Shown: one piece after another, positions 1 through 64,000 of the stretch
Layout: the number at the start of each line of letters is the position of its first letter
How positions within the stretch are numbered: the first letter of the stretch is position 1
Assembly (NCBI GenBank): GCA_018650645.1
Contig: JABIFP010000020.1
Location: forward strand, 82,529-146,528
Direction of reading: 5' to 3'
Length of the DNA: 64,000 nucleotides
DNA from: Candidatus Magasanikiibacteriota bacterium
GTDB lineage: Bacteria; Patescibacteriota; Patescibacteriia; Magasanikbacterales; UBA922
Translations under genes and position numbers: made by a program
Notes under the pieces: model-generated
The model's input: only the letters and a program-made list of their open reading frames with translations
Databases searched by the model: none
What the model was told of the DNA's origin: nothing

Positions 1-274
1 ACATGCCAGATGCACGCGATCCCCAATAGAGAGCTTCTGAATCTAACATGTCTTGATGCAGTGTATATACACTTGCCGCATGTGCATTGGCAACTCCTTC
101 AATCGTTGGCACGAGTGAAATTGATCGCCAAGATTCTGCTCCATCAGTTGAAACAAATACACCAGCTGGACCGCTGGTTTCTAATGAACTGTCTCCGGAA
201 AGAGAGACACACCCTTGCCCAACAAGCAAAAGGGCTGCACCACAAAGGAGTGCTTTGGTATACCGAATGTTCAT
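1..274 (-). CDS. Partial CDS: N-terminal part of a secreted/lipoprotein-like protein (MNIRYTKALLCGAALLLVGQGC...). The gene runs off the window start.
   Basis: Minus-strand frame open from the ATG at 274 to the window edge with no stop. Signal-peptide-like hydrophobic N-terminus with a Cys. The start is 3 nt after the holB stop. It is not in the supplied ORF track because it is incomplete. Confidence 0.45.
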   Translation of the reverse strand, partial: MNIRYTKALLCGAALLLVGQGCVSLSGDSSLETSGPAGVFVSTDGAESWRSISLVPTIEGVANAHAASVYTLHQDMLDSEALYWGSRASGM

Positions 275-276
275 AG

Positions 277-1203
277 CTATGGAAGTGCTAATAATACCTG
301 CTCCACAAGGAGACGAGGATGAATATTTTTTGTAAGTAAACGTTTTGCCTGAATAAGCGAATCAATTACGTGCACAGCCTGCGCAGGAGGAAGGTCACCC
401 TTTCCTTGCAGATCGTCTCTCAGTAGTTCCATCCACACGCTTAGCGTGTCAATCAGGTCTTCTCTTGTTGCGATGTGATCAGTTTTATCTCCGAATAGCG
501 GCTCTACCTGCTTAAACTTTTGGTAAAGTGGCTTACCTTTGAGCGCATGAAACCCTGCAATCAATGCTTTGAAGGATTCATAGGCCTCTGCATCATTAGC
601 ATAGGAATGTGCCAAACCGGCTCTTCCTTTTGCTAAAGCAGCAATATCTTCTTGCTCAGCCTGTGGCAATTTCGCTACTACTGGTAACAAAAGTATATCA
701 TTTTTTGGAACAAACCCAAAATGTATTTGCTGACAACGACTTAATATTGTTTTGGGGAGTGCAGCCTCATCATGCGTAACTAACATAATGCACGTTTGCT
801 TTCCTGGCTCCTCTAATGTTTTAAGCAAAGCATTCGCCGCTTGGGTGTTCATGAGATGTGCATTATCAATAATGGCAACTTTATACCCACCCATTGCAGA
901 AAATTGTGTTAATCGATGTTTCAGTTCTCTGAGTTGATCTACATCGATATGTTTTTTTGTCTTATTCGTTTTTTTATCTTTTTGTCTATGAACAAGCATG
1001 ACATCAGGATGTGTCATGAGCTGTTTTGGCGTGCAAGAAAGTAACTCAGCTGCAAATTGATATGCCACGTGCCTTTTTCCTACATGCTCTGGCCCAACAA
1101 AACAATAGGCATGAAACACAGTATTCTGCTCCTGCACAGTTTGAAAAAATTCTTGTTGCTTGTGATGTCCAACGATGTTCTTCATAGATGAGTAGTGTAA
1201 CAT
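277..1203 (-). CDS. holB: DNA polymerase III delta-prime subunit (clamp-loader AAA+)
   Basis: P-loop VGPEHVGKRH, and the SRC motif (TILSRCQ) characteristic of delta-prime/clamp-loader subunits; ~300 aa. Confidence 0.7.
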   Translation of the reverse strand: MLHYSSMKNIVGHHKQQEFFQTVQEQNTVFHAYCFVGPEHVGKRHVAYQFAAELLSCTPKQLMTHPDVMLVHRQKDKKTNKTKKHIDVDQLRELKHRLTQFSAMGGYKVAIIDNAHLMNTQAANALLKTLEEPGKQTCIMLVTHDEAALPKTILSRCQQIHFGFVPKNDILLLPVVAKLPQAEQEDIAALAKGRAGLAHSYANDAEAYESFKALIAGFHALKGKPLYQKFKQVEPLFGDKTDHIATREDLIDTLSVWMELLRDDLQGKGDLPPAQAVHVIDSLIQAKRLLTKNIHPRLLVEQVLLALP

Positions 1204-1436
1204 AGGTGTAATTTGTTGACAAAAGACCCCAAAAGAATTACATTGGCAGCAACATATGCGAGGGGCATGTGTTCATGAGGAGCCTTCACAATGATGACCC
1301 GATTCTCTTTCACTGAGCTTACTGATTCGAATACTCCGGTTTTTTGTACCGTGACAGTTGATGGAACCCATAAGAGGTTGCCTCGGATTCCAATCAGCTC
1401 GCCGTGCACGTGGCAGGTAAGCATCTTTTCAGACAT
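1182..1436 (-). pseudogene. Possible C-terminal remnant of a YfcE/MJ0936-type metallophosphoesterase (truncated)
   Basis: CHVHGE...NLLWVPST resembles the GHTH...NPGS C-terminal motifs of Calcineurin-like phosphoesterases. No N-terminal half exists upstream, where the G+C-rich island begins. It overlaps the holB start. Confidence 0.3.
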
Positions 1437-1652
1437 GGGTAGCTATAGGAATGCGGTACTCACGGAGCGCGCGGATGGAAGCCTCCAACTCGCTGCTGCT
1501 AATGACGCCAGCATATGTGTAGTGTTTCCAAGAGTCACTCGCGACTCTTGTTTAAGTCATCTGCCAATCACCGTCATCGAGGGCATACCGATCGATCCGG
1601 AGGCAGGAGGATTCTAACCACGCCGGCCTCAGCGCCGGCGTTCACTTTTTTT
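1437..1652 (+). ncRNA. G+C-rich ~200-nt non-coding island, a candidate small RNA of unknown family
   Basis: Abrupt rise in G+C against AT-rich flanks. No codon-position bias. Several hairpins (GAGTC-ACTCGC-GACTC; CGATCGATCCGG palindromes). It ends in an 8-bp GC stem followed by a T-run on the plus strand. Confidence 0.3.
1619..1652 (+). terminator. Intrinsic terminator (ACGCCGGC-CTCAGC-GCCGGCGT followed by TCACTTTTTTT)
   Basis: Perfect 8-bp GC-rich stem plus a T7 tract on the plus strand. The T-run overlaps the KK codons at the end of the minus-strand GT4 gene. Confidence 0.5.
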
Positions 1653-2715
1653 GAAAAATATTTGCATATTCCTTTGCCGCCTTCTTCCAACTGAAATCCT
1701 TCAACCGATCAGCCCCTTTTGTAGTAAGTGCTTCTCGTTCTTTCGAAACCTGCTCCATTGCTGCTGCTATTGCTGTAATATTAGTCGGATTAACAAGAAG
1801 GGCAGCATCTCCAGCAACTTCTGCTGTTGAGGTAGTACTACTCGTAATCACCGGCGTCTTGGCAGCAAACGCCTCTAAAATGGGCATACCAAAGCCTTCA
1901 TACAAACTTGGATATACAAATGCCTCAGCATGCTGCATAAGAGCATACGCTTTCTGCTGTGGAATGTACCCAAGCATATGAATACGTTTTTTTACGTCGC
2001 TTTTCGTTATTGCTTGCACGACCTCATCATATCCGTATCCGGGTTTTCCTGCCAAAACAAGACTCACATCGACATGATTCTTTGCGTACAATTCAAATGC
2101 CTTTACTATGCCAATGGTATTTTTTTTATGTTCAATTCTAGAAATCGATAAGAAATATGTTCCATAGCTTGAGGGTTTTGGTTTTTCTTTTGCATACCCC
2201 GTATCATACCCATGTCCAATGACATGCATTGCCGCGGCTCCTTCGCCAAATACATCAAGGATTTCCTGTTTAGTATATTCTGTTGGTACCACTACATCAC
2301 TCACCTTTCTCATTGCTCGTTTTGCAGAAAAAATGCTGTACCAGCGCTCAAATGCTGAATATACCTCGGGAAAACGAACCCCTGCAATATCATGAATAGT
2401 TACCACTGTTTTTTTGGGATGAATGCACGGTGCAACATGTGCAGGTATGAACAAAACGTCAGGCCTATCAACAAGCATCTGCATACTCAGCCGCAGCTGT
2501 GTCCACAACCGTTTTGGTGGCCAACGGAGCATTTTTACCTCCCAGTTTTTTGGAAGCTGCGCCAATGATCCTTGCAAGGGTGCATCTGTATACAAAATAA
2601 CGCGCACCGATGAATCGATGAGCGATTTTAACTGCTCTATAATGTGAAATGCATACCACTCCACGCCCGTCTTTTGTGCTTTGTTGGCGCGGGAAGCATC
2701 AATTGCGATAATCAT
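1642..2715 (-). CDS. Glycosyltransferase family 4 (GT-B, retaining)
   Basis: EGFGMPILEAFAAKTPVITS C-terminal GT1/GT4 signature; ~357 aa. Confidence 0.8.
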   Translation of the reverse strand: MIIAIDASRANKAQKTGVEWYAFHIIEQLKSLIDSSVRVILYTDAPLQGSLAQLPKNWEVKMLRWPPKRLWTQLRLSMQMLVDRPDVLFIPAHVAPCIHPKKTVVTIHDIAGVRFPEVYSAFERWYSIFSAKRAMRKVSDVVVPTEYTKQEILDVFGEGAAAMHVIGHGYDTGYAKEKPKPSSYGTYFLSISRIEHKKNTIGIVKAFELYAKNHVDVSLVLAGKPGYGYDEVVQAITKSDVKKRIHMLGYIPQQKAYALMQHAEAFVYPSLYEGFGMPILEAFAAKTPVITSSTTSTAEVAGDAALLVNPTNITAIAAAMEQVSKEREALTTKGADRLKDFSWKKAAKEYANIFQKK

Positions 2716-2716
2716 A

Positions 2717-3730
2717 TTACCGCTGTGAGCTCAAACTGCGCTTATAATTTTCCAAATTTTCTAAGGCGAGACCTGTTCCTTTTGCAACACAGAGCAGCGG
2801 TTCATCTGCAACATAGCAGGCTACCCCAGTCGCTTGAGAAATAAGTTCATCTAAATTTCTGAGCTGACTAGATCCCCCACTCATAATAATTCCTTTATCC
2901 ATGACGTCAGCAGAAAGTTCTGGCGGTGTGTCGTGGAGTACTTTCTTTACCGCATCAATAAGTCCTTCCAAATCGAGTTGCAAGGCTTCGGTAGTATCGT
3001 CACTGCTTACTTCAATAGTCCGCGGTAATCCAGATATCATATCGCGTCCTTTCACTTCCATTTTGAGCGGCTCTTGCATATACATGGCTGAACCTACCTG
3101 AATTTTCACTTCTTCCGCAGACCGGTCTCCAATAGCAAGACCATGTTTTCGTCTGATATGTTCTGCAATTGAGGCATCAAATCGCGTTCCTCCAATTCGG
3201 ACAGATCCACAAGAGACGATTCCACCCAAAGAGATAACCGCAATTTCGCTGGTTCCTCCACCAATATCAATAATCATGTGGCCAGAAGGGCTTCCAATAG
3301 GAATATCTGCTCCAATAGCTGCCACAATCGGTTCTTTAATAATGTATGCTTCGCGCGCACCAGCGGCAAGCGCCGCATCAATTACCGCACGACGTTCTGT
3401 TGAGGTAATTCCAGCAGGAACAGCAATCATCACTTCTGGACGGAACAATCTCACTCCCCCAATCGCTTTGTTGATAAAATAGCGAAGCATGGCTTCTGTT
3501 GTTCTGTAATTTGCTATCACTCCATCTTTCAGTGGCCGCTCGGCAACAATCGTATCTGGAGTCCGTCCAATCATTTCTTTGGCTTCAATACCAACGGCAA
3601 GCACTTTATTATCTGTTGTAGAAACAGCAACCACTGACGGCTCATTAATAACAATACCGCGCTTTGGTACATGTACCAGCACGTTTGTTGTTCCAAGATC
3701 AATTGCTACTTTTTTAATCCACATGCTCAT
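2717..3730 (-). CDS. mreB: Rod-shape-determining actin homolog MreB
   Basis: DLGTTNVLVHV phosphate-1 motif, IDIGGGTSEIAVISLGG, ~337 aa, typical MreB N-terminus MxxxxxxxIAIDLGT. Confidence 0.9.
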   Translation of the reverse strand: MSMWIKKVAIDLGTTNVLVHVPKRGIVINEPSVVAVSTTDNKVLAVGIEAKEMIGRTPDTIVAERPLKDGVIANYRTTEAMLRYFINKAIGGVRLFRPEVMIAVPAGITSTERRAVIDAALAAGAREAYIIKEPIVAAIGADIPIGSPSGHMIIDIGGGTSEIAVISLGGIVSCGSVRIGGTRFDASIAEHIRRKHGLAIGDRSAEEVKIQVGSAMYMQEPLKMEVKGRDMISGLPRTIEVSSDDTTEALQLDLEGLIDAVKKVLHDTPPELSADVMDKGIIMSGGSSQLRNLDELISQATGVACYVADEPLLCVAKGTGLALENLENYKRSLSSQR

Positions 3731-4083
3731 ACCCGCGGTGATTTGTCTTTTTTGAGCAGGCTATTAGTAAATGTTGCAACGATTGTCATGATGAGTGAGG
3801 CAAAAAGTGCTGGAACGAATCCATCAACCTCAAACCCTTTTACAATGGTAGAACCAAACCAAAAGAGCAGTGCATTCACCACAAAGGTAAATAATCCTAA
3901 AGTTAAAATAGTGATTGGCAACGTGAAAAATTTCACAATTGGCCCAATAATGGCATTAATAAGTGCAAGAATAGCTGCTGCTACTAATGCTGCATATGCA
4001 CCAGAAATAGAAACGCCACTTAACCACAATCCAATACCATATAATGTCAGAGCGCTGATGGCCCATTTGATGATCAATTTCAT
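3727..4083 (-). CDS. Small 4-TM membrane protein (DUF360 / phage-holin-4-like family)
   Basis: Four hydrophobic segments in 118 aa, ending KKDKSPRV; 4-bp overlap with mreB. Confidence 0.5.
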   Translation of the reverse strand: MKLIIKWAISALTLYGIGLWLSGVSISGAYAALVAAAILALINAIIGPIVKFFTLPITILTLGLFTFVVNALLFWFGSTIVKGFEVDGFVPALFASLIMTIVATFTNSLLKKDKSPRV

Positions 4084-4098
4084 ATATTTTTTGTTACT

Positions 4099-4956
4099 CT
4101 ATGGTAATACGATACTCCGTTTGGCTGTTTTAATCAACCCATCCTTCTCTAAGATGAGCAAGATCTTTACCACTCTAGCCTTTGGAATTTGGCTAAATCT
4201 AGTGATAATTGACTGCTTGCTCACTTTTTTTTGTTCACGAAGCATATCAATAATACGCCCTCTGAAATATCGGTCTGTCTGCTTGAATGGAATGGTCTTT
4301 TTTTTCTTCTTTATGGGAGGAATATAGGTCAAAATTGCTGGAGTTGCCCGGCAATAGCGCTTCAATGGACACGATTCGCATTTGGGATTTCTTGAGGTAC
4401 AAAACTGTGATCCAATATCCATGAGTGCCTGATTCCAGTTATACGCGCTACGCTTTGGGAACATTTCTTCTGCTTTCTTTAACAATACATCATCTTTTTG
4501 TGAATCAACACCAAAATATACTCTATTATATATGCGCCGATGATTTGTATCCATCATGGGCACTTGTTTTTTGAATGCAAAACTCATGACAGCACGCGCG
4601 GTGTAATCACCAATGCCAGGCAATGCTTTTAGCGATTCTAGATCTGAAGGGAATATTCCTCCATGCTGCTCTATCACTGCTTGCGCTGCTTTTTGTAAGA
4701 ATAAGGCTCGTCTGTTATACCCAAGCCCTTTCCACACAGTAATAACCGATGCCGTTGATGCATCAGCTAAATCCTGGACCGTAGGAAAAGCACGCAAAAA
4801 TTCGTGATACTTTTCTATCACGCGCGCTACCTGTGTTTGTTGCAGCATAACTTCGCTTACCAAAATATGGTATGGATCATGCGTATGCCGCCACGGTAAA
4901 TCTCGTTTATGTTTTTTGTACCATTGCAGTACAGCGCTTTGCACCTCTTCTTTCAT
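4099..4956 (-). CDS. HhH-GPD base-excision DNA glycosylase with a 4Fe-4S loop (MutY/Nth family, no NUDIX domain)
   Basis: HhH motif LPGIGDYTA with catalytic-region context. CxxxxxxCxxCxxxxxC cluster (CTSRNPKCESCPLKRYC). A C-terminal extension carries a KKKKK run. Confidence 0.7.
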   Translation of the reverse strand: MKEEVQSAVLQWYKKHKRDLPWRHTHDPYHILVSEVMLQQTQVARVIEKYHEFLRAFPTVQDLADASTASVITVWKGLGYNRRALFLQKAAQAVIEQHGGIFPSDLESLKALPGIGDYTARAVMSFAFKKQVPMMDTNHRRIYNRVYFGVDSQKDDVLLKKAEEMFPKRSAYNWNQALMDIGSQFCTSRNPKCESCPLKRYCRATPAILTYIPPIKKKKKTIPFKQTDRYFRGRIIDMLREQKKVSKQSIITRFSQIPKARVVKILLILEKDGLIKTAKRSIVLP

Positions 4957-4965
4957 ACCCCCTGC

Positions 4966-5751
4966 TTAAGACCCAACGACTCTATTTGCTGGCGTCTCTC
5001 CAATAATCTCTACCTCAAATCCAATACCCACATACGGATAAATAAGCGCCGCATCTTTGATTGAAAGATTTACACATCCATGCGAATGCGTTTGAATACC
5101 AAAATCGTTATGCCAATATGTTCCGTGAATATAATACATCCGTTTAAATTCCATATTCCACGGTACATTTTCTAAATCATAATCTACCCCTCGGTATCTT
5201 TTTGAAGCGAGCTTGCGCTCAATATTAAACGTACCGCTTGGTGTTTCTGTCCATGGATTCCCAGTTGAAGCAGCAAGATTCAAAACTTTTACTTCATCTA
5301 CATAAAAAAACAGCCGCTGATTTGTTTTATCTACCACCATTTTTCGCTCATATGCTAATTCTGGTGCGGCATCTGCAGGCGAATAGCCATGCATCACTTC
5401 ATCGAAATCTTCATACCCGTCACCATCAGAATCCGTTTCATTCATACTCGAACCGAACCACACTTCTAACCAATCGTTTAATCCATCACCATCAAGGTCG
5501 TGTTGATGCATTTGCAACTTTGGCGCAAGCGGAGAATACCCCATCTTTACTTCTCCTCCATCGGGAAACGAATCTCCATCCGTATCGCTTATGAGTGGAT
5601 CGGTAAAATATACAAACTCTTCTTGATAATCTGTAAGCCCGTCACTATCCGTATCGACATCACCTGCCAAGGCCGCAATCGGTACTAAAAACAAACACGC
5701 TGCACTCATAAATATGCAGCGCGCCAGGCGTGTAATCGTATAAGAACGCAT
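4966..5751 (-). CDS. Secreted L,D-transpeptidase (YkuD domain) with N-terminal thrombospondin-type-3 Ca-binding repeats
   Basis: Signal peptide. DTDSDGLTD / DTDGDSFPDGGE / DLDGDGLND / DSDGDGYED repeats. C-terminal catalytic HGxxxx...SHGCVNL motif. Confidence 0.7.
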   Translation of the reverse strand: MRSYTITRLARCIFMSAACLFLVPIAALAGDVDTDSDGLTDYQEEFVYFTDPLISDTDGDSFPDGGEVKMGYSPLAPKLQMHQHDLDGDGLNDWLEVWFGSSMNETDSDGDGYEDFDEVMHGYSPADAAPELAYERKMVVDKTNQRLFFYVDEVKVLNLAASTGNPWTETPSGTFNIERKLASKRYRGVDYDLENVPWNMEFKRMYYIHGTYWHNDFGIQTHSHGCVNLSIKDAALIYPYVGIGFEVEIIGETPANRVVGS

Positions 5752-5752
5752 A

Positions 5753-7213
5753 TTACATCTCTCGTTTCATTCTATAAAGTCCATAAAATATGAGGAACGT
5801 CACAAATGACCCAAGCGCTGCAAATTGCACGATACGCTTTGTAAGGTCTCCACCAACCGCAAGAGAAAACGATTTTTTGTTTGGCGTAAGCGGTTCATCA
5901 TCTTCTGCATCATTCACTCCATCGTTATCTGTATCTGCAGCGTTTGGATTTGTCCCGTCATCTCGCTCAGATTTGTCGTCCACTCCATCGTCATCAGTAT
6001 CAGCTTTTAATGGATCAGTTCCAATACTTCTTTCTTCTTCATCTAAAATTTCATCATTATCATCATCCGTATCAGCATTGTTTCCCTCCCCATCCAAATC
6101 AGTATCTATAGATTCATCCGGATCTAGCGGAAACGCATCAAGTAAATCATTTACCCCATCTCCATCGGTATCTTCTTTCAATGGATCTGTACCACTTTCA
6201 ATTTCAGCACCATCCATGATGCCGTCGCCATCGGTATCTCCCTTGAGTGGATTTGTCCCGTACTGCGCTTCTTCATTATCTAAAATACCATCGTCATCAG
6301 TATCTTTTTTTGCTGGATCAGTACCCGCTTCTACTTCTTTTGGGTCATCAATCCCATCTCCGTCGGTATCAACCTTGGTAGGATCAGATCCATGCATTTT
6401 TTCTTCATTATCGGTAAGTCCATCTCCATCGGTGTCTGGTTTTAGTGGATCTGAGCCGAGTGCTTTTTCTTCTTCATCACTTAATCCATCATTGTCGTCA
6501 TCTGTGTCGGAATTGTCACCAATACCATCGCCATCAACATCTGCCCATTCTCCACCATTTGTTGGGAACGCATCTTCTTTATCTTTTACCCCGTCTCCAT
6601 CACTATCTGCTCTAGCCGGATTTAAACCATTATCTACTTCATGTTTATCATTTAATCCATCGCCATCGGTATCACTATTCACAGGACTTGAACCTATTTC
6701 ATTCTCTTTTGTATCGCTCAGTCCATCATTATCGTCATCTGTGTCTTCCTTATTTCCAACATTATCGCCGTCTGTATCTAAATCAATATCGAGTTCTTGC
6801 GTAATATCAAATGCTGCGATTTGCTGCTCTGTAATATCAATCTGATTTCCATTGGTATCAAATGCAACAATATTGCTGAGTCCCATTTCAATTTGTTTTT
6901 TTCCTTCTCCTAACGTATACGGAACACCTACTTGCCGTGCTTCTTCAAATGCTAAATCAATAACTCGAGCAGAACCAAGTGTTTTACCATCAACAAAAAA
7001 ATCTACATCAGCGCTAAGGCGCGCAAAATTATTATTCACTACAACTGAATATAGCTTTACATCATCCCCTGCAAATCCATCTGGATCAGAAAGCCAGAAA
7101 CCACCATTTGCAACTAAGGTAAACGCCTCTGCAAGCACCATGGTTGGCACGAGTAATGCAACAAGCACCCCTAAAACAAGTTTGCTACGTCTATTGAATA
7201 TCATAAGAATCAA
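5753..7213 (-). CDS. Cell-surface thrombospondin type-3 repeat (DxDxDG) Ca-binding protein with N-terminal signal peptide and C-terminal TM anchor
   Basis: More than 12 tandem DTDGDG/DTDDDG repeats; signal peptide; C-terminal hydrophobic anchor followed by RMKREM. Confidence 0.7.
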   Translation of the reverse strand: MILMIFNRRSKLVLGVLVALLVPTMVLAEAFTLVANGGFWLSDPDGFAGDDVKLYSVVVNNNFARLSADVDFFVDGKTLGSARVIDLAFEEARQVGVPYTLGEGKKQIEMGLSNIVAFDTNGNQIDITEQQIAAFDITQELDIDLDTDGDNVGNKEDTDDDNDGLSDTKENEIGSSPVNSDTDGDGLNDKHEVDNGLNPARADSDGDGVKDKEDAFPTNGGEWADVDGDGIGDNSDTDDDNDGLSDEEEKALGSDPLKPDTDGDGLTDNEEKMHGSDPTKVDTDGDGIDDPKEVEAGTDPAKKDTDDDGILDNEEAQYGTNPLKGDTDGDGIMDGAEIESGTDPLKEDTDGDGVNDLLDAFPLDPDESIDTDLDGEGNNADTDDDNDEILDEEERSIGTDPLKADTDDDGVDDKSERDDGTNPNAADTDNDGVNDAEDDEPLTPNKKSFSLAVGGDLTKRIVQFAALGSFVTFLIFYGLYRMKREM

Positions 7214-8066
7214 TATCTATTGAGAGAAGTATATCACCCTTTTGTGCAGTCTGCCAAACTGAAGCGCCATTTTTTTTGAGCCTATCTGTTACTGACCTTG
7301 CTGGATGTCCGTACGAATTATCCTTACTTGCAGAAATGATCGCATGTTCCGGAGAGACTGCTTCAAGAAAAGAAGCACCCGATGAGGTCTTACTTCCGTG
7401 GTGTCCTACTTTTAAAATATCAACATCAAGCTTCTCAGCATACGTTTCAACTAAGTATGTTTCTAACGCTGATTCTGCATCACCGGTAAGCAAAACACTG
7501 GTATCACCAACATCTACTCGCATAACAATTGATGTATCGTTACTATCAAACGAAGTACTCCCTGGAACCAGCGGATCGTCTTGCATATTATGATCCGGAT
7601 ACAGTACCTGCAAGCGCGCTTCCCCAAGAATAAATTCTCTCGGCTCCATAATTACCATTTCTTCTGCATATTCCTTCTCAACATACCCTAAAAATGATGT
7701 ATATAGCGTGTTTTGCTTCCCTACTCCTGTGAGAATAATTTGTTCCACATCAAACCCCGCTAATACATCCATACAGCCAGCATAATGATCAGCATCAGGA
7801 TGGGTAATGACCATATACGTAATTGTTCTATCAAACGCTGGCATGACCCGCCCAAGGGCATCAAGCACCTGCGCGCCGCGTGAACAATCTATAAGCATAT
7901 CTTCCCCATTTGTAAACTGCAGGTAGGTTGCATCGCCTTGCCCGACGTCTAAAAATGCGATACGCGTGTTCGCAGAAGAGAATGATTGGAGCTCAGAAGA
8001 AAATATTCCAAGAAGTATAACTATTGCAGCAGTAAGAAGCTGCATGAGTGCATGATTTTTTTTCAT
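7191..8066 (-). CDS. Metallo-beta-lactamase-fold protein (ComEC C-terminal-domain-like) with its own signal/TM segment
   Basis: DVGQGDATYL...HPDADH and HHGSKTS MBL motifs; it sits immediately downstream of the ComEC membrane gene. Confidence 0.7.
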   Translation of the reverse strand: MKKNHALMQLLTAAIVILLGIFSSELQSFSSANTRIAFLDVGQGDATYLQFTNGEDMLIDCSRGAQVLDALGRVMPAFDRTITYMVITHPDADHYAGCMDVLAGFDVEQIILTGVGKQNTLYTSFLGYVEKEYAEEMVIMEPREFILGEARLQVLYPDHNMQDDPLVPGSTSFDSNDTSIVMRVDVGDTSVLLTGDAESALETYLVETYAEKLDVDILKVGHHGSKTSSGASFLEAVSPEHAIISASKDNSYGHPARSVTDRLKKNGASVWQTAQKGDILLSIDIDSYDIQ

Positions 8067-8069
8067 AAG

Positions 8070-9485
8070 TTATTTTAGTATATCACGGCGAATGAGCAAT
8101 CTATATGCATATGCAAGTATGGCGTACATAAGCAGCATTTGCCAAGCAGTAATAGAAACCAATATCTGCGCACCTGCAGCATGTGCAACATAAGTAATAA
8201 CAGCGAATATATATTTCATTAAAAGTAGAGCGAGTGAAGAAAAAAGACTCGCTACAATTCCAAGCGGAAGTAGCGAAATTACACCACACAGCATCACAAA
8301 CGGCACAGCCCAAAGAATAGCAACATTTGCAAAAATGCCAAGCAGCGATACACGCTCAAATGTAAACAGTACATAGGGTGCGGTAATAATTGATGCAGCG
8401 CAAGAAGCAGCTATTACCTGACGCAAGCCTTTTATAGGCAATATTCCTGACAGCTGCTTTTCAAGCGGCGTAGCCACATACACCAGTCCCATAGTTGCCA
8501 ATACTGAAAGAATAAATCCAGCATCATGGAGCAATATATATGGATTGTAGATGCACATGGCTGTAGCCGCATACAATAATATTCTCCCAGCAGACTGCCG
8601 CCTTCCCATAGAAAACGCGTACACTCCCAAAAGCCCCATAATTGCAGCTCTCACAACGCTGGCAGAAGCGCCAACAAATATTGTAAATAAAATAACAGCA
8701 ATGCTGCTCACCCAAATGGCATACTGCCTACGAATGTGCAAAAATGGCGCGATAGAAAAAAATCCCTGTACAATAAGCGTGATGTTATATCCAGATATGG
8801 CAATAATGTGAATCGTTCCAGTGATAATAAACAACTCTTCCGCAGGCCCTAATCCACCTCTATAACCATACAATACGCCAGCCACAAAACTTGCATAGGG
8901 TTCATGCCAGGTAGTCCTGATACGATTGGCAACATAGTACTTTCCCTTTAAAAGTAATCGCTGCCAGCCTGCATGTTCACCAACCTTGCGCATGTCATGC
9001 ACATAGCAACTCCCATGAATTCCCTTAACCAATGCGTATGTATCAAATGCAAAGGTCTCTGAGGCAGCAGGAGTTTTTGCATCACAGCGCAGCTGTATAT
9101 CGTCGCCAAGCATATATGCGGGATACCTCTCTGCATACACCCAAATGCGCTGTGCTGTGCCACTTGGCTGCACCATATACATTGCCCGCTTTCTACGGAT
9201 ATCAGGCTCAGCAATAATTTCTCCTTTCCACATGCCTTCTGGTAGCACCATACTGAGTTCTTGATAGCGCAGAACATATCCTTGAACATGGAAAAAACCA
9301 AGCAAGGCCAAACAAAAACACAGTATGGCCAGCTGTCTATATTTCAGCGCTATTACACCCACAATAGCAATCACCCAAATATACTCATAGATAACGATTC
9401 CGAGCAGAAAACAAAAACAAGCCACAACAACGGACTTGCTTTTTGTTATTACCTGCCGACTACTCCCCAGTAGCGGAAGAGGCAT
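8070..9485 (-). CDS. comEC: ComEC/Rec2-family competence membrane channel protein (DUF4131 + competence domain, no MBL domain)
   Basis: Polytopic membrane protein of 471 aa. The domain order and the adjacency to the separate MBL-domain ORF suggest a split ComEC. Confidence 0.6.
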   Translation of the reverse strand: MPLPLLGSSRQVITKSKSVVVACFCFLLGIVIYEYIWVIAIVGVIALKYRQLAILCFCLALLGFFHVQGYVLRYQELSMVLPEGMWKGEIIAEPDIRRKRAMYMVQPSGTAQRIWVYAERYPAYMLGDDIQLRCDAKTPAASETFAFDTYALVKGIHGSCYVHDMRKVGEHAGWQRLLLKGKYYVANRIRTTWHEPYASFVAGVLYGYRGGLGPAEELFIITGTIHIIAISGYNITLIVQGFFSIAPFLHIRRQYAIWVSSIAVILFTIFVGASASVVRAAIMGLLGVYAFSMGRRQSAGRILLYAATAMCIYNPYILLHDAGFILSVLATMGLVYVATPLEKQLSGILPIKGLRQVIAASCAASIITAPYVLFTFERVSLLGIFANVAILWAVPFVMLCGVISLLPLGIVASLFSSLALLLMKYIFAVITYVAHAAGAQILVSITAWQMLLMYAILAYAYRLLIRRDILK

Positions 9486-10576
9486 TACATTTCAATGACT
9501 GTTTTGTCTCCAATAATCATGCGATGTCCTTCCATCCCCTCGCCTGTTCTTTTTATCAACTGCGCATTTTTTCCAATCAAACTTTCACTAATCACAATTG
9601 GCGCATCAACTTTCGCATTTGCTAATACTATAGAATGTTTAATCGTTGCTCTATAAATTTCTGCACCGGCTCCAATAGTCACATCAGGGCCAATAACACA
9701 GCTTTTTAATACACAGTTTTCTCCAATAATCGCAGGACCGTGAATAATCACATCTGCGGCAATATCAGCTCCAACACCAATGTGTACTTTTCCATTTATT
9801 GTTGCTTCTTCATGAATTTCTCCCTGCTTTGGAAAATCTTTTTCATCCATATGCTTCATAAGAAGCGCATTGGCCAAAAGCAAATCTTTTGGTTTCCCCG
9901 TATCTTTCCACCAACCGGTAATTTCTTTGTAGCCAACTGATTTTCCGGTCTTCAAAAAGTTTGAGTGAATTGATGAAATTTCATATTCTCCTCTATGACT
10001 TTTTTCAATATTGTTATACGCTTCAAAAAACACCTTTGGTCCGTACAAGTATACTCCTGTGACAGCATAATTATTTGGTGGATTCTCTGGCTTTTCATGA
10101 ACATCCACAAGCACACCAGCATCGTCAAAAATCGGTACTCCAAACCGTTGTGGGTCTGGTACTTCTGAAAGCGCGAGCATGCAGTCATGCCCCTTATCAG
10201 AAAACTCTTGAACCATGTCTTTTAATGAACCGAGCAAAATATTGTCAGACAAATAAAACATGAACGGATCGTCTCCAATAAATTTTTCAGCTTCTTTTAC
10301 CACATGAGCAATTCCTTGCGGTCCGCCTGTTTGTTCAAAATATTTGATCGTAATACCCCAATGTCCACCATCGCCAATATGATCCTGCAGTGATGTTTCA
10401 CCCGGATTTGTGTTAATGAAGATTTCGGTTACACCCGCATCAATCGCTTTTTCAATGGCATGATAAATCATCGGCTTGTTTCCAAGCGGCAGTAAATGCT
10501 TATTAATGGTTGTGGTAATTGGATGTAATCGCGTTGCACGGCCCCCACCGGTCAAAATCGCTTTTCTGATTTTCAT
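9485..10576 (-). CDS. Sugar-1-phosphate nucleotidylyltransferase (RfbA/GlmU-like N-terminal domain + C-terminal left-handed beta-helix hexapeptide repeats)
   Basis: N-terminal AILTGGGRATRL nucleotidyltransferase motif; C-terminal [LIV]G-x4 hexapeptide repeats. Confidence 0.7.
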   Translation of the reverse strand: MKIRKAILTGGGRATRLHPITTTINKHLLPLGNKPMIYHAIEKAIDAGVTEIFINTNPGETSLQDHIGDGGHWGITIKYFEQTGGPQGIAHVVKEAEKFIGDDPFMFYLSDNILLGSLKDMVQEFSDKGHDCMLALSEVPDPQRFGVPIFDDAGVLVDVHEKPENPPNNYAVTGVYLYGPKVFFEAYNNIEKSHRGEYEISSIHSNFLKTGKSVGYKEITGWWKDTGKPKDLLLANALLMKHMDEKDFPKQGEIHEEATINGKVHIGVGADIAADVIIHGPAIIGENCVLKSCVIGPDVTIGAGAEIYRATIKHSIVLANAKVDAPIVISESLIGKNAQLIKRTGEGMEGHRMIIGDKTVIEM

Positions 10577-10588
10577 ATGAGGGAAATA

Positions 10589-11692
10589 TTACCACCAAAC
10601 AATGGCTTTTACAAGTATATGATAGGCTTTCATAAGCGGATTCCCAATATAGGTTAATATTGGGCTGTTTACTGCTTCATCTTGGAAATCAATAACTCCC
10701 ACACTTTTTTTTAACATTTGTCTATCACTAACTGTCCGGATCTGCTGAATGTTCTTTCTTTTCCTTAGCCAAATTCTCACGTTTTTAGGCTGTGCCCAGT
10801 ATGCATACACGTTTAATCGCTTTTTAAACCAACCACCCTTTATTGCAAAGAGAATCAGTCCGCACTCAAGCACTAACATCATAGGCAGTAGCACCAGTAA
10901 TGTGCGCCACTTAAAGTACATCAGCCACACCGCAAATCGATTTCTTTCCATCCAGAAAAATTTATCAATACTTCTCCCGAATTGATATTTATGATAAAAC
11001 ACCGAGTCGCGCACTAATACACTCTTATATCCAAGTGAGCGTAGACGGAAACACCATTCCATATCTTCATGATACATGAAAAAATCCGGATCCCATCCGC
11101 CATGCTTTTTAATTAAATCTGCCCGTACAAGAAGTGCCGCACCACTTGCATATCCAACTTCTTTTATTTTTGGTAAATCAAGTTCTTTTATTGGGGTACG
11201 ATTTTCATCAGTATACCCAAATCCTAAATAGTGAAACGCATTTCCAGCACTATTCACTAATTCTGTTTCTGGATGCAAAAGCATAAGCGATTGCGCAACG
11301 CCAATAGTTTCGTCGCTTTGGAGTGCTTCAACAAGGGGTTCAAACGCATGCCGCGCAAAAAAACCATCGTTATTGTGATAAAACACATAATCATATCCAT
11401 GCTCGAGTGCCCAGTCTCCACCAATATTATTTCCTCCTGCAAATCCAAGATTCTCGTCTTGTGGTAAATATACACACTCTGGCAATTCTTTTCCTGAGTA
11501 CGGCATGACAGCATCATGCACGTATCTGCTAAAGAGTCCTTTTTCAGGATGAGGATTATTTACAACGACAAACGCTAACCTATCTTTTGGATACGTCACT
11601 TTTTTGAGCGCTGAAACAGCATCATCAATATACGACTCGTTATGATAATAGAGCAAATAGACAATTGCAATTTTTGGGAGTTTCTTTTCCAT
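10589..11692 (-). CDS. Glycosyltransferase family 2 (WbbL/rhamnosyltransferase-like) with C-terminal TM helices
   Basis: YHEDMEWCFRL motif shared with the three downstream GT2 paralogs; hydrophobic C-terminus. Confidence 0.6.
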   Translation of the reverse strand: MEKKLPKIAIVYLLYYHNESYIDDAVSALKKVTYPKDRLAFVVVNNPHPEKGLFSRYVHDAVMPYSGKELPECVYLPQDENLGFAGGNNIGGDWALEHGYDYVFYHNNDGFFARHAFEPLVEALQSDETIGVAQSLMLLHPETELVNSAGNAFHYLGFGYTDENRTPIKELDLPKIKEVGYASGAALLVRADLIKKHGGWDPDFFMYHEDMEWCFRLRSLGYKSVLVRDSVFYHKYQFGRSIDKFFWMERNRFAVWLMYFKWRTLLVLLPMMLVLECGLILFAIKGGWFKKRLNVYAYWAQPKNVRIWLRKRKNIQQIRTVSDRQMLKKSVGVIDFQDEAVNSPILTYIGNPLMKAYHILVKAIVWW

Positions 11693-11693
11693 A

Positions 11694-12620
11694 CTAGAGT
11701 GAATAATAATGATGTTGGCCGCGCCATTTCCACAAATACTTGAACCAACTTTTTACATGAATACGTGCGAGTTTGTTTTTAAATAATGCTCTAAATACTC
11801 CTGGTACTTTCGCGGAACCTCTGCCATGAATATGTACCAGTGTCACTGTTGGCACATAATACACTGGCCACCCAGCATCCCACATCCTGCGGCACCAATC
11901 GATATCTTCATAATACATAAAGAACCGATCATCAAACATGCCCACCTGCTTCATAGCATCTGCGCGCACAAACATTGCAGACCCCATGAGGGCATCCACC
12001 GGCCGCACTTTGCTGTGGTCAATCTCTTTCATGTGATGAAACGCCACCCGCTGCTTTCCGTGATCAGTTTGACCAAGTCTTGTTCGCTGATATAACGGCT
12101 GCAATAGTGGTGGAAATCGCCAACAAGAAAATTGTAATCCACCATCCGGATACTGTAATCGTGGGCCAATCATACCAATGCGTGGATTCTCTTGCATAAA
12201 CTGGTACAGCCCCTCAATAACCGATTCACCTGTCAAAAATTCTGTGTCTGGATTCAGTGCAAAATAATATTGCGCCTCATGTGCGCTGAGACCCGCATTT
12301 TGTGCAAACCCGAATCCTTTATTCTCTGACAGCTCAATACAGTGCACATTGGGAAATCGTTTTTGCAAAAATGCTTTTATTCCATCACCCGAATTATTAT
12401 CAACCACGGTGATTTGCACAGAAAGACTGCTTTTTACTAATTCCGCGTATAGCGAAGAAAGACAGACTTCAATGTTGTCTTTCATTTTGTAGTTTACAAT
12501 GACAATTGAGACATCTTTCATATTACGTGTTCCAGTAAATACGCATCTGTTTCCATGAGAGTTGGCGTTTGGCAGTAATTTCTTTTCTTCTCTTACGAAT
12601 CGACCCATAGTTACGCACAC
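11694..12620 (-). CDS. Glycosyltransferase family 2 (rhamnosyltransferase-like)
   Basis: VSIVIVNYK...VVDNNSGDG GT-A N-terminus and YYEDIDWCRR motif. The true start is probably the internal MKDVSIV, which removes the overlap with the upstream gene. Confidence 0.7.
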   Translation of the reverse strand: MCVTMGRFVREEKKLLPNANSHGNRCVFTGTRNMKDVSIVIVNYKMKDNIEVCLSSLYAELVKSSLSVQITVVDNNSGDGIKAFLQKRFPNVHCIELSENKGFGFAQNAGLSAHEAQYYFALNPDTEFLTGESVIEGLYQFMQENPRIGMIGPRLQYPDGGLQFSCWRFPPLLQPLYQRTRLGQTDHGKQRVAFHHMKEIDHSKVRPVDALMGSAMFVRADAMKQVGMFDDRFFMYYEDIDWCRRMWDAGWPVYYVPTVTLVHIHGRGSAKVPGVFRALFKNKLARIHVKSWFKYLWKWRGQHHYYSL

Positions 12621-13623
12621 ATACCCCTAATCCTGATATTACTTTTGGATGAGTGAATAAAAGATACACGAACTTCTTTCCTTCATACCATATCACAGGC
12701 AATGCATCAAGCAATCCATTCTGCCAGTACTCGTTTTTATACAAGGTGATCAAATGGTTCTTATAGCTATGATATTGTACCCAGCTACTTTGACTGCGCT
12801 TATTCTTTGCCGCCGTAAAGTCATCTTTCTTTACCGGACCAGCCGCACTTCTATCATGATGAGCAACAGCTTTTAGTACAATAGCAGATTTTTTCCCCGC
12901 ACTCGCTAATCGATAGGCTAAATCTACATCTTCTTTATACGAAACGTACAACTCGTCAAACATGTTGCCATCACTGAAGGCAACATCATCAATTGCTTTT
13001 GTTCTATACATCGGCAAGGCTCCGGAAAGACCAAATACTGGTAATACTTCTGCTGGCATTTCCTTGTGTAACTCCTTCCAATCTTTGGTTGTATGCAAAT
13101 CAGTAACTCGTCTGTTTTTATATACCTGTAAACCAAGAGAGTCCACCTGACTGGTACATATTTTTTCAAAAGGAATATGGTCTTCTGCCATCAAACTAAA
13201 ATTCCACTTCATAAGCCGTGGTGAAACAGCATCATATTCTTTATGTGTATCGAGGAAAGTAACCAGCTGCTCAAACAAATTTGGATGCAAATGCATATCT
13301 TGATTAAGAAGCAGCATATATTCACCAGCACCTTTTTTATAAAGCGCATTGTGTCCACCAGCAAATCCAAGGTTTTTTTCATTTTTATACATGGTCATGG
13401 GGAGTGCCTCAGCATATGCTTCCATTTCCTTCACCATGCCATCTTCTGAGCCATTATCCCAAACATGCAGTTTCCAATCTTTATATGTCTGTCCTTTTAG
13501 CGATTCAAAAAGTGCAGGCACATATTTTGCCCCGTTCCAGCTTACTAATTGTACAGAAAGTTTTGCCATACTATTTTTTACGAGCGTGCAGCTTATCAGC
13601 AATCCAAGCGAGCGCAATTCCAA
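12523..13623 (-). CDS. Glycosyltransferase family 2 (rhamnosyltransferase-like)
   Basis: LSVQLVSWNG...WDNGSEDG and YKEDVDLAYRL motifs. Confidence 0.6.
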   Translation of the reverse strand: MELRSLGLLISCTLVKNSMAKLSVQLVSWNGAKYVPALFESLKGQTYKDWKLHVWDNGSEDGMVKEMEAYAEALPMTMYKNEKNLGFAGGHNALYKKGAGEYMLLLNQDMHLHPNLFEQLVTFLDTHKEYDAVSPRLMKWNFSLMAEDHIPFEKICTSQVDSLGLQVYKNRRVTDLHTTKDWKELHKEMPAEVLPVFGLSGALPMYRTKAIDDVAFSDGNMFDELYVSYKEDVDLAYRLASAGKKSAIVLKAVAHHDRSAAGPVKKDDFTAAKNKRSQSSWVQYHSYKNHLITLYKNEYWQNGLLDALPVIWYEGKKFVYLLFTHPKVISGLGVCVRNYGSIRKRRKEITAKRQLSWKQMRIYWNT

Positions 13624-14440
13624 TTGGCCTCGCTACAGCCAGCGGCATCCACTTATACCACGGTTCCCATTTTTTAAAGTAGGTCACCATACTTTTAGTA
13701 AATTGCTGTTGTTTCCACAGCGTTGTGCGCTGTTTAAAACTCTGCCCAACATAATCGATTGCTTCAATAATCGGCGTATACACCACATCATATCCAAGCC
13801 GCCGTGTTTCGCGGCAAATATCAACGTCTTCATACCAAATAAAATACCTTGGATCCCATGCCCAACCAAGTTCTTGTACTATTTCTTTTCGCATAAGCAT
13901 AAACGCCCCTCGCACAGAATCAACTGAATGCTCTAGGGTAAAATCAACGCCTTTCATATGATATTTATCCAAAAGCTTTGGGAACACATGATGCAGCTTC
14001 AGAATCATAGTCAGCTGTTCAAAAAACTGTGGAAACCGTCTTGGTGTTGCCGCTTCATTGAGGTTTCCGTGTTCATCAACTAATGTTGGGCTGGCAATAC
14101 CAACTTTTGGATGCTTAATCATCCAATCGAGTAGAATAGGCAGTGAACCTGGTTTCAGCTGCATGTCTGGATTCAAAAAAAGGAGCCAATCCCCTTTTGC
14201 ATGTTCAAGCGCCTGATTGTTTGCTGCTCCAAATCCGGCATTATAATTATTTGCCAAAACAAGTACCTCTGGATGTTTTCCAAGGATATGTGCTGGTGTG
14301 CCATCTGTTGAGGCATTATCTACAATAATTTGCTGAATATGAAGATCGCCTGCCGCAGCTAACACGCTTTGCAATTGCCGATCGATAAGCTCTTTACTGT
14401 TCCAAGTCACGGTAATTACCGTAATATCTGTGCGTGTCAT
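13571..14440 (-). CDS. Glycosyltransferase family 2 (rhamnosyltransferase-like)
   Basis: ITVITVTWNS...VDNASTDGT and WYEDVDICRE motifs. Confidence 0.7.
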   Translation of the reverse strand: MTRTDITVITVTWNSKELIDRQLQSVLAAAGDLHIQQIIVDNASTDGTPAHILGKHPEVLVLANNYNAGFGAANNQALEHAKGDWLLFLNPDMQLKPGSLPILLDWMIKHPKVGIASPTLVDEHGNLNEAATPRRFPQFFEQLTMILKLHHVFPKLLDKYHMKGVDFTLEHSVDSVRGAFMLMRKEIVQELGWAWDPRYFIWYEDVDICRETRRLGYDVVYTPIIEAIDYVGQSFKQRTTLWKQQQFTKSMVTYFKKWEPWYKWMPLAVARPIGIALAWIADKLHARKK

Positions 14441-14465
14441 ATAGGCCTAGTGTAGCGATATTTTA

Positions 14466-14502
14466 GGAAAAAAACAACCCCTACGTCGCACGGACGTAGG
14501 GG
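14466..14502 (-). terminator. Intrinsic terminator for the foreign gene: CCCCTACGTC-GCACG-GACGTAGGGG followed by a T-run on the minus strand
   Basis: Perfect 10-bp stem, 5-nt loop, and a T7 tract on the minus strand immediately downstream of the stop at 14538. Confidence 0.65.
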
Positions 14503-14537
14503 GTGGCCGAAGTGGCCAGGTCAGGTGCTGAGATGCC

Positions 14538-15074
14538 TCAGCCCGTGAAGGTGACCAGCCGCGCCGCGATGTCGGCAAGCTCGAGGATCTCCACGGACAT
14601 GTCCGTCAGACTGCCCACCGGCACCAGGACCGCATCGTAGCCGATGATCCGGTTCTGGTCCTTCTGGAGCAAGTGCGAAAGCGCCCACACCTCACCGTCG
14701 ACGACGAAGTTTCCGCTCTCATCGACCGTGAACTCCTTCTTCTGGAAGACGATCCAGTGGGTCAGGCCCGCGCGGTGGACAACCTTGCCATCCTTCACGC
14801 AGATGAAGCCAGCGATCGCTTCCGCAGGCATGGCCGACTCACCTTGCCCGTTGTAGTACGTGACCCCTTCCGGGCACACCAGGCGAAGGGTCGGCTCGGC
14901 GTCGATGATGGGCGCGCCGTACGCGCCGTTCTTCAACTGGTAGAAGAGGTTCTGACCATCTTTCCCCGGGTTGAAGAAGTTGTAGCTGTCCGCCTCGTAG
15001 GTCATGGTGGTCTTGCTGTCCCCCACGACTGCGAACTCAAACACCCACTGACCACAGGTGATTTTCACCTTCAT
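14538..15074 (-). CDS. Compositionally foreign (high-G+C) hypothetical protein of 178 aa (MKVKITCGQWVFEF...); function unknown
   Basis: Strong G/C bias at third codon positions, unlike the neighbours. Consensus SD AAGGAG 6 nt before the ATG at 15074. Own terminator. The supplied 206-aa ORF extends upstream of the SD-supported start. Confidence 0.6.
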   Translation of the reverse strand: MKVKITCGQWVFEFAVVGDSKTTMTYEADSYNFFNPGKDGQNLFYQLKNGAYGAPIIDAEPTLRLVCPEGVTYYNGQGESAMPAEAIAGFICVKDGKVVHRAGLTHWIVFQKKEFTVDESGNFVVDGEVWALSHLLQKDQNRIIGYDAVLVPVGSLTDMSVEILELADIAARLVTFTG

Positions 15075-15105
15075 CTCAAACTCCTTAAGTCGTGCTCTCC
15101 ACACC

Positions 15106-15135
15106 CAAAAAACAGGCGTAGATACACCTGTTTTA
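15106..15135 (-). terminator. Hairpin plus T-run on the minus strand, downstream of the 15162..15947 gene
   Basis: ACAGG-TGTATCTACG-CCTGT followed by TTTTTT on the minus strand. It lies between the stop at 15162 and the SD of the foreign gene. Confidence 0.4.
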
Positions 15136-15161
15136 TCAAAAAAATCCCTATTTGTCAACCC

Positions 15162-15947
15162 TTACACCTCACTTAATGCCCCATCCACAATCTGCTGCGC
15201 CATTCCTACGCGCTTTCGCCATTCATGCGCATCATTATTGATTTGGTCTCTCCAGTGATCAATACCCCCAGCAGCCTCAACTAATGCCAAAAACTGATGT
15301 GGTGTTTCCCACTCAAGGCCTTCAAATGTCATGTATGACCGCGGCAATGCAGCCTTATGCAGCGCACTCCACCACTGCCCCCAAATACCCACATCGTCTC
15401 TGCTTTGTAACCCTAAAATCACCGCAATGGCTTCGCTCGAATAATAAAAAGCCCCGCTCAAATAATCATGCACCTCGTCTTCACCAAGGGTATGCGCAAT
15501 AACTCTGTTTGCAATGCGCTCTGTTTCAATCAATGGCTCTTGATGCATTGCATACCCGCGTTTTGATCGCTCGCACACAATATAATCCGGTAAAGCTGGC
15601 CAATCAACCACAAAAAGTTCTTTTACAAAGGCTTCTAATTCTTTTTTATGTGATGCACACCAATGCAGTGCCCTATCTAAGTCAATATAGAGTAAACCGT
15701 CTTTTCCATACTTTGCTCCTTCTGCAATTGCACGGCGATAAATCTGCCCCACATTGTTTTCTTTTTGAATCACTACGTTCCACTTCGCTTTTTTTAGTGC
15801 CTCAATAACATTCTTTTTTGTAAGCGGTGTACAAACAACAACAGCACTGCCAAAAAATACTTTTAATCGACCTGCAAATTCTTCTATTCGCGCCAGAAGC
15901 GCTCCCTGAGGATCATGATATGTACACGCAAGAGTAATCTTCGCCAT
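15162..15947 (-). CDS. Hypothetical protein in the glycan cluster (possibly a sugar-nucleotide-dependent transferase); no recognisable motif
   Basis: 261-aa ORF with host-like composition, between rfbD and the GT2 block. Confidence 0.35.
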   Translation of the reverse strand: MAKITLACTYHDPQGALLARIEEFAGRLKVFFGSAVVVCTPLTKKNVIEALKKAKWNVVIQKENNVGQIYRRAIAEGAKYGKDGLLYIDLDRALHWCASHKKELEAFVKELFVVDWPALPDYIVCERSKRGYAMHQEPLIETERIANRVIAHTLGEDEVHDYLSGAFYYSSEAIAVILGLQSRDDVGIWGQWWSALHKAALPRSYMTFEGLEWETPHQFLALVEAAGGIDHWRDQINNDAHEWRKRVGMAQQIVDGALSEV

Positions 15948-15950
15948 AAG

Positions 15951-16793
15951 TTATGTAATATAGTCAGCTAAAGCATCTTGCCAGCTGCGCATGGGTAATC
16001 GTTTTGAATTATTGAGCGTTGTATAGGCAGGTCGTTTTGCTGCCCGCGGATACGCATCAGATCCGCATGGTGTTGTTTTTACATCTAGGGAAGCCAATGC
16101 AAATGCTTCATTTGCAAATGCAAACCAGCTGCATTCCCCACTATTTGCTCCGTGATAGATTCCCGATTCTGCCTTTTCTTCAATAAGCGATTTAGTAAAT
16201 GCTGCCAAATCAGGCGCATATGTTGGTGAACCAACTTCATCATCCACAATTGAAAGTTCTGTCTTTCCCACTTCTTTCACCAAGTAGAGCATGGTATCAA
16301 TAAAACTTCGTTTACTTACTTCACTCTGTCCTTCTTTTCCAAATAATCTTGAAAGTCGAATGATGTAGTACTGCCCACCAACTTCTTGCACTGCTTGCTC
16401 TCCTGCAAGTTTAGATTCCCCGTACACATTTACTGGGCCAGTCTTAGATGCTTCCGCATGTGGCTGTGAGCCATCACCAGCAAATACATAATCAGACGAG
16501 TAATGTACAAATGTGGCACCCATACTTTTGCAGAGTGTTGCTAACTGCTTTGGCACCTCGCTATTTAACCGGAATGCTATTTCTTTTTGCGCAGCGTCTT
16601 CTTCGCACTGATCCACTGCATTATACGCTGCCGCATTAATCACCAATTCCGGTTGTTCTTTTTCAAACAGTGCTTCAACCGCTCCTGTATCAAATAAATC
16701 GAGCTCTGCCCTATCTAACGCTAAAGCATTGGGAAATACTTCCTGCAACGCTCCTCCTAGCATTCCTTTTGCTCCTAAAATTATTGTTTTCAT
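15951..16793 (-). CDS. rfbD: dTDP-4-dehydrorhamnose reductase
   Basis: N-terminal ILGAKGMLGGAL Rossmann motif; YxxxK context; ~280 aa; neighbourhood with rfbB and a cupin epimerase. Confidence 0.75.
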   Translation of the reverse strand: MKTIILGAKGMLGGALQEVFPNALALDRAELDLFDTGAVEALFEKEQPELVINAAAYNAVDQCEEDAAQKEIAFRLNSEVPKQLATLCKSMGATFVHYSSDYVFAGDGSQPHAEASKTGPVNVYGESKLAGEQAVQEVGGQYYIIRLSRLFGKEGQSEVSKRSFIDTMLYLVKEVGKTELSIVDDEVGSPTYAPDLAAFTKSLIEEKAESGIYHGANSGECSWFAFANEAFALASLDVKTTPCGSDAYPRAAKRPAYTTLNNSKRLPMRSWQDALADYIT

Positions 16794-16819
16794 ATATTTG
16801 TGCCTGGATCCTTCGATGC

Positions 16820-16915
16820 CCGGCCTTCGGCCAGGTTACTCAGGATGACATTTCCTTCTTGCTACCGGCCTTTGGCCAGGTTGTTCAGGATGACATTGTT
16901 ATTACTGGTTGTTCA
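16820..16915. repeat. Intergenic tandem repeat, ~2.5 copies of a ~44-nt unit, each with a GGCC-loop-GGCC hairpin followed by AGGTT
   Basis: CCGGCCTTCGGCCAGGTTACTCAGGATGACATT and CCGGCCTTTGGCCAGGTTGTTCAGGATGACATT differ at 3 of 33 positions, then a partial third copy. Located between rfbD and the cupin gene. Confidence 0.6.
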
Positions 16916-16929
16916 GAATGAAACCATCA

Positions 16930-17355
16930 TTATGAAATACTCAACTTCTCGTCTCTCACCTTCAAATACTCATCGTAGTCTTCAATATAATCACTTCTAT
17001 TTGGATTATAGTTTGTTGAAGAAAGCGCCAAAAGTACCGCATCGTCAGAAAAATCTTTGAAATGATGCCACACGTAATTTTGTACATATAGCGCGCTACT
17101 TGGCGCTTGCATTGGCAATTCTTCCAAGCCATTTCCTCTATCAATCACCGCTGTGCAAGAACCAGAAACAAGAATAAAAAATTCTTCTTCCTTTTTATGA
17201 CAATGTGCACCTGTTGGCCCTTCTGGAGAAGTAATATAATACACGCGTTTTACCTCAAAATCAATATACTCATGAAGCTCCACAGGATTCATGGTAAATT
17301 TTCCTGCCACGTGAATTTTTTTTAGCTCAAACTGCTCAAACGCTTTTTTTGCCAT
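16930..17355 (-). CDS. Cupin-fold dTDP-sugar epimerase/3,4-ketoisomerase (RfbC / FdtA / WxcM-like)
   Basis: Single cupin of ~141 aa with conserved His; operon context with rfbB/rfbD. Confidence 0.55.
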   Translation of the reverse strand: MAKKAFEQFELKKIHVAGKFTMNPVELHEYIDFEVKRVYYITSPEGPTGAHCHKKEEEFFILVSGSCTAVIDRGNGLEELPMQAPSSALYVQNYVWHHFKDFSDDAVLLALSSTNYNPNRSDYIEDYDEYLKVRDEKLSIS

Positions 17356-17360
17356 ATCTC

Positions 17361-18413
17361 TTAGGTTACTGACTTCATTTTTTCTTTAGAACGTTCCAGA
17401 TCCTCCTGGAATTTATTCATATCATCCTTCTTTGCTCGGAGTGTTTCTACCCACGCAGTATTACTCTTGTACCATTCAATCGTTTCAAGAAGTCCTCTAT
17501 GAAATTCGTCTATTCCATATTCTGCAGACCACCCAAGCGCCTTCATTTTACTCGCATCAATTGAATACCGTCTGTCATGACCTGGTCTATCTGTAACAAA
17601 TTCGATTTTGTCTTCACCAAATCCCATTGCTTCCAAAATCATTTTTGTCAGTTCCAAATTATTTCTTTCGTTATCAGATCCAATATTATACACCTGCCCT
17701 GGTTCTCCTTTTTGTAGTAATAGGTCGAGTGCTTTTGCATGATCTTTCACATGAATCCAATCGCGAACATTTAGTCCATCTCCATATACTGAAACTGTTT
17801 TTCCTTCTAGCAGTCTGAATACAAAAAACGGAATTAACTTTTCTGGGAATTGATATGGGCCGTAGTTATTAGAACAATGGGTTACCACTACGGGCACACC
17901 ATGTGTTACGTAATACGCATTACACATTAAATCTCCACCTGCTTTTGCTGCCGCATAGGGCATGTTTGGCATAATTGGCGCATCTTCTTTCCAAGATCTT
18001 GGGTCTTCTAATTCAAGCGCACCATATACCTCGTCTGTAGAAACATTCACAAACTTTTTGATGTTGTGATTCTTTACAGCATCCAAAATCATTTGTGTAC
18101 CAAGTGTATTTGTCAGGACAAAATCTTTGCACCCTCCATGAATTGATCGATCTACATGTGTTTCTGCTGCAAAATTGATGACGTGATCAATACCATACTC
18201 ATCCATAACGGCATTTAAGGCATCTAAATCCGTAATGTCTCCCTTCACAAAGGTATACCGAGGATCATCCTGAATATGCTCATGGTTTTCTAGGTTCCCA
18301 GCGTATGTGAGCTTATCAAAATTGATGATCTGCACATCCCCATGCGCCTCAAGCATATGATGGATGAAGTTTGAGCCAATAAAGCCAGCTCCTCCGGTAA
18401 CAAGTAATTTCAT
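17361..18413 (-). CDS. rfbB: dTDP-glucose 4,6-dehydratase
   Basis: MKLLVTGGAGFIGSNF N-terminus, YAAAKAG (YxxxK), ~350 aa extended SDR. Confidence 0.9.
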   Translation of the reverse strand: MKLLVTGGAGFIGSNFIHHMLEAHGDVQIINFDKLTYAGNLENHEHIQDDPRYTFVKGDITDLDALNAVMDEYGIDHVINFAAETHVDRSIHGGCKDFVLTNTLGTQMILDAVKNHNIKKFVNVSTDEVYGALELEDPRSWKEDAPIMPNMPYAAAKAGGDLMCNAYYVTHGVPVVVTHCSNNYGPYQFPEKLIPFFVFRLLEGKTVSVYGDGLNVRDWIHVKDHAKALDLLLQKGEPGQVYNIGSDNERNNLELTKMILEAMGFGEDKIEFVTDRPGHDRRYSIDASKMKALGWSAEYGIDEFHRGLLETIEWYKSNTAWVETLRAKKDDMNKFQEDLERSKEKMKSVT

Positions 18414-18475
18414 AAAACAGTAATAAAGAGTATAGAAAGAGGCCTATATGACCCCTCTAGCCCCGCAATTATACA

Positions 18476-19264
18476 TTAATCGAGCGGATAATCAAATTCG
18501 TCTCCCGTATTTAATCTTCTTGAGCTAAACATGATGAGTGCTGAAGGGTCATCAAGCGGGTTGGTCATTCTTGCGCAAACCCCGGAAGGCATTTGAATTG
18601 CTCGAGTTGCGCTCGTAAGTGCCCCTACATAGCGCTCTTTTGTATCGATTTGTTCACAAATAACATCAACTTGCCCGTACGCAACGTAGAACATGAGGTC
18701 TGTTTGTTTATGATAGTAATCCCCAATAACCTTTTTGGGACTAAGCACGAGCCTCGAAATATATATAGACCCTACTTTGGCAGTTGCCAAAATTCTTCCT
18801 TGATTTGATTTATCTTGCTGAAAATTAAACATGTCGAGCTGATTTTCACAGCGCTCCCCTAAACAAGTACCTTCATCCATTTCTCTAAAAGAATCGCTTT
18901 TTGAACGCAGCTCTCTATTACTGAAAAATACTAAGATAGCATTTCCCTTCCCAACATTCTGCGTTGAAATTTTGTGGCACGGTGGAATTTGTACGATGTG
19001 CCTACCGGGATCTAAAATGAATTCCTTCCGTTTTTTTGTACACACTTGTTCAAATGATGCATGCACGCGGCCCTTTGCAACATAAAACACCACTTCCGTT
19101 TCTTTATGATAATACCCACCCGTAATTACACCTGGTTCAATTTCAACACGAGTCATAAAGACATCACCAATTTTTGCTGTTGAAACGCGCCTTCCCGGCT
19201 TGCTCAGATCATGCACAAAATCGCAGATCGTGATAAATTGTGGTGTTATCCCAGAATCAGTCAT
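18476..19264 (-). CDS. Bicupin protein (two WxcM/FdtA-like cupin domains), probable sugar isomerase
   Basis: Internal duplication: GGYYHKETEVVFYVAKGRVHASFEQ and GDYYHKQTDLMFYVAYGQVDVICEQ. Confidence 0.5.
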   Translation of the reverse strand: MTDSGITPQFITICDFVHDLSKPGRRVSTAKIGDVFMTRVEIEPGVITGGYYHKETEVVFYVAKGRVHASFEQVCTKKRKEFILDPGRHIVQIPPCHKISTQNVGKGNAILVFFSNRELRSKSDSFREMDEGTCLGERCENQLDMFNFQQDKSNQGRILATAKVGSIYISRLVLSPKKVIGDYYHKQTDLMFYVAYGQVDVICEQIDTKERYVGALTSATRAIQMPSGVCARMTNPLDDPSALIMFSSRRLNTGDEFDYPLD

Positions 19265-19282
19265 ACTCCCCTTTATTACCCT

Positions 19283-19813
19283 CTATACATGTTTTCTGAC
19301 AAGCGCCCATGCAGCAATACTCATTCCGTTCCAAATGTCTCCATGACTAATCATTTCGTCAATTTCTTCAGGCTTTCTGTACACAAGTTCTATTTCTTCA
19401 CTTGCATCCGGCGCTGCTTGTTGCTGATCGATTACATCACAGAGAAATACTTGCGCTTTATCCTTCACCATTCCTGGCGCCGGCTCAAACTCACCAAGCT
19501 TTGACCAGTTTTCGGCTATTAATCCTGTTTCTTCTAACAACTCCCGTTTTGCAGCAGAGAGCCCATCAATATCCTCACCGGCTCCTCCCCCAGGGATTTC
19601 TATACTTTGCTTATCATGGAGATACCGATACTGCAACACGAGTGCTATACGTCCATCAGCCAATCGCGGGATGATTAATACATTTCCAGGCGTCTCAAGA
19701 TAGTAATACTGTCCTGTTTTTCCATCCGGCAGCTCATACTCATCATGCTTATACTCGTACCATGGATTCTCGTGAATCACCTCTGTAGAAATTGTTTTTA
19801 ATCGCTTTGGCAT
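19283..19813 (-). CDS. NUDIX hydrolase (ADP-ribose pyrophosphatase-like)
   Basis: Nudix box GGGAGEDIDGLSAAKRELLEETG. Confidence 0.85.
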   Translation of the reverse strand: MPKRLKTISTEVIHENPWYEYKHDEYELPDGKTGQYYYLETPGNVLIIPRLADGRIALVLQYRYLHDKQSIEIPGGGAGEDIDGLSAAKRELLEETGLIAENWSKLGEFEPAPGMVKDKAQVFLCDVIDQQQAAPDASEEIELVYRKPEEIDEMISHGDIWNGMSIAAWALVRKHV

Positions 19814-19814
19814 A

Positions 19815-20252
19815 TTAAGTAAACAGTGCCGCTATCTCTTCAATCGATTCACTTGGAGGATTTTTTACAATCGAGTGCATGCTTCCGCCATTATCGTCCG
19901 CCCAGCGTGGAATAATGTGCACGTGAACATACGGTACTGATTGCCCAGCAACTTCGCCATGATTCACGCCAAAAGTAAATCCTTCTGGTGAGAGCACTTC
20001 CTTGATTTTTTTTGTTGCATGCTGCACTCCTTGCCACAATGACGAAATAGTTTCCGCAGAGAGATCCAGGAGTGTTTCTCCAAATACTTTTGGCACTACC
20101 AGCGTGTGCCCTTTTGCAAGCGGAAAGATATCTAAAAATGCGAGGACATGCTCATCCTCATATACTTTATGTGCCGGAATTTCACCCGCAAGAATCTTAT
20201 GAAAAATTGTTTCTTCCATAGGATTAGTGATTATCGATATGTTTGATGCCAA
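19815..20252 (-). CDS. HIT-family (histidine triad) nucleotide hydrolase
   Basis: HVHVHIIPR histidine-triad motif. Confidence 0.85.
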   Translation of the reverse strand: MASNISIITNPMEETIFHKILAGEIPAHKVYEDEHVLAFLDIFPLAKGHTLVVPKVFGETLLDLSAETISSLWQGVQHATKKIKEVLSPEGFTFGVNHGEVAGQSVPYVHVHIIPRWADDNGGSMHSIVKNPPSESIEEIAALFT

Positions 20253-20919
20253 GCTCAGGAATCAGAATTGGATAATCAAAGCTGAGCATAAATGCAGCAG
20301 CCTTTGCCGCAGCCTCTACAGGTAAGGCATTATCAAAAGAGACGTCTTTAATTCCAGCTCGCTCAAAAAGTGGCGTAGCAATTTTCCCCGGATAAAATCC
20401 CATAACACGAATTTTATCTGGCTCTAATTCTATGGCCAAACATTTCGTCATACCCGTAAGCGCCCATTTACTTGTGTTGTATGCACTTCTATTTACTTTA
20501 GCATGTATACCCGCCTGAGAAACAACATTTAATATCGTTCCCGATTGCTGTTTTTTCATGTATGGCACTGCAGCTCTTGTAAGTGCAAAGGTTCCATTTA
20601 CGTTTACATCCATGAGTTTTTTAAATGCGTCAGGATCAGTCTCTTCGATTTTTTGATGCAAGTAAATGCCTGCATTGTTTATGAGCACATCAATTTTTCC
20701 GTGTTCTTTTACAATTTCTTCTATAACGCGTTCACACCATGCAGGATCACAAATATCACATTCATGTGCGCTTACGCCAAGTTCCTTCGCCACTTCTTCA
20801 AGTGGCTGCTTCTCATTTGATAAAATCACCACGGTATGGTCTTTGTTTAATTCGGCTGCCAGTGCTTTTCCAAGCCCTGAACTTCCCCCCGAAATTACGA
20901 TCACCTGATTGTTTGTCAT
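20224..20919 (-). CDS. Short-chain dehydrogenase/reductase (SDR)
   Basis: ISGGSSGLGKA (TGxxxGxG) and YNTSK (YxxxK) motifs. Confidence 0.85.
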   Translation of the reverse strand: MTNNQVIVISGGSSGLGKALAAELNKDHTVVILSNEKQPLEEVAKELGVSAHECDICDPAWCERVIEEIVKEHGKIDVLINNAGIYLHQKIEETDPDAFKKLMDVNVNGTFALTRAAVPYMKKQQSGTILNVVSQAGIHAKVNRSAYNTSKWALTGMTKCLAIELEPDKIRVMGFYPGKIATPLFERAGIKDVSFDNALPVEAAAKAAAFMLSFDYPILIPELGIKHIDNH

Positions 20920-23228
20920 ATTGACGTATTAGTTTCTGATTCAATCATACCCGAATCATTGCCTCCCGGCAACCGCCGGTCATATTCCCATAGATAATAG
21001 GCCCCAGACTCAGTAGAACTACTCATAAATACTGATGAAATAAGTGGCAATTGCTGCGTGTCTACACGCTGCTTTTGTAGCGCAACTAAGCAAAATTCTC
21101 CTTCAGGAATGTATAATTCTGCCATTCCCTTGGTGTTCTGTGATACCGCCAAATAAAGCTCTTCCAGCAGTGCTTCCCGTTCTGGCTGCTGATGTTGGCT
21201 TCCAATTGGAAAATTTCCACCAATATAGCGCCCACCTGAAGTCGCTTCAAGCCCAAGCAGCGGCCACGTGTCTGCCAAAATACACGAATATACGGGTTTT
21301 TCTGCAATATGCACAGCAAGTGCATATTCCGTTTCGTTCATCGTTCGTAAATCTGGCCCAGAAGCAAGCGAGGAAACTGTTACACCAGAAAGAAATAACA
21401 CCAAGATTGCAAACACCCCTTTTGCAGCCCGCTTAGAAACGCGCACTTTCCATGTAGAAAAAAATCTCGCTACTCCATAGAGTATAAAAAGCATGGCAAA
21501 TAGTGTAACCATTGGATCAAGTCTACGCACAAACGAATGATCACCACCCATACCAAACCATCCAATTCCATATCCGCCAGCTACTGCCGCGCCAACAAGT
21601 GCTAATAGCCACCAGCTTCTTTCCTGCTCTTTTATATACAATCGATACACTCCATACAGTGCTAGCAGTATTGCCATAATTGCCGCGACCATAACATGCC
21701 ACCGCACAGAGGTAAATGGAGACGCTGCGAATGCATAGTCTGGCGTATGATTGAAAAGTAAATTAAAAGGCAATATATCATGTGAGCGAATCATAGACGC
21801 GTAAAACCATCCAGAACTCATACCAACAGCTTGTTTTACAGCATGTAGTGCCTTTCCACCAGAGAATCCAAAAGAAGAAATCCCCGCCAACCACTCGAGT
21901 ACAGGAATCACACCCATCGCTAACAGTGACAGTACAGCAAACCATACTCGTTTTAAGGCACCAAGTGCACCTTTCATTGACCCAAGAACAATAATACCGA
22001 CTAATGCAATGAGCACCACCACAATATATACAGGATGAGCAAAAAAGAGCCAAACACTTTGCAGGGCAAACAGTATCCAATGACGCATTTGCTTTCCCTG
22101 CAAAGCAAGCAAAAGGAGGAGTATTGACCAGACAAAGGCAAGAAAACCAATGCTAATTGCCAAAGACAGCCCGCCAAGTGCCTGAAGAGAAAACGGTACA
22201 ACGCTGAGCGCGGCTAGCCACACACCGTACCGTGGTGAGGTAAATAGTAATCTTCCTAATCGATATAGCAAAAGCGGCAAAAAAAGCGCCCACAGCAGCA
22301 CAATGAGCCACCTGTTGGCTGTGTGCATAGAAACACCAAACACTTCTTGTGCACTAATCTCATATGCCCAGAGCTGCGCATACACATACTTATGTGGCTG
22401 CACAAATACTTTTGGCAGCTTAAGCCAAGATAATTGTACCATCTGTGGATTTGGGAAAAGTACCGGCTCAATATATTCCCCAGCAATGAGCTGTTCCTGC
22501 GCCCCCATCATTCTATATACATCACCGCCAACTGGTAAAGTGTGGCTTAATGGAATAGCCGCATGAATAAGAAAACTATGTAAAATAATAAAGACCAAAA
22601 TGACCTTTGTTTTAAATCGTGAAAATATCATGACGCCAAGCATGATGCTAAGGGCAAATATTACCCAAAGCGTCATAGCATCAAATGTTTGCCAAGGAGA
22701 AAATAGTGCGGCTCCTGACTGCAAAGAATGCATGTGTGCAACTACCCCAACAAGCCCAGCCATATATGCAAGTGCAAGCAATCGCGGTGGTGCAAAAAAC
22801 GTGCCTCGAGCAATATGAATATGCGGCTTTATCTGAATTTTATCTATATGCCCCTTACCGCCCTGAAGCGTAAACTGACGAAACAGGCCCGTTGCTGCCG
22901 CTGTTAATACAAATGACCCAAGTAGTGCCACCACGGAATACGTATTCCACACAAGCATTACGGCAAGCATCCCGCACAGCAGCGTGAGCATTGCCCAAGA
23001 ACCAAGCAGTGTTGTCACAGCATCTGTTTTTTTCCATCTATACAACCGATTTAATATCTGCTGCCACCAAGACACAACAACTCGCGTATACAAAACGAAT
23101 CCAATCGTACTTAGTAATGGAATACCCTTTATGAGTCCTCCTGCCAAAAAGCTAAGCCCCAAAAGAAGCAGTATTGCATTAATAGGCGCAGAAAGTGGCG
23201 TAAAAATTCTTGGAAATCTATGCATCAT
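20916..23228 (-). CDS. Large polytopic membrane protein (770 aa), possibly a GT-C/YfhO-like glycosyltransferase or polymerase; no diagnostic motif
   Basis: More than 15 predicted TM helices plus a soluble C-terminal domain. Confidence 0.35.
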   Translation of the reverse strand: MMHRFPRIFTPLSAPINAILLLLGLSFLAGGLIKGIPLLSTIGFVLYTRVVVSWWQQILNRLYRWKKTDAVTTLLGSWAMLTLLCGMLAVMLVWNTYSVVALLGSFVLTAAATGLFRQFTLQGGKGHIDKIQIKPHIHIARGTFFAPPRLLALAYMAGLVGVVAHMHSLQSGAALFSPWQTFDAMTLWVIFALSIMLGVMIFSRFKTKVILVFIILHSFLIHAAIPLSHTLPVGGDVYRMMGAQEQLIAGEYIEPVLFPNPQMVQLSWLKLPKVFVQPHKYVYAQLWAYEISAQEVFGVSMHTANRWLIVLLWALFLPLLLYRLGRLLFTSPRYGVWLAALSVVPFSLQALGGLSLAISIGFLAFVWSILLLLLALQGKQMRHWILFALQSVWLFFAHPVYIVVVLIALVGIIVLGSMKGALGALKRVWFAVLSLLAMGVIPVLEWLAGISSFGFSGGKALHAVKQAVGMSSGWFYASMIRSHDILPFNLLFNHTPDYAFAASPFTSVRWHVMVAAIMAILLALYGVYRLYIKEQERSWWLLALVGAAVAGGYGIGWFGMGGDHSFVRRLDPMVTLFAMLFILYGVARFFSTWKVRVSKRAAKGVFAILVLFLSGVTVSSLASGPDLRTMNETEYALAVHIAEKPVYSCILADTWPLLGLEATSGGRYIGGNFPIGSQHQQPEREALLEELYLAVSQNTKGMAELYIPEGEFCLVALQKQRVDTQQLPLISSVFMSSSTESGAYYLWEYDRRLPGGNDSGMIESETNTSI

Positions 23229-23229
23229 A

Positions 23230-23865
23230 TTACATTCCTTGCGTAAACAAACTCACAACAGCAAATCCAATTGCTAGTCCAAACACCCAAGAAGCGATGG
23301 ACAATAAATATGGAACATTAAACACAAGTGCCATAAGCGTTACAGAAACAGCTATTACCTGTGAAATCATCTTAATCTTTCCCCAACGATTAGCTGCACG
23401 GACTTCATGAAATCGTAATTTGGCTACAGCCGCAAGTATCAAAAACAATACTTCAATTCCCAAAATTGTCATGCCAATCCAAAGCGGAAAATGCGTTAGT
23501 ACAACAAGCAAAATCATTGATCCCACAAGCAGCTTATCTGCAAGTGGATCAAACATCATTCCCCACTGCGTTACCATGTTCCTCGTTCTGGCCAGTGATC
23601 CATCAATCGCATCAGTAAACGCGAGGAGCAAGAATAAACCAGCGCCCCAGTCGTAAATACCAATTGAAATAATGTATACAGCAAGCGGCGTAAACAAAAT
23701 CCTAAAAGCCGTCACCTGATTTGGGGTAATGCGCTGAGGAATAAGTTTTAGTACTGTTTTTGCCATGAGCGAGTCATGGACAAATATGTGGTCAGCTTTT
23801 TGAAATCGAAACATTGCTGGATGCGAGGATGTAAAGCGTTTGACCAACCGAAACGTACCGATCAT
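23230..23865 (-). CDS. CDP-alcohol phosphatidyltransferase (PgsA/PssA family)
   Basis: DAIDGSLARTRNMVTQWGMMFDPLADK matches D-G-x2-A-R-x8-G-x3-D-x3-D. Confidence 0.85.
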   Translation of the reverse strand: MIGTFRLVKRFTSSHPAMFRFQKADHIFVHDSLMAKTVLKLIPQRITPNQVTAFRILFTPLAVYIISIGIYDWGAGLFLLLAFTDAIDGSLARTRNMVTQWGMMFDPLADKLLVGSMILLVVLTHFPLWIGMTILGIEVLFLILAAVAKLRFHEVRAANRWGKIKMISQVIAVSVTLMALVFNVPYLLSIASWVFGLAIGFAVVSLFTQGM

Positions 23866-23884
23866 ATATGCGGATTATGCCCGT

Positions 23885-23913
23885 ATTATACGCAATATCC
23901 GTTAATTTAGCAA
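23885..23913 (-). promoter_or_regulatory. Sigma70-like promoter (TTGCTA, 17-nt spacer, TATAAT) for the phosphatidyltransferase gene; very short leader
   Basis: Minus-strand TTGCTA...17 nt...TATAAT, about 20 nt upstream of the ATG. Confidence 0.4.
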
Positions 23914-23943
23914 AAAAAAGAACCCCAAACGGGATTCTTTTTG
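23912..23943 (-). terminator. Bidirectional intrinsic terminator closing the ribosomal-protein operon (AGAACCC-CAAAC-GGGATTCT flanked by A/T runs)
   Basis: Stem-loop with an A8 run on one side and a T5 run on the other, just after the rpsI stop. Confidence 0.55.
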
Positions 23944-23949
23944 ATGTTG

Positions 23950-24342
23950 TTAACGTTTTCTCCACTGGTGTCCACGACGAGCGCCATGTCGACCCGGTTT
24001 CTTTCTTTCTTTTGCACGAGAATCTCTAGTAGTAAATCCTTGTGCTTTAAGGAGTGGTTTCAATCCCTCATCAAAGATGAGAAGTGCACGTGTGATACCG
24101 TGTCGTACGGCTTCTGCTTGTGCATTTACTCCACTTCCTGAAACTTTTACAGAAATATCGAAATCCTTTTGTTTTCCAACAACTTCTAGAGGTGCTACCA
24201 CCTTTTGTTGCCAAAATACGATTGGGAAATATTCAGTATAGTCTTTTCCGTTTACAGTGATCTTTCCTGATCCTTTTGCAAGGCGTACTCGAGCTGAAGC
24301 GGTTTTTCGGCGACCAAGGCCGCGAATGAATTCTAATGCCAT
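23950..24342 (-). CDS. rpsI: 30S ribosomal protein S9
   Basis: MALEFIRGLGRRKTASARVRL N-terminus; basic C-terminus ending WRKR. Confidence 0.9.
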   Translation of the reverse strand: MALEFIRGLGRRKTASARVRLAKGSGKITVNGKDYTEYFPIVFWQQKVVAPLEVVGKQKDFDISVKVSGSGVNAQAEAVRHGITRALLIFDEGLKPLLKAQGFTTRDSRAKERKKPGRHGARRGHQWRKR

Positions 24343-24347
24343 AGGAT

Positions 24348-24707
24348 TTATGCCTCAATAGTTAAACGCTTCATCATTTCGTTTCGTAGTCTATTTTTTG
24401 GAAGCATTTTCACTACCGCTCTACGCATAACTTCCGTTGGATCGTTATCGAATACCTTTTTCATTGGTGTTCGTCTGAGTCCACCTGGATGTTGTGTGTG
24501 GTGGTAGTAATCTTTTTGAACAAGTTTACGTCCTGTAAACTTCACTTTTGATGCATTTTTTACAACAACAATGTCTCCGCAATCTAGGTTTGGAGCAAAG
24601 GTTGGTTTGTTCTTACCGCGAAGTGCCATTGCAATTTGTGTCGCAACTCTTCCCACAGCTTGATCCGTAGCATCAATTTCAGTTGTTTGTCTTGTTTGGG
24701 TAGTCAT
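24348..24707 (-). CDS. rplM: 50S ribosomal protein L13
   Basis: Size, basic composition, and operon position upstream of rpsI. Confidence 0.85.
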   Translation of the reverse strand: MTTQTRQTTEIDATDQAVGRVATQIAMALRGKNKPTFAPNLDCGDIVVVKNASKVKFTGRKLVQKDYYHHTQHPGGLRRTPMKKVFDNDPTEVMRRAVVKMLPKNRLRNEMMKRLTIEA

Positions 24708-24715
24708 AAACTTTG

Positions 24716-25066
24716 TTATACAAGCTCAATGCGAACCATTTCAGCAGCATCGTTTTTTCGGTGACCGAGTTTAACGATTCGAGTGTATCCACCTTGACGT
24801 TCTTTATAATGAGGACCAATTTCAGTCATCATTTTTTGGATAGAACTTTTAGTGAAGAGCACTTTATTGACTGCCTTTCGGTCAGCCAAAGACCCACGTC
24901 CCGCTTTTGTAATGACTGGTTCAATTACCGTGCGAAGCGCTTTTGCCTTTGCTTTAGTTGTTCTAATTCCACCGTGGATAACAAGTGATTCAGCCAAGTT
25001 ACGCATAAGCGCCTTTCGCTGCTCTTTCTTTCTCCCGAGGGTGAATTTTTTTGAATTATGTCTCAT
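24716..25066 (-). CDS. rplQ: 50S ribosomal protein L17
   Basis: MRHNSKKFTLGRKKEQRKALMRNLA N-terminus; downstream of rpoA. Confidence 0.9.
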   Translation of the reverse strand: MRHNSKKFTLGRKKEQRKALMRNLAESLVIHGGIRTTKAKAKALRTVIEPVITKAGRGSLADRKAVNKVLFTKSSIQKMMTEIGPHYKERQGGYTRIVKLGHRKNDAAEMVRIELV

Positions 25067-25075
25067 AAATTTCTA

Positions 25076-25813
25076 TTACTCAGAATCCTCTGCTGAAGCG
25101 ACTGCGGAAGTACCGGTTCCACGTTCGGCTTCTGCCAAAATGACTGCAAAGTGATCCATTAGGATCTTAGTTCCCTGTTTTACTGCTTCTTTTACTGCTA
25201 ATGTTCCATTCGTTTCAATCGTCATGGTAAGTTTTTCAAAATCTGTCACATCTCCTACACGAGTATTTTCTACCGCATATCCCAAATCTCTGATTGGTGT
25301 GTAGAGAGAATCGATCAAAATTGTTCCAAGATCAACATTCTTTGCTTCCTTTTCTTTCACTGGAACGTATCCCAAACCTTTTCCGATAATAACTTCCATT
25401 TCAAGTGCTTTCCCGTCATCAGTAAGTGTAAGCAAATGTAAATCTTTGTTTACAAGTTCGATGTCTGCGTTATCTTTGAAATCTGCAGCAGTTACAGGAC
25501 CAAGTCCTTTTTTGCTGAGTTTTAGTAGTACAGGTTCTTCAGCATGTGAAATCACTGCAAGTTGTTTGAGGTTCAAGATAACTTCAACCATGTCTTCTTG
25601 CACGCCATCAATAGCGCCGAATTCATGTTGAACTCCATCGATTCGTACAGATTCAACAGCAGCACCCGGAAGTGATGCAAGGAGTACACGACGAAGTGCA
25701 TTTCCTAATGTTGTTCCGTATCCTTTTTCACAAGGAGAAACGATCAATTGACTCACGTTTTTTTGATCAGTTTCTTGAAACTCGATAGTTGTTGGAAGAA
25801 GAATGTGTTCCAT
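25076..25813 (-). CDS. rpoA: DNA-directed RNA polymerase alpha subunit, N-terminal domain only (245 aa)
   Basis: Alpha-NTD dimerisation region; position between rpsD and rplQ. It stops about 85 aa short of a canonical alpha, so it has no alpha-CTD. Confidence 0.8.
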   Translation of the reverse strand: MEHILLPTTIEFQETDQKNVSQLIVSPCEKGYGTTLGNALRRVLLASLPGAAVESVRIDGVQHEFGAIDGVQEDMVEVILNLKQLAVISHAEEPVLLKLSKKGLGPVTAADFKDNADIELVNKDLHLLTLTDDGKALEMEVIIGKGLGYVPVKEKEAKNVDLGTILIDSLYTPIRDLGYAVENTRVGDVTDFEKLTMTIETNGTLAVKEAVKQGTKILMDHFAVILAEAERGTGTSAVASAEDSE

Positions 25814-25849
25814 AGACGTTGGCTATTTACGTGCCATGACAGGCATGGA

Positions 25850-26470
25850 TTAACGAGATGAGTAATACTCAATAATAAGTTTTACATCAAAGACTTTGTC
25901 GTAATCTGCTTCAAGTGGCATTGAAACCACTTTTCCTTCCTGTTTGCTTGGGTCAATTGTGATCCAAGATGGAAGTGCAGCACTTGCAAGTCTTTCCTCA
26001 ATATTATCAAAGATTTTCTTCTTTGTCTTTGTTGCTTTCACAGCAATCACATCACCAACTTCCACCAAGTATGATGGAATATTCATTTTCTTTCCGTTTA
26101 CAGTGAACATGTTGTGTCCTACCATTTGTCTTGCTTGTGCACGAGTCACAGCAAAACCGAGTCGATAAATTACATTATCAAATCGTCTTTCAAGTAGTCC
26201 TTGCAAGTTTACTCCAGAGTCTCCTTGCATTCGTCCAGCTTCTTTCACGTATTTTGAAAATTGTCGTTCACGAAGTCCGTACATGAACTTTGCTTTTTGC
26301 TTTTCATCAAGTTGCTTTCCGTATGTTGAAGAACCACGACGACGTGCTTGTCCATGCATACCTGGGCGTTGAGAAAGGCGTTTTGCAACCTTTGCTGCAT
26401 TTGTTTTGAGTCCAAGATTCACACCAAATCGACGTGCAATCTTGTTTTTAGGTCCAATATATCTTCCCAT
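25850..26470 (-). CDS. rpsD: 30S ribosomal protein S4
   Basis: MGRYIGPKNKIARRFG N-terminus. Confidence 0.9.
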   Translation of the reverse strand: MGRYIGPKNKIARRFGVNLGLKTNAAKVAKRLSQRPGMHGQARRRGSSTYGKQLDEKQKAKFMYGLRERQFSKYVKEAGRMQGDSGVNLQGLLERRFDNVIYRLGFAVTRAQARQMVGHNMFTVNGKKMNIPSYLVEVGDVIAVKATKTKKKIFDNIEERLASAALPSWITIDPSKQEGKVVSMPLEADYDKVFDVKLIIEYYSSR

Positions 26471-26479
26471 AGTAGTCTA

Positions 26480-26875
26480 TTAAACGCGTCGTCTTTTAGG
26501 AGGTCGGCACCCGTTATGTGGGAGTGGTGTCACGTCTTTCACAGAAAGAACGTTTAACCCTTGACCATTCAGTCCTCGGATTGCTCCTTCACGACCGCCA
26601 CCGATTCCTTTTACGAATACATTTACTTCTTTTAATCCGAATGCTTTTGCAGCTTCTACAGCTCGCTTTACAACTTGCTGAGCAGCATATGGAGTTGCTT
26701 TCTTTGGACCTTTGAATCCAACCATTCCAGCACTTGCCCAAGTAAGGACATCTCCGTTCAAATCAGTAAGGGTAACAATAGTATTGTTGAAAGTTGCTTG
26801 GATGTATGCACGCCCAGAACTTACCTGCTTATTGATTTTTTTCTTTTTCGCTTTTGTTGCGGGTTTTTTAGCCAT
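26480..26875 (-). CDS. rpsK: 30S ribosomal protein S11
   Basis: C-terminus [11 protein letters not shown]...[13 protein letters not shown]. Confidence 0.9.
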
Positions 26876-26904
26876 AACACGAATGTTGATTTGCGCTCAC
26901 AAAC

Positions 26905-27291
26905 CTAGGTTTTTTGAGCAGCTTTCTTCTTACCACTAGACGCCATCACTCTCTTGTTCCCGCGTCTTGTGCGTGAGTTAGTCTTTGTTCGTTGTCCACG
27001 AACTGGTAGGCTCTTCTTGTGTCGAATACCTCTATAACATTTAATGTCTTTCAGACGTTTAATGTTCGCAGTAACTTCACGACGAAGGTCACCTTCAGTT
27101 TTAAATTCTTTTTCAACAATTGCACGAATTGCATCTTCTTGATCACGAGTAAGATCTTTTACTCTTACATCTTCGTCAATGTTTGCTTTTTTCAAAATCT
27201 TTTGTGATGAGACAAGTCCTACACCAAAAATGTAAGTAAGTGAAATCACCACGCGTTTTTGTTTTGGAATGCTTACACCAGATACACGCAT
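26905..27291 (-). CDS. rpsM: 30S ribosomal protein S13
   Basis: [26 protein letters not shown]-terminus. Confidence 0.9.
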
Positions 27292-27308
27292 ATCTATTAA
27301 TTACTTGT

Positions 27309-27446
27309 TTAGGCAGCTTTTGTACGCTGCTTTGAACCTTGGGCAGAATTGTGGCGACGAATTTCACATCGCACTTCTAGACGCCCTTGTCTTCGAAGAA
27401 CTTTGCACTTAGGGCATCGTTTCTTTGCTGAACTCTTTTTCTTCAT
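27309..27446 (-). CDS. rpmJ: 50S ribosomal protein L36 (extended C-terminus, 45 aa)
   Basis: My own translation of an ORF not in the supplied track: MKKKSSAKKRCPKCKVLRRQGRLEVRCEIRRH..., with the C-x2-C...C...H zinc ribbon of L36; between infA and rpsM. Confidence 0.7.
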   Translation of the reverse strand: MKKKSSAKKRCPKCKVLRRQGRLEVRCEIRRHNSAQGSKQRTKAA

Positions 27447-27468
27447 ATCAGCCTGACAATTTATACAG

Positions 27469-27545
27469 GAATAAAAAAGATATCAACCACTGCCGCGATA
27501 TCGACGCTCGTCTCGACTGACAAGCTACACCGCACCGGTTGATAT
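27469..27545 (-). terminator. Long inverted repeat (9-bp perfect arms GATATCAACC/GGTTGATAT enclosing ~50 nt) followed by a T-run on the minus strand, between infA and rpmJ
   Basis: Structure seen directly; CTTTTTTATT follows on the transcribed strand. It could act as a terminator or attenuator after infA. Confidence 0.45.
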
Positions 27546-27554
27546 TTTGCTCTA

Positions 27555-27785
27555 TTAGAGTCGGTATGTAATACGCCCTTTAGTGAGGTCATATGGAGTC
27601 ATCTCCACTTTGACGCGGTCACCAATTCCTAATCGGATTCGGAACTTTCTCATCTTCCCTCCGAGGTAGGCTACAATCTCGTGATCGTTCTCTAACTTTA
27701 CACGAAATTTAGCTCCCGGAAGTACCTCATCGATCACTCCGTGAAGGACCAGGGCATCGTTATTTTTTGCCATTTCTGGATTCAA
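27555..27785 (-). CDS. infA: Translation initiation factor IF-1
   Basis: 72-76 aa S1-like OB fold, ...[34 protein letters not shown]. Confidence 0.9.
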
Positions 27786-27799
27786 TTTAACTGCGCAGT

Positions 27800-27828
27800 A
27801 TGATAATGCATTTTGTCCCTAATGTCAA
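27800..27828 (-). promoter_or_regulatory. Sigma70-type promoter for infA (TTGACA, 17-nt spacer, TATCAT)
   Basis: Minus-strand TTGACA ttagggacaaaatgcat TATCAT, about 15 nt upstream of the infA start. Confidence 0.55.
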
Positions 27829-28012
27829 GAAAAAGGAACTTGCGCGTGTGAATAACTTGGATGAAATCAGATTCTGCCAATTCAGGCGGAATCTATATCC
27901 CCCATAGCATAGCTTGTATTGACAAATTATGCAAGATAGGGTACCTCTACATTAAACAATTTGTTTAAAAAACATCGATTTAACCAAGTTTTATTGGCAT
28001 TCCGCCTCTATT

Positions 28013-28029
28013 CTGTCTAAATAAGACAG
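28013..28029. promoter_or_regulatory. Perfect palindrome CTGTCT-AAATA-AGACAG, 13 nt upstream of the wHTH gene start; candidate auto-operator
   Basis: Seen directly. It overlaps the expected RBS region of the 28043 gene, which begins with a winged-helix-like domain. Confidence 0.35.
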
Positions 28030-28042
28030 TAATCATTAGCAC

Positions 28043-28885
28043 ATGTTTGGAGGGATTTCACCTAAAATTGAGGATCTTGTTGTGCAATCGCTCGCTTCTA
28101 AAGGAAGAATGAGTGCTGGCGACATATCTCATCAGCTTACCATCGATGGGTACTCTTGGAGTCCCCAGGCAATCTATAGGGTACTCAGAAAATTAACGGA
28201 AGAAGGAGTCCTTACCAAAGAGCGACGCACCTTTAGTGTCTCAATGACCTGGCTTATGCGCCTTCGGAGTATTACACAGACCTTGGAATCGACGTATTTT
28301 ACTGATGAATACCTCCAAGACTTGTTACCACCACCTGGCAGCAAGCATACCTGGCATTTTCCAGACATTCACCGATTACAAAGTTTTCGGTCGCAAATTC
28401 TACTGGCTTTGGCGCAAATGTCTACATCCTCAACCTGTTTGAGTTTTCAGCCCCATCAATGGGATCTTATCCTCCATCAGGAGCACTTATTTGCCTTTCT
28501 GCAGGCCTTTTACGCAAAAGACCGTACTCATTACGTTTTGACTGGAAATAGAACCTATTTAGACAAATACGCGCAGGCTATTTTACAAGGAGAATACCCA
28601 AACAACTCGTATTACTTGGCTTCAGAAGAAGAATGCATTGATACAAAAGGAAGAGAAGTGCATGTTATTGGCAATTATATTGTAACCATAAAGCTCGATC
28701 AGCGGTTACGAGATCATATTGACACCCTCTATACAAGTACACTTCCACTGCAAGATGTCGATTCGCTCAATATTTTGCCTATCATGAACGCTCGTGGTAG
28801 ACAGACTATTCGAATTGAATATAACGAAAAAAAAGCAGCGCAAATTGCGCGCCGCTTTTATTTACTGTTTGGTCCTCTTAAATAG
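28043..28885 (+). CDS. Hypothetical protein with an N-terminal winged-helix-like DNA-binding region
   Basis: N-terminal ~70 aa resemble PadR/MarR-type wHTH (..AGDISHQLTIDGYSWSPQAIYRVLRKLTEEGVL..); the rest is unrecognised. Confidence 0.35.
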   Translation: MFGGISPKIEDLVVQSLASKGRMSAGDISHQLTIDGYSWSPQAIYRVLRKLTEEGVLTKERRTFSVSMTWLMRLRSITQTLESTYFTDEYLQDLLPPPGSKHTWHFPDIHRLQSFRSQILLALAQMSTSSTCLSFQPHQWDLILHQEHLFAFLQAFYAKDRTHYVLTGNRTYLDKYAQAILQGEYPNNSYYLASEEECIDTKGREVHVIGNYIVTIKLDQRLRDHIDTLYTSTLPLQDVDSLNILPIMNARGRQTIRIEYNEKKAAQIARRFYLLFGPLK

Positions 28886-28887
28886 TG

Positions 28888-30810
28888 TTATAGCAAGATT
28901 GCCTTAATCCTTCTAATCCCTGCACTACTCGCTTCTTCTTTTTTTATTCTGAATGTTCCCATGTCACCAGTTCGAGTTACATGCGGACCACCACAAATTT
29001 CTCTACTAAATGTTGGCTCCTCCGGATTTGCATTTCCAGCATGCGCAGGATCCCCAATGGTATACACTTTTACCACATCATCATACTTATCGGTAAATAA
29101 TCCAATAACCCCATTATCTAACGCCTCTTTGAGTGGCATTTCTTGAAAATCGATTGGATAATCTTTTGCAATTGCGGCATTTACAAGCACTTCTACTTCG
29201 GCCTTTTGCTCTGGTGTCATTTTTTCCGGATGAGAAAAATCGAATCGTAATCTGTCAGGAGTAATATTACTTCCCTTTTGCTCAACATGATCACCCAGTA
29301 CTTTTTTGAGCGCGATATGAAGCAGATGCGTTGCCGTATGATATTTCACACTCATTTCTGATGTGTCTGCCATACCACCCTTAAATTTTTTCTGTGATGC
29401 TTCGCGAGAAAGGTCTTTGTGTTTTTTCACAAGCGCAGCAAACGCCTCCATATCAACAACAATTCCCTTTTCTCTTGCGAGCTCTTCAGTGATTTCAATT
29501 GGGAATCCATAACTTTGATACAGATCAAACGCATCTTCTGTGGTAAGCGCACCGTCAGCAATCATTTCTTCAAACTTTTTGAGTCCTTGCTGTAATGTCT
29601 TTCTAAACTTTTCTTCTTCGGCTGAAGCAACCTTCATCACATGATCTTTTTGCGCGGCAAGATCTGGGTATGCATCAGTATAGGCATCAATGACGCTTCC
29701 TACAACTGTTCCAACAAAGGCTTCTGTCACCCCAAGATCTTGAGCAAATCGTACTGCTCGTCTAAGTAGCCGTCGAGTAAAGTATCCCTGATCTTTATTA
29801 CTTGGTACAGCATTATCACCAATTAAAAATGCTGCAGCGCGCACATGATCCATAACCACACGGAACGCATACGTTTCTTTTTCATTAGCACCGTATGTTT
29901 TTCCACTTACTTGTTCAATGTGATTACGAACGCCATCGAACTGATCAATCATGAAAATATCTGGATTATTGATTGCTGCCGCAGCAATGCGCTCAAGTCC
30001 TCCACCAAAATCAATATTTTTCTTTTCGAGTTCAACAAATCCATCCTCTGTTTTTCTATACGCCATGAACACGTTATTCCCAATTTCCATAAATCGGCCG
30101 CAATCGCAGTTTACATGACACGGTGTATCCTTCCAAACAGACGCTGCATGAATTCCATCACCATCACCAAAATCCCAAAACATTTCTGCATCAGGCCCTC
30201 CGGGTTCTCCTACCGGCATGTTTTGTGGTACGCCAGCTCTACTCCACCAGTTTTTCTTTTCATTGTAGTAAAAAATGCGAGCGCCCTGCATGCCTTTTTC
30301 TTCTGGATTGTCTGCAATCGACGCATCAATTCCCTTTTCTTTAAATAATTTCTGCCACTTTTCTGCTGCTTCCGTATCTTTTGGAATACCAATCTCTTCA
30401 TTTCCAGAAAAACACGTAATATAGAGTTTACTTGGATCAAGACCAATGTCATTCATCAAAAAATCAAATGCCCATTCAATCTGCTGCGCTTTAAAATAAT
30501 CTCCCAAACTCCAGTTTCCTAGCATTTCAAAAAATGTAGTATGTCTGTTGTCTCCCACTTCATCAATATCGCTCCCGCGGAAACATTTCTGACTATCGGT
30601 AATCCGCGTTCCCTGTGGATGCGACTGCCCCAATAAATACGGCACCATTGGCTGCATGCCAGAACCCGTAAACAGTGTTGTTGGGTCATTCTCTGGTAAC
30701 AGTGAAGCAGAATCAATAACTGCATGCGTCTTATTTGCAAAATATGCCAAATAGGCTGTTCGAATATCGTTTGTTTTCATAATTCTCAAATTATACAATG
30801 ACTCCACCAC
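28888..30810 (-). CDS. alaS: Alanine--tRNA ligase, short form (640 aa; catalytic, tRNA-recognition and editing core, no C-terminal C-Ala domain)
   Basis: FTGSGMQPM class-II-region motif near the N-terminus and the editing-site HTATHLLHIALKKVLG. Confidence 0.8.
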   Translation of the reverse strand: MVESLYNLRIMKTNDIRTAYLAYFANKTHAVIDSASLLPENDPTTLFTGSGMQPMVPYLLGQSHPQGTRITDSQKCFRGSDIDEVGDNRHTTFFEMLGNWSLGDYFKAQQIEWAFDFLMNDIGLDPSKLYITCFSGNEEIGIPKDTEAAEKWQKLFKEKGIDASIADNPEEKGMQGARIFYYNEKKNWWSRAGVPQNMPVGEPGGPDAEMFWDFGDGDGIHAASVWKDTPCHVNCDCGRFMEIGNNVFMAYRKTEDGFVELEKKNIDFGGGLERIAAAAINNPDIFMIDQFDGVRNHIEQVSGKTYGANEKETYAFRVVMDHVRAAAFLIGDNAVPSNKDQGYFTRRLLRRAVRFAQDLGVTEAFVGTVVGSVIDAYTDAYPDLAAQKDHVMKVASAEEEKFRKTLQQGLKKFEEMIADGALTTEDAFDLYQSYGFPIEITEELAREKGIVVDMEAFAALVKKHKDLSREASQKKFKGGMADTSEMSVKYHTATHLLHIALKKVLGDHVEQKGSNITPDRLRFDFSHPEKMTPEQKAEVEVLVNAAIAKDYPIDFQEMPLKEALDNGVIGLFTDKYDDVVKVYTIGDPAHAGNANPEEPTFSREICGGPHVTRTGDMGTFRIKKEEASSAGIRRIKAILL

Positions 30811-31879
30811 CTAAACAGATGGCATCTTGGTAGATAACCGCAAACTGTCCGGGGGCAAGTGCACGTTGCTTCTGAGTAGTGGTTATAGAGTACTCTCCAG
30901 AGCTATCTTGGTCAAGAATCGCTTCTTGCAGTTCTTGGCGATGGCGGAATCTGACCATGCATGATAGTGGCATAGCTGGCAGCTGGCCTGAAATGCTATG
31001 CAAAGAATCAATCCGAACTGTCGTTGTATAAAGCAATGGATCTTCACCAAACCCAACAACAAGCTCATTGGTATCAAATCGTTTTTGTAGTACGTAGAGC
31101 GGTTTATTTTCTCCTTTTGGCATACCAGGAAGCCCTCCGCTCGGCACACCAACATTGCGCTGCCCAATCGTATAAAATGCGAGTCCTTCATGAGCGCCAA
31201 GCACTGTTCCATCTGAAAAAACAATATTCCCAGGTGTTTTATCTATTTCTTTTTGCAAAAAATCTTTCATTGGTACTTCTCCTACAAAACAGATGCCCAT
31301 ACTTTCTGGACGCTGCGCCGTTGGCAGAGCAAACTTTTCTGCAAGCGCCCGTACTTCGGGTTTCGTATATTCCCCTAGTGGAAATAACGTGTAATCAAGT
31401 TCTTTTGAAGTCACCTGATGTAAAAAATATGTTTGATCTTTATTATCATCTTTTGCTCTTTGCAGTAGCGCCACTCCAGAAGAACGATCAATAGAAGCAT
31501 AATGCCCTGTGGCCATGCCCTCAAATCCAAGTTCCTTCGCTTTATTAATCCATGCACCAAATTTAATAAATTTGTTACACATCACATCTGGATTCGGCGT
31601 TCTTCCGGCACCGTACTCTTTATATAGGTAACTCATCACCCATTCCTTATACTCTTTTTCAAAGTCGAGTGTCAGGCATTCAATACCTAAATGCGCCGCT
31701 GTTCTAATCGCATCTCTTCTATCTTCTCTCCAAGTACATTGCCCGCTGTCGTTTACACTATCGCTCCACTGTTTCATGTATGCGCCTGTTACATCATACC
31801 CTTGCTCAATTAAAAGCGCAGCGGCAACCGAAGAATCGACGCCGCCAGAAAGACACATTAATATCTTCCCTTTGCTCAT
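30791..31879 (-). CDS. mnmA: tRNA-specific 2-thiouridylase
   Basis: PP-loop CLSGGVDSSVAAALL; ~360 aa. Confidence 0.9.
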   Translation of the reverse strand: MSKGKILMCLSGGVDSSVAAALLIEQGYDVTGAYMKQWSDSVNDSGQCTWREDRRDAIRTAAHLGIECLTLDFEKEYKEWVMSYLYKEYGAGRTPNPDVMCNKFIKFGAWINKAKELGFEGMATGHYASIDRSSGVALLQRAKDDNKDQTYFLHQVTSKELDYTLFPLGEYTKPEVRALAEKFALPTAQRPESMGICFVGEVPMKDFLQKEIDKTPGNIVFSDGTVLGAHEGLAFYTIGQRNVGVPSGGLPGMPKGENKPLYVLQKRFDTNELVVGFGEDPLLYTTTVRIDSLHSISGQLPAMPLSCMVRFRHRQELQEAILDQDSSGEYSITTTQKQRALAPGQFAVIYQDAICLGGGVIV

Positions 31880-32586
31880 GGTAATAGTGTTACAGGAGTT
31901 ATTTGCTTTTCAAGCTCCTCTTTATAATACGCGGTAATTGGTTCAATCAATTTTTCATCATCAAATATTGCTCTGGCACTTTTACTTCTTAGCCAGTACG
32001 CAAATTGATACAGGTATCGAATATTTGTTGTCATAGACATACCCGTTTCCTGACAAAAATAGAGTCCTCTTGCAAGACCGATTTGTCCAAAGGCATCCAA
32101 TTTATCTGCATCGCGAAGTGTAATCGCACTATAATGCGCATCGGCAAAATCATTATAATGATATTTCAGCCCATAGAGTAATTCGAGTTTTTGATCGGTG
32201 TTCAGTGATCCCGCTAATACCGTATCTTCCTGAAACCATTCCTGAAGCATTTCATAAGAAAGTGCGTGATGCCGTTTTTTTTCTGGATTTTTTCCATTAA
32301 ATTCGCGTGCTCGTCCAATATCATGCAAGAGTCCACAAAGAACCGGTAAAAATGGATGTGCTCCATCACCCGTTGAAATTCTGTATGCATTGTTTGCCAC
32401 TCGCGTTGCATGTCCCTGACCATGAGATGGTGCTGGGAACTCCGTAAATAGCATTTCAATACGCTGTTGTACATGTGCCACTACCTCCTGCTCCGAAGCA
32501 GAAAGATCAGGCATCTTTAGAATAGGTGCCGTCGAATTCAAATCCAGCATATACACAAAGTAAAAGTATCCAAGCAACACTAGCAT
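31876..32586 (-). CDS. HD-domain phosphohydrolase
   Basis: H...HD motif (LLHDIGR); 236 aa. Confidence 0.55.
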   Translation of the reverse strand: MLVLLGYFYFVYMLDLNSTAPILKMPDLSASEQEVVAHVQQRIEMLFTEFPAPSHGQGHATRVANNAYRISTGDGAHPFLPVLCGLLHDIGRAREFNGKNPEKKRHHALSYEMLQEWFQEDTVLAGSLNTDQKLELLYGLKYHYNDFADAHYSAITLRDADKLDAFGQIGLARGLYFCQETGMSMTTNIRYLYQFAYWLRSKSARAIFDDEKLIEPITAYYKEELEKQITPVTLLP

Positions 32587-32905
32587 ATCCTATCCAACTT
32601 GAAAAGAGTGTTTGTGTCATGTCTGCAGGAACCATTCCTGTCATTTCAAGTACCCAAGCACCTAATACAGATACAATGAGTATATCGAGTGCTAACCCTA
32701 ATCCTCGGAGCGTTGTTGGTTTTACTGCCTTAAAATACCATTTTGCCAAAATCATGGTAATTGGAATAAGCAGTAGTGCGTTTACAATAAAACCAGCTGT
32801 GGTGAGTGCAAATCCGGCAGAAATTGCATGCTCAATGGCAACAATAACCGCAGCTTTTACAAATACGAGTAGTCCAAATATTAATCCTCTGAGTGTAGTA
32901 TTCAT
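32507..32905 (-). CDS. Small integral membrane protein (4 TM), unknown function
   Basis: Hydrophobic segments only. Confidence 0.4.
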   Translation of the reverse strand: MNTTLRGLIFGLLVFVKAAVIVAIEHAISAGFALTTAGFIVNALLLIPITMILAKWYFKAVKPTTLRGLGLALDILIVSVLGAWVLEMTGMVPADMTQTLFSSWIGYASVAWILLLCVYAGFEFDGTYSKDA

Positions 32906-32908
32906 AGG

Positions 32909-33238
32909 TTACATGCTAAAAACTAATCCAAAAATGAAAATGAGCATAAAGATAAAGAGCCATCCTAACGTTGAAAGCAGCATCACGGTTGCCGCCTTAA
33001 ATTGATGATGAAACAACCTTTTCAGTGGTTCGTAAAAGAGAAGCCAGCCACATACCCCAACAGAAAGTACCCCAAGAAAAATACCAAACGTATAGCGGAT
33101 TAGTACTTCAATCTCGTTGTTATATAGAAATTCTAACTGCCGAGCAAATACTGCCAAAAAAAGTACATACAAAATGATCAGCATCGCATGGAAAAATCCG
33201 TGCCAAAATGGTTGTCTGTAATTCTTTGAAAATAACAT
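32909..33238 (-). CDS. Small integral membrane protein (3-4 TM), unknown function
   Basis: Hydrophobic segments only. Confidence 0.4.
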   Translation of the reverse strand: MLFSKNYRQPFWHGFFHAMLIILYVLFLAVFARQLEFLYNNEIEVLIRYTFGIFLGVLSVGVCGWLLFYEPLKRLFHHQFKAATVMLLSTLGWLFIFMLIFIFGLVFSM

Positions 33239-33243
33239 ATCTT

Positions 33244-35526
33244 TTATTTAAGTGATTGAATTTTTTTCTTAATGTCTTCGTTCTCTGGATTTAATTGTAA
33301 TACTTTTGTATAAAATTCGATTGCCTTTGGCTTATTCCCTATACGTTCCGCAGCAATTCCTAAACTAAACAGTCCGTTTGAATGGTCTGGATGCGTATCC
33401 ACAAGTGCAAGCCACATTTCTATCGCTTTCTGCATTTGATCGCGCTCTCCTGTATTATACAACACTCTGGCATATTGGTATGTAATATCAACATTCCCTG
33501 GCACAAGTGAAGAGGCTTTTTCATATTGTTTTACCGCCAACTGAAACTGCTCTAGCCGTTCATAAATATCTCCGAGTGCCGCGTACGCCGAAACAAATTG
33601 TGGATGCAATTGAATAGCCTTTTCTAGCGTGGCCTTTGCTTCAGCATCTTGTTGCGAATCAATATGAATAAGGGCTTTTCGCCAATAGAGCTGTGCATTT
33701 GTTGGGGCAAGGGCAATGGCGCTATCAAGTTGCTGCAAGGTATGTTCATCAGCACCCGTCGTAAATAATCGAGCATTGCTATACATCGTAGCGAGTGTAT
33801 CCCAAGAAGTATATGAAAGCGGATCAAGTGTTGTTGCACGCTTTGCTTGATCAACAGCATTTGCCATAGCAAACGTAAACTCGTCTGTAATAGTATCTTC
33901 TTTTGAAAGTGCCCTTGCGTATTGCAAATAGGCATCAGCAAGCGACGCTCTATACGGTCCATATGCAGGACGCAGCTGTGTTGCTTTATTCATATGCTCA
34001 ATCATTTGCGGTGCAGACGCAGCATGAAGTCCTGCTGTTGCTTGTGATTCAGCAATAATATGCCGAATACCAAATGCAGCAGAAATTCCAAGCGCAGTAA
34101 CAATAGAAACAAACAAGAAACTGACTAAAAATGAATCCTTCAGCTCAGCCGATACAGAAATTTCTTTTACTTGGTCGAGTCTTTTTGTGTGCATGGCAAA
34201 GGCAACGCACATCATAAACAGAAGCCACCACCAGAGCATCCAAAGTGCAGCTCCCAAAAAGGAAACAAACATACCAATAGTAAGGACAAGCCAAGCAGCT
34301 CCAAGCGCAACAGCATGTAATTGTTCTGGGTGAATCTTGCGCGCGGTTTTAGTAATAACACGCCCTTTCCGTGCATTTATGTCACTAATTCCAGTTACCA
34401 AAACTCCGCTCCCTAAAAGCACCACAAATAATAAGGATAGCGCTCCCACAAAACCAAGTTCAACAAATAGTGCATGCACTGTGCTATATGGCTGCCAAAA
34501 TATTCTATCTGCAAACGCTTCTAATCCATTAAACGCATGTGGTCTATATAATGAAAATGCATATCCAAACGATGCAGGCCCATTTCCAATGAAAAATGTA
34601 GAAACGTCCTTGAGCAGTACTTGCTGCGTAATTTGTGTAGAAACGCCGTTTCCAAGTGTTAGCTCTGCAGGCAAGTCGCCTTTCAACATATTGGGCGTTC
34701 CTGCTACAGCAAAAGCAATAGAAGAAGCAATAAGTAGTACACCAATAGCTCGCACCCACTGCACGACATCGTCATGCTGCCAAGCAGAAAGCACCACAAT
34801 CGATACAGCAAACGCTACGAGTATATATAAGTACGGAAGTGCAATACTCACAACCGCAAGACAGTGCAGGATAAGTGCTACTACAGCAAACATGCGTGCC
34901 CACCAAGAAAGCGTCCTGTGCATGGCAAAGGCAAGTGTAATTGGTATAACAGCAACAATCCATAGTCCGAGTACAGACGCAAACTGTGTCAGTACATTTA
35001 CCGCGCCACTGTGCGCCCAAGGAATATGTGTTGGTGCATACAAAGAAATAACAAAAAATGCACTTACAATACCCGAAATCCCAACCAGAAGTGCAATAAA
35101 CCTATGCAGTACATGGCCGCGCGCGGCATGCTGAGCGCTCATATATCCAAAAGCAATCGCCCCAAAGATACTCGCAAGAGATAATCCAAATACTTCGGGT
35201 TGCCCAAGTATACCGTGAGACAAATTACCTGAAAGCACCCATGCAAGAAGAGCAACTACCAAAAAAATAAGTGCAGCCGCATCAACGGGTGTTCTGCGTA
35301 ATTGAATTTTTTTTACAACTAATACGCGAGCGCCAAATATGAGCGCAGCAAGCATGGCACAAAATACGACAAGCAATACTTTTGGCAACGTATGTGGATC
35401 TCTTAGCCCAGGAATATGAAGTAATATTCCACCAATTAACCCAACACCAAGAATAGCAATAGCACCCGAGCTAAGGGCGCTACTGATTGCTGTTCGTTTT
35501 GGACGAAATAATGATGTGCGCTTCAT
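33244..35526 (-). CDS. Polytopic membrane protein with C-terminal TPR repeats (O-antigen-ligase/Wzy-like architecture possible)
   Basis: About 450 aa of TM helices followed by TPR-like repeats (AYAALGDIY..., ...AIEFYTKVLQLNPEN). Confidence 0.45.
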   Translation of the reverse strand: MKRTSLFRPKRTAISSALSSGAIAILGVGLIGGILLHIPGLRDPHTLPKVLLVVFCAMLAALIFGARVLVVKKIQLRRTPVDAAALIFLVVALLAWVLSGNLSHGILGQPEVFGLSLASIFGAIAFGYMSAQHAARGHVLHRFIALLVGISGIVSAFFVISLYAPTHIPWAHSGAVNVLTQFASVLGLWIVAVIPITLAFAMHRTLSWWARMFAVVALILHCLAVVSIALPYLYILVAFAVSIVVLSAWQHDDVVQWVRAIGVLLIASSIAFAVAGTPNMLKGDLPAELTLGNGVSTQITQQVLLKDVSTFFIGNGPASFGYAFSLYRPHAFNGLEAFADRIFWQPYSTVHALFVELGFVGALSLLFVVLLGSGVLVTGISDINARKGRVITKTARKIHPEQLHAVALGAAWLVLTIGMFVSFLGAALWMLWWWLLFMMCVAFAMHTKRLDQVKEISVSAELKDSFLVSFLFVSIVTALGISAAFGIRHIIAESQATAGLHAASAPQMIEHMNKATQLRPAYGPYRASLADAYLQYARALSKEDTITDEFTFAMANAVDQAKRATTLDPLSYTSWDTLATMYSNARLFTTGADEHTLQQLDSAIALAPTNAQLYWRKALIHIDSQQDAEAKATLEKAIQLHPQFVSAYAALGDIYERLEQFQLAVKQYEKASSLVPGNVDITYQYARVLYNTGERDQMQKAIEMWLALVDTHPDHSNGLFSLGIAAERIGNKPKAIEFYTKVLQLNPENEDIKKKIQSLK

Positions 35527-35535
35527 ATAAGCAAA

Positions 35536-37767
35536 CTACGAATCAAACCGAATCACATTATTTGGAGAAAGTTGTGTTGGACCGTCAGATGTTTTTTCTG
35601 GCGCTACAGCTGGCTGCGCTGCAGGTGTTGCCGCTTGCTCTACCTGTGGAGAGGGCTGTGACATATCACCACTTCCTTCTCCTGTTTTCTTTTTTCTTCT
35701 TCTGCGACGTTTTCTTTTTTTCTTTGGTGGATTGTTTTCATCAATAAAAGGAGAGCTAGCAGAAGGAACAGATGCTTCGGCGGGTGCATGTGCTACTTCC
35801 GCAGTTTCTTGTAAGATTTCTGGCACTACGGGTTTTGCTGCAGGAATTTCTGGTGTAGGTGATTCTTTAGGTACCTCTATTTTTTCTTTAACATCCGCTG
35901 CCGTCGATATTGCAGGCTCATCTTTTACTACCAGTTTTTCCTGGACGACTGGCACTTCCTTCACAACTGGCGGTACCGGCATTTCTTTTACCACAGGTAC
36001 TATAGGTTCTTCTTCCCAAAGTAATGGCTCAGTTGCCTCAAGAACCTCTGGTTTTATCACCACGTGAGCTTCTGGAGCAGGAGTGATTTTCCCGACGTCT
36101 AGTGCACTCGGTTGCTCAGCAGCATCGAAAACCTCTTCTTTAGCGGGAGTAGGTGCTGGTGCTGGTGTAGCAACGGCAGCAATTGGTTCAGGTTTCTTTT
36201 CTGCCACTGGTTTATTTTCAACAGTCGATTTTTTCTCGGTTCTTGGTGTCTCTTCTCTTCTCGGTTTATTTTCTGAAGGTCTATCTGATCGTCTATTATC
36301 AGATGGCTTATCTGATCGTCGTTTTTCTGAAGGTCTATCTGATTGTTTAGTATCAGACGATCTATCTGATCGCTTATTGTCTGACGATCTTTTTCTATCA
36401 TCTTTTTTCTTTTTGTCGATGGGCGGCAATACATCCTCATCTTTTTCATCGCCAAAACCACTCCAACGCATAATTTTCTCTTCGATTTCGGCTCGTTTTC
36501 TTCCGTATCTTTCTCTTGAAACACGAATTACCTTTTCTGCTGAACCTGTTGGAGAACCAATTGGTGGCAATGTCAGTGCACTAAATGGCTGAGAAGCAAC
36601 CCCATCAATCATAAGTTTGAGTAAAATTTGGTATTTTGCCAAATTTACAATATCTTCTTCCATAAAAATAGGCGCATACTCTTTTGCCAACGATTCAGCA
36701 TCTGATGCCCCCACACGGAAAGATATAATAGTTCCAACATTACCAAATACAGCATCAGCAACCACTTCGTCTAACTGCGCAACATATTGATGCGCCATAA
36801 TAAGACCCAAATGATATTTACGCGCCTCAGAAAGAATATTGGCAAATGACGGTGTCGCAAAGTTTTGGAATTCATCTACATACAAGAAAAAATCTCGTCT
36901 ATCTTTTTCTAGCATATCAACACGCTCCATGGCAGAAAGCTGCAACTTGGTAATGAGCATTCCACCCAAAAGCCGCGAGTTATCTTCCCCCATTCGCCCT
37001 TTAGAGAGATTCATGATCAAAATTTTCCCGTCATCCATTGCCTTTCTTACATCAAACGTTGATTTTGGCTGCGCAACCATGTTTCTAATCAGTGATGCAG
37101 ATAAAAATTGCCCAATCTTATTTTGAATAGGAGCAACCGCTTCTGTCGCATATTTTTCTGAATATCCAGCAAACTCAATCTGCCAAAAACTCTTTACAAC
37201 CGGATCATTCGTTCCTTTAATCAATTTTCTTCTATATTTTTTATCTGACAACAATCGATTAATTCCAAGGAGTGTTGTTCCTGGGTTATCTAATAATACT
37301 AGCAGCGTATTATTTAAAATGTATTCCATTCTAGAAGACCATACGTCTGGCCAAATCTTTTTAAATGTTCCCATCATTCCTGCCGCAACAAGATGTTTCT
37401 GCTCTTCATTATATACTTCCAAAATATTAAACCCGATTGGATTTGATAAATCAGCTGGATTCACATAAATCACATCATTCATGCGCCAACTTGGAATGTA
37501 ATCAATAATTTTTTCTGCAAAATCTCCGTGAGGATCAATAAGTCCTACACCATGTCCATTATAAATATCAGAAAGCATCATGTTTTCCATCATGGTACTT
37601 TTTCCCATTCCTGTTTTTCCAATAATGTAACTGTGTCTGCGCCTGTCATCGATTTTAATACCAAACCGTCTCATCTGGTTTCTATAATTGGTTTGCGCAA
37701 ACAAACAGATCTCATTAGGATCTGGTGCAGGGGCTTCGTCTTGCTTCAGTAAATATGGAGCTGGCAT
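35536..37767 (-). CDS. P-loop ATPase of the TraG/VirD4/HerA (DUF87-like) type with a long disordered, repeat-rich, charged/Pro-rich C-terminal tail ending in a poly-basic stretch
   Basis: Walker A IIGKTGMGKST; Walker-B-like FFLYVDEFQ; no TM segment. The tail has RSD/KPSD and PVV/KEV repeats and KKKRKRRRRRKKK. Confidence 0.5.
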   Translation of the reverse strand: MPAPYLLKQDEAPAPDPNEICLFAQTNYRNQMRRFGIKIDDRRRHSYIIGKTGMGKSTMMENMMLSDIYNGHGVGLIDPHGDFAEKIIDYIPSWRMNDVIYVNPADLSNPIGFNILEVYNEEQKHLVAAGMMGTFKKIWPDVWSSRMEYILNNTLLVLLDNPGTTLLGINRLLSDKKYRRKLIKGTNDPVVKSFWQIEFAGYSEKYATEAVAPIQNKIGQFLSASLIRNMVAQPKSTFDVRKAMDDGKILIMNLSKGRMGEDNSRLLGGMLITKLQLSAMERVDMLEKDRRDFFLYVDEFQNFATPSFANILSEARKYHLGLIMAHQYVAQLDEVVADAVFGNVGTIISFRVGASDAESLAKEYAPIFMEEDIVNLAKYQILLKLMIDGVASQPFSALTLPPIGSPTGSAEKVIRVSRERYGRKRAEIEEKIMRWSGFGDEKDEDVLPPIDKKKKDDRKRSSDNKRSDRSSDTKQSDRPSEKRRSDKPSDNRRSDRPSENKPRREETPRTEKKSTVENKPVAEKKPEPIAAVATPAPAPTPAKEEVFDAAEQPSALDVGKITPAPEAHVVIKPEVLEATEPLLWEEEPIVPVVKEMPVPPVVKEVPVVQEKLVVKDEPAISTAADVKEKIEVPKESPTPEIPAAKPVVPEILQETAEVAHAPAEASVPSASSPFIDENNPPKKKRKRRRRRKKKTGEGSGDMSQPSPQVEQAATPAAQPAVAPEKTSDGPTQLSPNNVIRFDS
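36240..36400. repeat. In-frame ~27-nt tandem repeats (GGTCTATCTGATCG...-like units) encoding the R/S/D/K-rich tail repeats of the ATPase
   Basis: At least four consecutive units visible: tctatctgatcgtctattatcagat / ggcttatctgatcgtcgtttttctgaa / ggtctatctgattgtttagtatcagac / gatctatctgatcgcttattgtctgac. Confidence 0.6.
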
Positions 37768-37807
37768 AATTTATTTTTGCTAGTATAGCATACCTAAGTA
37801 TGATCCC

Positions 37808-38884
37808 CTACTTTTTTATTGCTTTGCTCACAAGCTTTCGCACCGCTGCAGGAGAAGCGATTGGAATAGCTTTTGAGAGCCCATCAGTAAGCTTCTTAGC
37901 CTGCGGAGCACTCCAATGCAGTACATCGAGCAATTGATTTGTAACTGTTTCTTGTGGCGCTTCTTCATCGAGCACAATTGCGCCACCAAATGTATCAATA
38001 TGTGCAGCATTCTTTTGCTGATGTCCTGCTTTTGGAATGAGGAGCGTTAATTTTTTTAGCGCAGAAAGTTCTGTTAATGTACCAAACCCGGCCCTTGAAA
38101 CAACAATATCTGCAGCAGCTAATATATCTGGCAATTCTTCTGAAACAAATGGAATATGATGATACCAATCACAGGCAGCTTCAAGTGCAGCGAGCTCTTT
38201 ATGTGCACGTTTTTGCCCAGAAAGATGGATGATTTGCGCTTCGCCTTTTAACACCGGAACCGCTTCTTTTATAAACGTATTTATTTTTTCTGCACCCGTT
38301 CCACCGCCCAAAGCAAGGACCACCTTTTCTTTTGAAACAATACCGGCAAAATCTTTTCCCTTCTTAGCACTTCCCTTTTGGATCGCTACTCGTACGGGGT
38401 TTCCCAGCACTACTGGTGAATAGGCTTCAAATGCTACAGCAGACGCAGCTGTTGCCGCACTTACAACCGTTGCCCACCGTGCCATGATGGTATTTGCAAG
38501 CCCCGCTTCAATATCTTGCTGATGTACTATTGTTGAAATTTTCAGCAGTTTTGCAGCCACATGCACCGGAACAGATACAAATCCCCCAGTTGTAATACAT
38601 AGTGCGGGTTTATGTTTTTTCAATAATCGAATCGATTGAAGCACACCAATACCAAACCGAATAGCATCAGTAAACGTACGAAGTGACACGTATCTTCGGA
38701 GCTTCCCTGCTTGAATAGACGCAAATGGTATTCTGGCTTCTTTTACTAGCTGACACTCTGGTCCAGATCTTGTGCCAATCCAAAAAAAATCGTATTGATC
38801 TTTTGGTAGCGCCTCTGCCATAGCTAAAAGTGGCGTCACTGGCCCAAGCGTATATCCCCCAGAAAATAAAATCGTTTGTTTCAT
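37808..38884 (-). CDS. murG: Undecaprenyldiphospho-muramoylpentapeptide beta-N-acetylglucosaminyltransferase
   Basis: ILFSGGYTLGPVTPLLAMAEAL N-terminal G-loop; GT28 architecture; ~358 aa; adjacent to ftsW. Confidence 0.85.
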   Translation of the reverse strand: MKQTILFSGGYTLGPVTPLLAMAEALPKDQYDFFWIGTRSGPECQLVKEARIPFASIQAGKLRRYVSLRTFTDAIRFGIGVLQSIRLLKKHKPALCITTGGFVSVPVHVAAKLLKISTIVHQQDIEAGLANTIMARWATVVSAATAASAVAFEAYSPVVLGNPVRVAIQKGSAKKGKDFAGIVSKEKVVLALGGGTGAEKINTFIKEAVPVLKGEAQIIHLSGQKRAHKELAALEAACDWYHHIPFVSEELPDILAAADIVVSRAGFGTLTELSALKKLTLLIPKAGHQQKNAAHIDTFGGAIVLDEEAPQETVTNQLLDVLHWSAPQAKKLTDGLSKAIPIASPAAVRKLVSKAIKK

Positions 38885-38885
38885 A

Positions 38886-39980
38886 TTATGTTTGCTTACT
38901 CACATTAACTACAAGCCCAGCTGCTAATAAAGCAACCATCAGCGCCGTTCCTCCGTGCGAAACAAATGGTAGTGGGACTCCGGTCATTGGCATAATGCCA
39001 AGCATGGAACCGATGTTGAAAAAGGATTGAGAAATAAACCAAATGATAACCCCAAGCACCAGAATGCGCCCAAAATCATCAGCATGTTTTGCAATACATA
39101 TTGCTCGCCTTGCTATGATGAGTAAAAACACAATCATGAGCGAAGAAATAATAACACCCATTTCTTCTGCAATGATAGCAAAAATACTATCTGCGTGCAC
39201 CTCTGGTAAATACGCATGCTTTTGCCTTGAGTGCCCCAAACCGCGGCCCATCCATCCTCCAGAACCAACCGCTACTTGCGCCTGCAAAATATGATACCCA
39301 GAAGTATCTAAATGCTCATTTGGATTTAAAAAGGTTGTTAACCGCTCGGCTCTATATGGTGCAATGATAATAAGCACCGCCAGTGCGGCTATGGCTAACC
39401 CAAATAGTGCCGAAAGATGACTCATTTTTGATCCTGCTACAAACAGTACACCAAAACAAATCGCAAACATAATTGCCGCAGAACCCAAATCTGGCTGGAG
39501 GAGAATAAGCCCCACAGGAAGTAATCCTAAAAGCAATATCGGTAAAAATCCATGTTTAAAATCCTTTATTTTTGGACCGATTTTTGCGCCATACCATGCA
39601 AGCGCAAGAATCATGCCAACCTTTGCAAGCTCAGCAGGCTGAAAAGAAAATCCAAATAATGAAATCCAGCTTTGCGCTCTAGTACCATAATCTGCTCCAA
39701 TTCCTGGGATGAGGACGAGTGCCAGCAATAAAAACGAAAGCCCCGCAAACACCGGCGCGTACTTCTGTAATTTTTTATACGGAAATTTAGAGGCAATCAC
39801 AAACAGTACTACCCCCGGAATAGCACCAAATAGTATCTGCCGCGTAATGAAGAAAAACGGATTATCAAATCGATTTACAGAACTCGCTGACGTAAGCATG
39901 ACAAGCCCAAACAACAGAAACAAAAAAATATACGATAAAAACGTATAATCAGTTCCTTTTGATTGCGCTCTTTGAGTCAT
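38886..39980 (-). CDS. ftsW: SEDS-family peptidoglycan glycosyltransferase FtsW/RodA
   Basis: 10-TM protein with the conserved C-terminal PFVSHGGTALM motif. Confidence 0.85.
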   Translation of the reverse strand: MTQRAQSKGTDYTFLSYIFLFLLFGLVMLTSASSVNRFDNPFFFITRQILFGAIPGVVLFVIASKFPYKKLQKYAPVFAGLSFLLLALVLIPGIGADYGTRAQSWISLFGFSFQPAELAKVGMILALAWYGAKIGPKIKDFKHGFLPILLLGLLPVGLILLQPDLGSAAIMFAICFGVLFVAGSKMSHLSALFGLAIAALAVLIIIAPYRAERLTTFLNPNEHLDTSGYHILQAQVAVGSGGWMGRGLGHSRQKHAYLPEVHADSIFAIIAEEMGVIISSLMIVFLLIIARRAICIAKHADDFGRILVLGVIIWFISQSFFNIGSMLGIMPMTGVPLPFVSHGGTALMVALLAAGLVVNVSKQT

Positions 39981-39981
39981 A

Positions 39982-40338
39982 TTATACGTTCAAAAAGACC
40001 AGAAGCAATGAAATAATGAGAACGAACAGTTGGCACAGTGCTGCCCCAAAAAGGAGGACATATGAGGCAAATCGATCCTTTTGAAATAATTCTGCTGCAA
40101 AATAGGTGTTAAGCCCGATTATGAGTATCCCCACCGCGGGAAGTACAAATACGGTATGCCAGGCACCTGTAAGATCTACCCCAAATAGGACGGTATAGTG
40201 TAAAAATAAGGCCTCTTCTGTTGGGCGAATATGCCAAAGCAGCCATCCCCAGGCAAAAAGGTTGCAAAGCGATGCGATTCCAACTAAAATAATCACCTGT
40301 GGCCGCCGAAAAAAGAGTTTCACGTTAGAAAGTTGCAT
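39982..40338 (-). CDS. Small membrane protein (3 TM), unknown function
   Basis: Hydrophobic segments; 1-nt gap to ftsW. Confidence 0.4.
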   Translation of the reverse strand: MQLSNVKLFFRRPQVIILVGIASLCNLFAWGWLLWHIRPTEEALFLHYTVLFGVDLTGAWHTVFVLPAVGILIIGLNTYFAAELFQKDRFASYVLLFGAALCQLFVLIISLLLVFLNV

Positions 40339-40401
40339 GAGTGTACAAAATTAGCCAATTCTTGCTAAATATCCCTGTTATTATACTCCACAGCGCTCTT
40401 C

Positions 40402-40430
40402 TTGACAACATCGGCTCTAGAGCGTATAAT
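40402..40430 (+). promoter_or_regulatory. Consensus sigma70 promoter TTGACA, 17-nt spacer, TATAAT upstream of rpmA
   Basis: Exact -35 and -10 hexamers with a 17-nt spacer, about 70 nt upstream of the rpmA ATG. Confidence 0.6.
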
Positions 40431-40499
40431 GGCCCCACTATCGCAGGCTTACCTTAATCTGGTTTGCTCCTGTGCACCATTTCTATTAATTGAGAAGAT

Positions 40500-40775
40500 A
40501 TGGCTCATAAAAAAGCCGGTGGTTCAGCGAAGAGCTTACGCGACTCGAATCCACAGTACCTTGGTACCAAAGTTGGTGACGGACAAACTGTTCGCGCTGG
40601 AATGGTGCTTGTACGACAACGTGGTACAAAAATCCGCCCGGGACAAAATGTAAAAAAAGGAAAAGACGATACCCTTTATGCTGGAACAGCTGGAGTGGTA
40701 AAGTTCAGCAGTAAAAAGATGCGTCGATTTGACGGACGCCTCAAAATGGCAACATTTGCAAACATCGAAGCGTAA
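40500..40775 (+). CDS. rpmA: 50S ribosomal protein L27 (stand-alone, no adjacent rplU)
   Basis: [30 protein letters not shown]-terminus. Confidence 0.9.
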
Positions 40776-40784
40776 GCTTTGTAG

Positions 40785-40816
40785 AAAAACTACTCGTATG
40801 AGTGGTTTTTTTGTTG
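40785..40816 (+). terminator. Intrinsic terminator after rpmA (A-run, ACTACTC-GTAT-GAGTGGT, T7), copy 1 of a 32-bp direct repeat
   Basis: Hairpin plus TTTTTTT. The identical 32-mer recurs at 41809..41840. Confidence 0.6.
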
Positions 40817-40870
40817 TGCTTGTAAAAAATCTTTGATATGATATGGGTATTATTTCACTAATGCATCTTT

Positions 40871-41794
40871 ATGGAAGGAATTGTTCGCGAACAGCCCAAG
40901 GCACCACTTAGCCTGGAACAGCTTCAAGGAAAGACAGGATATGAGTTAAAGGGCCTTGCTACTGAGCACAAAGAAAATCCTGCGAATCTCTTCTGGCAAT
41001 TAGTTGCAGCCTCAGATGAATCTTCACTACACCGCAGATTTCCTCTTTCACTAATGGAACACGCAACACATTTGCTTCCCGACGGAAAAAAAGTTTCTGG
41101 GTTTGGAAATAATGACAGCGCAAGAAGAGCCTATTCTGAATTGCTTGATCGGGCCATGCCTGGTTCTGGTCACGATACAAAAAGTATTAGAGCTGAGGAT
41201 CCAAATCATTTTCCAGGTGATCAAAAATACTTGCCCCGATTAGGTAAATATACAAGAACTGAGCAGTTATTTGCAGGAAATCTAGTGTGGACTAGCAAAG
41301 CCCAAGATTTACGTGCGAGAGCCAATATTAAGCGAGGTACTGATACTGCCTCTGCTGCGGAAAAACTGGCAGCACAAGCTGAAAGCAATATACAAGAAAT
41401 AGATGAAACTCTTGGTACAGATGCAGGATCCTCCATTACGCAAGCCCTTGCAAAAGCTACTGAGCTTGCAGTATCACCGCGCAGTGAGCGAGACGTGATA
41501 CAGGCAAGCAGAATATTTGAGCATATTTCTCATACACTGACAGGGGCAATCAATTCTGACTTTGATTACGATGCTGCCCCGGGAACAACTCTCAAAAAGC
41601 ACCCTAAAGATCAGCTGAAAGACGCACTGTCAAAAGAGTGGCTTACTCAAGCCTCTGCTGGAACTACACAGACTGAACAATTACATTCAGCGGCTGAGAT
41701 AAGAGATGCACTGTTTGTCCTTGCAAAAGCACTTGACCAAAGAAGCCTTCAAGGACGAGATGGATTAACAGCTGAAATTGAACAAGCTACATAG
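40871..41794 (+). CDS. Hypothetical soluble protein (307 aa, hydrophilic, no TM or signal peptide), bracketed by the duplicated terminator
   Basis: Complete ORF. Composition slightly more G+C-rich than the host by eye. No recognisable motif. Confidence 0.5.
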   Translation: MEGIVREQPKAPLSLEQLQGKTGYELKGLATEHKENPANLFWQLVAASDESSLHRRFPLSLMEHATHLLPDGKKVSGFGNNDSARRAYSELLDRAMPGSGHDTKSIRAEDPNHFPGDQKYLPRLGKYTRTEQLFAGNLVWTSKAQDLRARANIKRGTDTASAAEKLAAQAESNIQEIDETLGTDAGSSITQALAKATELAVSPRSERDVIQASRIFEHISHTLTGAINSDFDYDAAPGTTLKKHPKDQLKDALSKEWLTQASAGTTQTEQLHSAAEIRDALFVLAKALDQRSLQGRDGLTAEIEQAT

Positions 41795-41808
41795 TCTTCA
41801 CAGATTCA

Positions 41809-41840
41809 AAAAACTACTCGTATGAGTGGTTTTTTTGTTG
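41809..41840 (+). terminator. Second copy of the 32-bp rpmA terminator (direct repeat) after the 307-aa gene
   Basis: AAAAACTACTCGTATGAGTGGTTTTTTTGTTG identical to 40785..40816. Confidence 0.6.
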
Positions 41841-41869
41841 ACAGAAACAGTAAATAGCCGTAGAGTCTA

Positions 41870-42295
41870 GTGAAACACGAACTCTTGAGGGATTCCATGC
41901 GAAATGTGCTATGGACGGCTCTCTTGATTGCCGTCTTTCGATTTGTGACGTATTCACAAGACCTACCTGAGGTACTGTTCTTTGCGGCTTCCTTTGTGGT
42001 CGTCATGCAGAGGATCCTCTATGAGGTGCAGCGCTCGGCAGAGTCGAAGAAGTATCAACGGTGGGCCATCATTGGTAGCTGGTATGTTCAAAACATCAGC
42101 GCCATGGCGGTGATCCTGGCGGCGATCGCCGGGCTCGGACACTGGGTGAACTTTGTGGACGGCCGATCGAACAGTGAACCCGACCCCGTGCCGCTCGCGC
42201 TGCTACTCCTGCTGTGCGTCGTCGGCCTGGCAGGCTTTCTGTCACTCGACCCAACCAACCCAACCAGCCACCTCGGTGGCAAGGAGGACAACTAG
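41870..42295 (+). CDS. Compositionally foreign (high-G+C) small 4-TM membrane protein; start is GTG 41870 or ATG 41897
   Basis: G+C-rich codons; four hydrophobic helices. GAGGGA precedes ATG 41897 by 4 nt. Own terminator directly after the stop. Confidence 0.5.
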   Translation: MKHELLRDSMRNVLWTALLIAVFRFVTYSQDLPEVLFFAASFVVVMQRILYEVQRSAESKKYQRWAIIGSWYVQNISAMAVILAAIAGLGHWVNFVDGRSNSEPDPVPLALLLLLCVVGLAGFLSLDPTNPTSHLGGKEDN

Positions 42296-42296
42296 T

Positions 42297-42324
42297 GGGC
42301 CGCGCATGCGGTCCTTTTGCTTTT
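42297..42324 (+). terminator. Intrinsic terminator GGGCCGC-GCAT-GCGGTCC followed by TTTTGCTTTT
   Basis: 7-bp stem with one G-U pair, tetraloop, and a T-rich tract immediately after the stop at 42295. Confidence 0.55.
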
Positions 42325-42342
42325 ACGCTATACTATAGTCCT

Positions 42343-42798
42343 ATGAAATATTATATCCTTCTTTTAGCCATTTTCTTTACCTTTGGGTTTGGCTGTACAA
42401 AAACAGTAGCACCAACATATACACCTCCTGAGGGACAGGTGCACATTGATCCGCAAGAACAGGTAACGCTGGAAGGTTACCTTTCAGCATCCAACCAAGC
42501 AGCAGGAAAAACGCTCACTATTGATGAAGTACAAGTATCAAAGCATGCGTGGATTGCTATTTATGCTTCTGATAAAAACAGACCCGGCAAAATATTGGTA
42601 GCGACAGCCGTGTCCCCTGCTGACCGTGGTCCCGTTGCTATTGCATTACCAAACTCTTCAACCGTTGGCGAAATGTACTATATTCTCTTGCATGAAAGCG
42701 GCAGTGAACCAGGATTCAACTTTATGGAAGACGATTTTCCGAGTGATGCGACGAAAGCTACCAGTGTAGAGATTGTTGACAAGAATACACAAATATGA
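42343..42798 (+). CDS. Lipoprotein (signal peptide with lipobox ...FGFGC), unknown function
   Basis: MKYYILLLAIFFTFGFGCTK N-terminus. The supplied ORF 42214..42798 starts upstream inside the foreign gene; the ATG at 42343 gives a canonical lipoprotein signal. Confidence 0.55.
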   Translation: MKYYILLLAIFFTFGFGCTKTVAPTYTPPEGQVHIDPQEQVTLEGYLSASNQAAGKTLTIDEVQVSKHAWIAIYASDKNRPGKILVATAVSPADRGPVAIALPNSSTVGEMYYILLHESGSEPGFNFMEDDFPSDATKATSVEIVDKNTQI

Positions 42799-43107
42799 GA
42801 ACCTGTTCAGCAGGTGGGACCATTAACTCACACAGGGAGAGTAATTCAAGGAAACGCCTGCGGGAGAATTTCGCTTTTTAGAAACCCAAGGGTGACTAAA
42901 GCCTGTAAAGGTATAGCGAGAGAGCCTGGAGATTGGCGTCTAGCTCTAGAAAAGAGCATGCAGGTGAAAACCTGTAAGGTCGATGCGGTGAAATACCTCT
43001 CGGCGCATAAGATCTCCTTGCTTTAATCCTTCGAATAGGCCGGTTCGATGCCGGATGGTCCCCAATTCCCTTCCCCAGGTAGCTTGTGCTACCTGGGGAA
43101 TTTTTAT
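42799..43107 (+). ncRNA. Structured, probably non-coding ~300-nt region between the lipoprotein stop and a double terminator; candidate sRNA or structured 3'UTR of unknown family
   Basis: Multiple clean hairpins (CAGG-TGAAAA-CCTG; ATGCG...CGCAT; CCGG-TTCGATG-CCGG; 11-bp CCCCAGGTAGC-TTGT-GCTACCTGGGG). G+C above the flanks. The only ORF here (70 aa) shows no coding signal. Motifs GGAAACGCCTGCGGG and AGGTGAAAACCTGTAAGG faintly recall RNase-P-type elements, but no P4 strand is present. Confidence 0.3.
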
Positions 43108-43113
43108 ACCTCA

Positions 43114-43148
43114 TAAAAAACATCCGGTTTATCCGGATGCTTTTTATT
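43114..43148. terminator. Bidirectional intrinsic terminator (CATCCGG-TTTA-TCCGGATG flanked by A6 and T-run), preceded by a second plus-strand terminator hairpin at 43073..43107
   Basis: Perfect 7-bp stem; CTTTTTATT follows on the plus strand and a T-run follows on the minus strand. It serves the plus-strand RNA and the convergent minus-strand gene. Confidence 0.6.
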
Positions 43149-43166
43149 CCACTTTTTTTATGGTTT

Positions 43167-43541
43167 TTATTTTCTTTTAGAAGTCGACTTCTTTTGTGTT
43201 GTTTTTTTTGCCGAAGAATTTTTTTTCCGGCTTATTGTATTTTTTACTTTTTTTTCTAATTTACTGGCCAGTTTTCCAACAATAAACTTCTCAACCAGCC
43301 CGGTCATCATGGAGCTCATAACGCCCATGTTTTTGGAAACACCATCTACCTTTCCTCTCATATACTGAACGGCTTCATTGATGAGTTCAAGTTTGTGCGT
43401 GAGTGATTCTACAATGCGATTCGCGTTCTTCAAAATTCTTGCGGCTTCAAATAAAAGCCAGCAGAGAAATACTGTGAAAAATAGCACACACAGTGCAAGA
43501 GCAACGTACAACACGTCTTGACTCGAACTTACAATGTCCAT
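43167..43541 (-). CDS. Small protein with N-terminal TM helix, coiled-coil middle and Lys-rich C-terminal tail; unknown
   Basis: 124 aa; VLYVALALCVLFFTVFLCWLLF TM; C-terminus KKNSSAKKTTQKKSTSKRK. Confidence 0.4.
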   Translation of the reverse strand: MDIVSSSQDVLYVALALCVLFFTVFLCWLLFEAARILKNANRIVESLTHKLELINEAVQYMRGKVDGVSKNMGVMSSMMTGLVEKFIVGKLASKLEKKVKNTISRKKNSSAKKTTQKKSTSKRK

Positions 43542-43659
43542 AGGTCTCCTTTATAATAACAAGCGCTGTGAGTATATCATAGTTGTATACATCTGTGAAA
43601 TCTATAGACAGACCCATCTCTGCTTGCTACCATGAATATACTATTCTTATATATTCGAT

Positions 43660-44355
43660 ATGAAACATATTGTACTCCTTCTTGCTCTTGTCCTTATGGG
43701 GATGGGATGCCTATCTTCCGCAGAAACGCCCGCATCAGACACCATTAACAGCGCAACACTTCCTGTTAATGCTCAGCCGATGGCTTCTTCTACAGAAACA
43801 CCCCGACCAATAGAAGAACCAATTCCATCTGAACCCCCAACTTCTCCTCCACAAGACTTACCCGCAACACCAGTAGCTCCACCGCAAACAGGCTGCACAG
43901 AAGAAGCAAAAATGTGTGAAGATGGTACAGTGGTTGTCAGAACTGGACCAAATTGTGAATTTGAAGCCTGCCAAGATACACCTATACGTGCTTGCACTGA
44001 CGACCAACAATTCTGCGCTGATGATTCAGTACGCCCAAGAAACTTTGAAACCTGCGAATGGCTCGATTGCCCAGAAGAAGTTACGGTATCTATTTCTGTC
44101 ACAGCAAAAAATTGGGAATTTGTACCCGCACAAATCGAGGTTGAAAAAGGAAACACGGTAGAACTAAGCATCACCAGTATTGACGTTGATCACAGCTTTG
44201 CTCTTCCAGCGTTTGGTATTAATACAAAGCTCAGTCCAAACCAAACGTCAGTAGTCACCTTTACTGCTGATAAAACCGGCTCATTTCCATTTTCTTGCAA
44301 AGTCTTTTGCGGAGAAGGACATAAAGGAATGAATGGTGTGCTGATTGTAAAATAG
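43660..44355 (+). CDS. Secreted cupredoxin-domain protein with CuA-type ligand pattern (H...C-x3-C-G-x2-H-x2-M) and a Cys-rich N-terminal region
   Basis: Signal peptide. C-terminal HSFALP...FSCKVFCGEGHKGM matches the CuA site pattern of COX-II/NosZ-type cupredoxins. Eight Cys lie in the preceding ~70 aa. Confidence 0.55.
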   Translation: MKHIVLLLALVLMGMGCLSSAETPASDTINSATLPVNAQPMASSTETPRPIEEPIPSEPPTSPPQDLPATPVAPPQTGCTEEAKMCEDGTVVVRTGPNCEFEACQDTPIRACTDDQQFCADDSVRPRNFETCEWLDCPEEVTVSISVTAKNWEFVPAQIEVEKGNTVELSITSIDVDHSFALPAFGINTKLSPNQTSVVTFTADKTGSFPFSCKVFCGEGHKGMNGVLIVK

Positions 44356-44362
44356 CGCATAT

Positions 44363-44397
44363 AAAAAAAGAGACCCACAACAAAGGTCTCTTTTTAT
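44363..44397. terminator. Bidirectional intrinsic terminator between the cupredoxin gene and pheT
   Basis: AAAAAAAGAGACC-CACAACAAA-GGTCTCTTTTTATT. Confidence 0.6.
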
Positions 44398-44409
44398 TAC
44401 GTTCATTCT

Positions 44410-46815
44410 TTACCTCACCACTGCCCCAAATTTCTTTTCAACTGCAGCAACCACATGCGCGTGTTCACCATCCACTTCTTCTCCGGTAAGCGTTTTATTA
44501 TCATCCCTATACGTTACTCTGTATGCCATGCTCTTTTTACCATCAGCAATATGTTCACCTTGGTATACATCAAAAAGTTGTACATCTGTAATCATTGGTG
44601 AAACTGCAGCAATTGCTTTACGTACATCAGTATCAGCTGTGATACTCTTAACTTCAAACGCTAAATCGCGTTGCACCACTGGAAATGCCGGTAATGGTGT
44701 ATACGCAATGCGTTCATTTACAAGCGGCGCAAGTCGACTCAAGTTCAACTGCACAACCGCAGTTCTATGTGGCACACCAATCGTATCCTGCACCACAGGG
44801 TGAATCTCTGCAATTGATCCCAAATACGTATCCCCTACTTTTACAAATGCGTGACGACCACCGTGCAAATATTCTGGTGATTCATCTGCTTTTTCAAAGG
44901 TAATGGCAAGTCCCAATCGATCTGCTACATTATGCAAAACACCAGAAAGTTCAAAGAACGGTGTTTCAACGCCTTTTTCTGCATATACCAAGCCTAAATA
45001 CTCGTCTTGCCCTGGTAGCATTTCTTTTTTATCTGGATGCGCAAGTGGCCCGTCCTCTTCCGGTCGGTATCCGCGCCCCGTTTCAAACAGTCTCACTGCA
45101 TCAAATCGATGAAGATTACTTTCTACATTCACCATCATGTTTGGAATCAGTCCACGCCGTACAAACGGTCGGTCTTTTGCCAAAGGATGCGCGAGTTCAA
45201 TATAATTTTCTGTAGTAATACCAAATTTTGCAAGCCACTCCGGAGAAACAAATGAGTAGTTATACACTTCTGTGTACCCAGCTTCATATGCTAAAAGTTC
45301 TTTTACACGCTTTTTCATGTCACGCAGTGGACTTGGCGGTGTTGGACTAATGGGAAACGCTGGGAATGTTGTCGGAATATTTTTATACCCGTAACTACGC
45401 GCAACTTCTTCTGTAATATCTTCCGGAATACCAATATCTCCAGTCGCTCTCCACGTTGGAATGGTCACATATAACGTATCCTCTTTTTGCTCTACCCCAA
45501 ATCCTAAACGTGTAAGCAGCTCGCTCATGTCTTTATCTGAAATATCTACTCCAATCCGAGAACGAATTCTGTCTGCAGAAATTTCAAGCGGCCCTAAATC
45601 TTGCTCAAAAGAATGAATATCTGTGAGATTACTCACCACTTTTGCGTTAGGACATAGTTCAAGTGTCAATTCAACCGCTCGCTTCATGGCAAGTTCTGGA
45701 AGATTCGGATCAAGTCCTTTTTCAAATCGAGTTGATGCGTCAGTTCTTACCCCTAACGCAGTAGAGGTTCTTCGGACACTAAGCGCCTCAAAATTAGCCG
45801 CCTCGTACATGATACTGGTGCTTTGATCTGTTACCCCACTATCGTCTCCTCCTTTTACACCCGCAACAGCAATCGCCCGTTTCTTTTCTGTAATAAGCAG
45901 CATACTTGGTTCTAGTTCATATTCTTCCCCACCAAGTAAGACAATCTTTTCTCCTTTTTTTGCTTTTCTTACCACAACAGATGCCACATCAATAGTATCA
46001 GCATCAAACGCATGCATTGGCTGACCCAATTCAAACATCACATAGCTAGTAATGTCTACAATATTATTAATTGGACGAACCCCCACAGCAAGCAATCGTT
46101 TTTGCATCCATGTTGGAGAAGGCTCAACAGTAATACCAGAAAGCTGCACGCCCATATATCGCGGACACAGTTTCTGATCCTTCACTTTTACTTTTACCGC
46201 AGCTTCTGTTCCTTCTACAACCTCTGCCGGTGCATACGCTTTTAGTTCTGTTTTGTACATGGCAGCAAATTCACGAGCCATGCCGTAATGTCCCCACAAA
46301 TCAGGACGGTTTGTCATTGATTTGTTATCTATATCAAAAATTGTATCGTCTAATTTGAGCGCCTTGATTATTTTTGTTCCGTTTTTCACTTTGGCATCAA
46401 ACATTTGAATGCTCAATCCTTCATCTACCAAGCCTAATTCCTGATCTAAACAAAGCATCCCTTCTGATGTTTCACCACGCATTTTTGATTTGTTGATAGC
46501 AAATCCTCCAGGAAGCACAGTTGGTGCTAAAGCAACCGGTACTTTTGCCCCAACATGCATTTCAAGCTTGTTTCCAAATACAATCTGACGAGGAGATTTT
46601 TCCCCTACCTCAACCTGCGCAATATTTAGCTTCTCTGCATTTTCATGTTTTTCAATCGATAAAATTTCTCCAACAACAACTCCATCAAGAAATGCTGTTT
46701 GCTCAACAACTTCTTCAACTTCAACAGTTTGCACAGTAAGTTCCTCTAACATTTCTTCTCCTGATTTTTTTGGAAGAGTAACAAAGTCCTCAATCCATTG
46801 TTTTGAAATTCTCAT
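44410..46815 (-). CDS. pheT: Phenylalanine--tRNA ligase beta subunit
   Basis: 801 aa; N-terminal tRNA-binding region, B3/B4 and B5 domains; immediately downstream of pheS. Confidence 0.9.
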   Translation of the reverse strand: MRISKQWIEDFVTLPKKSGEEMLEELTVQTVEVEEVVEQTAFLDGVVVGEILSIEKHENAEKLNIAQVEVGEKSPRQIVFGNKLEMHVGAKVPVALAPTVLPGGFAINKSKMRGETSEGMLCLDQELGLVDEGLSIQMFDAKVKNGTKIIKALKLDDTIFDIDNKSMTNRPDLWGHYGMAREFAAMYKTELKAYAPAEVVEGTEAAVKVKVKDQKLCPRYMGVQLSGITVEPSPTWMQKRLLAVGVRPINNIVDITSYVMFELGQPMHAFDADTIDVASVVVRKAKKGEKIVLLGGEEYELEPSMLLITEKKRAIAVAGVKGGDDSGVTDQSTSIMYEAANFEALSVRRTSTALGVRTDASTRFEKGLDPNLPELAMKRAVELTLELCPNAKVVSNLTDIHSFEQDLGPLEISADRIRSRIGVDISDKDMSELLTRLGFGVEQKEDTLYVTIPTWRATGDIGIPEDITEEVARSYGYKNIPTTFPAFPISPTPPSPLRDMKKRVKELLAYEAGYTEVYNYSFVSPEWLAKFGITTENYIELAHPLAKDRPFVRRGLIPNMMVNVESNLHRFDAVRLFETGRGYRPEEDGPLAHPDKKEMLPGQDEYLGLVYAEKGVETPFFELSGVLHNVADRLGLAITFEKADESPEYLHGGRHAFVKVGDTYLGSIAEIHPVVQDTIGVPHRTAVVQLNLSRLAPLVNERIAYTPLPAFPVVQRDLAFEVKSITADTDVRKAIAAVSPMITDVQLFDVYQGEHIADGKKSMAYRVTYRDDNKTLTGEEVDGEHAHVVAAVEKKFGAVVR

Positions 46816-46818
46816 AGG

Positions 46819-47844
46819 CTAAAATTGTGTCAAAAATCTCAAATCCCCACCGTGTATGTGACGAATGTCTTCAATACCATATTTTGACATAGCGATTCTG
46901 TCTATGCCGTAATCAAATGCATAGCCATTATACTCTTCCGGATCAATTCCACCTTCTCTTAATACATTCGGATGAATCATTCCACATCCAACAATTTCCA
47001 TCCATTTTGTTTTGATCTTATCTCCGGCTTTATAGGTTATTTGCATGTCAATTTCGAATCCAGGTTCCACAAAAGGAAAATGCCCGGGTCGAATGCGCAA
47101 CTTTACATCTTTTTTATACAGCCCCTTAAACATGGCCATAATGGTTCCAATCAAATCGCCAACTGAAAGATCTTTATCAATAACCAGTGCATCAAACTGA
47201 TAAAACGTATGCCCATGTGTAGCATCAATCGTTTCATTTCTAAAGACACGCCCAGGATGCGCTGCTCGAAGTGGTGCCCCATATTTTCTCATGAGCCGCA
47301 CCTGCATGTTTGAAATATGCGCACGCATGAGTTGATTTGGTTTATCTTTTACATAAAAACTATCCATCGATTCTCTTGCCGGATGATCTTCAGGAAAATT
47401 GAGTGAACCAAAGTTATAATAATCACTTTCTAGTTCAGGCCCATCTTCAATCAAAAATCCCATGTTGCGAGCAATTTCTTCGAGTTCCCAGCGCGCTTGT
47501 GTAATTGGGTGAATATGCCCTTTTGCCGCCTGCCCTTTTTGCACCTGCTGCGATACATCAATCGCTTCCTCTGTGGCAAGATTAGCCAATCGCTCTTTAT
47601 CAAGCTCTTCACGCTTGCTACCAAGCATGTCTTGCAGCTCAGTCTTTACAATATTGGCAAGTTGCCCTACTTCTTTTTTTGCATCTCCAGACAAATCCTT
47701 CAGTCCTTTCATGACATCTGTGAGTTTTCCATTTTTTCTCGCAAAAAATCGCTGTTCAATTTCTTCTAGCATTAAAAAATCACGTACATCATCAATCGCC
47801 GATTCAAATTCTTTTTTTATTTGTTCGATCTGATCTTTAATCAT
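46819..47844 (-). CDS. pheS: Phenylalanine--tRNA ligase alpha subunit
   Basis: Class-II catalytic core, ~341 aa, upstream of pheT. Confidence 0.9.
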   Translation of the reverse strand: MIKDQIEQIKKEFESAIDDVRDFLMLEEIEQRFFARKNGKLTDVMKGLKDLSGDAKKEVGQLANIVKTELQDMLGSKREELDKERLANLATEEAIDVSQQVQKGQAAKGHIHPITQARWELEEIARNMGFLIEDGPELESDYYNFGSLNFPEDHPARESMDSFYVKDKPNQLMRAHISNMQVRLMRKYGAPLRAAHPGRVFRNETIDATHGHTFYQFDALVIDKDLSVGDLIGTIMAMFKGLYKKDVKLRIRPGHFPFVEPGFEIDMQITYKAGDKIKTKWMEIVGCGMIHPNVLREGGIDPEEYNGYAFDYGIDRIAMSKYGIEDIRHIHGGDLRFLTQF

Positions 47845-47853
47845 ATGCAGAAA

Positions 47854-48324
47854 TTATTCATCTAAATTTCTTTTTGAGTCTAATGTTGTGGTTTGATCCA
47901 AACTTGCCTTCACTCCTGACATATGCACACTTTTATTGTATTGCGTTTCTATCTGTTTCAAAAAGGCTGTTGCAAATGGCGGTAATCCCGCTTCTATTGC
48001 GAAGGCTGAATCAATAATTCTTTTTGCTGCAGTAAACAGCTCTGTATTTTCATGGGATATTTTCTCTTTCCCTGGTGTAAGAAATCGTTCTTGTTCAAAA
48101 AGCTTTGCAATTTCTGTTAACTGATTCTGCAATTTTGTTACAACATTTGCATTCATATCCTTGTTCTCTCTTTTCCAAACATTAAATGCATCCTCAACCA
48201 CAATTTTTATCCGTGCCACATCTTTGAATTGCAAAAGCTCTGCAGGCGAAATGTTCTCATCAGGTCTTTTAAATGTAAGTACATTTTCTGGTGTTGGTCT
48301 TTCCATACTAAAATAGTTTAGCAA
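47854..48324 (-). CDS. Hypothetical protein (156 aa)
   Basis: ORF with host composition, tightly packed between rseP and pheS. Confidence 0.4.
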   Translation of the reverse strand: MLNYFSMERPTPENVLTFKRPDENISPAELLQFKDVARIKIVVEDAFNVWKRENKDMNANVVTKLQNQLTEIAKLFEQERFLTPGKEKISHENTELFTAAKRIIDSAFAIEAGLPPFATAFLKQIETQYNKSVHMSGVKASLDQTTTLDSKRNLDE

Positions 48325-49477
48325 TATCTCTAAACGTCACTACAACAATGAGTATAAGCAGCAGCACAAATCCTACGGTATGCGCCTTTTGTTCATATTT
48401 CATTGGTACTTTTTTTCCGGTAATCCCTTCTATCCAGACAAATACTAATCGCCCACCGTCTAATGCTGGAATTGGTAAAATATTTAATGCCGCAAGACTT
48501 AATGAAATCATTGCTGTCACATTAATTAAGTATACTACGCCAAGTTTTACACTCTCTCCAATAATCGATGCGATGCCTACTGGGCCAGATACTTCAAATG
48601 CAGCACCCTGCCCAAGTATTAATCCTTTTACTAAAATGTATAACGATATAAAAATTGCTAATAGACTTGACCATGCTGCCTGCATACCTTTTACAAGGGC
48701 TAAGTACCATGGATATTTGAGCACAGCTCCGTCTGCAAGTGCAACACCAAGTTTATATCCTTTCCCCTCAGTAAGTACTTCCGGTACAACATCTACAGTT
48801 ACTTCTTCTCCGGAACGTTGCAACGTTACACTCACCATGTCGCCTTCACTTTTTTCTATCAGCGCTTGCGCATGTGAAGCATTAATAACATGTTGCCCAG
48901 ACACCGCAATAATAGAATCAGCACCCTTAATCCCTGCTTTTTCTGCTGGGGAATCCGTGAGTACCTGCTGCACCATTGTTACAGGAGGCGAAACGACCGT
49001 TGCATCTTCTGGAATACCATTTGTTACATCCGTAGGGAGCCCAACAGAAAATCCTATACCGAGCAATACTGCTGCAAGTACAAAGTTCATGGTTACTCCT
49101 GCTACAAGCACAATCGATTTTTTCCACGTACTTTTATGTCCAAAACTATCTTTTTGCGCAGCTTCTTCTCCGTTTTCTCCTTTAATTCTACAAAATCCAC
49201 CAAGCGGTAAAAGGTTCAAAGAGTAGAGTGTAGCTGGATATTCTTCTCCTGCTGCAGATACACCCGCTTCAATCGCATTTCGTTTTGCTTTTCTTGGAGA
49301 AACCCACACTAATTTTTTGGTAACAGGATCTTTATACACACCAATTGCAAGCGGTGGAAACCCGAGCGCAAACTCATGTACTTTCATTCCAGAGAGTCTG
49401 GCAGCTATAAAATGGCCAAACTCATGTACAAAAACAAGCAGGCCAAGGATGAGAATAAAGAGAAGTACAGTTGTCAT
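48308..49477 (-). CDS. rseP: RIP zinc metalloprotease RseP (site-2 protease, M50 with PDZ)
   Basis: HEFGHFIAARL HExxH in TM1, PDZ region, and the C-terminal LDGG motif (PALDGG). Confidence 0.85.
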   Translation of the reverse strand: MTTVLLFILILGLLVFVHEFGHFIAARLSGMKVHEFALGFPPLAIGVYKDPVTKKLVWVSPRKAKRNAIEAGVSAAGEEYPATLYSLNLLPLGGFCRIKGENGEEAAQKDSFGHKSTWKKSIVLVAGVTMNFVLAAVLLGIGFSVGLPTDVTNGIPEDATVVSPPVTMVQQVLTDSPAEKAGIKGADSIIAVSGQHVINASHAQALIEKSEGDMVSVTLQRSGEEVTVDVVPEVLTEGKGYKLGVALADGAVLKYPWYLALVKGMQAAWSSLLAIFISLYILVKGLILGQGAAFEVSGPVGIASIIGESVKLGVVYLINVTAMISLSLAALNILPIPALDGGRLVFVWIEGITGKKVPMKYEQKAHTVGFVLLLILIVVVTFRDIAKLF

Positions 49478-49516
49478 ATTTCTTGCAGTTTATGCGATCA
49501 TTGTGCCATAGAGAGC

Positions 49517-49546
49517 AAAAAAAAACAACCGCTATGCGGTGTTTTT
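49517..49546 (-). terminator. Bidirectional intrinsic terminator (A9, ACCGC-TAT-GCGGT, T5) ending the CheY-like module transcript
   Basis: Hairpin flanked by AAAAAAAAA and TTTTT; downstream (minus strand) of the G+C-rich module. Confidence 0.5.
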
Positions 49547-49562
49547 GAAGTGATTAAGTAGA

Positions 49563-49574
49563 ATCCCCCGACGG
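49563..49574. repeat. Left arm of a 12-bp perfect inverted repeat, ATCCCCCGACGG; its partner CCGTCGGGGGAT is at 50124..50135
   Basis: Exact reverse-complement 12-mers that bracket the G+C-rich CheY-like module. Confidence 0.6.
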
Positions 49575-49708
49575 ATTCCACCCGCAATGCACCTGGCAAC
49601 TACCTTGCCTTCACAAGCCCTAGGGTCTCCAGCCCCAAAGCTCAGCGCAGCAGCTGCTGTGTATCGTGTTGCTCGTGTTGTCGTTGTCGCCGAAGCGACG
49701 TCGTAGCG

Positions 49709-50086
49709 TTAGTTCGCCAGCCGAAGGCTAGCGATCCGCAGCATAGTACCAGCAGTCGTGTAGAGCTCCCCAAGGCGCAACTTCGAAAAGTCGACCCCAG
49801 GACGCATCGAACCACTCATAACGAGGACCGGAACAGACGAGAACCTCTCGGTAATAGCCTGTTTAAGCCAGAACCCGTTATGACGGTGCTGCATGTCGAC
49901 GTCCGTAATGACTAGATCGACACGCGTGGTCTCCATCAGCTCGAGAGCCTCTGGAGGGTTATTGGCGAAGACGATGTCAACGTCCATCACGTGCACCCTG
50001 GCCATGTAGCGCAACAAGTTGCGCCGGACCAAGATCTGGATGTTCGTTTCGTCGTCGACGACCAAAACAGTGGGCTTGTTACCCAT
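49709..50086 (-). CDS. Compositionally foreign (high-G+C) single-domain response regulator (CheY-like receiver, 125 aa)
   Basis: LVVDDE acidic pocket, the LVITDVDM phospho-acceptor Asp, and the VLVMSGS Thr/Ser position. SD AGGAG 5 nt before the ATG at 50086. The supplied ORF, extended to 50152, is not supported by the SD. Confidence 0.65.
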   Translation of the reverse strand: MGNKPTVLVVDDETNIQILVRRNLLRYMARVHVMDVDIVFANNPPEALELMETTRVDLVITDVDMQHRHNGFWLKQAITERFSSVPVLVMSGSMRPGVDFSKLRLGELYTTAGTMLRIASLRLAN

Positions 50087-50123
50087 GGTTGCTCCTCTCG
50101 TTGAGGTGCACCACGGGCTTTCA

Positions 50124-50135
50124 CCGTCGGGGGAT
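50124..50135. repeat. Right arm of the 12-bp inverted repeat, CCGTCGGGGGAT
   Basis: See 49563..49574. Confidence 0.6.
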
Positions 50136-50151
50136 AGCCCCAAGTAAACCA

Positions 50152-50415
50152 TTATTTTGACGTTTTGTCAATCCCTAAGCGCGTAATAAGTTGTTGTTTT
50201 TGTTCTTTTGAAAATTGTTTAATCTGCCACTCACGCTTAAGCGCCGCAGATCTATCCGTACATTTCTCACTATACACAAGTGTTATGGGGAGCCGCGCAC
50301 GCACATATTTGGCTCCTTTGCCTGATCTGTGCACCGCTAGCCGTGATTCTAGATCTTTTGCTATTCCTGTATATAAGCTACCGTCTGTGCATGACAAAAT
50401 ATAAACTGTGTACAT
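50152..50415 (-). CDS. GIY-YIG nuclease-family small protein (YhbQ/UPF0213-like)
   Basis: YTVYILSCTDGSLYTGIAKDLESRLAVH GIY-YIG motif; 87 aa; host-like composition. Confidence 0.75.
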   Translation of the reverse strand: MYTVYILSCTDGSLYTGIAKDLESRLAVHRSGKGAKYVRARLPITLVYSEKCTDRSAALKREWQIKQFSKEQKQQLITRLGIDKTSK

Positions 50416-50421
50416 ATTTGA

Positions 50422-50457
50422 TAAAAAAAATTGGCCGGCAGCTGGAGACTGACGGCC
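50422..50457 (-). terminator. Intrinsic terminator (GGCCG-16-nt loop-CGGCC followed by T9) ending the 50573..50995 module, 6 nt upstream of the GIY-YIG start codon
   Basis: Stem GGCCG/CGGCC followed by AATTTTTTTTT on the minus strand. Confidence 0.5.
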
Positions 50458-50572
50458 TAATTCGCTCCCGAAGGAGCATCTGGGTCTTTACGAGAGGAGC
50501 ACTCACGTTCTGACCACACTCTGACTATGCCCTATTTGCCCGGAGTTGTCAAGTGAATAACTCGATGCGCTC

Positions 50573-50995
50573 CTACTGGGAAAACCTGTTCGGCGGAGGC
50601 GCCTGGGGCCTTGCCTCTTGGAGCAGATGATCGCGGAGTGCGGTAGCGGCGGCTTGCGCAGCACCGTCGATGCTCGCGGCGTCGAGCGGCCCGAGAGCTT
50701 CGGCAGCATTCTGCGCTACAAATACGCGATACGCGCCAGTGAGCGCCTCGATCTGCTCGCCGTTGAGCGGGAACTGCGCAGCGTCAAGCTCAACCTCTCT
50801 GAGCGCTTGCGTATATATATATGTTAGGAAATCCCCAACATTCCCCTCCTGCGCTGACGCCAGCTTGATCTCAGCCGAAAAGGCCTTGACCAACTCACCC
50901 TCGCAAGTGAGAACACTCCCAATTCGTTCCTCGCTGCGCTCTTCTTCAATATTACGAGCGGCCCAGACTTCTGGTACCATGTTTTCCATACCCAT
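50573..50995 (-). CDS. Compositionally foreign (high-G+C) acidic hypothetical protein (140 aa, Ala/Glu-rich, Pro-rich C-terminus)
   Basis: G+C-rich codon usage. AGGGG SD 6 nt before the ATG. A structured ~120-nt 3'UTR with a GCTCC-UUCG-GGAGC hairpin. Confidence 0.55.
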   Translation of the reverse strand: MGMENMVPEVWAARNIEEERSEERIGSVLTCEGELVKAFSAEIKLASAQEGNVGDFLTYIYTQALREVELDAAQFPLNGEQIEALTGAYRVFVAQNAAEALGPLDAASIDGAAQAAATALRDHLLQEARPQAPPPNRFSQ

Positions 50996-51085
50996 CGATT
51001 TCCCCTTTACAAATTAGCGATTCCTGCCGTATACTACTCGCGTAGTTCACAGCTAGGTGGACGAAGACATTATAACATAGACTTT

Positions 51086-51649
51086 ATGAACCCACTATAT
51101 ATCATTTTAGCAGTTGTGGCGGTACTCCTCTTTTGGGTTATTGCCCTTTACAACGGCTTGGTAAAAATGAACAACCGAACAAAAGAAGCCTGGAGTGATA
51201 TTGACGTACAACTCAAACGTCGTCATGACCTTATCCCAAACCTTATTGCAAGTGTAAAGGGATACATGAAACACGAAAAAGAACTCCTTGAAAATATTAC
51301 AAAAGCACGTTCTCAGGCAATGAGTGCGCAAGAATCAGGAGATACAGCGGCACTTGCGTCAGCTGAAGGGATGCTTGGAGGAATGCTTGGAAAATTGCAA
51401 ATTGCAGTTGAAGCGTATCCTGACCTCAAGGCAAACCAAAACGTTGCGCAACTCATGGACGAACTTTCTGACACTGAAAATAAAATTCAGGCGTCAAGAA
51501 GATTCTACAACGGTATGGTTCGCGACTTCAACACAAAAATGGAATCATTCCCAAACAATGTATTTGCAGGAATGCTCAACTTCACAAAGTATGAATTCTT
51601 TGAAGTTGAAGATGCTGCTGAAAGAAAGAATGTAAAAGTAGAACTCTAA
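51086..51649 (+). CDS. lemA: LemA-family protein
   Basis: N-terminal TM plus NGLVKMNNRTKEAWSDIDVQLKRRHDLIPNL. Confidence 0.85.
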   Translation: MNPLYIILAVVAVLLFWVIALYNGLVKMNNRTKEAWSDIDVQLKRRHDLIPNLIASVKGYMKHEKELLENITKARSQAMSAQESGDTAALASAEGMLGGMLGKLQIAVEAYPDLKANQNVAQLMDELSDTENKIQASRRFYNGMVRDFNTKMESFPNNVFAGMLNFTKYEFFEVEDAAERKNVKVEL

Positions 51650-51673
51650 ATCGATTGTTATGAGAGCAGCCTT

Positions 51674-52225
51674 GTGCTGCTTTTGTATTTGTCGAATATA
51701 TATCTTTCCTCTATGGATATAACATTATTACAGCTAGACGCATTCCGAGCCAAAGGCATGCGTCCGCAAGCACTTTGCTGCATTGTAAAACATAAGCGAG
51801 TACTTTTTGTGTATGAAAGAGAATACGACCTGTGGCAGTTTCCACAAGGAGGTGTTGATAATGGTGAATCAGTGCAGCAAGCGGCAATGAGAGAAATGAA
51901 CGAAGAATTAGGTGAAGAATTTGCCGCGTCGCTTATCTATAAAGATATCATTGCAGAAAACACTATCAAATTTTTGAAAGAGAAGCATGGCGCCCGTCCA
52001 TTGCATACTGATGCAGGAAAGGCTATCATAATGAAAGGAAAGCATTACTTTTTTACCGTACTTGAAACAGATACTCGCGTTGCTGCAAGTGACACCCAAT
52101 TTGCAAAAGCCACCTGGCTCACGTATGAAGATGCAGTAAAACGAGCCACAACGCTGTATCAAAAAGGAAAAAAACGTGTCACGCTTGCAGCACTAGAAGC
52201 ACTTAAAGAACATAAGTACATCTAA
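51674..52225 (+). CDS. NUDIX hydrolase
   Basis: Nudix box QGGVDNGESVQQAAMREMNEELGEEF. The true start may be the internal ATG at codon 14 (MDITLLQ). Confidence 0.7.
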   Translation: MLLLYLSNIYLSSMDITLLQLDAFRAKGMRPQALCCIVKHKRVLFVYEREYDLWQFPQGGVDNGESVQQAAMREMNEELGEEFAASLIYKDIIAENTIKFLKEKHGARPLHTDAGKAIIMKGKHYFFTVLETDTRVAASDTQFAKATWLTYEDAVKRATTLYQKGKKRVTLAALEALKEHKYI

Positions 52226-52226
52226 T

Positions 52227-53096
52227 ATGTATAATCAAATCGATTCGAATAAGCGCAAAACCATTATTTTGATCACTATTTTCCTTGCGGTCATCATGAC
52301 TGTTGGATTTGTGTTTTCTGAAGTACTTGGCTATGGCCCAGGCGTACTTGTGATTGCACTTGTGTTTTCATTAGTGACATCAGTATTTAGCTATTACCAT
52401 TCAGATAAAATTGCGCTACGCTCTACGGGCGCAAAGCAAATTACCGGCACAGACAATCCATATGTATACCGCATGGTAGAGAATCTCTGTATTACTGCAG
52501 GTATGCCAATGCCCAAAGTACATATTATTGACTCCCCTGCTTTGAATGCATTTGCAACTGGACGAGATCCGGAACATGCATCAATAGCGCTCACATCTGG
52601 AATTGTTGCCGCATTAGAAAATGAAGAACTGGAGGGAGTAATTGCACATGAATTAAGTCATATTAAAAATTATGACATCCGCGTTATGACCATTGTGGTG
52701 GTACTTGTTGGAATGGTTGCCATTTTGGGAGATTTATTTTTCCGCGGACATTTGTTTGGTGGAAAATCTGACAGCAAAGGAAGTGGCCCACTTATGATTT
52801 TTGCCATTGTGCTCGTTGTTCTTTCTCCTATTATTGCTGAGCTGATTAAACTCGCAGTGTCTAGAAAAAGAGAATACTTAGCCGACGCATCAGGTTCACT
52901 AATGACAAGATATCCTGAAGGATTAGCTAGAGCACTTGAAAAAATTTCTGCTGATCCTGCAAAATTGAAAAAAGTAAGTTCTGCTACAGCACATTTATTT
53001 ATTGCAAATCCATTTGGTAAATCAAAACTGAAAAGCATGTTTAGTACGCATCCACCGATTCAGGATAGGATAGCGAAGCTTAGGAACATGGCGTAA
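52227..53096 (+). CDS. htpX: Protease HtpX (M48 zinc metalloprotease)
   Basis: HELSHIKNYD HExxH; 4 TM segments; classic lemA-htpX pairing. Confidence 0.85.
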   Translation: MYNQIDSNKRKTIILITIFLAVIMTVGFVFSEVLGYGPGVLVIALVFSLVTSVFSYYHSDKIALRSTGAKQITGTDNPYVYRMVENLCITAGMPMPKVHIIDSPALNAFATGRDPEHASIALTSGIVAALENEELEGVIAHELSHIKNYDIRVMTIVVVLVGMVAILGDLFFRGHLFGGKSDSKGSGPLMIFAIVLVVLSPIIAELIKLAVSRKREYLADASGSLMTRYPEGLARALEKISADPAKLKKVSSATAHLFIANPFGKSKLKSMFSTHPPIQDRIAKLRNMA

Positions 53097-53133
53097 ATAA
53101 AAAAAACAGCCCTCATTGAGTGCTGTTTTTTTA
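53097..53133. terminator. Bidirectional terminator between htpX and the convergent 53131..53607 gene
   Basis: A8, AACAGC-loop-GCTGTT, T7. Confidence 0.5.
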
Positions 53134-53607
53134 TTCCGGGTGATGCTGCGTTACTTTTTTTTCAACTCGTTCTACCCTACTCCCCATCATGACAATTTCC
53201 TGCTCATTTGTCACTGACTTTTGCATGTAGCCCTCTATGAGGTCTATGACATTGCGGATGTCGTCTTTTGTGGCCATAGATTCCTTTAACTCATCCACCT
53301 TATCTTTCGTATGAACTAATCCAATACTCAACTTGTGGAGCTGAAGTTCATGTTTATCTATTTCCGCTTTGTACGTAGTCATTTCCATCATAAACGATCT
53401 TAACAGCTCGTGATGCTCCTCTGAAAAAAAATCAATGTCTCCATATTTTTTGTAAAAAGAAAGCCACATCTGTGAGTACTCTGAAAATTTCTTTGGATCC
53501 TTGCACAATTGATGATAAAAAATCTCAAATCTAGGATGAAAACTGCTTAGTTTTTCACACAATCGATGAATATCCTTCTCAAATGTCTTTTGAGATCCAT
53601 TTTTCAT
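53131..53607 (-). CDS. Hypothetical coiled-coil protein (158 aa)
   Basis: Heptad-rich sequence; no motif. Confidence 0.4.
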   Translation of the reverse strand: MKNGSQKTFEKDIHRLCEKLSSFHPRFEIFYHQLCKDPKKFSEYSQMWLSFYKKYGDIDFFSEEHHELLRSFMMEMTTYKAEIDKHELQLHKLSIGLVHTKDKVDELKESMATKDDIRNVIDLIEGYMQKSVTNEQEIVMMGSRVERVEKKVTQHHPE

Positions 53608-53749
53608 ATGAATATTAATGATGCCTTCATTGATTACGACCCTATTATAACACCCACATTCTTCCCGTCAAAAAGGCTCCCAAAAACACCCCGTTTTTAA
53701 ACAAATCGGTTAATATGATATGATAGCGAAGCCTTGCGGAGGCAGAGAT

Positions 53750-56707
53750 ATGACAACAAGAACACCTGAAGAAATATTAGACCAACCCAAGGTCTCTTTA
53801 GTAGAGGTCTATTTGCAGTTGCAACAGCATTACGAAGGGGTGTTTGGTGAAAATGCTATCATTATTATGGAAGTTGGTTCATTTTACGAAGTGTATGGTG
53901 TGGATAATGCAGAGATGAAGATTGGGAAACCAAAAGAGATTGCAGAAGTACTTAACATTCAACTTACAAGACGAAATAAACGAGATCTGCAAAATAGTAT
54001 GAAGAATCCCCTCCTTGCGGGATTCCCTACTGCTACATTTGATAGATACATTGGCAGACTCACCGCAGAAAATCGCTATACCATTATTATTGTAAGGCAA
54101 AAAGGAGCACCACCAAATGTAGAGAGATATATTGACCGCGTGTTGTCTCCTGGGGTGAACTTTGATTACCGACCAGGCCACGATGAACAAACCATGGCGA
54201 GTGTGCTTGTTGAAATGTCTGGCAACATGTATAACGCGGCGTATTCAGCAATAGATGTTGCTACCGGCAAGTCCTACGTTTTTGAAGCGCACAGCACAGG
54301 GGAAGATCATACCGCTGCGCTTGATGCTATCTTTCATCTGCTCCAATCGCGTGGTACAGGAGAAGTGGTGCTCACGTGTAGCCCTGACATTGCCCCTTTT
54401 GTAACAGACTATTTGGAACTCCAAAATATTGGCAGCCTAACAACGCAAGAAAAACGACTTGATGTAGCGTTTCAAAATACGCTGCTCGGCTCAACATATA
54501 ATATTGAATCATACCTTTCTGCGGTTGAAACACTCGATTTAGAAAAGACACCACTTGCTTCTGAAGCGCTGGCGCTTGTCATCGATTGGATTATTCAGCA
54601 TGAACGGCCTTTGGCAGAACGACTGCATCGACCAATGCTTTTGCGCAATAATGCCTTTTTATATTTAGGAAACGATCCACTCCATCAGCTTGCAATGCTG
54701 TCTCATGATCCGCATGAGCAGACTATTCTCAAACTCATGAACCATACGCGCACCAGCATTGGTCGCAGGCTTTTGAAAGACCGACTCCTCCACCCTATTA
54801 CCAATCCAGAAGAAATGACGGCGCGATATGATTTAGCAGATGCCGTGGCGCCACTGATTACGGAAATTGAAATTCATTTGCGTGAAGTGTATGACATAGA
54901 ACGCCTTGCCCGCAGATTACGGCTTGGTCGGCTGCATCCGTTTGAAGTAAACTTTTTGTTCGACTCTCTTGAAGCAGCCATTAATATTATTACCACGCTT
55001 GAGTCTCAAGATCTTCCTGCAATAAAACAGCTGCAGGATCATAAAGAAACCATTCAAACCTGTATTAAAGAAGTGAAAGCACATTTTTCACTTTCAGAAA
55101 CTGGGCAAGTGACCAATCAAGCTATTTCAAGGTCTTTGTTTAAACAAGGATTTGATAAAGAACTCGATGCCATGCTTGCGCAAAAAGAAGCTGAAGAAGC
55201 AAAGCTTGAGCTGATTAAAGAAAAAATGGTTGAGCTGCTCCTTGATGCAACGGGAAAAGACGAGAGCAACTTTGTGGTAATAAAACAAATGGATAAAGAT
55301 GGTCACTACATTTCTTTGACCAAAAGCCGGTATGCACAAATTCAAGAAGCGCTTAGTGACACGTACGTGTCGATTGATGAAACCGTGTATGCATTTTCTG
55401 ATTTCAGATTTAAAGTGCAAGTTGGCAATGTAAAAATCACCGCAGGAATTATTGATGACGTCTCTGGTAGTATTGTTTCTTTACAAACAAAAATAATTGG
55501 TCGAGTACGTGAACTATTTGCACAAGAGCTTGTAAGTTTGGACACAACCTTTGGCGATACTATTCATATGGTAAGTGGATTACTTGCCGCGATTGATGTA
55601 GCTGTTTCTACCGCTAAGGCGGCACAAACGTTGCGGCTCGTAAGGCCAGAACTTACCGCATCAAAAAATCATGAAAACTATTTAGAGATTGCAGATTTAC
55701 GCCACCCTCTTGTAGAGGCGCGTGAGGAAAATGGAATTTATATAACAAATAATGTACTGCTCGGTTCTGCTGAGTATACTAATGACAATACACTACCAAT
55801 GCTGCCTGAAGCTGATGATGTGCGCGGCCTTTTGCTATACGGCATCAATGCAAGTGGAAAGTCGTCCTTTATGAAAGCTATAGGGATTGCTGTAATGCTT
55901 GCTCAAGCTGGGTTTTTTGTTCCAGCAACCAGGATGCGATTTAGTCCATTTGAAGAACTCTTTACGCGAATATTAGCAAAAGATAATGTAGAGCGCGGTC
56001 TTTCTTCCTTTGCAGTAGAAATGATGGAACTTAAAAATATTTTTACGCGCTGCTCCCCAAAAAGTTTGATTCTAGGCGATGAGATTTGCCGTGGAACAGA
56101 AACACTTTCTGCTATTGCTATTGTAAGCGCCGCAGTAAAGCGCCTCAGTGAAAAAGGAAGTCTCTTTTTGTTCACCACCCATCTGCATCAGCTAGCAAAC
56201 CTAGATGTGTTCTCTTCCCTACCGCATGTGGTCTGTGGCCACCTTGCCGTTCGGTATGATGAAGCGCAGGATTTGCTTATCTTTGACAGAACTCTGCAAC
56301 AAGGAAGTGGAAGTAGCATTTACGGACTCGAGTTTGCGCAGTCTCTTCACATGGATGAAACCTTCCTCAAAGATGCCATGAATATCCGGAAACATTTGGC
56401 CGATGATTTTGATGAACTGGAACTACTCACAAAAAAAGTAAAAAGTGCATATAATAAAGACCTGTTCTTATCTTCGTGCAGCTTGTGTCATAATAAAGCA
56501 GAAGAAACACATCATATTTCTCCGCAAGAGATTGCAGATAAGCACGGAAACATTGGTCACTTTCATAAAAATCATAAAGCCAACCTTATTACCCTTTGCG
56601 ATGATTGTCATGACAATATCCATCACGGGAAAATAAAAGTGAAAGGATATGTGATGACGAGTAAAGGGTTGCAGCTGGATGTTGAGGAGATGGAACAAGA
56701 ATCATAA
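53750..56707 (+). CDS. MutS-family protein with C-terminal HNH endonuclease domain (MutS-HNH fusion)
   Basis: MutS domain I (GSFYEVYGVDNAE), Walker A GINASGKSSFMKAIG, and a C-terminal HNH motif (C..CH...HHI.P...HGNIGHFH.NH..NLITLCDDCHDNIHHG). SD GGAGG precedes the ATG at 53750; the supplied ORF starts at 53720. Confidence 0.75.
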   Translation: MTTRTPEEILDQPKVSLVEVYLQLQQHYEGVFGENAIIIMEVGSFYEVYGVDNAEMKIGKPKEIAEVLNIQLTRRNKRDLQNSMKNPLLAGFPTATFDRYIGRLTAENRYTIIIVRQKGAPPNVERYIDRVLSPGVNFDYRPGHDEQTMASVLVEMSGNMYNAAYSAIDVATGKSYVFEAHSTGEDHTAALDAIFHLLQSRGTGEVVLTCSPDIAPFVTDYLELQNIGSLTTQEKRLDVAFQNTLLGSTYNIESYLSAVETLDLEKTPLASEALALVIDWIIQHERPLAERLHRPMLLRNNAFLYLGNDPLHQLAMLSHDPHEQTILKLMNHTRTSIGRRLLKDRLLHPITNPEEMTARYDLADAVAPLITEIEIHLREVYDIERLARRLRLGRLHPFEVNFLFDSLEAAINIITTLESQDLPAIKQLQDHKETIQTCIKEVKAHFSLSETGQVTNQAISRSLFKQGFDKELDAMLAQKEAEEAKLELIKEKMVELLLDATGKDESNFVVIKQMDKDGHYISLTKSRYAQIQEALSDTYVSIDETVYAFSDFRFKVQVGNVKITAGIIDDVSGSIVSLQTKIIGRVRELFAQELVSLDTTFGDTIHMVSGLLAAIDVAVSTAKAAQTLRLVRPELTASKNHENYLEIADLRHPLVEAREENGIYITNNVLLGSAEYTNDNTLPMLPEADDVRGLLLYGINASGKSSFMKAIGIAVMLAQAGFFVPATRMRFSPFEELFTRILAKDNVERGLSSFAVEMMELKNIFTRCSPKSLILGDEICRGTETLSAIAIVSAAVKRLSEKGSLFLFTTHLHQLANLDVFSSLPHVVCGHLAVRYDEAQDLLIFDRTLQQGSGSSIYGLEFAQSLHMDETFLKDAMNIRKHLADDFDELELLTKKVKSAYNKDLFLSSCSLCHNKAEETHHISPQEIADKHGNIGHFHKNHKANLITLCDDCHDNIHHGKIKVKGYVMTSKGLQLDVEEMEQES

Positions 56708-56731
56708 AACGCCCAAAAGGGCGTTTTTGCT
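56706..56731 (+). terminator. Intrinsic terminator after the MutS-HNH gene (AAAACGCCC-AAAA-GGGCGTTTT)
   Basis: Perfect 9-bp stem followed by TTTTTGCTT. Confidence 0.6.
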
Positions 56732-56732
56732 T

Positions 56733-56775
56733 ATAAAAAAAGAACCGGCCCCACAACGTGTGTGTGAGCCGGCAT
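56733..56775 (-). terminator. Intrinsic terminator for the foreign 226-aa gene (GCCGGC, long loop, GGCCGG, then T-run on the minus strand)
   Basis: The hairpin is followed by CTTTTTTTAT on the minus strand, downstream of the stop at 56819. Confidence 0.4.
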
Positions 56776-56818
56776 TGTCACCGCGACGATAGTGCCGTGG
56801 TGGCGATAGGCGCAAGGC

Positions 56819-57499
56819 CTAGAGCCTGCAGCCGTTGCGAGCCACCGAGATAGCGTTCGCGAGCTTGCTTTCGACGGTCATCCTCGTCCTCTCCTCGAGG
56901 GGATAACCACCATAGTGAGCCACCTTCACGGGAGATTCATCGTGAAGGTCTACCACGATGGGAACATTCCGTGACTTGTCACCGGACGCGAGAGAAACCG
57001 CAATGATCTTTCCCTCACGGATCGTGATCTCCGGACGCTGCTGCCCCCCAGCCGAAGTCCTCAGAAGAGACATCACGTCCCGGAGAAGATCATCGCTGAT
57101 CACGATTTCCAGCTCACCGAAGGCTCCGCGGAGTTTCGCCATCACATCCAGATAGAACTCCGCTTCACGATGTAGCTGACGCAATTGCCTAAGCTCCACG
57201 TGCAGACCCGAGATGGCCTTGTGCATCGGGAGGGCATCCTCACCCCTCCGACAATGCAGCACCAGGATGCGTCCCGAGAAAGGCCCCGCGGCAATCACTT
57301 TCGGATCGCTCTGAGGGAGCATTTTCACACGCGCGCACCGCTTCCAGCTGAGAACCGTGGGTACTGGACCCACGCCAGGATACTGCACCCAGTGCTCCAC
57401 CAGCTCTTCCAGCTGATTCTCCGTGAGTTTGATCCGCTGATCCACTAGCACGTGCTGGATCGTCGCCTTCAGGGCCGCATAGAATGCCGCACTGATCAT
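56819..57499 (-). CDS. Compositionally foreign (high-G+C) hypothetical protein (226 aa); no recognisable domain
   Basis: Strong G/C bias at third positions in an AT-rich context; own terminator; AT-rich upstream region. Confidence 0.5.
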   Translation of the reverse strand: MISAAFYAALKATIQHVLVDQRIKLTENQLEELVEHWVQYPGVGPVPTVLSWKRCARVKMLPQSDPKVIAAGPFSGRILVLHCRRGEDALPMHKAISGLHVELRQLRQLHREAEFYLDVMAKLRGAFGELEIVISDDLLRDVMSLLRTSAGGQQRPEITIREGKIIAVSLASGDKSRNVPIVVDLHDESPVKVAHYGGYPLEERTRMTVESKLANAISVARNGCRL

Positions 57500-57673
57500 C
57501 TCTCTTGTCCTAACACCCCTCCCTGGGGATTATGGCGCATTGCGCCGTTTTAGTTCGAGTAGAGCTAACCAGAAAACAGCCATTTTGTCAATGGTAGTGC
57601 TTCCCCACTCGTGCACAGAAAGACTCTATGGTATACTTTATTCATCATTGTATTTATTTTTTTCTCACACTCT

Positions 57674-57892
57674 ATGAAGGGAAACATGGGAGGACTCACC
57701 AAGCTTTGCTGGGTTCTATTAATCGTTGGAGGACTCAATTGGGGACTCGTTGGAGCATTTGAATGGAATTTAGTCACTGCACTTTTTGGAAGTGTTGAAT
57801 GGCTCGAACGACTTGTATATATCCTCGTTGGGCTTTCAGCTCTCTGCGGACTCGCAACCCTGAAAAAAGGATGTTGCAGCAAAAAAGCATAA
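57674..57892 (+). CDS. DUF378-family small membrane protein
   Basis: LLIVGGLNWGLVGAFEWNLV is the DUF378 signature. The supplied ORF starts at 57611; the ATG at 57674 fits the usual family length. Confidence 0.6.
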   Translation: MKGNMGGLTKLCWVLLIVGGLNWGLVGAFEWNLVTALFGSVEWLERLVYILVGLSALCGLATLKKGCCSKKA

Positions 57893-57906
57893 GAACGCAA
57901 AAAAAG

Positions 57907-57934
57907 TCCGAAAGGGCTTTTTTTGTTATGTCTA
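57907..57934 (+). terminator. Intrinsic terminator after the DUF378 gene (A7, GTCC-GAAA-GGGC, T7)
   Basis: GNRA-tetraloop hairpin flanked by A and T runs. Confidence 0.5.
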
Positions 57935-57992
57935 TTCCTCCATATCCATCCACACCTTCCCAAACCCCCAAATACCGCTATACTGACTGCAT

Positions 57993-60350
57993 ATGTTTAT
58001 CAAAAAATACTTCAACTGGCTCCAGAAGGATAATCCCGTTGGAGACGTCGTCTTGTATCCAGAGCTCTCTACGGATAGAGAGACTTCGCTTAAGGGTGTC
58101 TATATTGCCGGAGACCTCACTGGAATTCCTCTTTTAAAGATGGCCACAAACGGTGCTGCAAATATCGTCAAAAAGCTGCAATTTGATCAATGGAAGAAAA
58201 CCAAACGGATGATGGATGCCATTGAAGCCGATAAAAAGCTAAAGAACACAGATTCTACTCAATCACATAGACCCAACAGTTTTGATATTGTCATTGTTGG
58301 CGCAGGCCCAGCTGGAATCTCTGCAGCGCTTGAGGCAAAGCGCAGAGGCTACTCGTATGTAGTATTAGAAGCATCGGACAGACTCTTCAATACCATAGAA
58401 AACTTTCCCAAAGGAAAGCCGATGTTTTATGAACCAAAAGCATTGAAAGAAGAAACAGCAATGACCATGGTTGGAAAAACAAAGGAAGAACTCCTTGGGC
58501 ACTTAAAAAATATTGTAGACAAGCATGAACCAAACATAGTATTTGGTCAGAAAGTCGATTTGATTGAAGTGGAAAGTGATGGTACCCACAAAATTTCAAC
58601 AAAAGCAGACACATACCATGCAAAGAAAACTATTTTAGCATCTGGCAAAAGTGGCCATAGTAGAAAGCTCGGTATTCCCGGGGAGCATCTTTCTCATGTC
58701 ACAAACTGTTTATACGATCCGCAAGAATATTCAGGCAAGCAAGTATTAGTTATTGGTGGTGGTGACAGTGCGCTTGAAAGTGCTGCGCTACTAGAAAAGG
58801 CTGGTGCAAAAGTAACAGTTTGTTATAGAAAAAAAGAATTCGTGCGGCCAAAGCCAGATAATATTCAAACAGCACTTACTCTGCAAGAGTATGGCAAGCT
58901 CACTCTTTTATTTGAATCAAGTCCAAAAGAAATTAGAGAAAAAGAAGTCGATATTGATGTTGCAGGAGAGCGCAAAACCTTTTCTTTTGATCATGTCTTC
59001 ACCCTGATTGGTACACAACTCCCTTACGAATTTTTTGATAAGTGCGGCATCAAAATTGAAAATGCAAAAACAAAAACCACCTATTGGTGGATGGCATTTT
59101 CTGTTGCCTTTATGAATGTTGTGTATTTTGGAAAAGCCTCAAACGGTATTACCGGCCATGCTGGAGCAGCGGAATTTACCAATATAGTTGCGGGTAATCC
59201 TACAGAAATCATCTTTAAAACAATTGCTTGGCTAAGCGCAATTGCAATGATTGTAACGGGCGTGGTTGTACTAAAAGACTTAATTAAAAACTGGAAGAAA
59301 TATTTCACGAATAAATGGGATTATATCCGCAACGGATACTTCTTTGCAGCCATGGTACTCTTTATCTTTTCTTTTTTTGGTAACAAATATTTCAACTTCA
59401 ATTTAGGAAATCAGGATCCATACTTTTGGTACAGCTTCCTCTATACCACAACTATTGGGCTATTTGGCCTGCGGCGCATTGTAGTAACCAAAAAAACGTA
59501 CGTCACCAAACAAACGATTCTCCTCTTTTTGATCCAAGCACTTCCCCTCTTCTTTATTCCAAACTTTGTATTGCCCTGGATGGATGCACATGGATTAATC
59601 TCTGAATGGGTACGCCAAACAGTGTTCCTTGGTGGCGAATGGTGGCGATTCGTTGGATTTATTCTTGCCTGGCCGCTGTTTATCTGGAATGTGTTTACCG
59701 ATCAGCCAAGTATCTTCTGGCTTGTTACCAGTTTGATTCAAACCTTTGTAATTATTCCATTTTTGGTTATCAAATATGGAAAAGGAGCCTACTGCGGTTG
59801 GATTTGTAGCTGCGGCGCAATGGCAGAAACACTCGGTGACGAATACAGAAAGCTTGCGCCACATGGAGCAAAAGCAAAAAAATGGGATAATGCCGGACAA
59901 GTGATATTGTTTATCATAATGGCCATTACTATTCTGAGACTCCTCGGATATGTCCCGAGTCTTTCTGGAGCACTTGCTGGCATAAACTCCGTACTCCTCG
60001 ATGGATATAAAATTATCGTTGATACCTTTTTAGCTGGAACTGTTGGTGTAGCACTATACTTCTTTATGGGTGGCCGTGTGTGGTGCAGATTCTTCTGCCC
60101 GCTGGCTGCACTTATGCACATCTACAACAAATTCTCTACCTGGCGCATTTTGTCTGACAAAAAGAAATGTATTTCTTGCGGTCTTTGTACTAAATCGTGC
60201 CACATGGGAATCGATGTGATGGGATACGCACAGACAGGAAGAGTATTAGACGATGTGGAGTGTGTAAATTGTAGCGCTTGTGTGAATGTGTGTCCTACTG
60301 GAGTGTTGAGTTTTGGAAGATATGGGAAGGTTTGGAATAAGAAAATATGA
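57993..60350 (+). CDS. Fusion protein: FAD/NAD(P)-binding pyridine-nucleotide-disulfide oxidoreductase domain + polytopic membrane region + NapH/MauN/NosR-like polyferredoxin (CxWxCxxG and two 4Fe-4S CxxCxxCxxxCP motifs)
   Basis: DIVIVGAGPAGISAALEA (FAD GxGxxG), VLVIGGGDSALESAALL (NAD GxGxxA), more than 8 TM helices, CGWICSCGA, CISCGLCTKSCHMG, CVNCSACVNVCPTG. The GD motif (VYIAGDLTG) lies N-terminal to the first GxGxxG. Confidence 0.6.
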   Translation: MFIKKYFNWLQKDNPVGDVVLYPELSTDRETSLKGVYIAGDLTGIPLLKMATNGAANIVKKLQFDQWKKTKRMMDAIEADKKLKNTDSTQSHRPNSFDIVIVGAGPAGISAALEAKRRGYSYVVLEASDRLFNTIENFPKGKPMFYEPKALKEETAMTMVGKTKEELLGHLKNIVDKHEPNIVFGQKVDLIEVESDGTHKISTKADTYHAKKTILASGKSGHSRKLGIPGEHLSHVTNCLYDPQEYSGKQVLVIGGGDSALESAALLEKAGAKVTVCYRKKEFVRPKPDNIQTALTLQEYGKLTLLFESSPKEIREKEVDIDVAGERKTFSFDHVFTLIGTQLPYEFFDKCGIKIENAKTKTTYWWMAFSVAFMNVVYFGKASNGITGHAGAAEFTNIVAGNPTEIIFKTIAWLSAIAMIVTGVVVLKDLIKNWKKYFTNKWDYIRNGYFFAAMVLFIFSFFGNKYFNFNLGNQDPYFWYSFLYTTTIGLFGLRRIVVTKKTYVTKQTILLFLIQALPLFFIPNFVLPWMDAHGLISEWVRQTVFLGGEWWRFVGFILAWPLFIWNVFTDQPSIFWLVTSLIQTFVIIPFLVIKYGKGAYCGWICSCGAMAETLGDEYRKLAPHGAKAKKWDNAGQVILFIIMAITILRLLGYVPSLSGALAGINSVLLDGYKIIVDTFLAGTVGVALYFFMGGRVWCRFFCPLAALMHIYNKFSTWRILSDKKKCISCGLCTKSCHMGIDVMGYAQTGRVLDDVECVNCSACVNVCPTGVLSFGRYGKVWNKKI

Positions 60351-60390
60351 TGCCTAATAACTTCATACCGAAATTTTTGTAAATTCAAAT

Positions 60391-61386
60391 ATGCTAACCA
60401 GTACCATTACTTCTAGTACCGAATCAGTAAATATAGCTAAATTAATTATAAAAAACATTGATCTCATAACTTTGTTTTCTACAATTTCTATAGCTCTCTT
60501 AGGCTGGCTTATATCAATTTTAATCCAAGGCAAAATCGTAAAAAAACAGCACAGGATAGCGATAGGGTATGCTATATACAAAGAATTTGTAAAACTTCAC
60601 ATGGAAGTACAAAACACCCTAAGTACATTAAACGCAAGCTCTAGACCGCCCTTTATAATAATGGAAACTATTATGATTGTTCGGCCTCAGACTAGTATTG
60701 AAATAACCCATGTAATTGAAGCAGGCAAAGAGTGGGAAAAATTCATTAATAAATTAAACACTTTATATTTTGACTTTACTGATAAATACCTTGAAATTCT
60801 TTATCTCTTTTCTGACTGGGAAGCAGCGTTTAAATCACTAGCATTCACTAAAAATTGCTTGTCTGAGGAAATCAACTCTCTAAAATCAAAAATATATTCT
60901 GATATATCAATATTGCAAATGTACACAGTAGATCACGGATACGATTGGAGAAAATGGGATAGAAAGGAGATTGAGATAATCATTAATAGGATCGCTGAAA
61001 ATATACTTGATATTACCAGCTATCTTGGAGATTTTATGATTCTTCTCCACAATGAAACCTTATCCAATTATTTCAAGCAAAAACGTGAAATACGAATGAC
61101 AACAGATCCCAGATATAGAGTTTTAACAAAAAAAGGTATAGTAGAGAATCTAGATGTTAACCTGATCGAAAAAATGAAAAAACACAAAAGTATACATGAT
61201 GAAACAATAGAAAAAGAACTACTCGTTACTACTCCCTCTGATAAAAAGAATCTAAACTTGCGAAAAGCAGGAATCTGTCCAGACTGTAACACAGATATTG
61301 AAGTAAAAGATACTATAGTGGAGACAGAAAAAACGTTTTTTTCTTATACCTGTGGTCATGGATGGAATGTATTCTCACAAAAATGA
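60391..61386 (+). CDS. Compositionally foreign (very AT-rich) hypothetical protein: N-terminal TM helix, long alpha-helical middle, C-terminal zinc-ribbon-like CPDC...CGHG
   Basis: AT-rich codon usage clearly below the neighbours. A hydrophobic segment at residues ~25-45. C-x2-C...(24)...C-x-H at the C-terminus. Confidence 0.5.
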   Translation: MLTSTITSSTESVNIAKLIIKNIDLITLFSTISIALLGWLISILIQGKIVKKQHRIAIGYAIYKEFVKLHMEVQNTLSTLNASSRPPFIIMETIMIVRPQTSIEITHVIEAGKEWEKFINKLNTLYFDFTDKYLEILYLFSDWEAAFKSLAFTKNCLSEEINSLKSKIYSDISILQMYTVDHGYDWRKWDRKEIEIIINRIAENILDITSYLGDFMILLHNETLSNYFKQKREIRMTTDPRYRVLTKKGIVENLDVNLIEKMKKHKSIHDETIEKELLVTTPSDKKNLNLRKAGICPDCNTDIEVKDTIVETEKTFFSYTCGHGWNVFSQK

Positions 61387-62729
61387 ATCTAGATACCAAA
61401 ATATTGAGAAAAAAAATATTTAGTTGGTCGCTCTCCATTTTATCTATTTCTGGAGCTTCTCTTTTCATATCCCAATTTTCCCAACCCCTCCTCCACCCAA
61501 CAAAACTCACCACCACCCTAGCAGTCATGTTCCTCGGCTACCTCGGTATTCTTTATCTGAAACCTAAAAACCTCTGGCTTATTTTGGGAACCAGCATCAC
61601 GGCCCAACTCATCTTCCTTTTCATGCCGGCATTCTTCAATGACTTCTACCGCTACCTGTGGGATGGAAATATGCTCCTGCAAGGAATCAGTCCATATGCA
61701 CTTACTCCATGGGATGTCTTTGATACCCCAGCCCTCCAATCACTCACAGATGTGTGGTACTGGGATTCCTTGTACTTTAAATGGAGCAACACCATTTATC
61801 CACCAACTCTCCAGCTGGTCTTTGCCTTTGCAAATGCCATCAAGCTGAACAGTACGCTCGTATTAAAATCAATCTTCTTTCTATTTAACCTAGGAACCTT
61901 TGGCATTGCTATCAAACTCCTAGACCACCTCAAACAACCGCGCTACCTGATTGCACTTATCGCCCTCAATCCCCTTTTTCTTTTTGAAACGATGGCCGCC
62001 GGGCATTTTGAACCGATTCTCCTATTCTTCCTTTTGCTTACATTGTATTTACTCGTCAGAAACAAACACATATTAGCGGGCCTAAGTTTTGGCGCACTGA
62101 TTCTTACCAAATATTTTCCAATTTTACTCGCGCCACTATTTATCTTGAAAAAAAGATACAAATGGTGGATCTCTGCGCTCATAACAATTGTAACAATGAG
62201 TCTGCTGTATCTTCCGTTTGTACTCCTCACACCTGACACTTTTCAGCTGTTTGAATCTCTGAAAACGTTTCATGCCGATTGGGTAATGAGCCCAGGGATT
62301 TTTGCACTGCTGCAGATTGCTTTTGGATATGGCACGGCAAAAATCCTAAGCATGCTACTGACCATTGGTGCCACACTCCTTGCCTATAGATCTTTTTCCA
62401 AACACCAAAACATTTTTGAAGCTACCTGGCAAATCCTTTTTGCGCTCATTATATTCTCTTCCGTTGTATTCTCTTGGTATGTATTATGGCTTGTGGTGCT
62501 CCTTCCATTTGTAAAATACCGACTGTCCACTATTGCATTATCAGGAGTAGTCCTGCTACAGTACCTAGTACTCTACTACAGTAGCGCCGAGCAAACATTC
62601 CTATACCGCCAAAACGGGCAGGTCTGGTGGCTACAGCTACTGATTTGGGTGCCTCCACTTTTTGCATTTGCATATGAAGCCTACAAACACAAACGCACTC
62701 TTCTTTTACGCTCGTCCAAAAACGAGTAA
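61362..62729 (+). CDS. Polytopic membrane protein (GT-C/DUF2029-like glycosyltransferase candidate); the true start is possibly the ATG at 61527, where composition returns to host-like
   Basis: More than 10 TM helices; no soluble domain. The 5' ~165 nt of the supplied ORF lies inside the AT-rich island. Confidence 0.4.
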   Translation: MECILTKMNLDTKILRKKIFSWSLSILSISGASLFISQFSQPLLHPTKLTTTLAVMFLGYLGILYLKPKNLWLILGTSITAQLIFLFMPAFFNDFYRYLWDGNMLLQGISPYALTPWDVFDTPALQSLTDVWYWDSLYFKWSNTIYPPTLQLVFAFANAIKLNSTLVLKSIFFLFNLGTFGIAIKLLDHLKQPRYLIALIALNPLFLFETMAAGHFEPILLFFLLLTLYLLVRNKHILAGLSFGALILTKYFPILLAPLFILKKRYKWWISALITIVTMSLLYLPFVLLTPDTFQLFESLKTFHADWVMSPGIFALLQIAFGYGTAKILSMLLTIGATLLAYRSFSKHQNIFEATWQILFALIIFSSVVFSWYVLWLVVLLPFVKYRLSTIALSGVVLLQYLVLYYSSAEQTFLYRQNGQVWWLQLLIWVPPLFAFAYEAYKHKRTLLLRSSKNE

Positions 62730-63972
62730 CTTTTCTGGTAAAACAAGAATTGGCAGCGCGATTGGTAATCAGCCATGGGCAAATGATTTGGCAAAGGCAC
62801 TCATTACCGATATGCATACTGAATATGCACAGTTCGGGTCTTCTTATGATTTGTATACACCTGAAGATTTTCCGCACTTAGATTTTGAGCAAGTCGATAC
62901 TGGCATGCATAAAATGTTTCAGACACTTTTGCAAACATATGAGCGAGTTATTATTGTGGGGTCCGACATACCATGGGTTACACAACAAATTATTGAAGCG
63001 AGTTTTTCACTACTCGATACACACGACGCGACAATAATCCCAACCATTGATAAGGGGTATGGCCTAATTGGCATGCGTACGTACGTAGATCTGTTTACAG
63101 ATATTTCACAGTGGAAAAGCCGCGCTAGCGATTATAATTTAGCTACAGAAACTATTGCACTCGCTGAAAAAAAGGGCAAATCTTTGCGCGTGCAAGAAGA
63201 AGTATTTGATATAGATGAAGTGGAAGACATTTCGCTTCTGGCAGAACACATTGATGAATATCCTCACATGAGAAATGTAGATGCCTTTTTAGAAAAACAA
63301 CCAATTCCGTTTAAGGTAAGTATTGTTATCCCTACATACAATGAAGAAGCGAACATTGCACAAGTGGTTTCAGCGCATACGCATGCGGGCATAGAAATCA
63401 TTGTTGCAGACGGCGGCAGTACTGATGCAACGGTTTCTTTAGCCACAAATGCAGGAGCTACCATAATCACTAGTGATGGAGGCCGAGGTGGCTCACTACG
63501 AGCAGGAGCAAAGGCTGCATCCAATGACCTACTCCTCTTTTTACACGCAGATACTGTGCTACCAAAAGGCTGGCTTAAAGCTATCCAGCATGCTATTACA
63601 GAAGGAGCTGTTGGTGGCGCCTTTAAACTCTCTTTCAATAATAGCCATTGGTTTTATACCGGTGGTGCGGCTTACGCAAATATGCGCGCACGCGTCTGCA
63701 GTGCCTATCACGGAGATCAAGCTATGTTTATTCTCCGCAGTGTATATGAATCAATTGGCGGATTTCCTGACGTTCCTATTATGGAAGATGTCATGCTCTC
63801 AAAAAAAATGAAAAAGGCTGGAAAAACAAATCAAGTTCCACTTTCTGTTATTTCTTCCGATAGGCGTATCAAAAATTATGGCAGAATAAAAAGCACCTTT
63901 CGGTACTTCTTAATGAAATCACTTTTTTACTTCGGTGCTTCTCCTTCACTGCTTACAAAAATTTATCGCTAA
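62662..63972 (+). CDS. Two-domain protein: DUF2064-like (nucleotidyltransferase-fold) N-terminal domain + family-2 glycosyltransferase C-terminal domain
   Basis: C-terminal VSIVIPTYNEEANIAQVV...ADGGSTDAT GT-A motif. The N-terminal region resembles the DUF2064/TIGR04282 partners usually encoded next to TIGR04283 GT2 genes. Confidence 0.5.
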   Translation: MHLHMKPTNTNALFFYARPKTSNFSGKTRIGSAIGNQPWANDLAKALITDMHTEYAQFGSSYDLYTPEDFPHLDFEQVDTGMHKMFQTLLQTYERVIIVGSDIPWVTQQIIEASFSLLDTHDATIIPTIDKGYGLIGMRTYVDLFTDISQWKSRASDYNLATETIALAEKKGKSLRVQEEVFDIDEVEDISLLAEHIDEYPHMRNVDAFLEKQPIPFKVSIVIPTYNEEANIAQVVSAHTHAGIEIIVADGGSTDATVSLATNAGATIITSDGGRGGSLRAGAKAASNDLLLFLHADTVLPKGWLKAIQHAITEGAVGGAFKLSFNNSHWFYTGGAAYANMRARVCSAYHGDQAMFILRSVYESIGGFPDVPIMEDVMLSKKMKKAGKTNQVPLSVISSDRRIKNYGRIKSTFRYFLMKSLFYFGASPSLLTKIYR

Positions 63973-64000
63973 ACGTTTTCGTCTACTCGCGGTACCAGTA

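Follow-up and report, generated by a model that had tools for sequence, protein, structure and literature searches.

Five G+C-rich segments spread over 43 kb of a 64,000-nucleotide stretch of DNA (hereafter the window) are best read as independent, horizontally acquired single-gene islets, the chromosomal counterparts of phage "morons", a reading that we hold with a probability of about 60%. The segments are dispersed and not arrayed and make up ~8% of the genes (five in 64 kb). Apart from this unusual density, they have the look of ordinary horizontal acquisitions; they do not resemble the cassettes of one system or anything engineered. Within our analysis, this rests on the compositional break, the anatomy of the units, the reality of their genes, the absence of shared boundaries and the pattern of insertions and empty sites in relatives.

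The window comes from an uncultured marine "Candidatus Magasanikbacteria" (CPR/Patescibacteria), a MAG. Its overall G+C content is 0.424 (150-nt windows: mean 0.424, sd 0.055). Segments exceeding 0.54 in 150-nt windows were found at 1344–1647 (G+C 0.546), 14415–15066 (0.59), 41974–42352 (0.573), 49525–50155 (0.555), 50430–50993 (0.576) and 56692–57583 (0.568). Against a background GC1/GC2/GC3 of 0.527/0.380/0.352 (sd 0.055/0.061/0.066; 64 ORFs of the window), the corresponding values are 0.58/0.37/0.86 for the islet 1 ORF (14538–15074, minus strand), 0.61/0.38/0.71 for islet 2 (41870–42295, plus), 0.57/0.36/0.72 for islet 3 (49709–50086, minus), 0.70/0.44/0.62 for islet 4 (50573–50995, minus) and 0.66/0.40/0.69 for islet 5 (56819–57499, minus), with GC3 z-scores of 4.0–6.6 for the four ORFs for which they were computed. 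The first-pass annotation had described five G+C-rich coding segments among A+T-rich neighbours and proposed a sliding-window profile and a comparison with ribosomal-protein genes; both were carried out, and the discontinuity is real (GC3 0.62–0.86 versus 0.35±0.07). Because ribosomal-protein genes have a GC3 of only 0.24–0.29, the G+C-rich ORFs do not reflect expression-linked codon bias. Three islet proteins have a K/(K+R) ratio of 0.20–0.37 versus 0.59 in the background, as expected after evolution under GC pressure. The 178-aa protein of islet 1 is host-like in amino-acid composition (GC2 0.37, K-rich), though its GC3 is 0.86.

Judged from the sequence, the five segments are compositionally foreign, self-contained, monocistronic units with predicted promoter and terminator activity. 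Each consists of an A+T-rich upstream region, a Shine-Dalgarno site, a coding sequence and a GC hairpin with a T-run. The G+C-rich tract begins near the start codon or within ~60 nt upstream of it and runs on past the stop codon for 30–180 nt into the hairpin and T-run in every islet; since these non-coding 3′ UTRs are also G+C-rich, codon selection cannot explain the composition. A perfect TTGACA −35 box lies upstream of four of the five islets and a TATAAT −10 box upstream of one (islet 4). The sequence TTGACAAA occurs five times in the window, four times upstream of G+C-rich islands. As a generic promoter and terminator scan of the region gave site counts no higher than shuffled sequences, we base our promoter statements on the presence and location of perfect −35 boxes.

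Islet 1 (14466–15158, minus strand) comprises a TTGACAAA box at 15158–15151, the Shine-Dalgarno site AAGGAG at 15086–15081, a coding sequence at 15074–14538 (178 aa, NCBI HOE53_02770) and a terminator recovered by an inverted-repeat search (repeat I3; hairpin 14505–14475, T-run to ~14468). Islet 2 (41838–42324, plus strand) has the promoter TTGACA-17-TAGAGT at 41838–41866, a Shine-Dalgarno site GAGGGA at 41887–41892 and a terminator at 42297–42314 followed by a T-run, promoter and terminator both being among the sites returned by the scan. Its G+C-rich ORF is real, but the start is most likely the ATG at 41897 (41897–42295, 132 aa, as in public gene calls) rather than the GTG at 41870 assumed initially, which would give 141 aa. 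In islet 3 (49517–50171, minus strand), TTGACAAA at 50171–50164 lies within the 3′ end of a GIY-YIG gene and is followed by GAGGAG at 50097–50092, a coding sequence at 50086–49709 (125 aa, MBT4153589.1) and a 180-nt G+C-rich 3′ UTR ending in a terminator found by the terminator scan (49540–49528 plus T-run). Islet 4 (50422–51074, minus strand) has its TATAAT at 51074–51069, AAGGGGA at 51007–51001, a coding sequence at 50995–50573 (140 aa; the NCBI entry HOE53_02985 has 138 aa) and a G+C-rich 3′ UTR with hairpins and a T-run at ~50456–50422; its halves differ in GC1/2/3 (N-terminal 0.63/0.37/0.56 versus C-terminal 0.79/0.53/0.68). Islet 5 (56734–57591, minus strand), which is convergent with mutS (53720–56707), carries TTGACAAA at 57591–57584, a coding sequence at 57499–56819 (226 aa, HOE53_03015) and a G+C-rich 3′ UTR with a hairpin and T-run at ~56773–56734. 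The neighbours are housekeeping genes, among them mutS, pheST, rseP and glycosyltransferases. Shine-Dalgarno sites had been described as often near-consensus, which holds for islets 1, 3 and 4, whereas that of islet 5 is weak or distant; a separate GC-rich intrinsic terminator for each unit, also claimed, was found 3′ of all five.

G+C-rich islands in A+T-rich genomes are often RNA genes, and the promoter-like boxes and terminators are strong enough to raise the question whether the islands are structured non-coding RNAs with incidental ORFs. For the five ORFs, this was rejected: codon-position periodicity is strong in the ORF frame, with GC2 lowest in each of them; ORFs of 125–226 codons are improbable by chance (~3e-4 estimated for 226 codons at this composition); and Pfam matches were obtained for islet 3 (REC) and for a gene in the related locus L011 (SET), whereas Rfam and tRNA searches of the islets gave no match. 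We regard the RNA reading as practically negligible; it stands only for a possible sixth unit at 1216–1655 (plus strand), with TTGACAAA at 1216–1223, a hairpin at 1622–1639 and a T-run at 1646–1652. An island at 1437–1652 had been said to share the islet pattern; it is indeed G+C-rich (55% at 1437–1620), but GC1/2/3 are flat, that is, without codon periodicity. The unit has a modest fold z-score of −2.1 and no Rfam match; it may be an islet in decay or, alternatively, a small RNA.

The five proteins are unrelated to one another. That of islet 3 is a CheY-like receiver (PF00072, 43.9 bits versus a cut-off of 30.2, E 3e-11) with no output domain; by inspection of the translation, D11-D12, D62 and S91 are present, while the conserved Lys is uncertain (possibly K102). 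It matches response regulators in the PDB weakly (E 3e-4), and its closest non-self relative in a word-indexed search of 5.8e9 clusters is 40% identical. That closest homologue, P0004, was uninformative as a clue; the 2-Mb genome in which it lies is unrelated and carries Mer genes. The islet 2 protein has four hydrophobic segments and was judged by eye to be a 4-TM membrane protein; Pfam gave sub-threshold noise for it and PADLOC a single weak match (E 0.016), while PHROGs, plasmids and viral contigs yielded nothing. For the islet 4 protein, no Pfam family and no PADLOC, plasmid or viral-contig match was found, its two halves searched separately against Pfam gave nothing, and a PHROG match stayed below threshold (E 0.056). 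For these 141- and 140-aa proteins (islets 2 and 4), the collections searched were Pfam, PHROGs, PADLOC, plasmids and viral contigs. The islet 1 protein found itself as sole match among the 5.8e9 clusters and had no match in Pfam, PHROG, PADLOC, PDB, plasmids, phages or viral contigs. The islet 5 protein likewise matched only itself, both in a full HMMER search of 1.84e9 representatives and in the word-indexed search of 5.8e9 clusters, with no Pfam match above threshold and none in PHROG, PADLOC, PDB or phages. Plasmids were searched by tblastn with the 178-, 140- and 141-aa proteins, phages with the 178- and 226-aa proteins, and viral contigs (IMG/VR) with the 178-, 140- and 141-aa proteins. 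Across the islet proteins, PADLOC returned noise only (E at least 0.016) and PHROGs nothing above threshold except generic receiver families for islet 3.

The cargo thus consists of one divergent receiver that stands alone, one small membrane protein and three orphans, without a joint system. This agrees with the CheY-like receiver, 4-TM protein and three unrecognisable proteins of the first-pass annotation, the last having nothing above threshold in Pfam, PHROGs and PADLOC. The HMM and structure searches that it had suggested identified the receiver but left the other four without a family, and single-sequence AlphaFold2 models were unusable (pLDDT 45 for the 178-aa and 40 for the 226-aa protein).

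The common build of promoter, Shine-Dalgarno site, compact coding sequence and terminator might suggest cassettes of one mobile or functional system, be it integron-like, MITE-like or a module for signalling or defence whose parts lie scattered. The location of four of the five TTGACAAA copies before G+C-rich islands points in the same direction, as does a perfect 12-nt inverted repeat, ATCCCCCGACGG, around the receiver gene (50135–50124 and 49574–49563; p ~0.003 for that one of the 12 tests run). However, flank-versus-flank alignments of the five units, evaluated with shuffles, revealed no direct repeats, target-site duplications or att-like motifs; boundary inverted repeats are confined to islet 3, and its 12-mer has no other copy in the window or in related loci. 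The hairpin and T-run tails of the 3′ regions are the sole common element, so that the proposed alignment of module boundaries yielded no shared attachment site or repeat. TTGACAAA also serves as promoter box of ordinary genes (window position 27919, and the related locus L022). Gene and Pfam tables covering ~1–17 kb and 23–64 kb of the window list no integrase, recombinase or transposase, and no phage or tRNA gene was seen near the islets in the gene tables.

Like the islets, integron cassettes are compact, carry one ORF each, vary in function and are foreign in composition. Integron arrays are recognised by an IntI tyrosine recombinase with attI and Pc and by tandem, mostly promoterless cassettes with an attC each, whereas the islets lack attI, attC and (in the same tables) IntI, are dispersed, and each have their own predicted promoter and Rho-independent terminator. 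MITEs and transposons are marked by terminal inverted repeats, target-site duplications and multiple copies per genome. A dispersed functional set is contradicted by the mutually unrelated proteins, by the noise-level PADLOC results and by the absence of these proteins from the related loci examined, which hold other cargo. We therefore consider a single system, whether cassette-like or functional, very unlikely.

The clean edges of the units could also be produced by chimeric assembly, contamination or deliberate engineering, and two low-coverage contigs (L182, L183) joining island sequence to unrelated high-G+C DNA show that chimeras or rearrangements with island sequences exist (an upstream ORF of L183 gave nothing in Pfam). 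Where covered, however, the junctions of all five units are 100% identical in independent JGI, ENA and Logan assemblies, which argues against a chimera or construct: the context of islet 1 was found in five independent contigs at 99.9–100% identity and that of islet 5 in 21 contigs, and the longest contig carrying an islet measures 407 kb. Deliberate insertion, which the first-pass annotation had entertained, is not supported: the same sequence occurs, 100% identical, in many independent environmental assemblies, and several related MAGs from the wild, each assembled independently, show the phenomenon with different genes. An artefact is therefore extremely improbable.

The related loci L011, L013, L014, L019 and L092 contain other isolated GC3-rich genes (0.62–0.96), none of them homologous to genes of the window. 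The empty-site evidence comes from such analogous units in relatives (L019/L022, L011/L092, L014/L011) and not from the window's own five sites. Positions 12951–15009 of L019 (promoter, a 578-aa GC gene and terminators) correspond to 59 nt in L022, and positions 16483–17733 of L019 to 47 nt in a relative; 2966–4931 of L011, which includes the SET gene, correspond to ~5 nt in L092; and the rpsI–mutS interval is 2.4 kb in L014 versus 90 nt in L011. The segment inserted in L019 relative to L022 includes the A+T-rich promoter, and the unit therefore did not come straight from a G+C-rich donor in its present form. The window, L011, L013, L014, L019 and L092 all have a G+C-rich island in the slot that follows mutS, and L022 and L093 have no G+C-rich gene there. 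All 37 differences between the near-identical strains L019 and L098 fall at 12355–12721, in the mutS 3′ end adjoining this slot, and seven of the 11 differences between L011 and L091, likewise near-identical, at 11948–12016, again in the mutS 3′ end beside it; this clustering fits flank-mediated recombination. In the window species itself, ongoing recombination is not visible because the public contigs are clonal (100% identical to one another); in genome and metagenome scans, its nearest relatives have ~54% MutS identity and a different synteny.

The earlier suspicion of a cassette system or insertion started from the premise that clean promoter–CDS–terminator units are seldom a product of natural transfer. 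This premise is wrong, as such units define the phage morons described by Hendrix and colleagues, independent transcription units between phage or prophage genes (PMC3594210). In morons and islets alike, one gene, equipped with a promoter and a terminator of its own, lies between unrelated neighbours, the composition deviates from the surroundings, presence varies among relatives (for the islets, as seen in the analogous units) and the cargo is diverse, often without known function. In contrast to morons, the islets lie in a bacterial chromosome among housekeeping genes, with no prophage, no phage genes and no phage-record or viral-contig match, and their cargo is G+C-richer, not poorer, than the recipient. 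Genomic islets are small accessory inserts between conserved core genes, swapped by flanking homologous recombination. Here too, composition is atypical, occurrence is sporadic and sites are empty in relatives for the analogous units, the same slot (after mutS) is reoccupied and recombination tracts lie in the flanking core gene. What differs is the lack of an integrase, tRNA or IS nearby, the very high density (five per 64 kb), cargo that is orphan or highly divergent throughout, and a GC3 of up to 0.86–0.96, whereas acquired genes are usually A+T-richer than the recipient genome.

Under the acquisition reading, a G+C-rich fragment (CDS, 3′ UTR and terminator) would stem from a high-G+C pool absent from current databases and would enter an intergenic site by illegitimate integration. 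The likely route of entry is uptake through a ComEC channel, which the window encodes (PF03772 at 8070–9485, Lactamase_B at 7191–8066). The islet would then be transcribed from a captured A+T-rich sigma-70-type promoter, the type in this clade being TTGACA(AA) with a 17-nt spacer and frequently a TG-extended −10 box, and its transcript is predicted to end at the islet's own intrinsic terminator. After entry, homologous recombination in conserved flanking genes probably spreads islets among related strains or replaces them there. The islets may be DNA captured from a high-G+C host via ComEC. Host-to-episymbiont transfer occurs in CPR, for example in Saccharibacteria living on high-G+C Actinobacteria, and has in common with the present case a reduced-genome, competence-equipped CPR with genes of the composition of a high-G+C partner. 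It differs in that no donor was found here, neither for the 226-aa protein (1.84e9) nor for the 178-aa protein and the receiver (5.8e9; nearest 40%), our searches returned no homologue in sequenced high-G+C organisms, and codon usage is atypical.

In general, several observations speak against acquisition: the missing donor, the atypical codons, the host-like islet 1 protein, the promoter inside the L019 insert and the persistence of GC3. In the islands, AGG accounts for 23% of Arg and GGT for 35% of Gly codons, CTC is at least as frequent as CTG, and GC1 is only 0.56–0.63. This is unlike a typical high-G+C bacterium; the high-GC part of L182, taken for comparison, has canonical usage. Alternatively, the islets could be fast-evolving genes that are specific to the lineage and have long resided in it, their G+C richness having been made or kept in situ by a GC-favouring process restricted to these loci, for which GC-biased gene conversion at recombination hot spots and selection on synonymous sites or mRNA are candidates; orphan status would then reflect rapid divergence in a sparsely sampled clade. 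We consider this, including its account of orphan status, rather unlikely. It draws on the lipoprotein genes after mutS in L013 and L092, which are orthologues (YCSVPxGYVRCQ core, PPDPT C-terminus, 80%-identical junction). The pair has evolved faster than the core (amino-acid identity 57% versus 84% for MutS; dN 0.37 versus 0.11), and its third positions are largely randomised (43% identical), yet GC3 is still 0.71–0.75 at a core dS of ~1.3, where a two-state amelioration estimate predicts at most ~0.52; this test comprises one pair with 60 aligned codons. Further in favour are the recombination tracts adjoining the slot after mutS, the non-canonical features (CTC at least equal to CTG, raised AGG) common to the islands of four genomes, and islet 1 as a low-G+C-type protein in G+C-rich codons. 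ORFans, moreover, are usually A+T-richer than their genome and lower in GC3 than other genes (PMC4706650).

On the other hand, close relatives have empty sites of 5–59 nt and no A+T-rich orthologues, the uniformly clonal public contigs from the window species show no ongoing recombination, and strand asymmetry in the islands is no greater than in ordinary high-GC genes. A model in which host codons were shifted by third-position transitions (A→G, T→C) fits Leu and Arg but fails for Gly, Ala and Pro, and so does not suffice as an explanation. Biased conversion is not known to have shifted GC3 by +0.4 to +0.6 in any bacterium. A more specific version holds that the G+C richness is actively generated or maintained and is no fading donor signature, the GC-favouring regime being confined to individual accessory transcription units of one Magasanikbacteria subclade; this appears quite unlikely to us. 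The regime might be due to biased gene conversion at recombination hot spots, to a mutational bias limited to transcription units or to synonymous-site selection. Such a regime would account for the fast evolution, the orphan status and a GC3 of 0.7–0.96 kept in a 40% G+C genome.

CPR/Patescibacteria are reduced-genome symbionts whose hosts and routes of gene gain are mostly not known, and our literature searches returned no description of G+C-rich orphan islets in their genomes. For annotation, the outcome is a reassuringly ordinary one: the islets are natural accessory genes and represent no construct, no misassembly and no new cassette system. If the G+C richness is kept in place, as the L013/L092 pair hints, this would represent unusually strong, locus-restricted GC-biased evolution in bacteria and also a route to the origin of orphan genes. 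Under the preferred reading of horizontal acquisition, the dense occurrence of G+C-rich orphan single genes in several related genomes indicates that these genomes keep importing, and presumably expressing, foreign DNA. The joining of island sequence to canonical high-G+C bacterial genes in L182 and L183 is a possible lead to the donors. Should the donors be traceable, the hosts of marine Magasanikbacteria could be recognised from the islets, and if the islets are host DNA taken up via ComEC, they would be usable as host tracers.

The best-supported account of the five G+C-rich single genes in the window (islets 1 to 5) is independent, moron-like horizontal acquisition from an unsampled high-G+C pool. 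They encode a 178-aa protein (14538-15074, − strand), a 132- or 141-aa protein with four hydrophobic segments (41870-42295, +), a 125-aa receiver (49709-50086, −) and proteins of 140 aa (50573-50995, −) and 226 aa (56819-57499, −). The G+C content of the window is 42.4% (150-nt windows, mean 0.424, sd 0.055), and six long segments exceed 0.54 in 150-nt windows: 1344-1647, 14415-15066, 41974-42352, 49525-50155, 50430-50993 and 56692-57583. Background ORFs (n = 64) have GC1/GC2/GC3 values of 0.527/0.380/0.352 (sd 0.055/0.061/0.066), against which the five flagged ORFs reach a GC3 of 0.62-0.86 (z = 4.0-6.6, computed for four of the five). Because GC3 is lowest in the ribosomal-protein genes (0.24-0.29), the high GC3 of the islets is not expression-linked codon bias. 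Third-position A and T fall to 0.04-0.15 and 0.09-0.24 in the islands, compared with 0.32 and 0.35 in the background. Past each stop codon the G+C-rich tract extends for another 30-180 nt, ending at a hairpin and T-run, and the islet 3′ UTRs have 55-67% G+C. The G+C and GC3 profiles together with these tract ends bear out the five G+C-rich segments described in the first-pass annotation.

The islets are real genes. In all five, GC2 is the lowest codon position in the ORF frame, which is a signature of coding sequence; Rfam and ARAGORN returned no RNA or tRNA match over the window, and with the receiver match of islet 3 (below) these results led us to reject RNA genes as their identity. Public assemblies (JGI, ENA and Logan) contain the 226-aa gene in 21 contigs and the 178-aa gene in six, and every contig retrieved matches the window through the junctions at 99.9-100% identity. 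Reproduction of the junctions in independent assemblies excludes both misassembly and engineering, so that the deliberate insertion suggested earlier does not hold. Islets 1, 4 and 5 carry the locus tags HOE53_02770, HOE53_02985 and HOE53_03015, and the receiver is MBT4153589.1. Two contigs from other metagenomes match the window only in part. L182 (ENA ERZ23491197, HAWL17-1; 3,267 nt, low coverage) equals window 50762-49113 at 99.7%, a strain variant with four SNPs and one indel; its nt 1-1584, upstream of the junction at window 50762, are 1.58 kb of unrelated DNA with 66-70% G+C that codes for an acyltransferase and a PAS protein in canonical high-G+C codon usage, and an ORF runs in frame through the junction at codon 79 of the islet-4 ORF. 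L183 (ERZ508555; 607 nt at a coverage of 1.1) is 100% identical to window 50069-49661, and its nt 1-198 are 63% G+C DNA in place of receiver codons 1-6 and all sequence upstream of them; the upstream ORF is operon-like, and an in-frame alternative receiver start (N-terminus MSVDTPH) precedes the junction at window 50069. The joins in both contigs may be chimeras made in assembly, or they may reflect genuine contexts from a donor or another strain.

The five proteins are mutually unrelated. Only the receiver could be assigned, matching the receiver domain PF00072 with 43.9 bits (cut-off 30.2) and retaining D11-D12, D62 and S91; its closest non-self relative is 40% identical. For the four others nothing exceeded the thresholds in Pfam, PHROGs and PADLOC. 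A full HMMER search of 1.84 billion representatives with the 226-aa protein and a search of 5.8 billion clusters with the 178-aa protein retrieved only the queries themselves, and neither protein had a match in PDB or in phages. Plasmids and viral contigs gave no match for the 178-, 140- and 141-aa proteins, the scope for the latter two being Pfam, PHROGs, PADLOC, plasmids and viral contigs. Single-sequence AlphaFold models were unusable. As similarity, Pfam, PHROGs and PADLOC results revealed no functional link among the five genes, and the proteins are unrelated, we rejected the dispersed functional module that had been proposed.

The TTGACAAA octamer occurs five times in the window, four times upstream of a G+C-rich island and in the correct orientation: at 15158 (−), 50171 (−) and 57591 (−) ahead of islets 1, 3 and 5, and at 1216 (+); the fifth copy, at 27919 (+), stands ahead of an ordinary gene. 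The predicted promoters of islets 2 and 4 are TTGACA-17-TAGAGT and a TATAAT at 51074-51069. Predicted spacers are 17 nt, and the −10 hexamers are weak, often with TG just before them. G+C-rich genes of related genomes carry the same type of box (TTGACAAAAACGTTTTTTTGTGCTATACT in L014, TTGACAAAAAGGGTTTTTTGTGGTATATT in L019), as do normal genes of L022, which marks it as a general promoter of the clade and not as a cassette hallmark. A generic promoter and terminator scan showed no enrichment over shuffles, and the sites are putatively active, judging by their sequence. Translation of islet 2 probably starts at ATG 41897. The box at 1216 opens a unit (1216-1655, +) in which a 55% G+C tract without codon periodicity (1437-1620) is followed by a hairpin (1622-1639) and T-run, convergent on the stop (1642) of a 357-aa gene; its fold z is −2.1, Rfam gave no match, public ORF calls conflict (108 aa on the + strand, 84 aa on the − strand), and the unit may represent either a small RNA or an islet that has decayed.

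No direct or inverted repeats are common to different units, and when the two flanks of each unit were compared with shuffles as control, only unit 3 was significant. There, a perfect inverted 12-mer (ATCCCCCGACGG / CCGTCGGGGGAT, 50135-50124 and 49574-49563), extendable to 32 nt at 72% and with no occurrence of ATCCCCCGACGG outside the unit, has one arm in the 5′ UTR and the other in the 3′ UTR of the receiver gene; the arms may bring the ends of the mRNA together by base pairing, or the repeat may be left over from the insertion. Exactly between islets 3 and 4 lies a gene of host-like composition for an 87-aa stand-alone GIY-YIG nuclease (50152-50415, −), and the TTGACAAA octamer ahead of islet 3 falls within the 3′ end of this gene. 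Among the genes tabulated for the window (about 1-17 kb and 23-64 kb) there is no integrase, transposase, phage or tRNA gene. As the units share no boundary repeats and these two stretches list no mobility genes, the integron- or MITE-type system proposed by the first-pass annotation was rejected.

The window was compared with MutS-anchored loci of other Magasanikbacteria-like MAGs (MutS identity to the window about 50-55%). Isolated G+C-rich genes (GC3 0.62-0.96) also occur in L011 (same strain as L091), L013, L014, L019 and L092, and are absent from L012, L016-L018, L020-L022 and L093-L098. Among their products are a SET-domain protein, a Cys-rich lipoprotein with Dicty_CTDC repeats, a protein carrying the C-terminal domain of RNA-polymerase alpha, and several lipoproteins and orphans; none of the genes is homologous to the islet genes of the window. 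Empty sites were found for L019 12951-15009 and 16483-17733 (59 and 47 nt in L022), for L011 2966-4931 (about 5 nt in L092) and for the 2.4-kb rpsI-mutS gap of L014 (90 nt in L011). An inserted segment of L019 brings its own A+T-rich TTGACAAAA promoter, and no target-site duplication is visible at the compared insertions. The records of L011, L013, L014 and L015 are titled "uncultured Gammaproteobacteria bacterium", probably a mislabelling, since the gene order of the ribosomal operon, the composition and the similarity of MutS place them with Magasanikbacteria-like CPR. L014 also has a masked N-run with a duplicated start region on its flanks (13560-13870). The G+C-rich inserted gene at L019 16640-17551 (−) encodes 303 aa with a stand-alone RNA_pol_A_CTD domain (E 1.7e-13); RpoA of the window (25076-25813, −) has only 245 aa, with the N-terminal and insert domains (PF01193, PF01000) and no alpha C-terminal domain.

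A G+C-rich island occupies the intergenic site directly behind mutS in the window, L011, L013, L014, L019 and L092, whereas L022 and L093 lack a G+C-rich gene there. The near-identical strains L019 and L098 show 37 differences, all within the mutS 3′ end (12355-12721), and seven of the 11 differences between L011 and L091 fall at 11948-12016, in the 3′ part of mutS. These tracts, next to the islet slot, look like recombination imports, as would result if homologous recombination in the flanks of the slot exchanged its contents. A hairpin-rich element (…GAAGCAAAACTCG…CTCAAACAGTTGCTTCAT-CCGCC…GGCGG) is conserved directly after mutS in several relatives (L092 12965-13045, L093 7975-8045, L011 about 12950-13130), and the "empty" L093 site has it twice, in inverted orientation. 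MutS of the window (53720-56707, +; 995 aa) has a putative C-terminal Cys/His (HNH-like) extension, judged by eye; its best matches beyond the CPR relatives (about 50-55%) are from Campylobacterota (about 43-46% identity), which points to a MutS lineage that is unusual or was acquired by transfer.

The G+C richness might instead be kept in place by a locus-restricted GC-favouring process, to which we give a minority chance. In L013 and L092, the genes that follow mutS code for orthologous lipoproteins (YCSVPxGYVRCQ core, PPDPT C-terminus, 80%-identical 3′ junction), and a third copy, strongly diverged, may be present in L014. Their identity is 57% compared with 84% for MutS (dN 0.37 vs 0.11), and with a third-position identity of only 43% and a core dS of about 1.3 their GC3 is still 0.71-0.75, above the maximum of about 0.52 that our own two-state estimate (equilibrium GC3 0.3) predicts even from a start at 1.0. 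This test, however, comprises one pair and 60 aligned codons. Maintenance would also fit the host-like amino-acid composition of the 178-aa protein and the codon usage of the islands in four genomes (CTC at least as frequent as CTG, AGG 9-23% of Arg, GC1 just 0.56-0.63), which is unlike that of a canonical high-G+C bacterium as seen, for comparison, in the high-G+C part of L182. Yet relatives have empty sites and not A+T-rich orthologues, and by our reading of the codon tables a simple third-position transition model misfits Gly, Ala and Pro.

For independent acquisition, phage morons (PMC3594210) and the islets that occupy transfer hot spots of chromosomes are the closest known counterparts. 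The islets of the window differ from these in their chromosomal housekeeping context, in their density (five units in 64 kb, none in a further 8.7 kb), in relatives that are wholly unidentifiable within the searches made for each protein, and in a compositional shift towards higher GC3, unlike ORFans, which are usually lower in GC3 (PMC4706650). The window encodes a split ComEC (7191-9485, −), made up of separate genes for a Competence-domain protein of 471 aa and a metallo-beta-lactamase-domain protein of 291 aa, and a 743-aa TraG/TrwB-like coupling ATPase (35536-37767, −) adjoining a 760-aa TPR protein; split ComEC and ATPase are possible DNA-trafficking functions. Each islet would have been acquired separately, as a single gene, plausibly taken up through ComEC, and would now be expressed from clade-type promoters, while flank-mediated recombination may spread the islets.

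Follow-up and report, generated by a model that had tools for sequence, protein, structure and literature searches.

A perfect 32-nt direct repeat, AAAAACTACTCGTATGAGTGGTTTTTTTGTTG, flanks the orphan gene p307 downstream of rpmA in the 64-kb window (the whole stretch of DNA that was analysed) from an uncultured marine bacterium, and both copies, named R1 and R2, have the structure of a complete intrinsic terminator. In the sister Magasanikbacteria genome L100 an orthologous gene is found in the same slot, bracketed by a matched terminator pair of its own with a different sequence. This arrangement is probably explained by ancestral twin terminators that have been homogenised by recombination around p307, i.e. 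by concerted evolution. R1 would stop the transcription of rpmA and R2 that of the separately promoted, lineage-specific p307. This gene would have come to occupy the position behind rpmA in an ancestor shared by both sister species, so that the terminator-promoter-p307-terminator unit would be old. R1 and R2 may remain identical by recombining with each other, a change fixed in one copy being transferred to the other. Over the 1 kb that separates the repeats, this could happen through short-tract gene conversion, through unequal exchange or through template switching assisted by the hairpins. The same recombination may also delete the 1024-nt unit, leaving one copy.

Structure of the repeat pair and its surroundings

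The repeat is present in exactly two copies in the window, at positions 40785-40816 (R1) and 41809-41840 (R2), both on the + strand and with a start-to-start distance of 1024 nt. No further copies were found in the 64 kb even when 3 mismatches were allowed, 0 copies of the 32-mer were expected from 100 shuffles, and the pair is the sole long intergenic repeat of the window. Identity ends sharply on both sides, with only 2/10 and 3/11 positions matching in the flanks. R1 begins 9 nt past the rpmA stop codon and R2 begins 14 nt past the p307 stop codon, and a single ORF (40871-41794, 307 aa) lies between them. The window search has confirmed the perfect 32-bp repeat, the 1024-nt spacing and the enclosure of exactly one complete ORF described in the sequence-only reading, and its view of the repeat as a duplicated rpmA intrinsic terminator, the second copy of which ends the enclosed gene, is supported by the hairpin structure and by the placement after stop codons.

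The two-copy layout recurred without a single base change in at least 15 assemblies that were made independently with long k-mers (JGI, MEGAHIT k141 and SPAdes), and therefore it is not an assembly artefact. Exact-match scans for the 32-mer gave 0 matches in contigs from GTDB genomes, JGI metagenomes and viruses. These zeros say little, since the scanned collections evidently lack this population: the repeat is present in JGI contigs that were reached via the protein index. As regards the many dispersed copies typical of REP- or MITE-like elements, the counts are 2 copies within 64 kb of the source genome and 0 in the collection scans, and the generic terminator family considered as a possible objection to the sequence-only reading has no such counterpart in the searchable DNA (window and collections). 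That the two copies are neighbouring members of a genome-wide terminator or REP-like family, or a product of assembly, is extremely improbable; the examined source DNA comprises only 64 kb, which favours this option, but the copy number, the lack of any other intergenic repeat in the window, the collection scans (with the restriction given above) and the concordant long-k-mer assemblies speak against it.

Each copy is composed of an A-tract, a 6-bp stem that can be extended by A:U pairs, a GTAT loop and a run of seven T. In R1 these elements correspond to positions 40785-40789 (A-tract), 40790-40795/40800-40805 (stem), 40796-40799 (loop), 40806-40812 (T7) and 40813-40816 (GTTG tail) of the + strand. 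Folding of R1 and R2 gave hairpin energies from -12.5 to -14.5 kcal/mol, with z values from -4.1 to -5.8. The stem-loop is located directly 5' of the U-tract, just after the stop codon and on the coding strand, with the same layout in L100, and on these structural grounds R1 and R2 are classified as intrinsic (Rho-independent) terminators that would be active in termination. They resemble the bidirectional A-tract/hairpin/T-tract type in the short stem-loop, the preceding A run, the seven T that follow, the position just after stop codons (9 and 14 nt) and a structure kept by compensatory changes between species. Unlike in ordinary terminators, those of the adjacent units are here identical and have stayed so while the pair of the sister species drifted. 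An Rfam scan of positions 39900-43700 gave nothing at the gathering score, merely sub-threshold hairpin matches.

Upstream of the repeat, the rpmA gene (40500..40775, + strand) encodes the 91-aa ribosomal protein L27 (Pfam PF01016 Ribosomal_L27, E 8.2e-31), which is 93% identical to its L100 orthologue. It is preceded by divergent and overlapping consensus sigma-70-type promoters on both strands (40380..40430, 12/12 and 11/12 consensus matches), in which the promoter scan assigned TTGACA-17-TATAAT at 40402-40430 (+ strand) to rpmA and the site at 40408-40380 (- strand) to the p118-ftsW-murG operon; this divergent pair is also present in L100. The p307 gene (40871..41794, + strand) would be transcribed from a putative promoter read from the sequence, TTGTGC-17-TATGAT (40814..40842, + strand), the TTG of which lies within the 3' end of R1. 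The promoter scan of the window scored this site below its threshold, and it aligns with TTGCCT-17-TATCAT of L100, which was flagged by the promoter scan there. To the right of R2 and of the gene p132, the conserved right neighbour of the slot is a gene encoding a DUF7282 lipoprotein-like protein (42343..42798, + strand, Pfam PF23951), syntenic in L100, L022 and L102.

The orphan protein p307 and the neighbouring gene p132

The p307 protein is hydrophilic and predicted to be all-alpha. Searches against Pfam, PHROGs, PADLOC and NCBIfam assigned it to no family, and a PDB sequence profile search gave nothing above noise. The AF2 model, obtained from a two-sequence alignment, consisted entirely of helices with a mean pLDDT of 56, and Foldseek comparison with the PDB gave no match with E < 0.8. 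Residues 117-173 resemble very weakly the helix-two-turn-helix (H2TH) region of endonuclease VIII (E 0.025, 14 bits with a cut-off of 252), which is considered a lead and not a result. An exhaustive phmmer search among 1.84 billion representative proteins retrieved just one homologue, P0002, with 35% identity over the full length (E 4e-26), and conserved blocks are visible in the P0001/P0002 alignment. A k-mer-indexed protein search returned only p307 itself, no relatives were revealed when metagenome and viral contigs were scanned with a profile as guide, and none were found in phages and plasmids by tblastn. The p307 family is restricted to this lineage, and two members of it are known. The protein is hydrophilic, as described from the sequence alone, and the lack of a motif given in the same description agrees with the searches of all four family databases. 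The HMM and structure searches proposed at that time yielded one homologue, with neither a domain family nor a fold match.

The composition of p307 is native (GC 44.5%, GC3 29%, codon-usage z = 0.01). The compositionally foreign gene at the locus is p132, not p307. This gene (41897..42324, + strand, with an alternative GTG start at 41870) encodes a 132-aa ORFan membrane protein, lies outside the repeat unit as a foreign-looking insertion and shows a GC of 57%, a GC3 of 71% and a codon z of -2.76, as well as a GAGG Shine-Dalgarno sequence, unlike host genes. A promoter-like site, TTGACA-17-TAGAGT (41838..41866, + strand, 10/12 consensus), precedes it and uses the final three bases of R2 as its TTG, and its own G+C-rich terminator lies at 42297-42324 (+ strand). 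No homologues of p132 were found and the gene is absent from L100. A common origin of the high-GC islands was considered and rejected, their proteins being mutually unrelated.

Matched terminator pairs in the sister genome

P0002 occupies in L100 the same slot as p307 in the window, between rpmA and the DUF7282 gene. The shared gene order extends from MnmA to the TraG-like, MurG, FtsW and p118 genes, which are divergent from rpmA, and continues with rpmA, the p307-like gene and DUF7282 in one direction, facing p124 in the other. FtsW is 81% identical between the window and L100, and the neighbouring proteins are 65-93% identical, except for DUF7282 (41%). The searched databases hold two genomes of this clade, the FtsW identity range of 65-99% being otherwise empty. 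The L100 gene is bracketed by AAAATCGCCCAGCTGGGTGATTTTTTT and AAAATCACCCAGCTGGGTGATTTTTTT, which are 26/27 identical and differ by one G/A, and the stretch ACAGTAAA past the second terminator copy is common to both genomes. The rpmA terminators of the window and L100 are positionally orthologous, with conservation of the stop-codon spacer, the A-tract and the T7 plus GTT tail.

All four hairpins of the two genomes can be aligned without gaps to one common structure. Stem-loop identity is 16/16 and 15/16 within genomes and 7-8/16 between genomes, and repeat identity is 32/32 and 26/27 within genomes and 18-19/27 between them. Among the 12 predicted pairs of the four hairpins, 2 have changed on both sides (C-G to U-A and U-A to C-G, or the reverse) and 2 on one side via G-U, and 0 pairs of the 6-bp core are broken in these two independent lineages. 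In the two terminator pairs from the two genomes, the paralogues are thus more alike than the orthologues, with homology established by position and structure, which is the pattern of concerted evolution. The classic cases of concerted evolution by gene conversion are the bacterial rrn operons and tufA/tufB, with which the present locus shares the homogeneity within genomes and the divergence between them; here, in contrast, the unit is non-coding and of about 30 nt, there are two copies 1 kb apart, and the mechanism is deduced from the pattern.

Since the L100 orthologue has its own, different matched pair, the identity within a genome would have been maintained or regenerated and is not simply recent. 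Against the homogenisation reading, the stem of the orthologous terminator between DUF7282 and p124 is unchanged between the window and L100, and therefore turnover at the R1/R2 pair appears to be relatively fast. The edges of identity differ by genome (32 nt including GTTG in the window, 27 nt in L100), which fits separate homogenising events, and the last copying in the window is suggested to have gone from R1 to R2 because the GTT tail, which is the ancestral state at the rpmA position, is also present in R2. It speaks against this explanation that RecA-type exchange hardly works on repeats much shorter than 32 nt; conversion between copies of this length is proposed here from the pattern of identity. 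As p307 has been kept in both species despite a deletion-prone layout, selection would act to retain the gene.

More distant Magasanikbacteria carry after rpmA an unrelated gene encoding an M50-like membrane protein, without p307, and no twin terminators were found around rpmA in five more distant loci. A derivation of p307 from this M50-like gene was rejected by six-frame tblastn, as four such proteins gave no match at E 1e-2 against the window and L100.

The sequence-only reading had taken the repeat as the footprint of a cassette that entered at the rpmA terminator by site-specific or illegitimate insertion. If this one-gene cassette had arrived recently, the repeat would be its attachment or target site in duplicate, and the perfection of the repeat would reflect recency. 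The perfect repeat with sharp edges, the absence of p307 from all more distant Magasanikbacteria and the single-copy junction of contig L010 described below would be expected from such an event, and direct repeats at both junctions (32/32) are shared with mobile elements. A recombinase, copies in other contexts and a deviant composition were not found: neither the unit nor its neighbours (rpmA, p132 and DUF7282) encode an integrase or transposase domain, gene and 32-mer were not found elsewhere in phages, plasmids, viral contigs, metagenome contigs or GTDB genomes, and GC, GC3 and codon usage are native. The orthologue with its own terminator pair in the same slot of a sister species, with an FtsW identity of just 81%, has already largely refuted a recent insertion, which is considered highly improbable. 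Known systems of this kind include class C group II introns, which insert after intrinsic terminators. The locus is similar to att-site duplications and terminator-targeting retroelements in that a lineage-specific gene next to a terminator lies between direct repeats, but it has neither integrase nor intron RNA nor reverse transcriptase, and the gene is single-copy, of native composition and orthologous in the sister species. An integron gene cassette was also discarded. The attC site is an imperfect palindrome of about 57-141 nt with RYYYAAC / GTTRRRY cores, whereas the hairpin core is here 16 nt and the ends, AAAAAC and GTTGTGC / GTTGACA, are unlike the attC core consensus.

Independent insertion of divergent p307 cassettes at the rpmA terminator of both species, by a mobile element that targets terminators, would account without gene conversion for the identity within genomes and the difference between them, as well as for the unequal repeat lengths (32 and 27 nt), the 35% identity of p307 compared with 65-93% for its neighbours and the possible empty allele L010; moreover, the same spot took up another foreign gene, p132. 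The local terminator could have been duplicated as a long target duplication, or a terminator-bearing circle could have been integrated in the Campbell manner, and both variants taken together are unlikely. Two independent insertions at exactly the same site and in the same orientation would be required, about 15 billion proteins contain no pool of cassettes of this kind, and p307 is predicted to be all-alpha, with no recombinase signature and a fully host-like composition. DUF7282 evolves equally fast (41%), so that the 35% identity needs no special origin, and known transposases do not typically generate target duplications as long as 27-32 bp. Elements of the IS200/IS605 type offer a similar picture, with similar subterminal hairpins in the same orientation flanking one ORF and a hairpin sequence specific to each element, but p307 has no HUH/Y1 transposase (PF01797) or TnpB domain and no conserved His-hydrophobic-His motif, its model is all-alpha, it is single-copy, and the hairpin on its left is orthologous to the rpmA terminator of L100.

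Selection could also hold the two hairpins identical if both were RNA or DNA recognition sites of one co-evolving sequence-specific factor, possibly p307 itself. The repeat spans precisely the functional hairpin and tracts and nothing more, the fast-evolving p307 and the hairpins change together between species, and the faint H2TH similarity points in the same direction. No nucleic-acid-binding domain was detected at any threshold, however, the structure model is of low confidence, and the two copies in L100 differ by one G/A, which is evidently tolerated. Selection alone cannot shift two sites in step and a copying mechanism would still be needed, so this explanation is judged quite unlikely.

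The single-copy contig and the meaning of the locus

The contig L010 is the exact one-copy product, with a single repeat, no 1024-nt unit and flanks that are 100% identical. The assembly behind this contig used k=31, a setting at which the repeat breaks or bridges the graph, and other Logan contigs stop exactly k-1 = 30 nt into the repeat; a second look-up with short flanks, aimed at p307 in sample SRR7617950, listed only other samples. Because p307 is ancestral to both species, L010 is best read as a repeat-mediated deletion, a graph artefact being possible. The empty site predicted by the sequence-only reading has thus been found as a junction, in an ambiguous k=31 contig, and the slot of the sister genome L100 is occupied by the orthologue.

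In engineered circuits, a gene placed between identical terminators is known to be open to deletion by recombination (Sleight et al., as cited in PMC8546616). These circuits share with the present locus the order terminator, gene, identical terminator, and their predicted one-terminator product matches L010; here, in contrast, the locus is natural and retained in two species, and the deletion allele was seen once, in a k=31 assembly. A literature search for duplicated or identical terminators found this synthetic-biology precedent alone.

It is very doubtful that the hairpin-p307-hairpin unit constitutes a minimal excisable cassette that targets terminators, in which L010 would be a genuine excision product, p307 a new hairpin-specific DNA- or RNA-binding or recombination factor, and the matched hairpins recombination or recognition sites co-evolving with the fast-evolving protein that they flank. 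A major new question would be opened only if the locus were such a mobile cassette.

Concerted evolution, if true, would provide at this locus a clean natural case of regulatory hairpins of about 30 nt evolving in concert. A gene can thus be bracketed by a perfect direct repeat without having been inserted recently, which is relevant when mobile cassettes are called or insertions dated from repeat-bracketed genes. The orphan gene at this locus is naturally 'pop-out-ready', and two species of an uncultured CPR lineage have nevertheless retained it, a persistence that argues for a functional p307. The slot after rpmA is a tractable site for the study of gene turnover in reduced genomes.

The repeat and the gene that it encloses

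The 32-mer AAAAACTACTCGTATGAGTGGTTTTTTTGTTG was found on the + strand at 40785-40816 (R1) and 41809-41840 (R2), with a spacing of 1024 nt and a single ORF of 307 aa, p307 (40871-41794, + strand), between both copies, exactly as the sequence-only reading had described. R1 starts 9 nt past the stop codon of rpmA (40500-40775, + strand; Pfam Ribosomal_L27, E 8e-31) and R2 starts 14 nt past that of p307. The edges of the identity are abrupt, with the 10 bases to the left and the 11 bases to the right matching at chance level only. Each copy forms a complete intrinsic terminator, as also proposed earlier: five A precede a 6-bp stem (CUACUC/GAGUGG, one U-G pair) with a GUAU loop, and seven U follow. 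The fold energy (-12.5 to -14.5 kcal/mol) was far below that of shuffled controls.

An artefact, or membership of a generic family of repeats, is hardly credible. No further copy was detected in the 64-kb window with up to three mismatches allowed, the 32-mer occurred in 0 of 100 shuffles, and a window-wide search gave R1/R2 as the sole long repeat outside coding repeats. Contigs of numerous samples and assemblers (JGI, MEGAHIT k141, SPAdes) showed the same two-copy layout with zero differences, and therefore it is real; the source population across samples is essentially clonal.

The p307 protein, named in one source 'MAG: hypothetical protein HOE53_02930 [Candidatus Magasanikbacteria bacterium]', showed no match in Pfam, PHROGs, PADLOC, NCBIfam or PDB sequences, and its AF2 model, all-helical and of low confidence (pLDDT 56), gave no significant match in a fold search, in agreement with the earlier description of a protein without known motif. 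A word-indexed search in 5.8 billion proteins returned the self-match only, and searches of phage and plasmid records and scans of viral and metagenome contigs gave no relatives. Exhaustive phmmer over 1.84 billion cluster representatives revealed one further protein, P0002 (311 aa), which aligns to p307 along its whole length with 35% identity (E 4e-26). Conserved blocks are located near residue 40, E(N/K)PA(N/D)LFW, near residue 130, YTR.E..FAG, and at the C-terminus, ALF.LAKALD.R..QG..GL.AE. Both proteins thus constitute a real, constrained family. The p307 gene does not look foreign: it has a GC content of 44.5% (GC3 29%), codon usage typical of the 63 window genes (score at their mean, z = 0.01) and, like most genes in the window, no Shine-Dalgarno sequence.

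Terminator pairs in two sister genomes

In the window, a TraG-like gene, murG, ftsW and p118 are located on the minus strand to the left of rpmA, followed on the plus strand by rpmA, p307, p132 and DUF7282, and then by p124 (minus), a cupredoxin/COX2-like gene (plus) and pheT and pheS (minus). The closest species representatives in a FtsW search were Magasanikbacteria MAGs with only 53-56% identity. The P0002 gene was found on one contig, L100 (GCA_041294365.1, JBGCVJ010104033.1), with identical gene order across at least 12 kb: MnmA, HD, two small genes, TPR, TraG-like, MurG, FtsW, p118-like, rpmA, p311 (the P0002 gene), DUF7282 and p124-like on the opposite strand. Protein identities between L100 and the window were 93% for L27, 90% for p124, 81% for FtsW, 78% for p118, 66% for MurG, 65% for the C-terminal part of PheT, 41% for DUF7282 and 33-35% for p307, which has thus evolved at about the rate of its neighbour DUF7282. 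These identities, together with the common gene order, show that L100 belongs to a sister species, and P0002 is the p307 orthologue in the same slot after rpmA.

The L100 gene is also bracketed by near-identical terminators, AAAATCGCCCAGCTGGGTGATTTTTTT (L100 9909-9935) and AAAATCACCCAGCTGGGTGATTTTTTT (L100 10963-10989), which share 26 of 27 positions. The orthologue in the same slot, with its own matched pair, contradicts the proposal that the repeat is a recent insertion scar, and a recent insertion is now very improbable. The rpmA terminators of both genomes are at equivalent positions, and the rpmA 3' ends align from the stop codon across a 9-nt spacer and the A-tract, and again in the T7 run and GTT, with only the stem-loop differing; the bases 3' of the second copy, ACAGTAAA, are also common to both genomes. 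The four hairpins align gap-free with one common structure, in which two base pairs are changed on both sides between genomes (C-G to U-A and U-A to C-G) and two others on one side only, through G-U. In the 16-nt stem-loop, identity was 16/16 within the window and 15/16 within L100, versus 7-8/16 between genomes; in the 27-nt core the values were 27/27, 26/27 and 18-19/27, respectively. The stem of one other orthologous terminator, that between DUF7282 and p124 (43121-43139), is unchanged in L100, so that turnover of the rpmA pair has been comparatively fast; the spacer adjoining this pair has diverged to a similar degree.

Identical paralogues with diverged orthologues represent the classical signature of concerted evolution. 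Simple inheritance predicts a divergence within genomes at least as large as that between orthologues, which was not observed, and therefore repeated homogenisation in each lineage is indicated. Separate homogenising events are consistent with the different length of the identical stretch, 32 nt in the window (GTTG tail included) versus 27 nt in L100, and with the GTT tail, which follows the L100 rpmA terminator, is absent after the second L100 terminator and is carried by R2. The tail is thus ancestral at the rpmA position, and its presence in R2 suggests that the last copying in the window was from R1 to R2. The explanation that we consider best, and probable, is an ancestral terminator-gene-terminator unit that predates the split of the two species, subjected to concerted evolution and prone to pop-out deletion. 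Homogenisation would likely proceed by short-tract gene conversion, by hairpin-assisted template switching, or by unequal exchange between sister chromosomes, after which the additional unit is lost. Alternatively, the twin terminators and the gene arose twice at the same spot; independent terminator-targeted insertions in both lineages are unlikely, and a sequence-specific binding factor common to both hairpins is slightly more doubtful still. Intrinsic terminators and concerted evolution are known, and the concerted-evolution reading makes this case a variant of them.

Replacement and possible loss in the slot after rpmA

Magasanikbacteria whose FtsW shares 53-64% identity with that of the window retain the block of murG-ftsW-p118 and rpmA. 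Directly 3' of rpmA, the contigs L022, L055 and L102-L105 carry a gene for a 268-294-aa membrane protein with a HELxH motif and a sub-threshold Peptidase_M50 match, followed in L022 and L102 by a DUF7282-cupredoxin fusion; in L101 the homologue is further downstream. No p307 homologue was detected at the loci L022, L055 and L101-L105 (tblastn, E 1e-4) and no duplicated terminator at the more distant rpmA loci examined, whereas the M50-like gene was not detectable in the window or L100, so p307 replaced it in the ancestor of the two species. The terminator duplication is tied to this replacement. Entry of the lineage-specific gene at the rpmA terminator, as postulated in the sequence-only reading, is in this respect upheld, but the event is old.

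Among 24 contigs encoding exactly the L27 of the window, 18 were occupied by p307 and five, four of them Logan contigs, end at or near the repeat. In the remaining one, L010 (Logan SRR7617950_76733, 8.1 kb), rpmA is joined to p132 through a single repeat copy, with flanks 100% identical to the window. Of the Logan contigs, L012 ends at 40814 and L016 starts at 41811, each 30 nt into the repeat (presumably k-1, if Logan assembles at k = 31), and therefore the repeat breaks the Logan assembly graph. Loop fragments clipped from a thin data set could produce L010, although a true deletion allele, with the p307 loop absent or rare in that sample, is more likely because chance loss of both loop entries in an 8-kb gap-free contig is improbable, given the usual behaviour of such an assembler. 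Since L100 has p307, the deletion allele would be a recent repeat-mediated event, and its single-copy junction would not be an ancestral empty site. Identical terminators around a gene enable deletion in engineered constructs, according to the work of Sleight et al. as cited in PMC8546616.

Predicted promoters and neighbouring genes

Transcription of rpmA would start from a perfect consensus promoter (40402-40430, + strand) and end at R1. The three terminal bases of R1, TTG, open a candidate -35 (TTGTGC-17 nt-TATGAT, 40814-40842) that aligns with TTGCCT-17-TATCAT of L100, flagged by a promoter scan, and would drive p307 as a separate unit ending at R2. The same bases of R2 open TTGACA-17-TAGAGT (41838-41866), 5' of p132. 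Each copy may thus be a terminator abutting the next promoter.

The gap between p118-ftsW-murG and rpmA contains overlapping divergent near-perfect sigma-70 promoters (40380-40430, TTGACA-17-TATAAT on both strands), conserved in L100 (9504-9554). In the rpmA 5' UTR (40431-40499; L100 9555-9623), alignable to L101 and L022, 46 nt are 100% identical to L100, versus about 76% genome-wide. RNAalifold predicted a hairpin at about 40451-40484, with four pairs changed on both sides and no Rfam match, which is a candidate L27 leader element in Magasanikbacteria.

Directly after R2, p132 (41897-42295, + strand) encodes a predicted membrane protein of 132 aa, or 141 aa from a GTG start; with this start and its own G+C-rich terminator it occupies 41870-42324. 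Its GC content is 57% (GC3 71%; genome 42%), it is an outlier in codon usage (z -2.76) and its ribosome-binding site, GAGG, is unlike host genes. No homologues were found in 5.8e9 proteins, and the gene is absent from L100. By composition p132, not p307, looks like the genuinely recent insertion at the locus. The window contains five short high-GC islands, of which p132 is one; the others (14538-15158, 49709-50152, 50573-50995 and 56819-57499; 52-63% GC in 400-nt windows) carry about one small ORF each, encoding 206 aa, a 147-aa receiver-domain protein, 140 aa and 226 aa, three of the four without a Pfam family. A common origin was discarded, the island proteins being unrelated to each other, and these four may each represent one gene acquired from a high-GC donor.

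L100 lacks a non-coding stretch of about 300 nt that lies between DUF7282 and p124 in the window (42799-43140); this stretch includes a hairpin with a 13-bp stem at 43071-43100, for which Rfam gave a sub-threshold match to NsiR1 (E 7.6e-4). The cupredoxin/COX2-like gene (43660-44355), separate in the window, is absent between p124 and pheT in L100 and is fused to the DUF7282 domain in L022 and L102-L104 as one 307-328-aa protein. The JGI contig L002 (Ga0233439_10004428; 5280-5294) lacks 86 nt at the pheT 3' end (window 44407-44492), flanked by short imperfect repeats TTTTATTA..TCAT, with a PheT call of 818 aa; in a population that is clonal otherwise, a deletion variant by microhomology or a difference in assembly would explain it. 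Upstream of the start codons of 16 window genes, a Shine-Dalgarno motif was mostly lacking, and a TATAAT-like hexamer immediately or a few bases before the ATG of murG, ftsW, DUF7282 and the COX2-like gene hints at leaderless or very-short-leader mRNAs. A 743-aa TraG/VirD4-type coupling-protein-like gene (TrwB_AAD_bind, TraG-D_C; about 34650-36900) adjoins murG and is conserved in L100 (4738-6894) and in more distant Magasanikbacteria.

What the first reader, a model, noticed from the sequence alone, without database searches (positions are those of the whole stretch)
41809..42324. Foreign G+C-rich 4-TM membrane protein directly after a direct-repeat-bracketed gene
A 141-aa, four-helix membrane protein with G+C-rich codons and its own terminator (GGGCCGC-GCAU-GCGGUCC) sits between the duplicated rpmA terminator and a native lipoprotein gene. 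Small 4-TM proteins next to a soluble gene of unknown function are a common arrangement for immunity/toxin or effector/chaperone pairs. Here the partner, 40871-41794, is bracketed by repeats and has intermediate composition.
Basis: inference. Interest (0 to 1): 0.55.

Follow-up and report, generated by a model that had tools for sequence, protein, structure and literature searches.

The report
Foreign orphan membrane gene, not paired
A small four-helix membrane protein gene with strongly foreign (G+C-rich) codon usage was recently inserted, on its own, downstream of rpmA in a Candidatus Magasanikbacteria genome; it has no detectable relatives anywhere and is not a toxin/immunity partner of its neighbour, so it is an ordinary single-gene horizontal acquisition of unknown function.

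Summary
An intact ORF (41870-42295; likely start ATG 41897, 132 aa) encodes four hydrophobic helices. Its GC3 is 0.71, against 0.34±0.05 for 55 native ORFs. It has a promoter-like site, an SD-like motif and a GC-rich hairpin terminator, and it lies between the second copy of a perfect 32-nt rpmA-terminator repeat and a lipoprotein gene. The locus is 100% identical in at least 24 independently assembled contigs, so it is not a chimera.

The toxin/immunity reading is not supported:
- The closest related species (L27 93% identical) keeps rpmA, a 311-aa orthologue of the neighbour and the lipoprotein gene in the same order, but lacks this ORF.
- One Logan contig carries the ORF without the 307-aa gene.
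- The 307-aa gene is compositionally native (GC3 0.29), not intermediate.
- A terminator and a promoter-like site separate the two genes.
- No toxin, immunity or defence family matches either protein.

An exhaustive HMMER scan of 1.84 billion representatives found only the protein itself, and fold, phage, plasmid and viral searches found nothing.

It is one of five unrelated GC-rich single-gene islets in this 64-kb window, and a more distant relative carries different ones. Best reading: a recent single-gene horizontal acquisition of unknown function. Interest is low to moderate.

The parts
40785..40816 (+). Copy 1 of the 32-nt direct repeat, which is the intrinsic terminator of rpmA (hairpin ACTACTC-GTAT-GAGTGGT plus T-run). 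Its last three bases, TTG, begin the -35 (TTGTGC-17-TATGAT, read by eye) of the 307-aa gene.
40871..41794 (+). 307-aa soluble, mostly helical protein of unknown function. It is compositionally native (GC3 0.29). It has an orthologue in the sister species at the same position (311 aa, 33% identity). It is not a partner of the membrane ORF.
41809..41840 (+). Copy 2 of the 32-nt repeat (32/32 identical), the terminator of the 307-aa gene. Its last three bases, TTG, form the first half of the -35 hexamer of the next promoter-like site.
41838..41866 (+). Sigma-70-like promoter candidate, TTGACA-17-TAGAGT (10 of 12). It is placed to start transcription at about 41873.
   Evidence: consensus match only, function inferred
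41887..41892 (+). Shine-Dalgarno-like GAGGGA, 4 nt before ATG 41897.
   Evidence: read
41897..42295 (+). Coding sequence of the 132-aa four-helix membrane protein. The longest ORF starts at GTG 41870 (141 aa). GC is 0.57 and GC3 0.71. It is species-specific and has no homologues.
42297..42324 (+). G+C-rich intrinsic terminator belonging to the foreign segment: GGGCCGC-GCAT-GCGGTCC followed by TTTTGCTTTT.
42343..42798 (+). Native DUF7282 lipoprotein gene, the downstream boundary of the insertion. It is 41% identical to the sister-species orthologue, which directly follows the 311-aa gene there.

Best explanation
A fragment of about 0.45-0.5 kb from an unidentified donor of roughly 57-60% G+C, carrying one complete gene and its own hairpin terminator, was integrated recently. 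The integration happened after the split from the closest sampled relative. It landed in the short spacer between the terminator of the 307-aa gene and the DUF7282 lipoprotein gene of this 42%-GC Candidatus Magasanikbacteria genome.

Inferred expression:
- The gene is probably transcribed from TTGACA-17-TAGAGT (41838-41866), whose -35 is half made of the last bases of the terminator repeat.
- It is probably translated from ATG 41897 behind GAGGGA.
- The product would insert into the cytoplasmic membrane as a 132-aa, four-helix, N-in/C-in protein.
- Transcription would stop at 42297-42324.

The gene acts independently of the 307-aa neighbour. It is one of several unrelated G+C-rich single-gene islets in this genome and its relatives, so it is an accessory ('cloud') gene.

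What is shown: foreign composition, coding periodicity, absence from the sister locus, fixation in the sampled population, and lack of any relative.

What is inferred: donor type, promoter use, topology and function.

My rough split for function:
- About 45%: a stand-alone accessory membrane protein of unknown activity.
- About 25%: an exclusion or immunity-type protein acting alone or against something unlinked.
- About 20-25%: a neutral, transient passenger.
For: - GC3 is 0.71 against 0.337 +/- 0.047 for 55 native ORFs, with no overlap between the two groups.
- Codon periodicity was reached in 0 of 5000 shuffles.
- Four hydrophobic helices and positive-inside loops.
- Promoter-like site and terminator.
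- Sister locus L090 is syntenic (MurG 66%, FtsW 81%, L27 93%, DUF948 90% identity). It has the 311-aa gene followed after 151 nt by DUF7282, and tblastn finds no trace of the ORF.
- More distant relatives also lack it.
- The locus is 100% identical in at least 24 contigs from JGI, ENA and Logan assemblies.
- Only self-hits in 5.8 billion clustered proteins and in an exhaustive phmmer scan of 1.84 billion representatives.
- Four further unrelated GC-rich single-ORF islets lie in the window, three of them (A, C, D) followed, as read by eye, by their own GC-rich hairpin plus T-run.
- Relative L105 has different islets at other sites.
- Horizontal transfer of individual genes into Patescibacteria is documented (PMC12455944).
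Against: - No donor or homologue was found, so transfer rests on composition and phyletic pattern alone.
- All copies are identical, so purifying selection cannot be tested.
- There are no expression data.
- ORF length alone is only marginally unusual for this GC-rich stretch (p about 0.03-0.06).
- The first 30 or so codons are less GC-rich (GC3 0.45-0.6).
- The insertion boundaries could not be mapped by alignment to the sister intergenic region, where scores did not exceed shuffles.
- The AF2 model is of modest confidence (pLDDT 68) and made from a single sequence.
Confidence: 0.7

Rival explanations
1. Immunity/toxin or effector/chaperone pair. The 4-TM protein protects against, or assists, the 307-aa protein encoded just upstream.
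For: The two genes are adjacent on the same strand. The size and helix number resemble small polytopic immunity proteins (resemblance only). Both are of unknown function.
Against: - The sister species keeps the 311-aa orthologue without any membrane ORF.
- Contig L099 has the membrane ORF without the 307-aa gene.
- GC3 is 0.29 versus 0.71, so the genes differ in origin and age.
- A terminator copy and a separate promoter-like site lie between them.
- No toxin, immunity or defence family hits.
- The profile of the 307/311 pair hits nothing in PDB sequences below E 0.06.
Confidence: 0.04
2. Non-functional passenger. A recently integrated piece of foreign DNA happens to retain an intact ORF, but the ORF gives the cell nothing and will decay.
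For: - No homologues anywhere.
- No polymorphism with which to show selection.
- The gene is species-restricted.
- Most species-specific orphans are transient cloud genes (PMC11293555).
Against: - The ORF is complete, with a start codon, an SD-like motif, a stop codon and a terminator 1 nt after the stop.
- The membrane topology is well formed and obeys the positive-inside rule.
- The gene is fixed and intact in every contig from many samples.
Confidence: 0.2
3. The gene is ancestral in this clade and was deleted in the sister species. On this view the unusual composition does not indicate transfer.
For: Only one close relative is available. The intergenic regions are too diverged to show a clean empty site.
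Against: - A GC3 of 0.71 could not persist unameliorated over the divergence seen between the two species (FtsW 81%, MurG 66% amino-acid identity).
- More distant relatives also lack it downstream of rpmA.
- No homologue exists in 1.84 billion representatives.
Confidence: 0.04
4. The region is not protein-coding. It would be a G+C-rich structured RNA or other non-coding element in which a long ORF is open by chance, or an assembly chimera.
For: GC-rich DNA has few stop codons. Several overlapping ORFs of 43-67 aa are open in other frames. The open-run p-value is only about 0.03-0.06.
Against: - Strong three-base periodicity, 0 of 5000 shuffles.
- The RNA fold z-score is -0.34.
- No Rfam hit, even at E up to 1.
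- Identical junctions on both sides in independent JGI, ENA and Logan assemblies.
Confidence: 0.02

Closest known systems
Species-specific orphan (cloud) genes of prokaryotic pangenomes (Vakirlis & Kupczok 2024, PMC11293555)
   Same: It is short, restricted to one species-level population, has no detectable homologue, and lies in a variable intergenic hot spot.
   Different: In that survey the GC content of orphans closely matches that of their genome, and the virus-like minority has lower GC. Here GC3 is about 8 SD above the host genes, and there is no viral similarity.
Individually transferred genes and genomic islands in Patescibacteria/CPR (PMC12455944)
   Same: The recipient is a CPR bacterium, and a single gene was gained by horizontal transfer without an obvious large mobile element.
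   Different: That study identified donors, mostly other Patescibacteria, by sequence similarity. Here no donor or relative exists in the databases, and the composition points to a much more G+C-rich source. No integrase, transposase or tRNA target lies at the site.
Small polytopic immunity proteins encoded next to bacteriocin or polymorphic-toxin genes (general knowledge, not a single family)
   Same: It is about 130 aa with four transmembrane helices and sits next to a gene of unknown function.
   Different: There is no linked toxin domain. The neighbour occurs without it and it occurs without the neighbour. The two genes are separate transcription units. There is no family match.
Known small four-helix membrane families: GtrA-like (PF04138), SMR (PF00893), LrgA/CidA holin-like (PF03788), TctB (PF07331). 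The accession numbers of the first three are from my own knowledge.
   Same: Size and number of helices.
   Different: There is no significant Pfam or NCBIfam match. The best hits are DUF4131 (E 0.05), AcrZ (0.15) and TctB (0.19), all far below the curated cut-offs. There are no structural matches: the best PDB hit has E 0.74 and the best BFVD hit E 0.11.

Membership tests
Toxin/immunity (or effector/chaperone) gene pair | The two genes co-occur, being gained, kept and lost together across genomes. | tested here: not met
   L090 has the 311-aa orthologue but no membrane ORF. L099 has the membrane ORF but no 307-aa gene (that contig may be a k=31 artefact).
Toxin/immunity (or effector/chaperone) gene pair | The genes are co-transcribed or translationally coupled in one operon. 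| tested here: not met
   A full copy of the rpmA terminator (41809-41840) and a promoter-like site (41838-41866) lie between the genes. This is sequence prediction only.
Toxin/immunity (or effector/chaperone) gene pair | The partner carries a recognisable toxin or effector domain or secretion signal, or the small protein matches an immunity family. | tested here: not met
   No Pfam, NCBIfam, PADLOC or PHROG family for either protein. The PDB sequence profile search is negative. The AF2 model of the 307-aa protein is unusable (pLDDT 42.6).
Toxin/immunity (or effector/chaperone) gene pair | Toxicity of the partner is relieved by the small protein. | not testable with these tools
   This requires expression experiments.
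Horizontally acquired gene (genomic islet) | Composition or codon usage is atypical for the recipient genome. | tested here: met
   GC3 is 0.71 against 0.337 +/- 0.047, z = 8.1.
Horizontally acquired gene (genomic islet) | The gene is absent from the orthologous site of close relatives. | tested here: met
   L090 is syntenic without the gene. L093/L105, L096 and L097 also lack it.
Horizontally acquired gene (genomic islet) | An identifiable donor lineage or homologues exist in other taxa. | tested here: not met
   Only self-hits. Nothing in phages, plasmids or IMG/VR.
Horizontally acquired gene (genomic islet) | Mobility signatures are present at the site, such as an integrase or transposase, a tRNA target, or flanking target-site duplications. 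| tested here: not met
   There are no tRNAs in the window and no mobility domains in the neighbours. No significant repeats flank the GC-rich segment itself. The 32-nt repeat brackets the neighbouring native gene, not this one.
Bona fide integral membrane protein gene | The gene has an intact ORF with coding periodicity, hydrophobic helices about 20 residues long, and positive-inside loops. | tested here: met
Bona fide integral membrane protein gene | There is evidence of purifying selection or of expression. | not testable with these tools
   There are no homologues and no polymorphism inside the ORF. No transcript data are available.

The most novel reading that the evidence does not exclude
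The ORF is one product of a systematic process. This Magasanikbacteria lineage repeatedly captures gene-sized, unameliorated G+C-rich modules, each one ORF and most with their own terminator. The source would be an unsampled G+C-rich gene pool, possibly the host cell of this presumed episymbiont.

The modules land in intergenic spacers without any recognisable mobile-element machinery. There are five unrelated modules among 60 ORFs of this window, and different ones in relative L105.

On this reading the 4-TM protein would be a host-derived or host-directed membrane factor. The set of islets would be a molecular record of who the host is.
Probability: 0.2. Interest if true: 0.55.

Novelty: new member of a known kind. 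Interest (0 to 1): 0.28.

Why it matters
The gene by itself matters little. It is a hypothetical membrane protein with no relatives and no demonstrable link to its neighbour, and the attractive toxin/immunity story can be set aside.

What may be worth a specialist's attention is the pattern it belongs to:
- About 8% of the larger ORFs in this CPR window are compositionally foreign, G+C-rich, mutually unrelated single-gene insertions.
- A related species has its own, different set.
- This is the opposite of the usual picture, in which species-specific orphans share the host's GC or are more A+T-rich (PMC11293555).

If the donors could be identified, the islets might point to the unknown hosts of marine Magasanikbacteria.

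Tried and rejected
**Homology and structure searches**
- Word-indexed search of 5.8 billion proteins for both ORFs: only self.
- Exhaustive phmmer of the 132-aa protein: only self.
- Pfam, NCBIfam, PADLOC, PHROGs and PDB sequences: nothing significant.
- Foldseek against PDB and BFVD with the pLDDT-68 model: no match below E 0.1.
- The AF2 model of the 307-aa protein was too poor to search (pLDDT 42.6).
- tblastn against phages and plasmids, and an IMG/VR scan: nothing. The same held for three other islets.

**Alternative natures of the region**
- Structured RNA is rejected: z = -0.34 and no Rfam hit.
- Assembly chimera is rejected.

**Searches that were uninformative**
- Both metagenome-contig scans returned 0. 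The second was a control pattern that matches the window's own rpmA end and the JGI-derived loci. That collection therefore does not hold this population, and the negative 'empty site' result means nothing.

**Mapping the insertion**
- Aligning the sister intergenic region to map the insertion point gave scores no better than shuffles.
- The idea that the promoter upstream of the ORF is the displaced lipoprotein promoter therefore stays speculative.

**Links between islets**
- A shared motif or homology among the five GC-rich islets was looked for and not found.

Full report
**What is there**

The window is from a Candidatus Magasanikbacteria (CPR/Patescibacteria) metagenome-assembled genome. 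NCBI names the two proteins HOE53_02930 and HOE53_02935.

The gene order around the finding is MurG(-), FtsW(-), a 118-aa membrane protein(-), rpmA(+), a 307-aa ORF(+), the G+C-rich ORF(+), a DUF7282 lipoprotein(+), DUF948(-), a cupredoxin protein(+), PheT(-).

- The ORF at 41870-42295 is open for 141 codons from a GTG.
- JGI, ENA and Logan gene calls use ATG 41897 (132 aa). NCBI uses GTG 41945 (116 aa).
- ATG 41897 is preceded by GAGGGA at 41887-41892.
- The promoter-like site TTGACA-17-TAGAGT (41838-41866) ends only 3 nt before GTG 41870. I therefore take the 132-aa form as the product. This is an inference.

**Is it more than chance?**

- Window GC is 0.424, and the ORF has GC 0.57 with GC1/2/3 of 0.61/0.39/0.71.
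- Among 60 non-overlapping ORFs of at least 120 aa, 55 have GC3 of 0.337 +/- 0.047 (maximum 0.468). This ORF lies 8.1 SD away.
- The three-base periodicity (GC3-GC2 = 0.318) was never reached in 5000 shuffles.
- The open run of 143 codons alone is only marginal in such GC-rich DNA (p about 0.03-0.06). The case for coding therefore rests on periodicity and protein features, not on length.
- Hydropathy shows four peaks, and single-sequence AF2 gives four helices (pLDDT 68, pTM 0.50).
- K/R residues concentrate at the N-terminus and in loop 2, while loops 1 and 3 are acidic. This fits N-in/C-in.
- As RNA the region is not unusually structured (z = -0.34), and no Rfam family matches.
- The terminator at 42297-42314 followed by a T-run, and the perfect 32-nt repeat (40785-40816 and 41809-41840), are confirmed.

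**Not an artefact**

The whole arrangement, including both junctions of the GC-rich segment, is 100% identical in contigs from independent JGI, ENA and Logan assemblies of different samples. At least 24 contigs carry the ORF.

**Comparative evidence**

The closest relative found is GCA_041294365.1, contig JBGCVJ010104033.1, fetched as locus L090. Its L27 is 93% identical and its GC is 0.40.

- It is syntenic. Amino-acid identities are MurG 66%, FtsW 81%, the 118-aa protein 80.5%, DUF948 90% and DUF7282 41%.
- A 311-aa protein sits after rpmA and is a diverged orthologue of the 307-aa protein (33% identity, E 4e-34).
- In L090 the 311-aa gene is followed after 151 nt by the lipoprotein gene. 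The membrane ORF is absent, and tblastn finds no remnant.
- More distant relatives (L27 79-82% identical) have other small genes between rpmA and DUF948/PheT or a different downstream context. None has the 307-aa gene or the membrane ORF.
- The stretch downstream of rpmA is therefore a variable hot spot, and the GC-rich ORF is its newest, lineage-specific addition.
- The intergenic sequences are too diverged to map the insertion point by alignment.

**The pair hypothesis**

- The 307-aa gene is compositionally native (GC 0.445, GC3 0.29), not intermediate.
- It is vertically inherited, because the sister species has an orthologue at the same position and the region just after terminator copy 1 can be aligned between the two species.
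- It is separated from the membrane ORF by a terminator copy and a promoter-like site.
- It exists without the membrane ORF in L090.
- Conversely, Logan contig L099 (SRR7617950, 8.1 kb) joins rpmA, one repeat copy and the membrane ORF, an exact 1024-nt deletion of the 307-aa gene.
- Logan assemblies use k=31 as far as I know, and the repeat is 32 nt. Other Logan contigs break exactly at the repeat (L008, L009, L101, L102). L099 may therefore be either a true recombinant or a graph artefact.
- Neither protein matches any toxin, immunity or defence model.

I therefore put the pair reading at about 4%.

**What it is**

- The protein has no relatives. There are only self-hits in the word-indexed search of 5.8 billion clustered proteins and in an exhaustive phmmer scan of 1.84 billion representatives.
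- There are no PDB sequence hits and no meaningful Foldseek hits in PDB or BFVD.
- Nothing was found in phage, plasmid or IMG/VR collections.

The best-supported explanation is a recent horizontal acquisition of a single gene with its own terminator from an unsampled donor of about 57-60% GC. The gene would be expressed as a small polytopic inner-membrane protein of unknown, probably accessory, function.

**Context that changes the picture**

- The window holds four more GC-rich single-ORF islets: 14538-15158, 49709-50152 (a receiver domain), 50573-50995 and 56819-57499. Their GC is 0.56-0.58 and their GC3 is 0.61-0.79.
- They are unrelated to each other and to this ORF.
- Three of the four (14538-15158, 50573-50995 and 56819-57499) are followed by their own GC-rich hairpin and T-run.
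- All sit in 90%-identity clusters confined to this population.
- Relative L105 lacks the two islets between RseP and LemA but has its own unrelated GC-rich ORFs elsewhere.
- Horizontal transfer into Patescibacteria is documented (PMC12455944).
- However, species-specific orphans usually share their genome's GC, or are A+T-richer if virus-like (PMC11293555). The direction of the bias here is therefore unusual.

**Verdict**

The finding is a new, uncharacterised instance of a known kind, a horizontally acquired orphan gene. Its own interest is modest, and the recurrent GC-rich islets and the side observations listed separately are the more promising leads.

Noticed in passing
window 42799-43108 (+): This is a 310-nt intergenic stretch between the lipoprotein stop codon and the shared terminator at 43121-43139. 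It is absent from sister locus L090. It folds far better than shuffles, with z = -6.98, and still z = -5.0 without its 13-bp terminal hairpin. The minus strand gives only z = -2.4. It is closed by GGGACCAU/AUGGUCCC with a T-loop-like CCGG-UUCGAUG-CCGG beside the 3' strand. It has no Rfam family even at E up to 10, no ARAGORN hit, and is single-copy. It is a candidate novel structured or tRNA-like RNA.
   Followed up: partly
window 14538-15158(-), 49709-50152(-), 50573-50995(-), 56819-57499(-): These are four further G+C-rich single-ORF islets (GC 0.56-0.58, GC3 0.61-0.79). They are mutually unrelated, and three of them (all but 49709-50152) are followed by their own GC-rich hairpin plus T-run. 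Three have no family in Pfam, NCBIfam, PHROGs or PADLOC, and one is a response-regulator receiver domain. All are confined to this population's 90% clusters.
   Followed up: partly
window 40785-40816 / 41809-41840, and L090 6286-6312 / 7340-7366: The two terminators flanking the 307/311-aa gene are identical within each species: 32/32 here and 26/27 in L090. Their hairpin sequences differ between the species, although the promoter region after copy 1 is alignable. This looks like concerted evolution, by gene conversion or by excision and reintegration through the repeat, rather than a recent insertion scar.
   Followed up: partly
L099 (Logan SRR7617950), equal to window 37873-40816 joined to 41841-43992: This contig shows an exact 1024-nt deletion of one repeat copy plus the 307-aa gene (rpmA-R-132aa). 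It is either a real recombinant or empty-site variant, or a k=31 assembly artefact, because the repeat is 32 nt and other Logan contigs break at it.
   Followed up: partly
window 40871-41794 and 42343-42798 compared with L090: The 307-aa protein and the DUF7282 lipoprotein are only 33% and 41% identical to their sister-species orthologues. Flanking proteins are 66-93% identical. These are very fast-evolving genes in a variable hot spot downstream of rpmA.
   Followed up: no
window 43660-44355 (+): A cupredoxin/COX2-like lipoprotein gene lies between DUF948 and PheT. It is absent from the orthologous position in L090 and L105. It is another lineage-specific insertion, but of native composition.
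   Followed up: no
window 40380-40430, and L090 5881-5931: Overlapping divergent promoter-like sites with perfect or near-perfect consensus sit between the 118-aa gene and rpmA: TTGACA-17-TATAAT (12 of 12) on the plus strand and TTGTCA-17-TATAAT (11 of 12) on the minus strand. They are conserved in the sister species.
   Followed up: no
L105 55-738(+) and 19194-19745(-); L095 about 5100-6000: Related Magasanikbacteria carry their own G+C-rich ORFs or segments (GC 0.59-0.62) at other positions. The two L105 ORFs were tested and are not homologous to any islet of the window; the L095 segment was only profiled for GC.
   Followed up: partly
window 44406-44493 compared with L001/L098: One JGI contig differs from the window by an indel at the cupredoxin-PheT junction, and PheT is then called as 818 instead of 801 aa.
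   Followed up: no
window 50152-50415 (-): A small GIY-YIG-type protein gene of native composition sits exactly between two of the GC-rich islets. The family assignment is read from the sequence MYTVYILSCTDGSLYTGIAKDL... and rests on my own recognition, not on a family search.
   Followed up: no
tool behaviour: metagenome contigs: A degenerate control pattern matches the window's own rpmA 3' end and JGI-derived loci, yet it returned 0 hits in metagenome contigs. Negatives from that collection for this organism, including, are therefore uninformative.
   Followed up: yes
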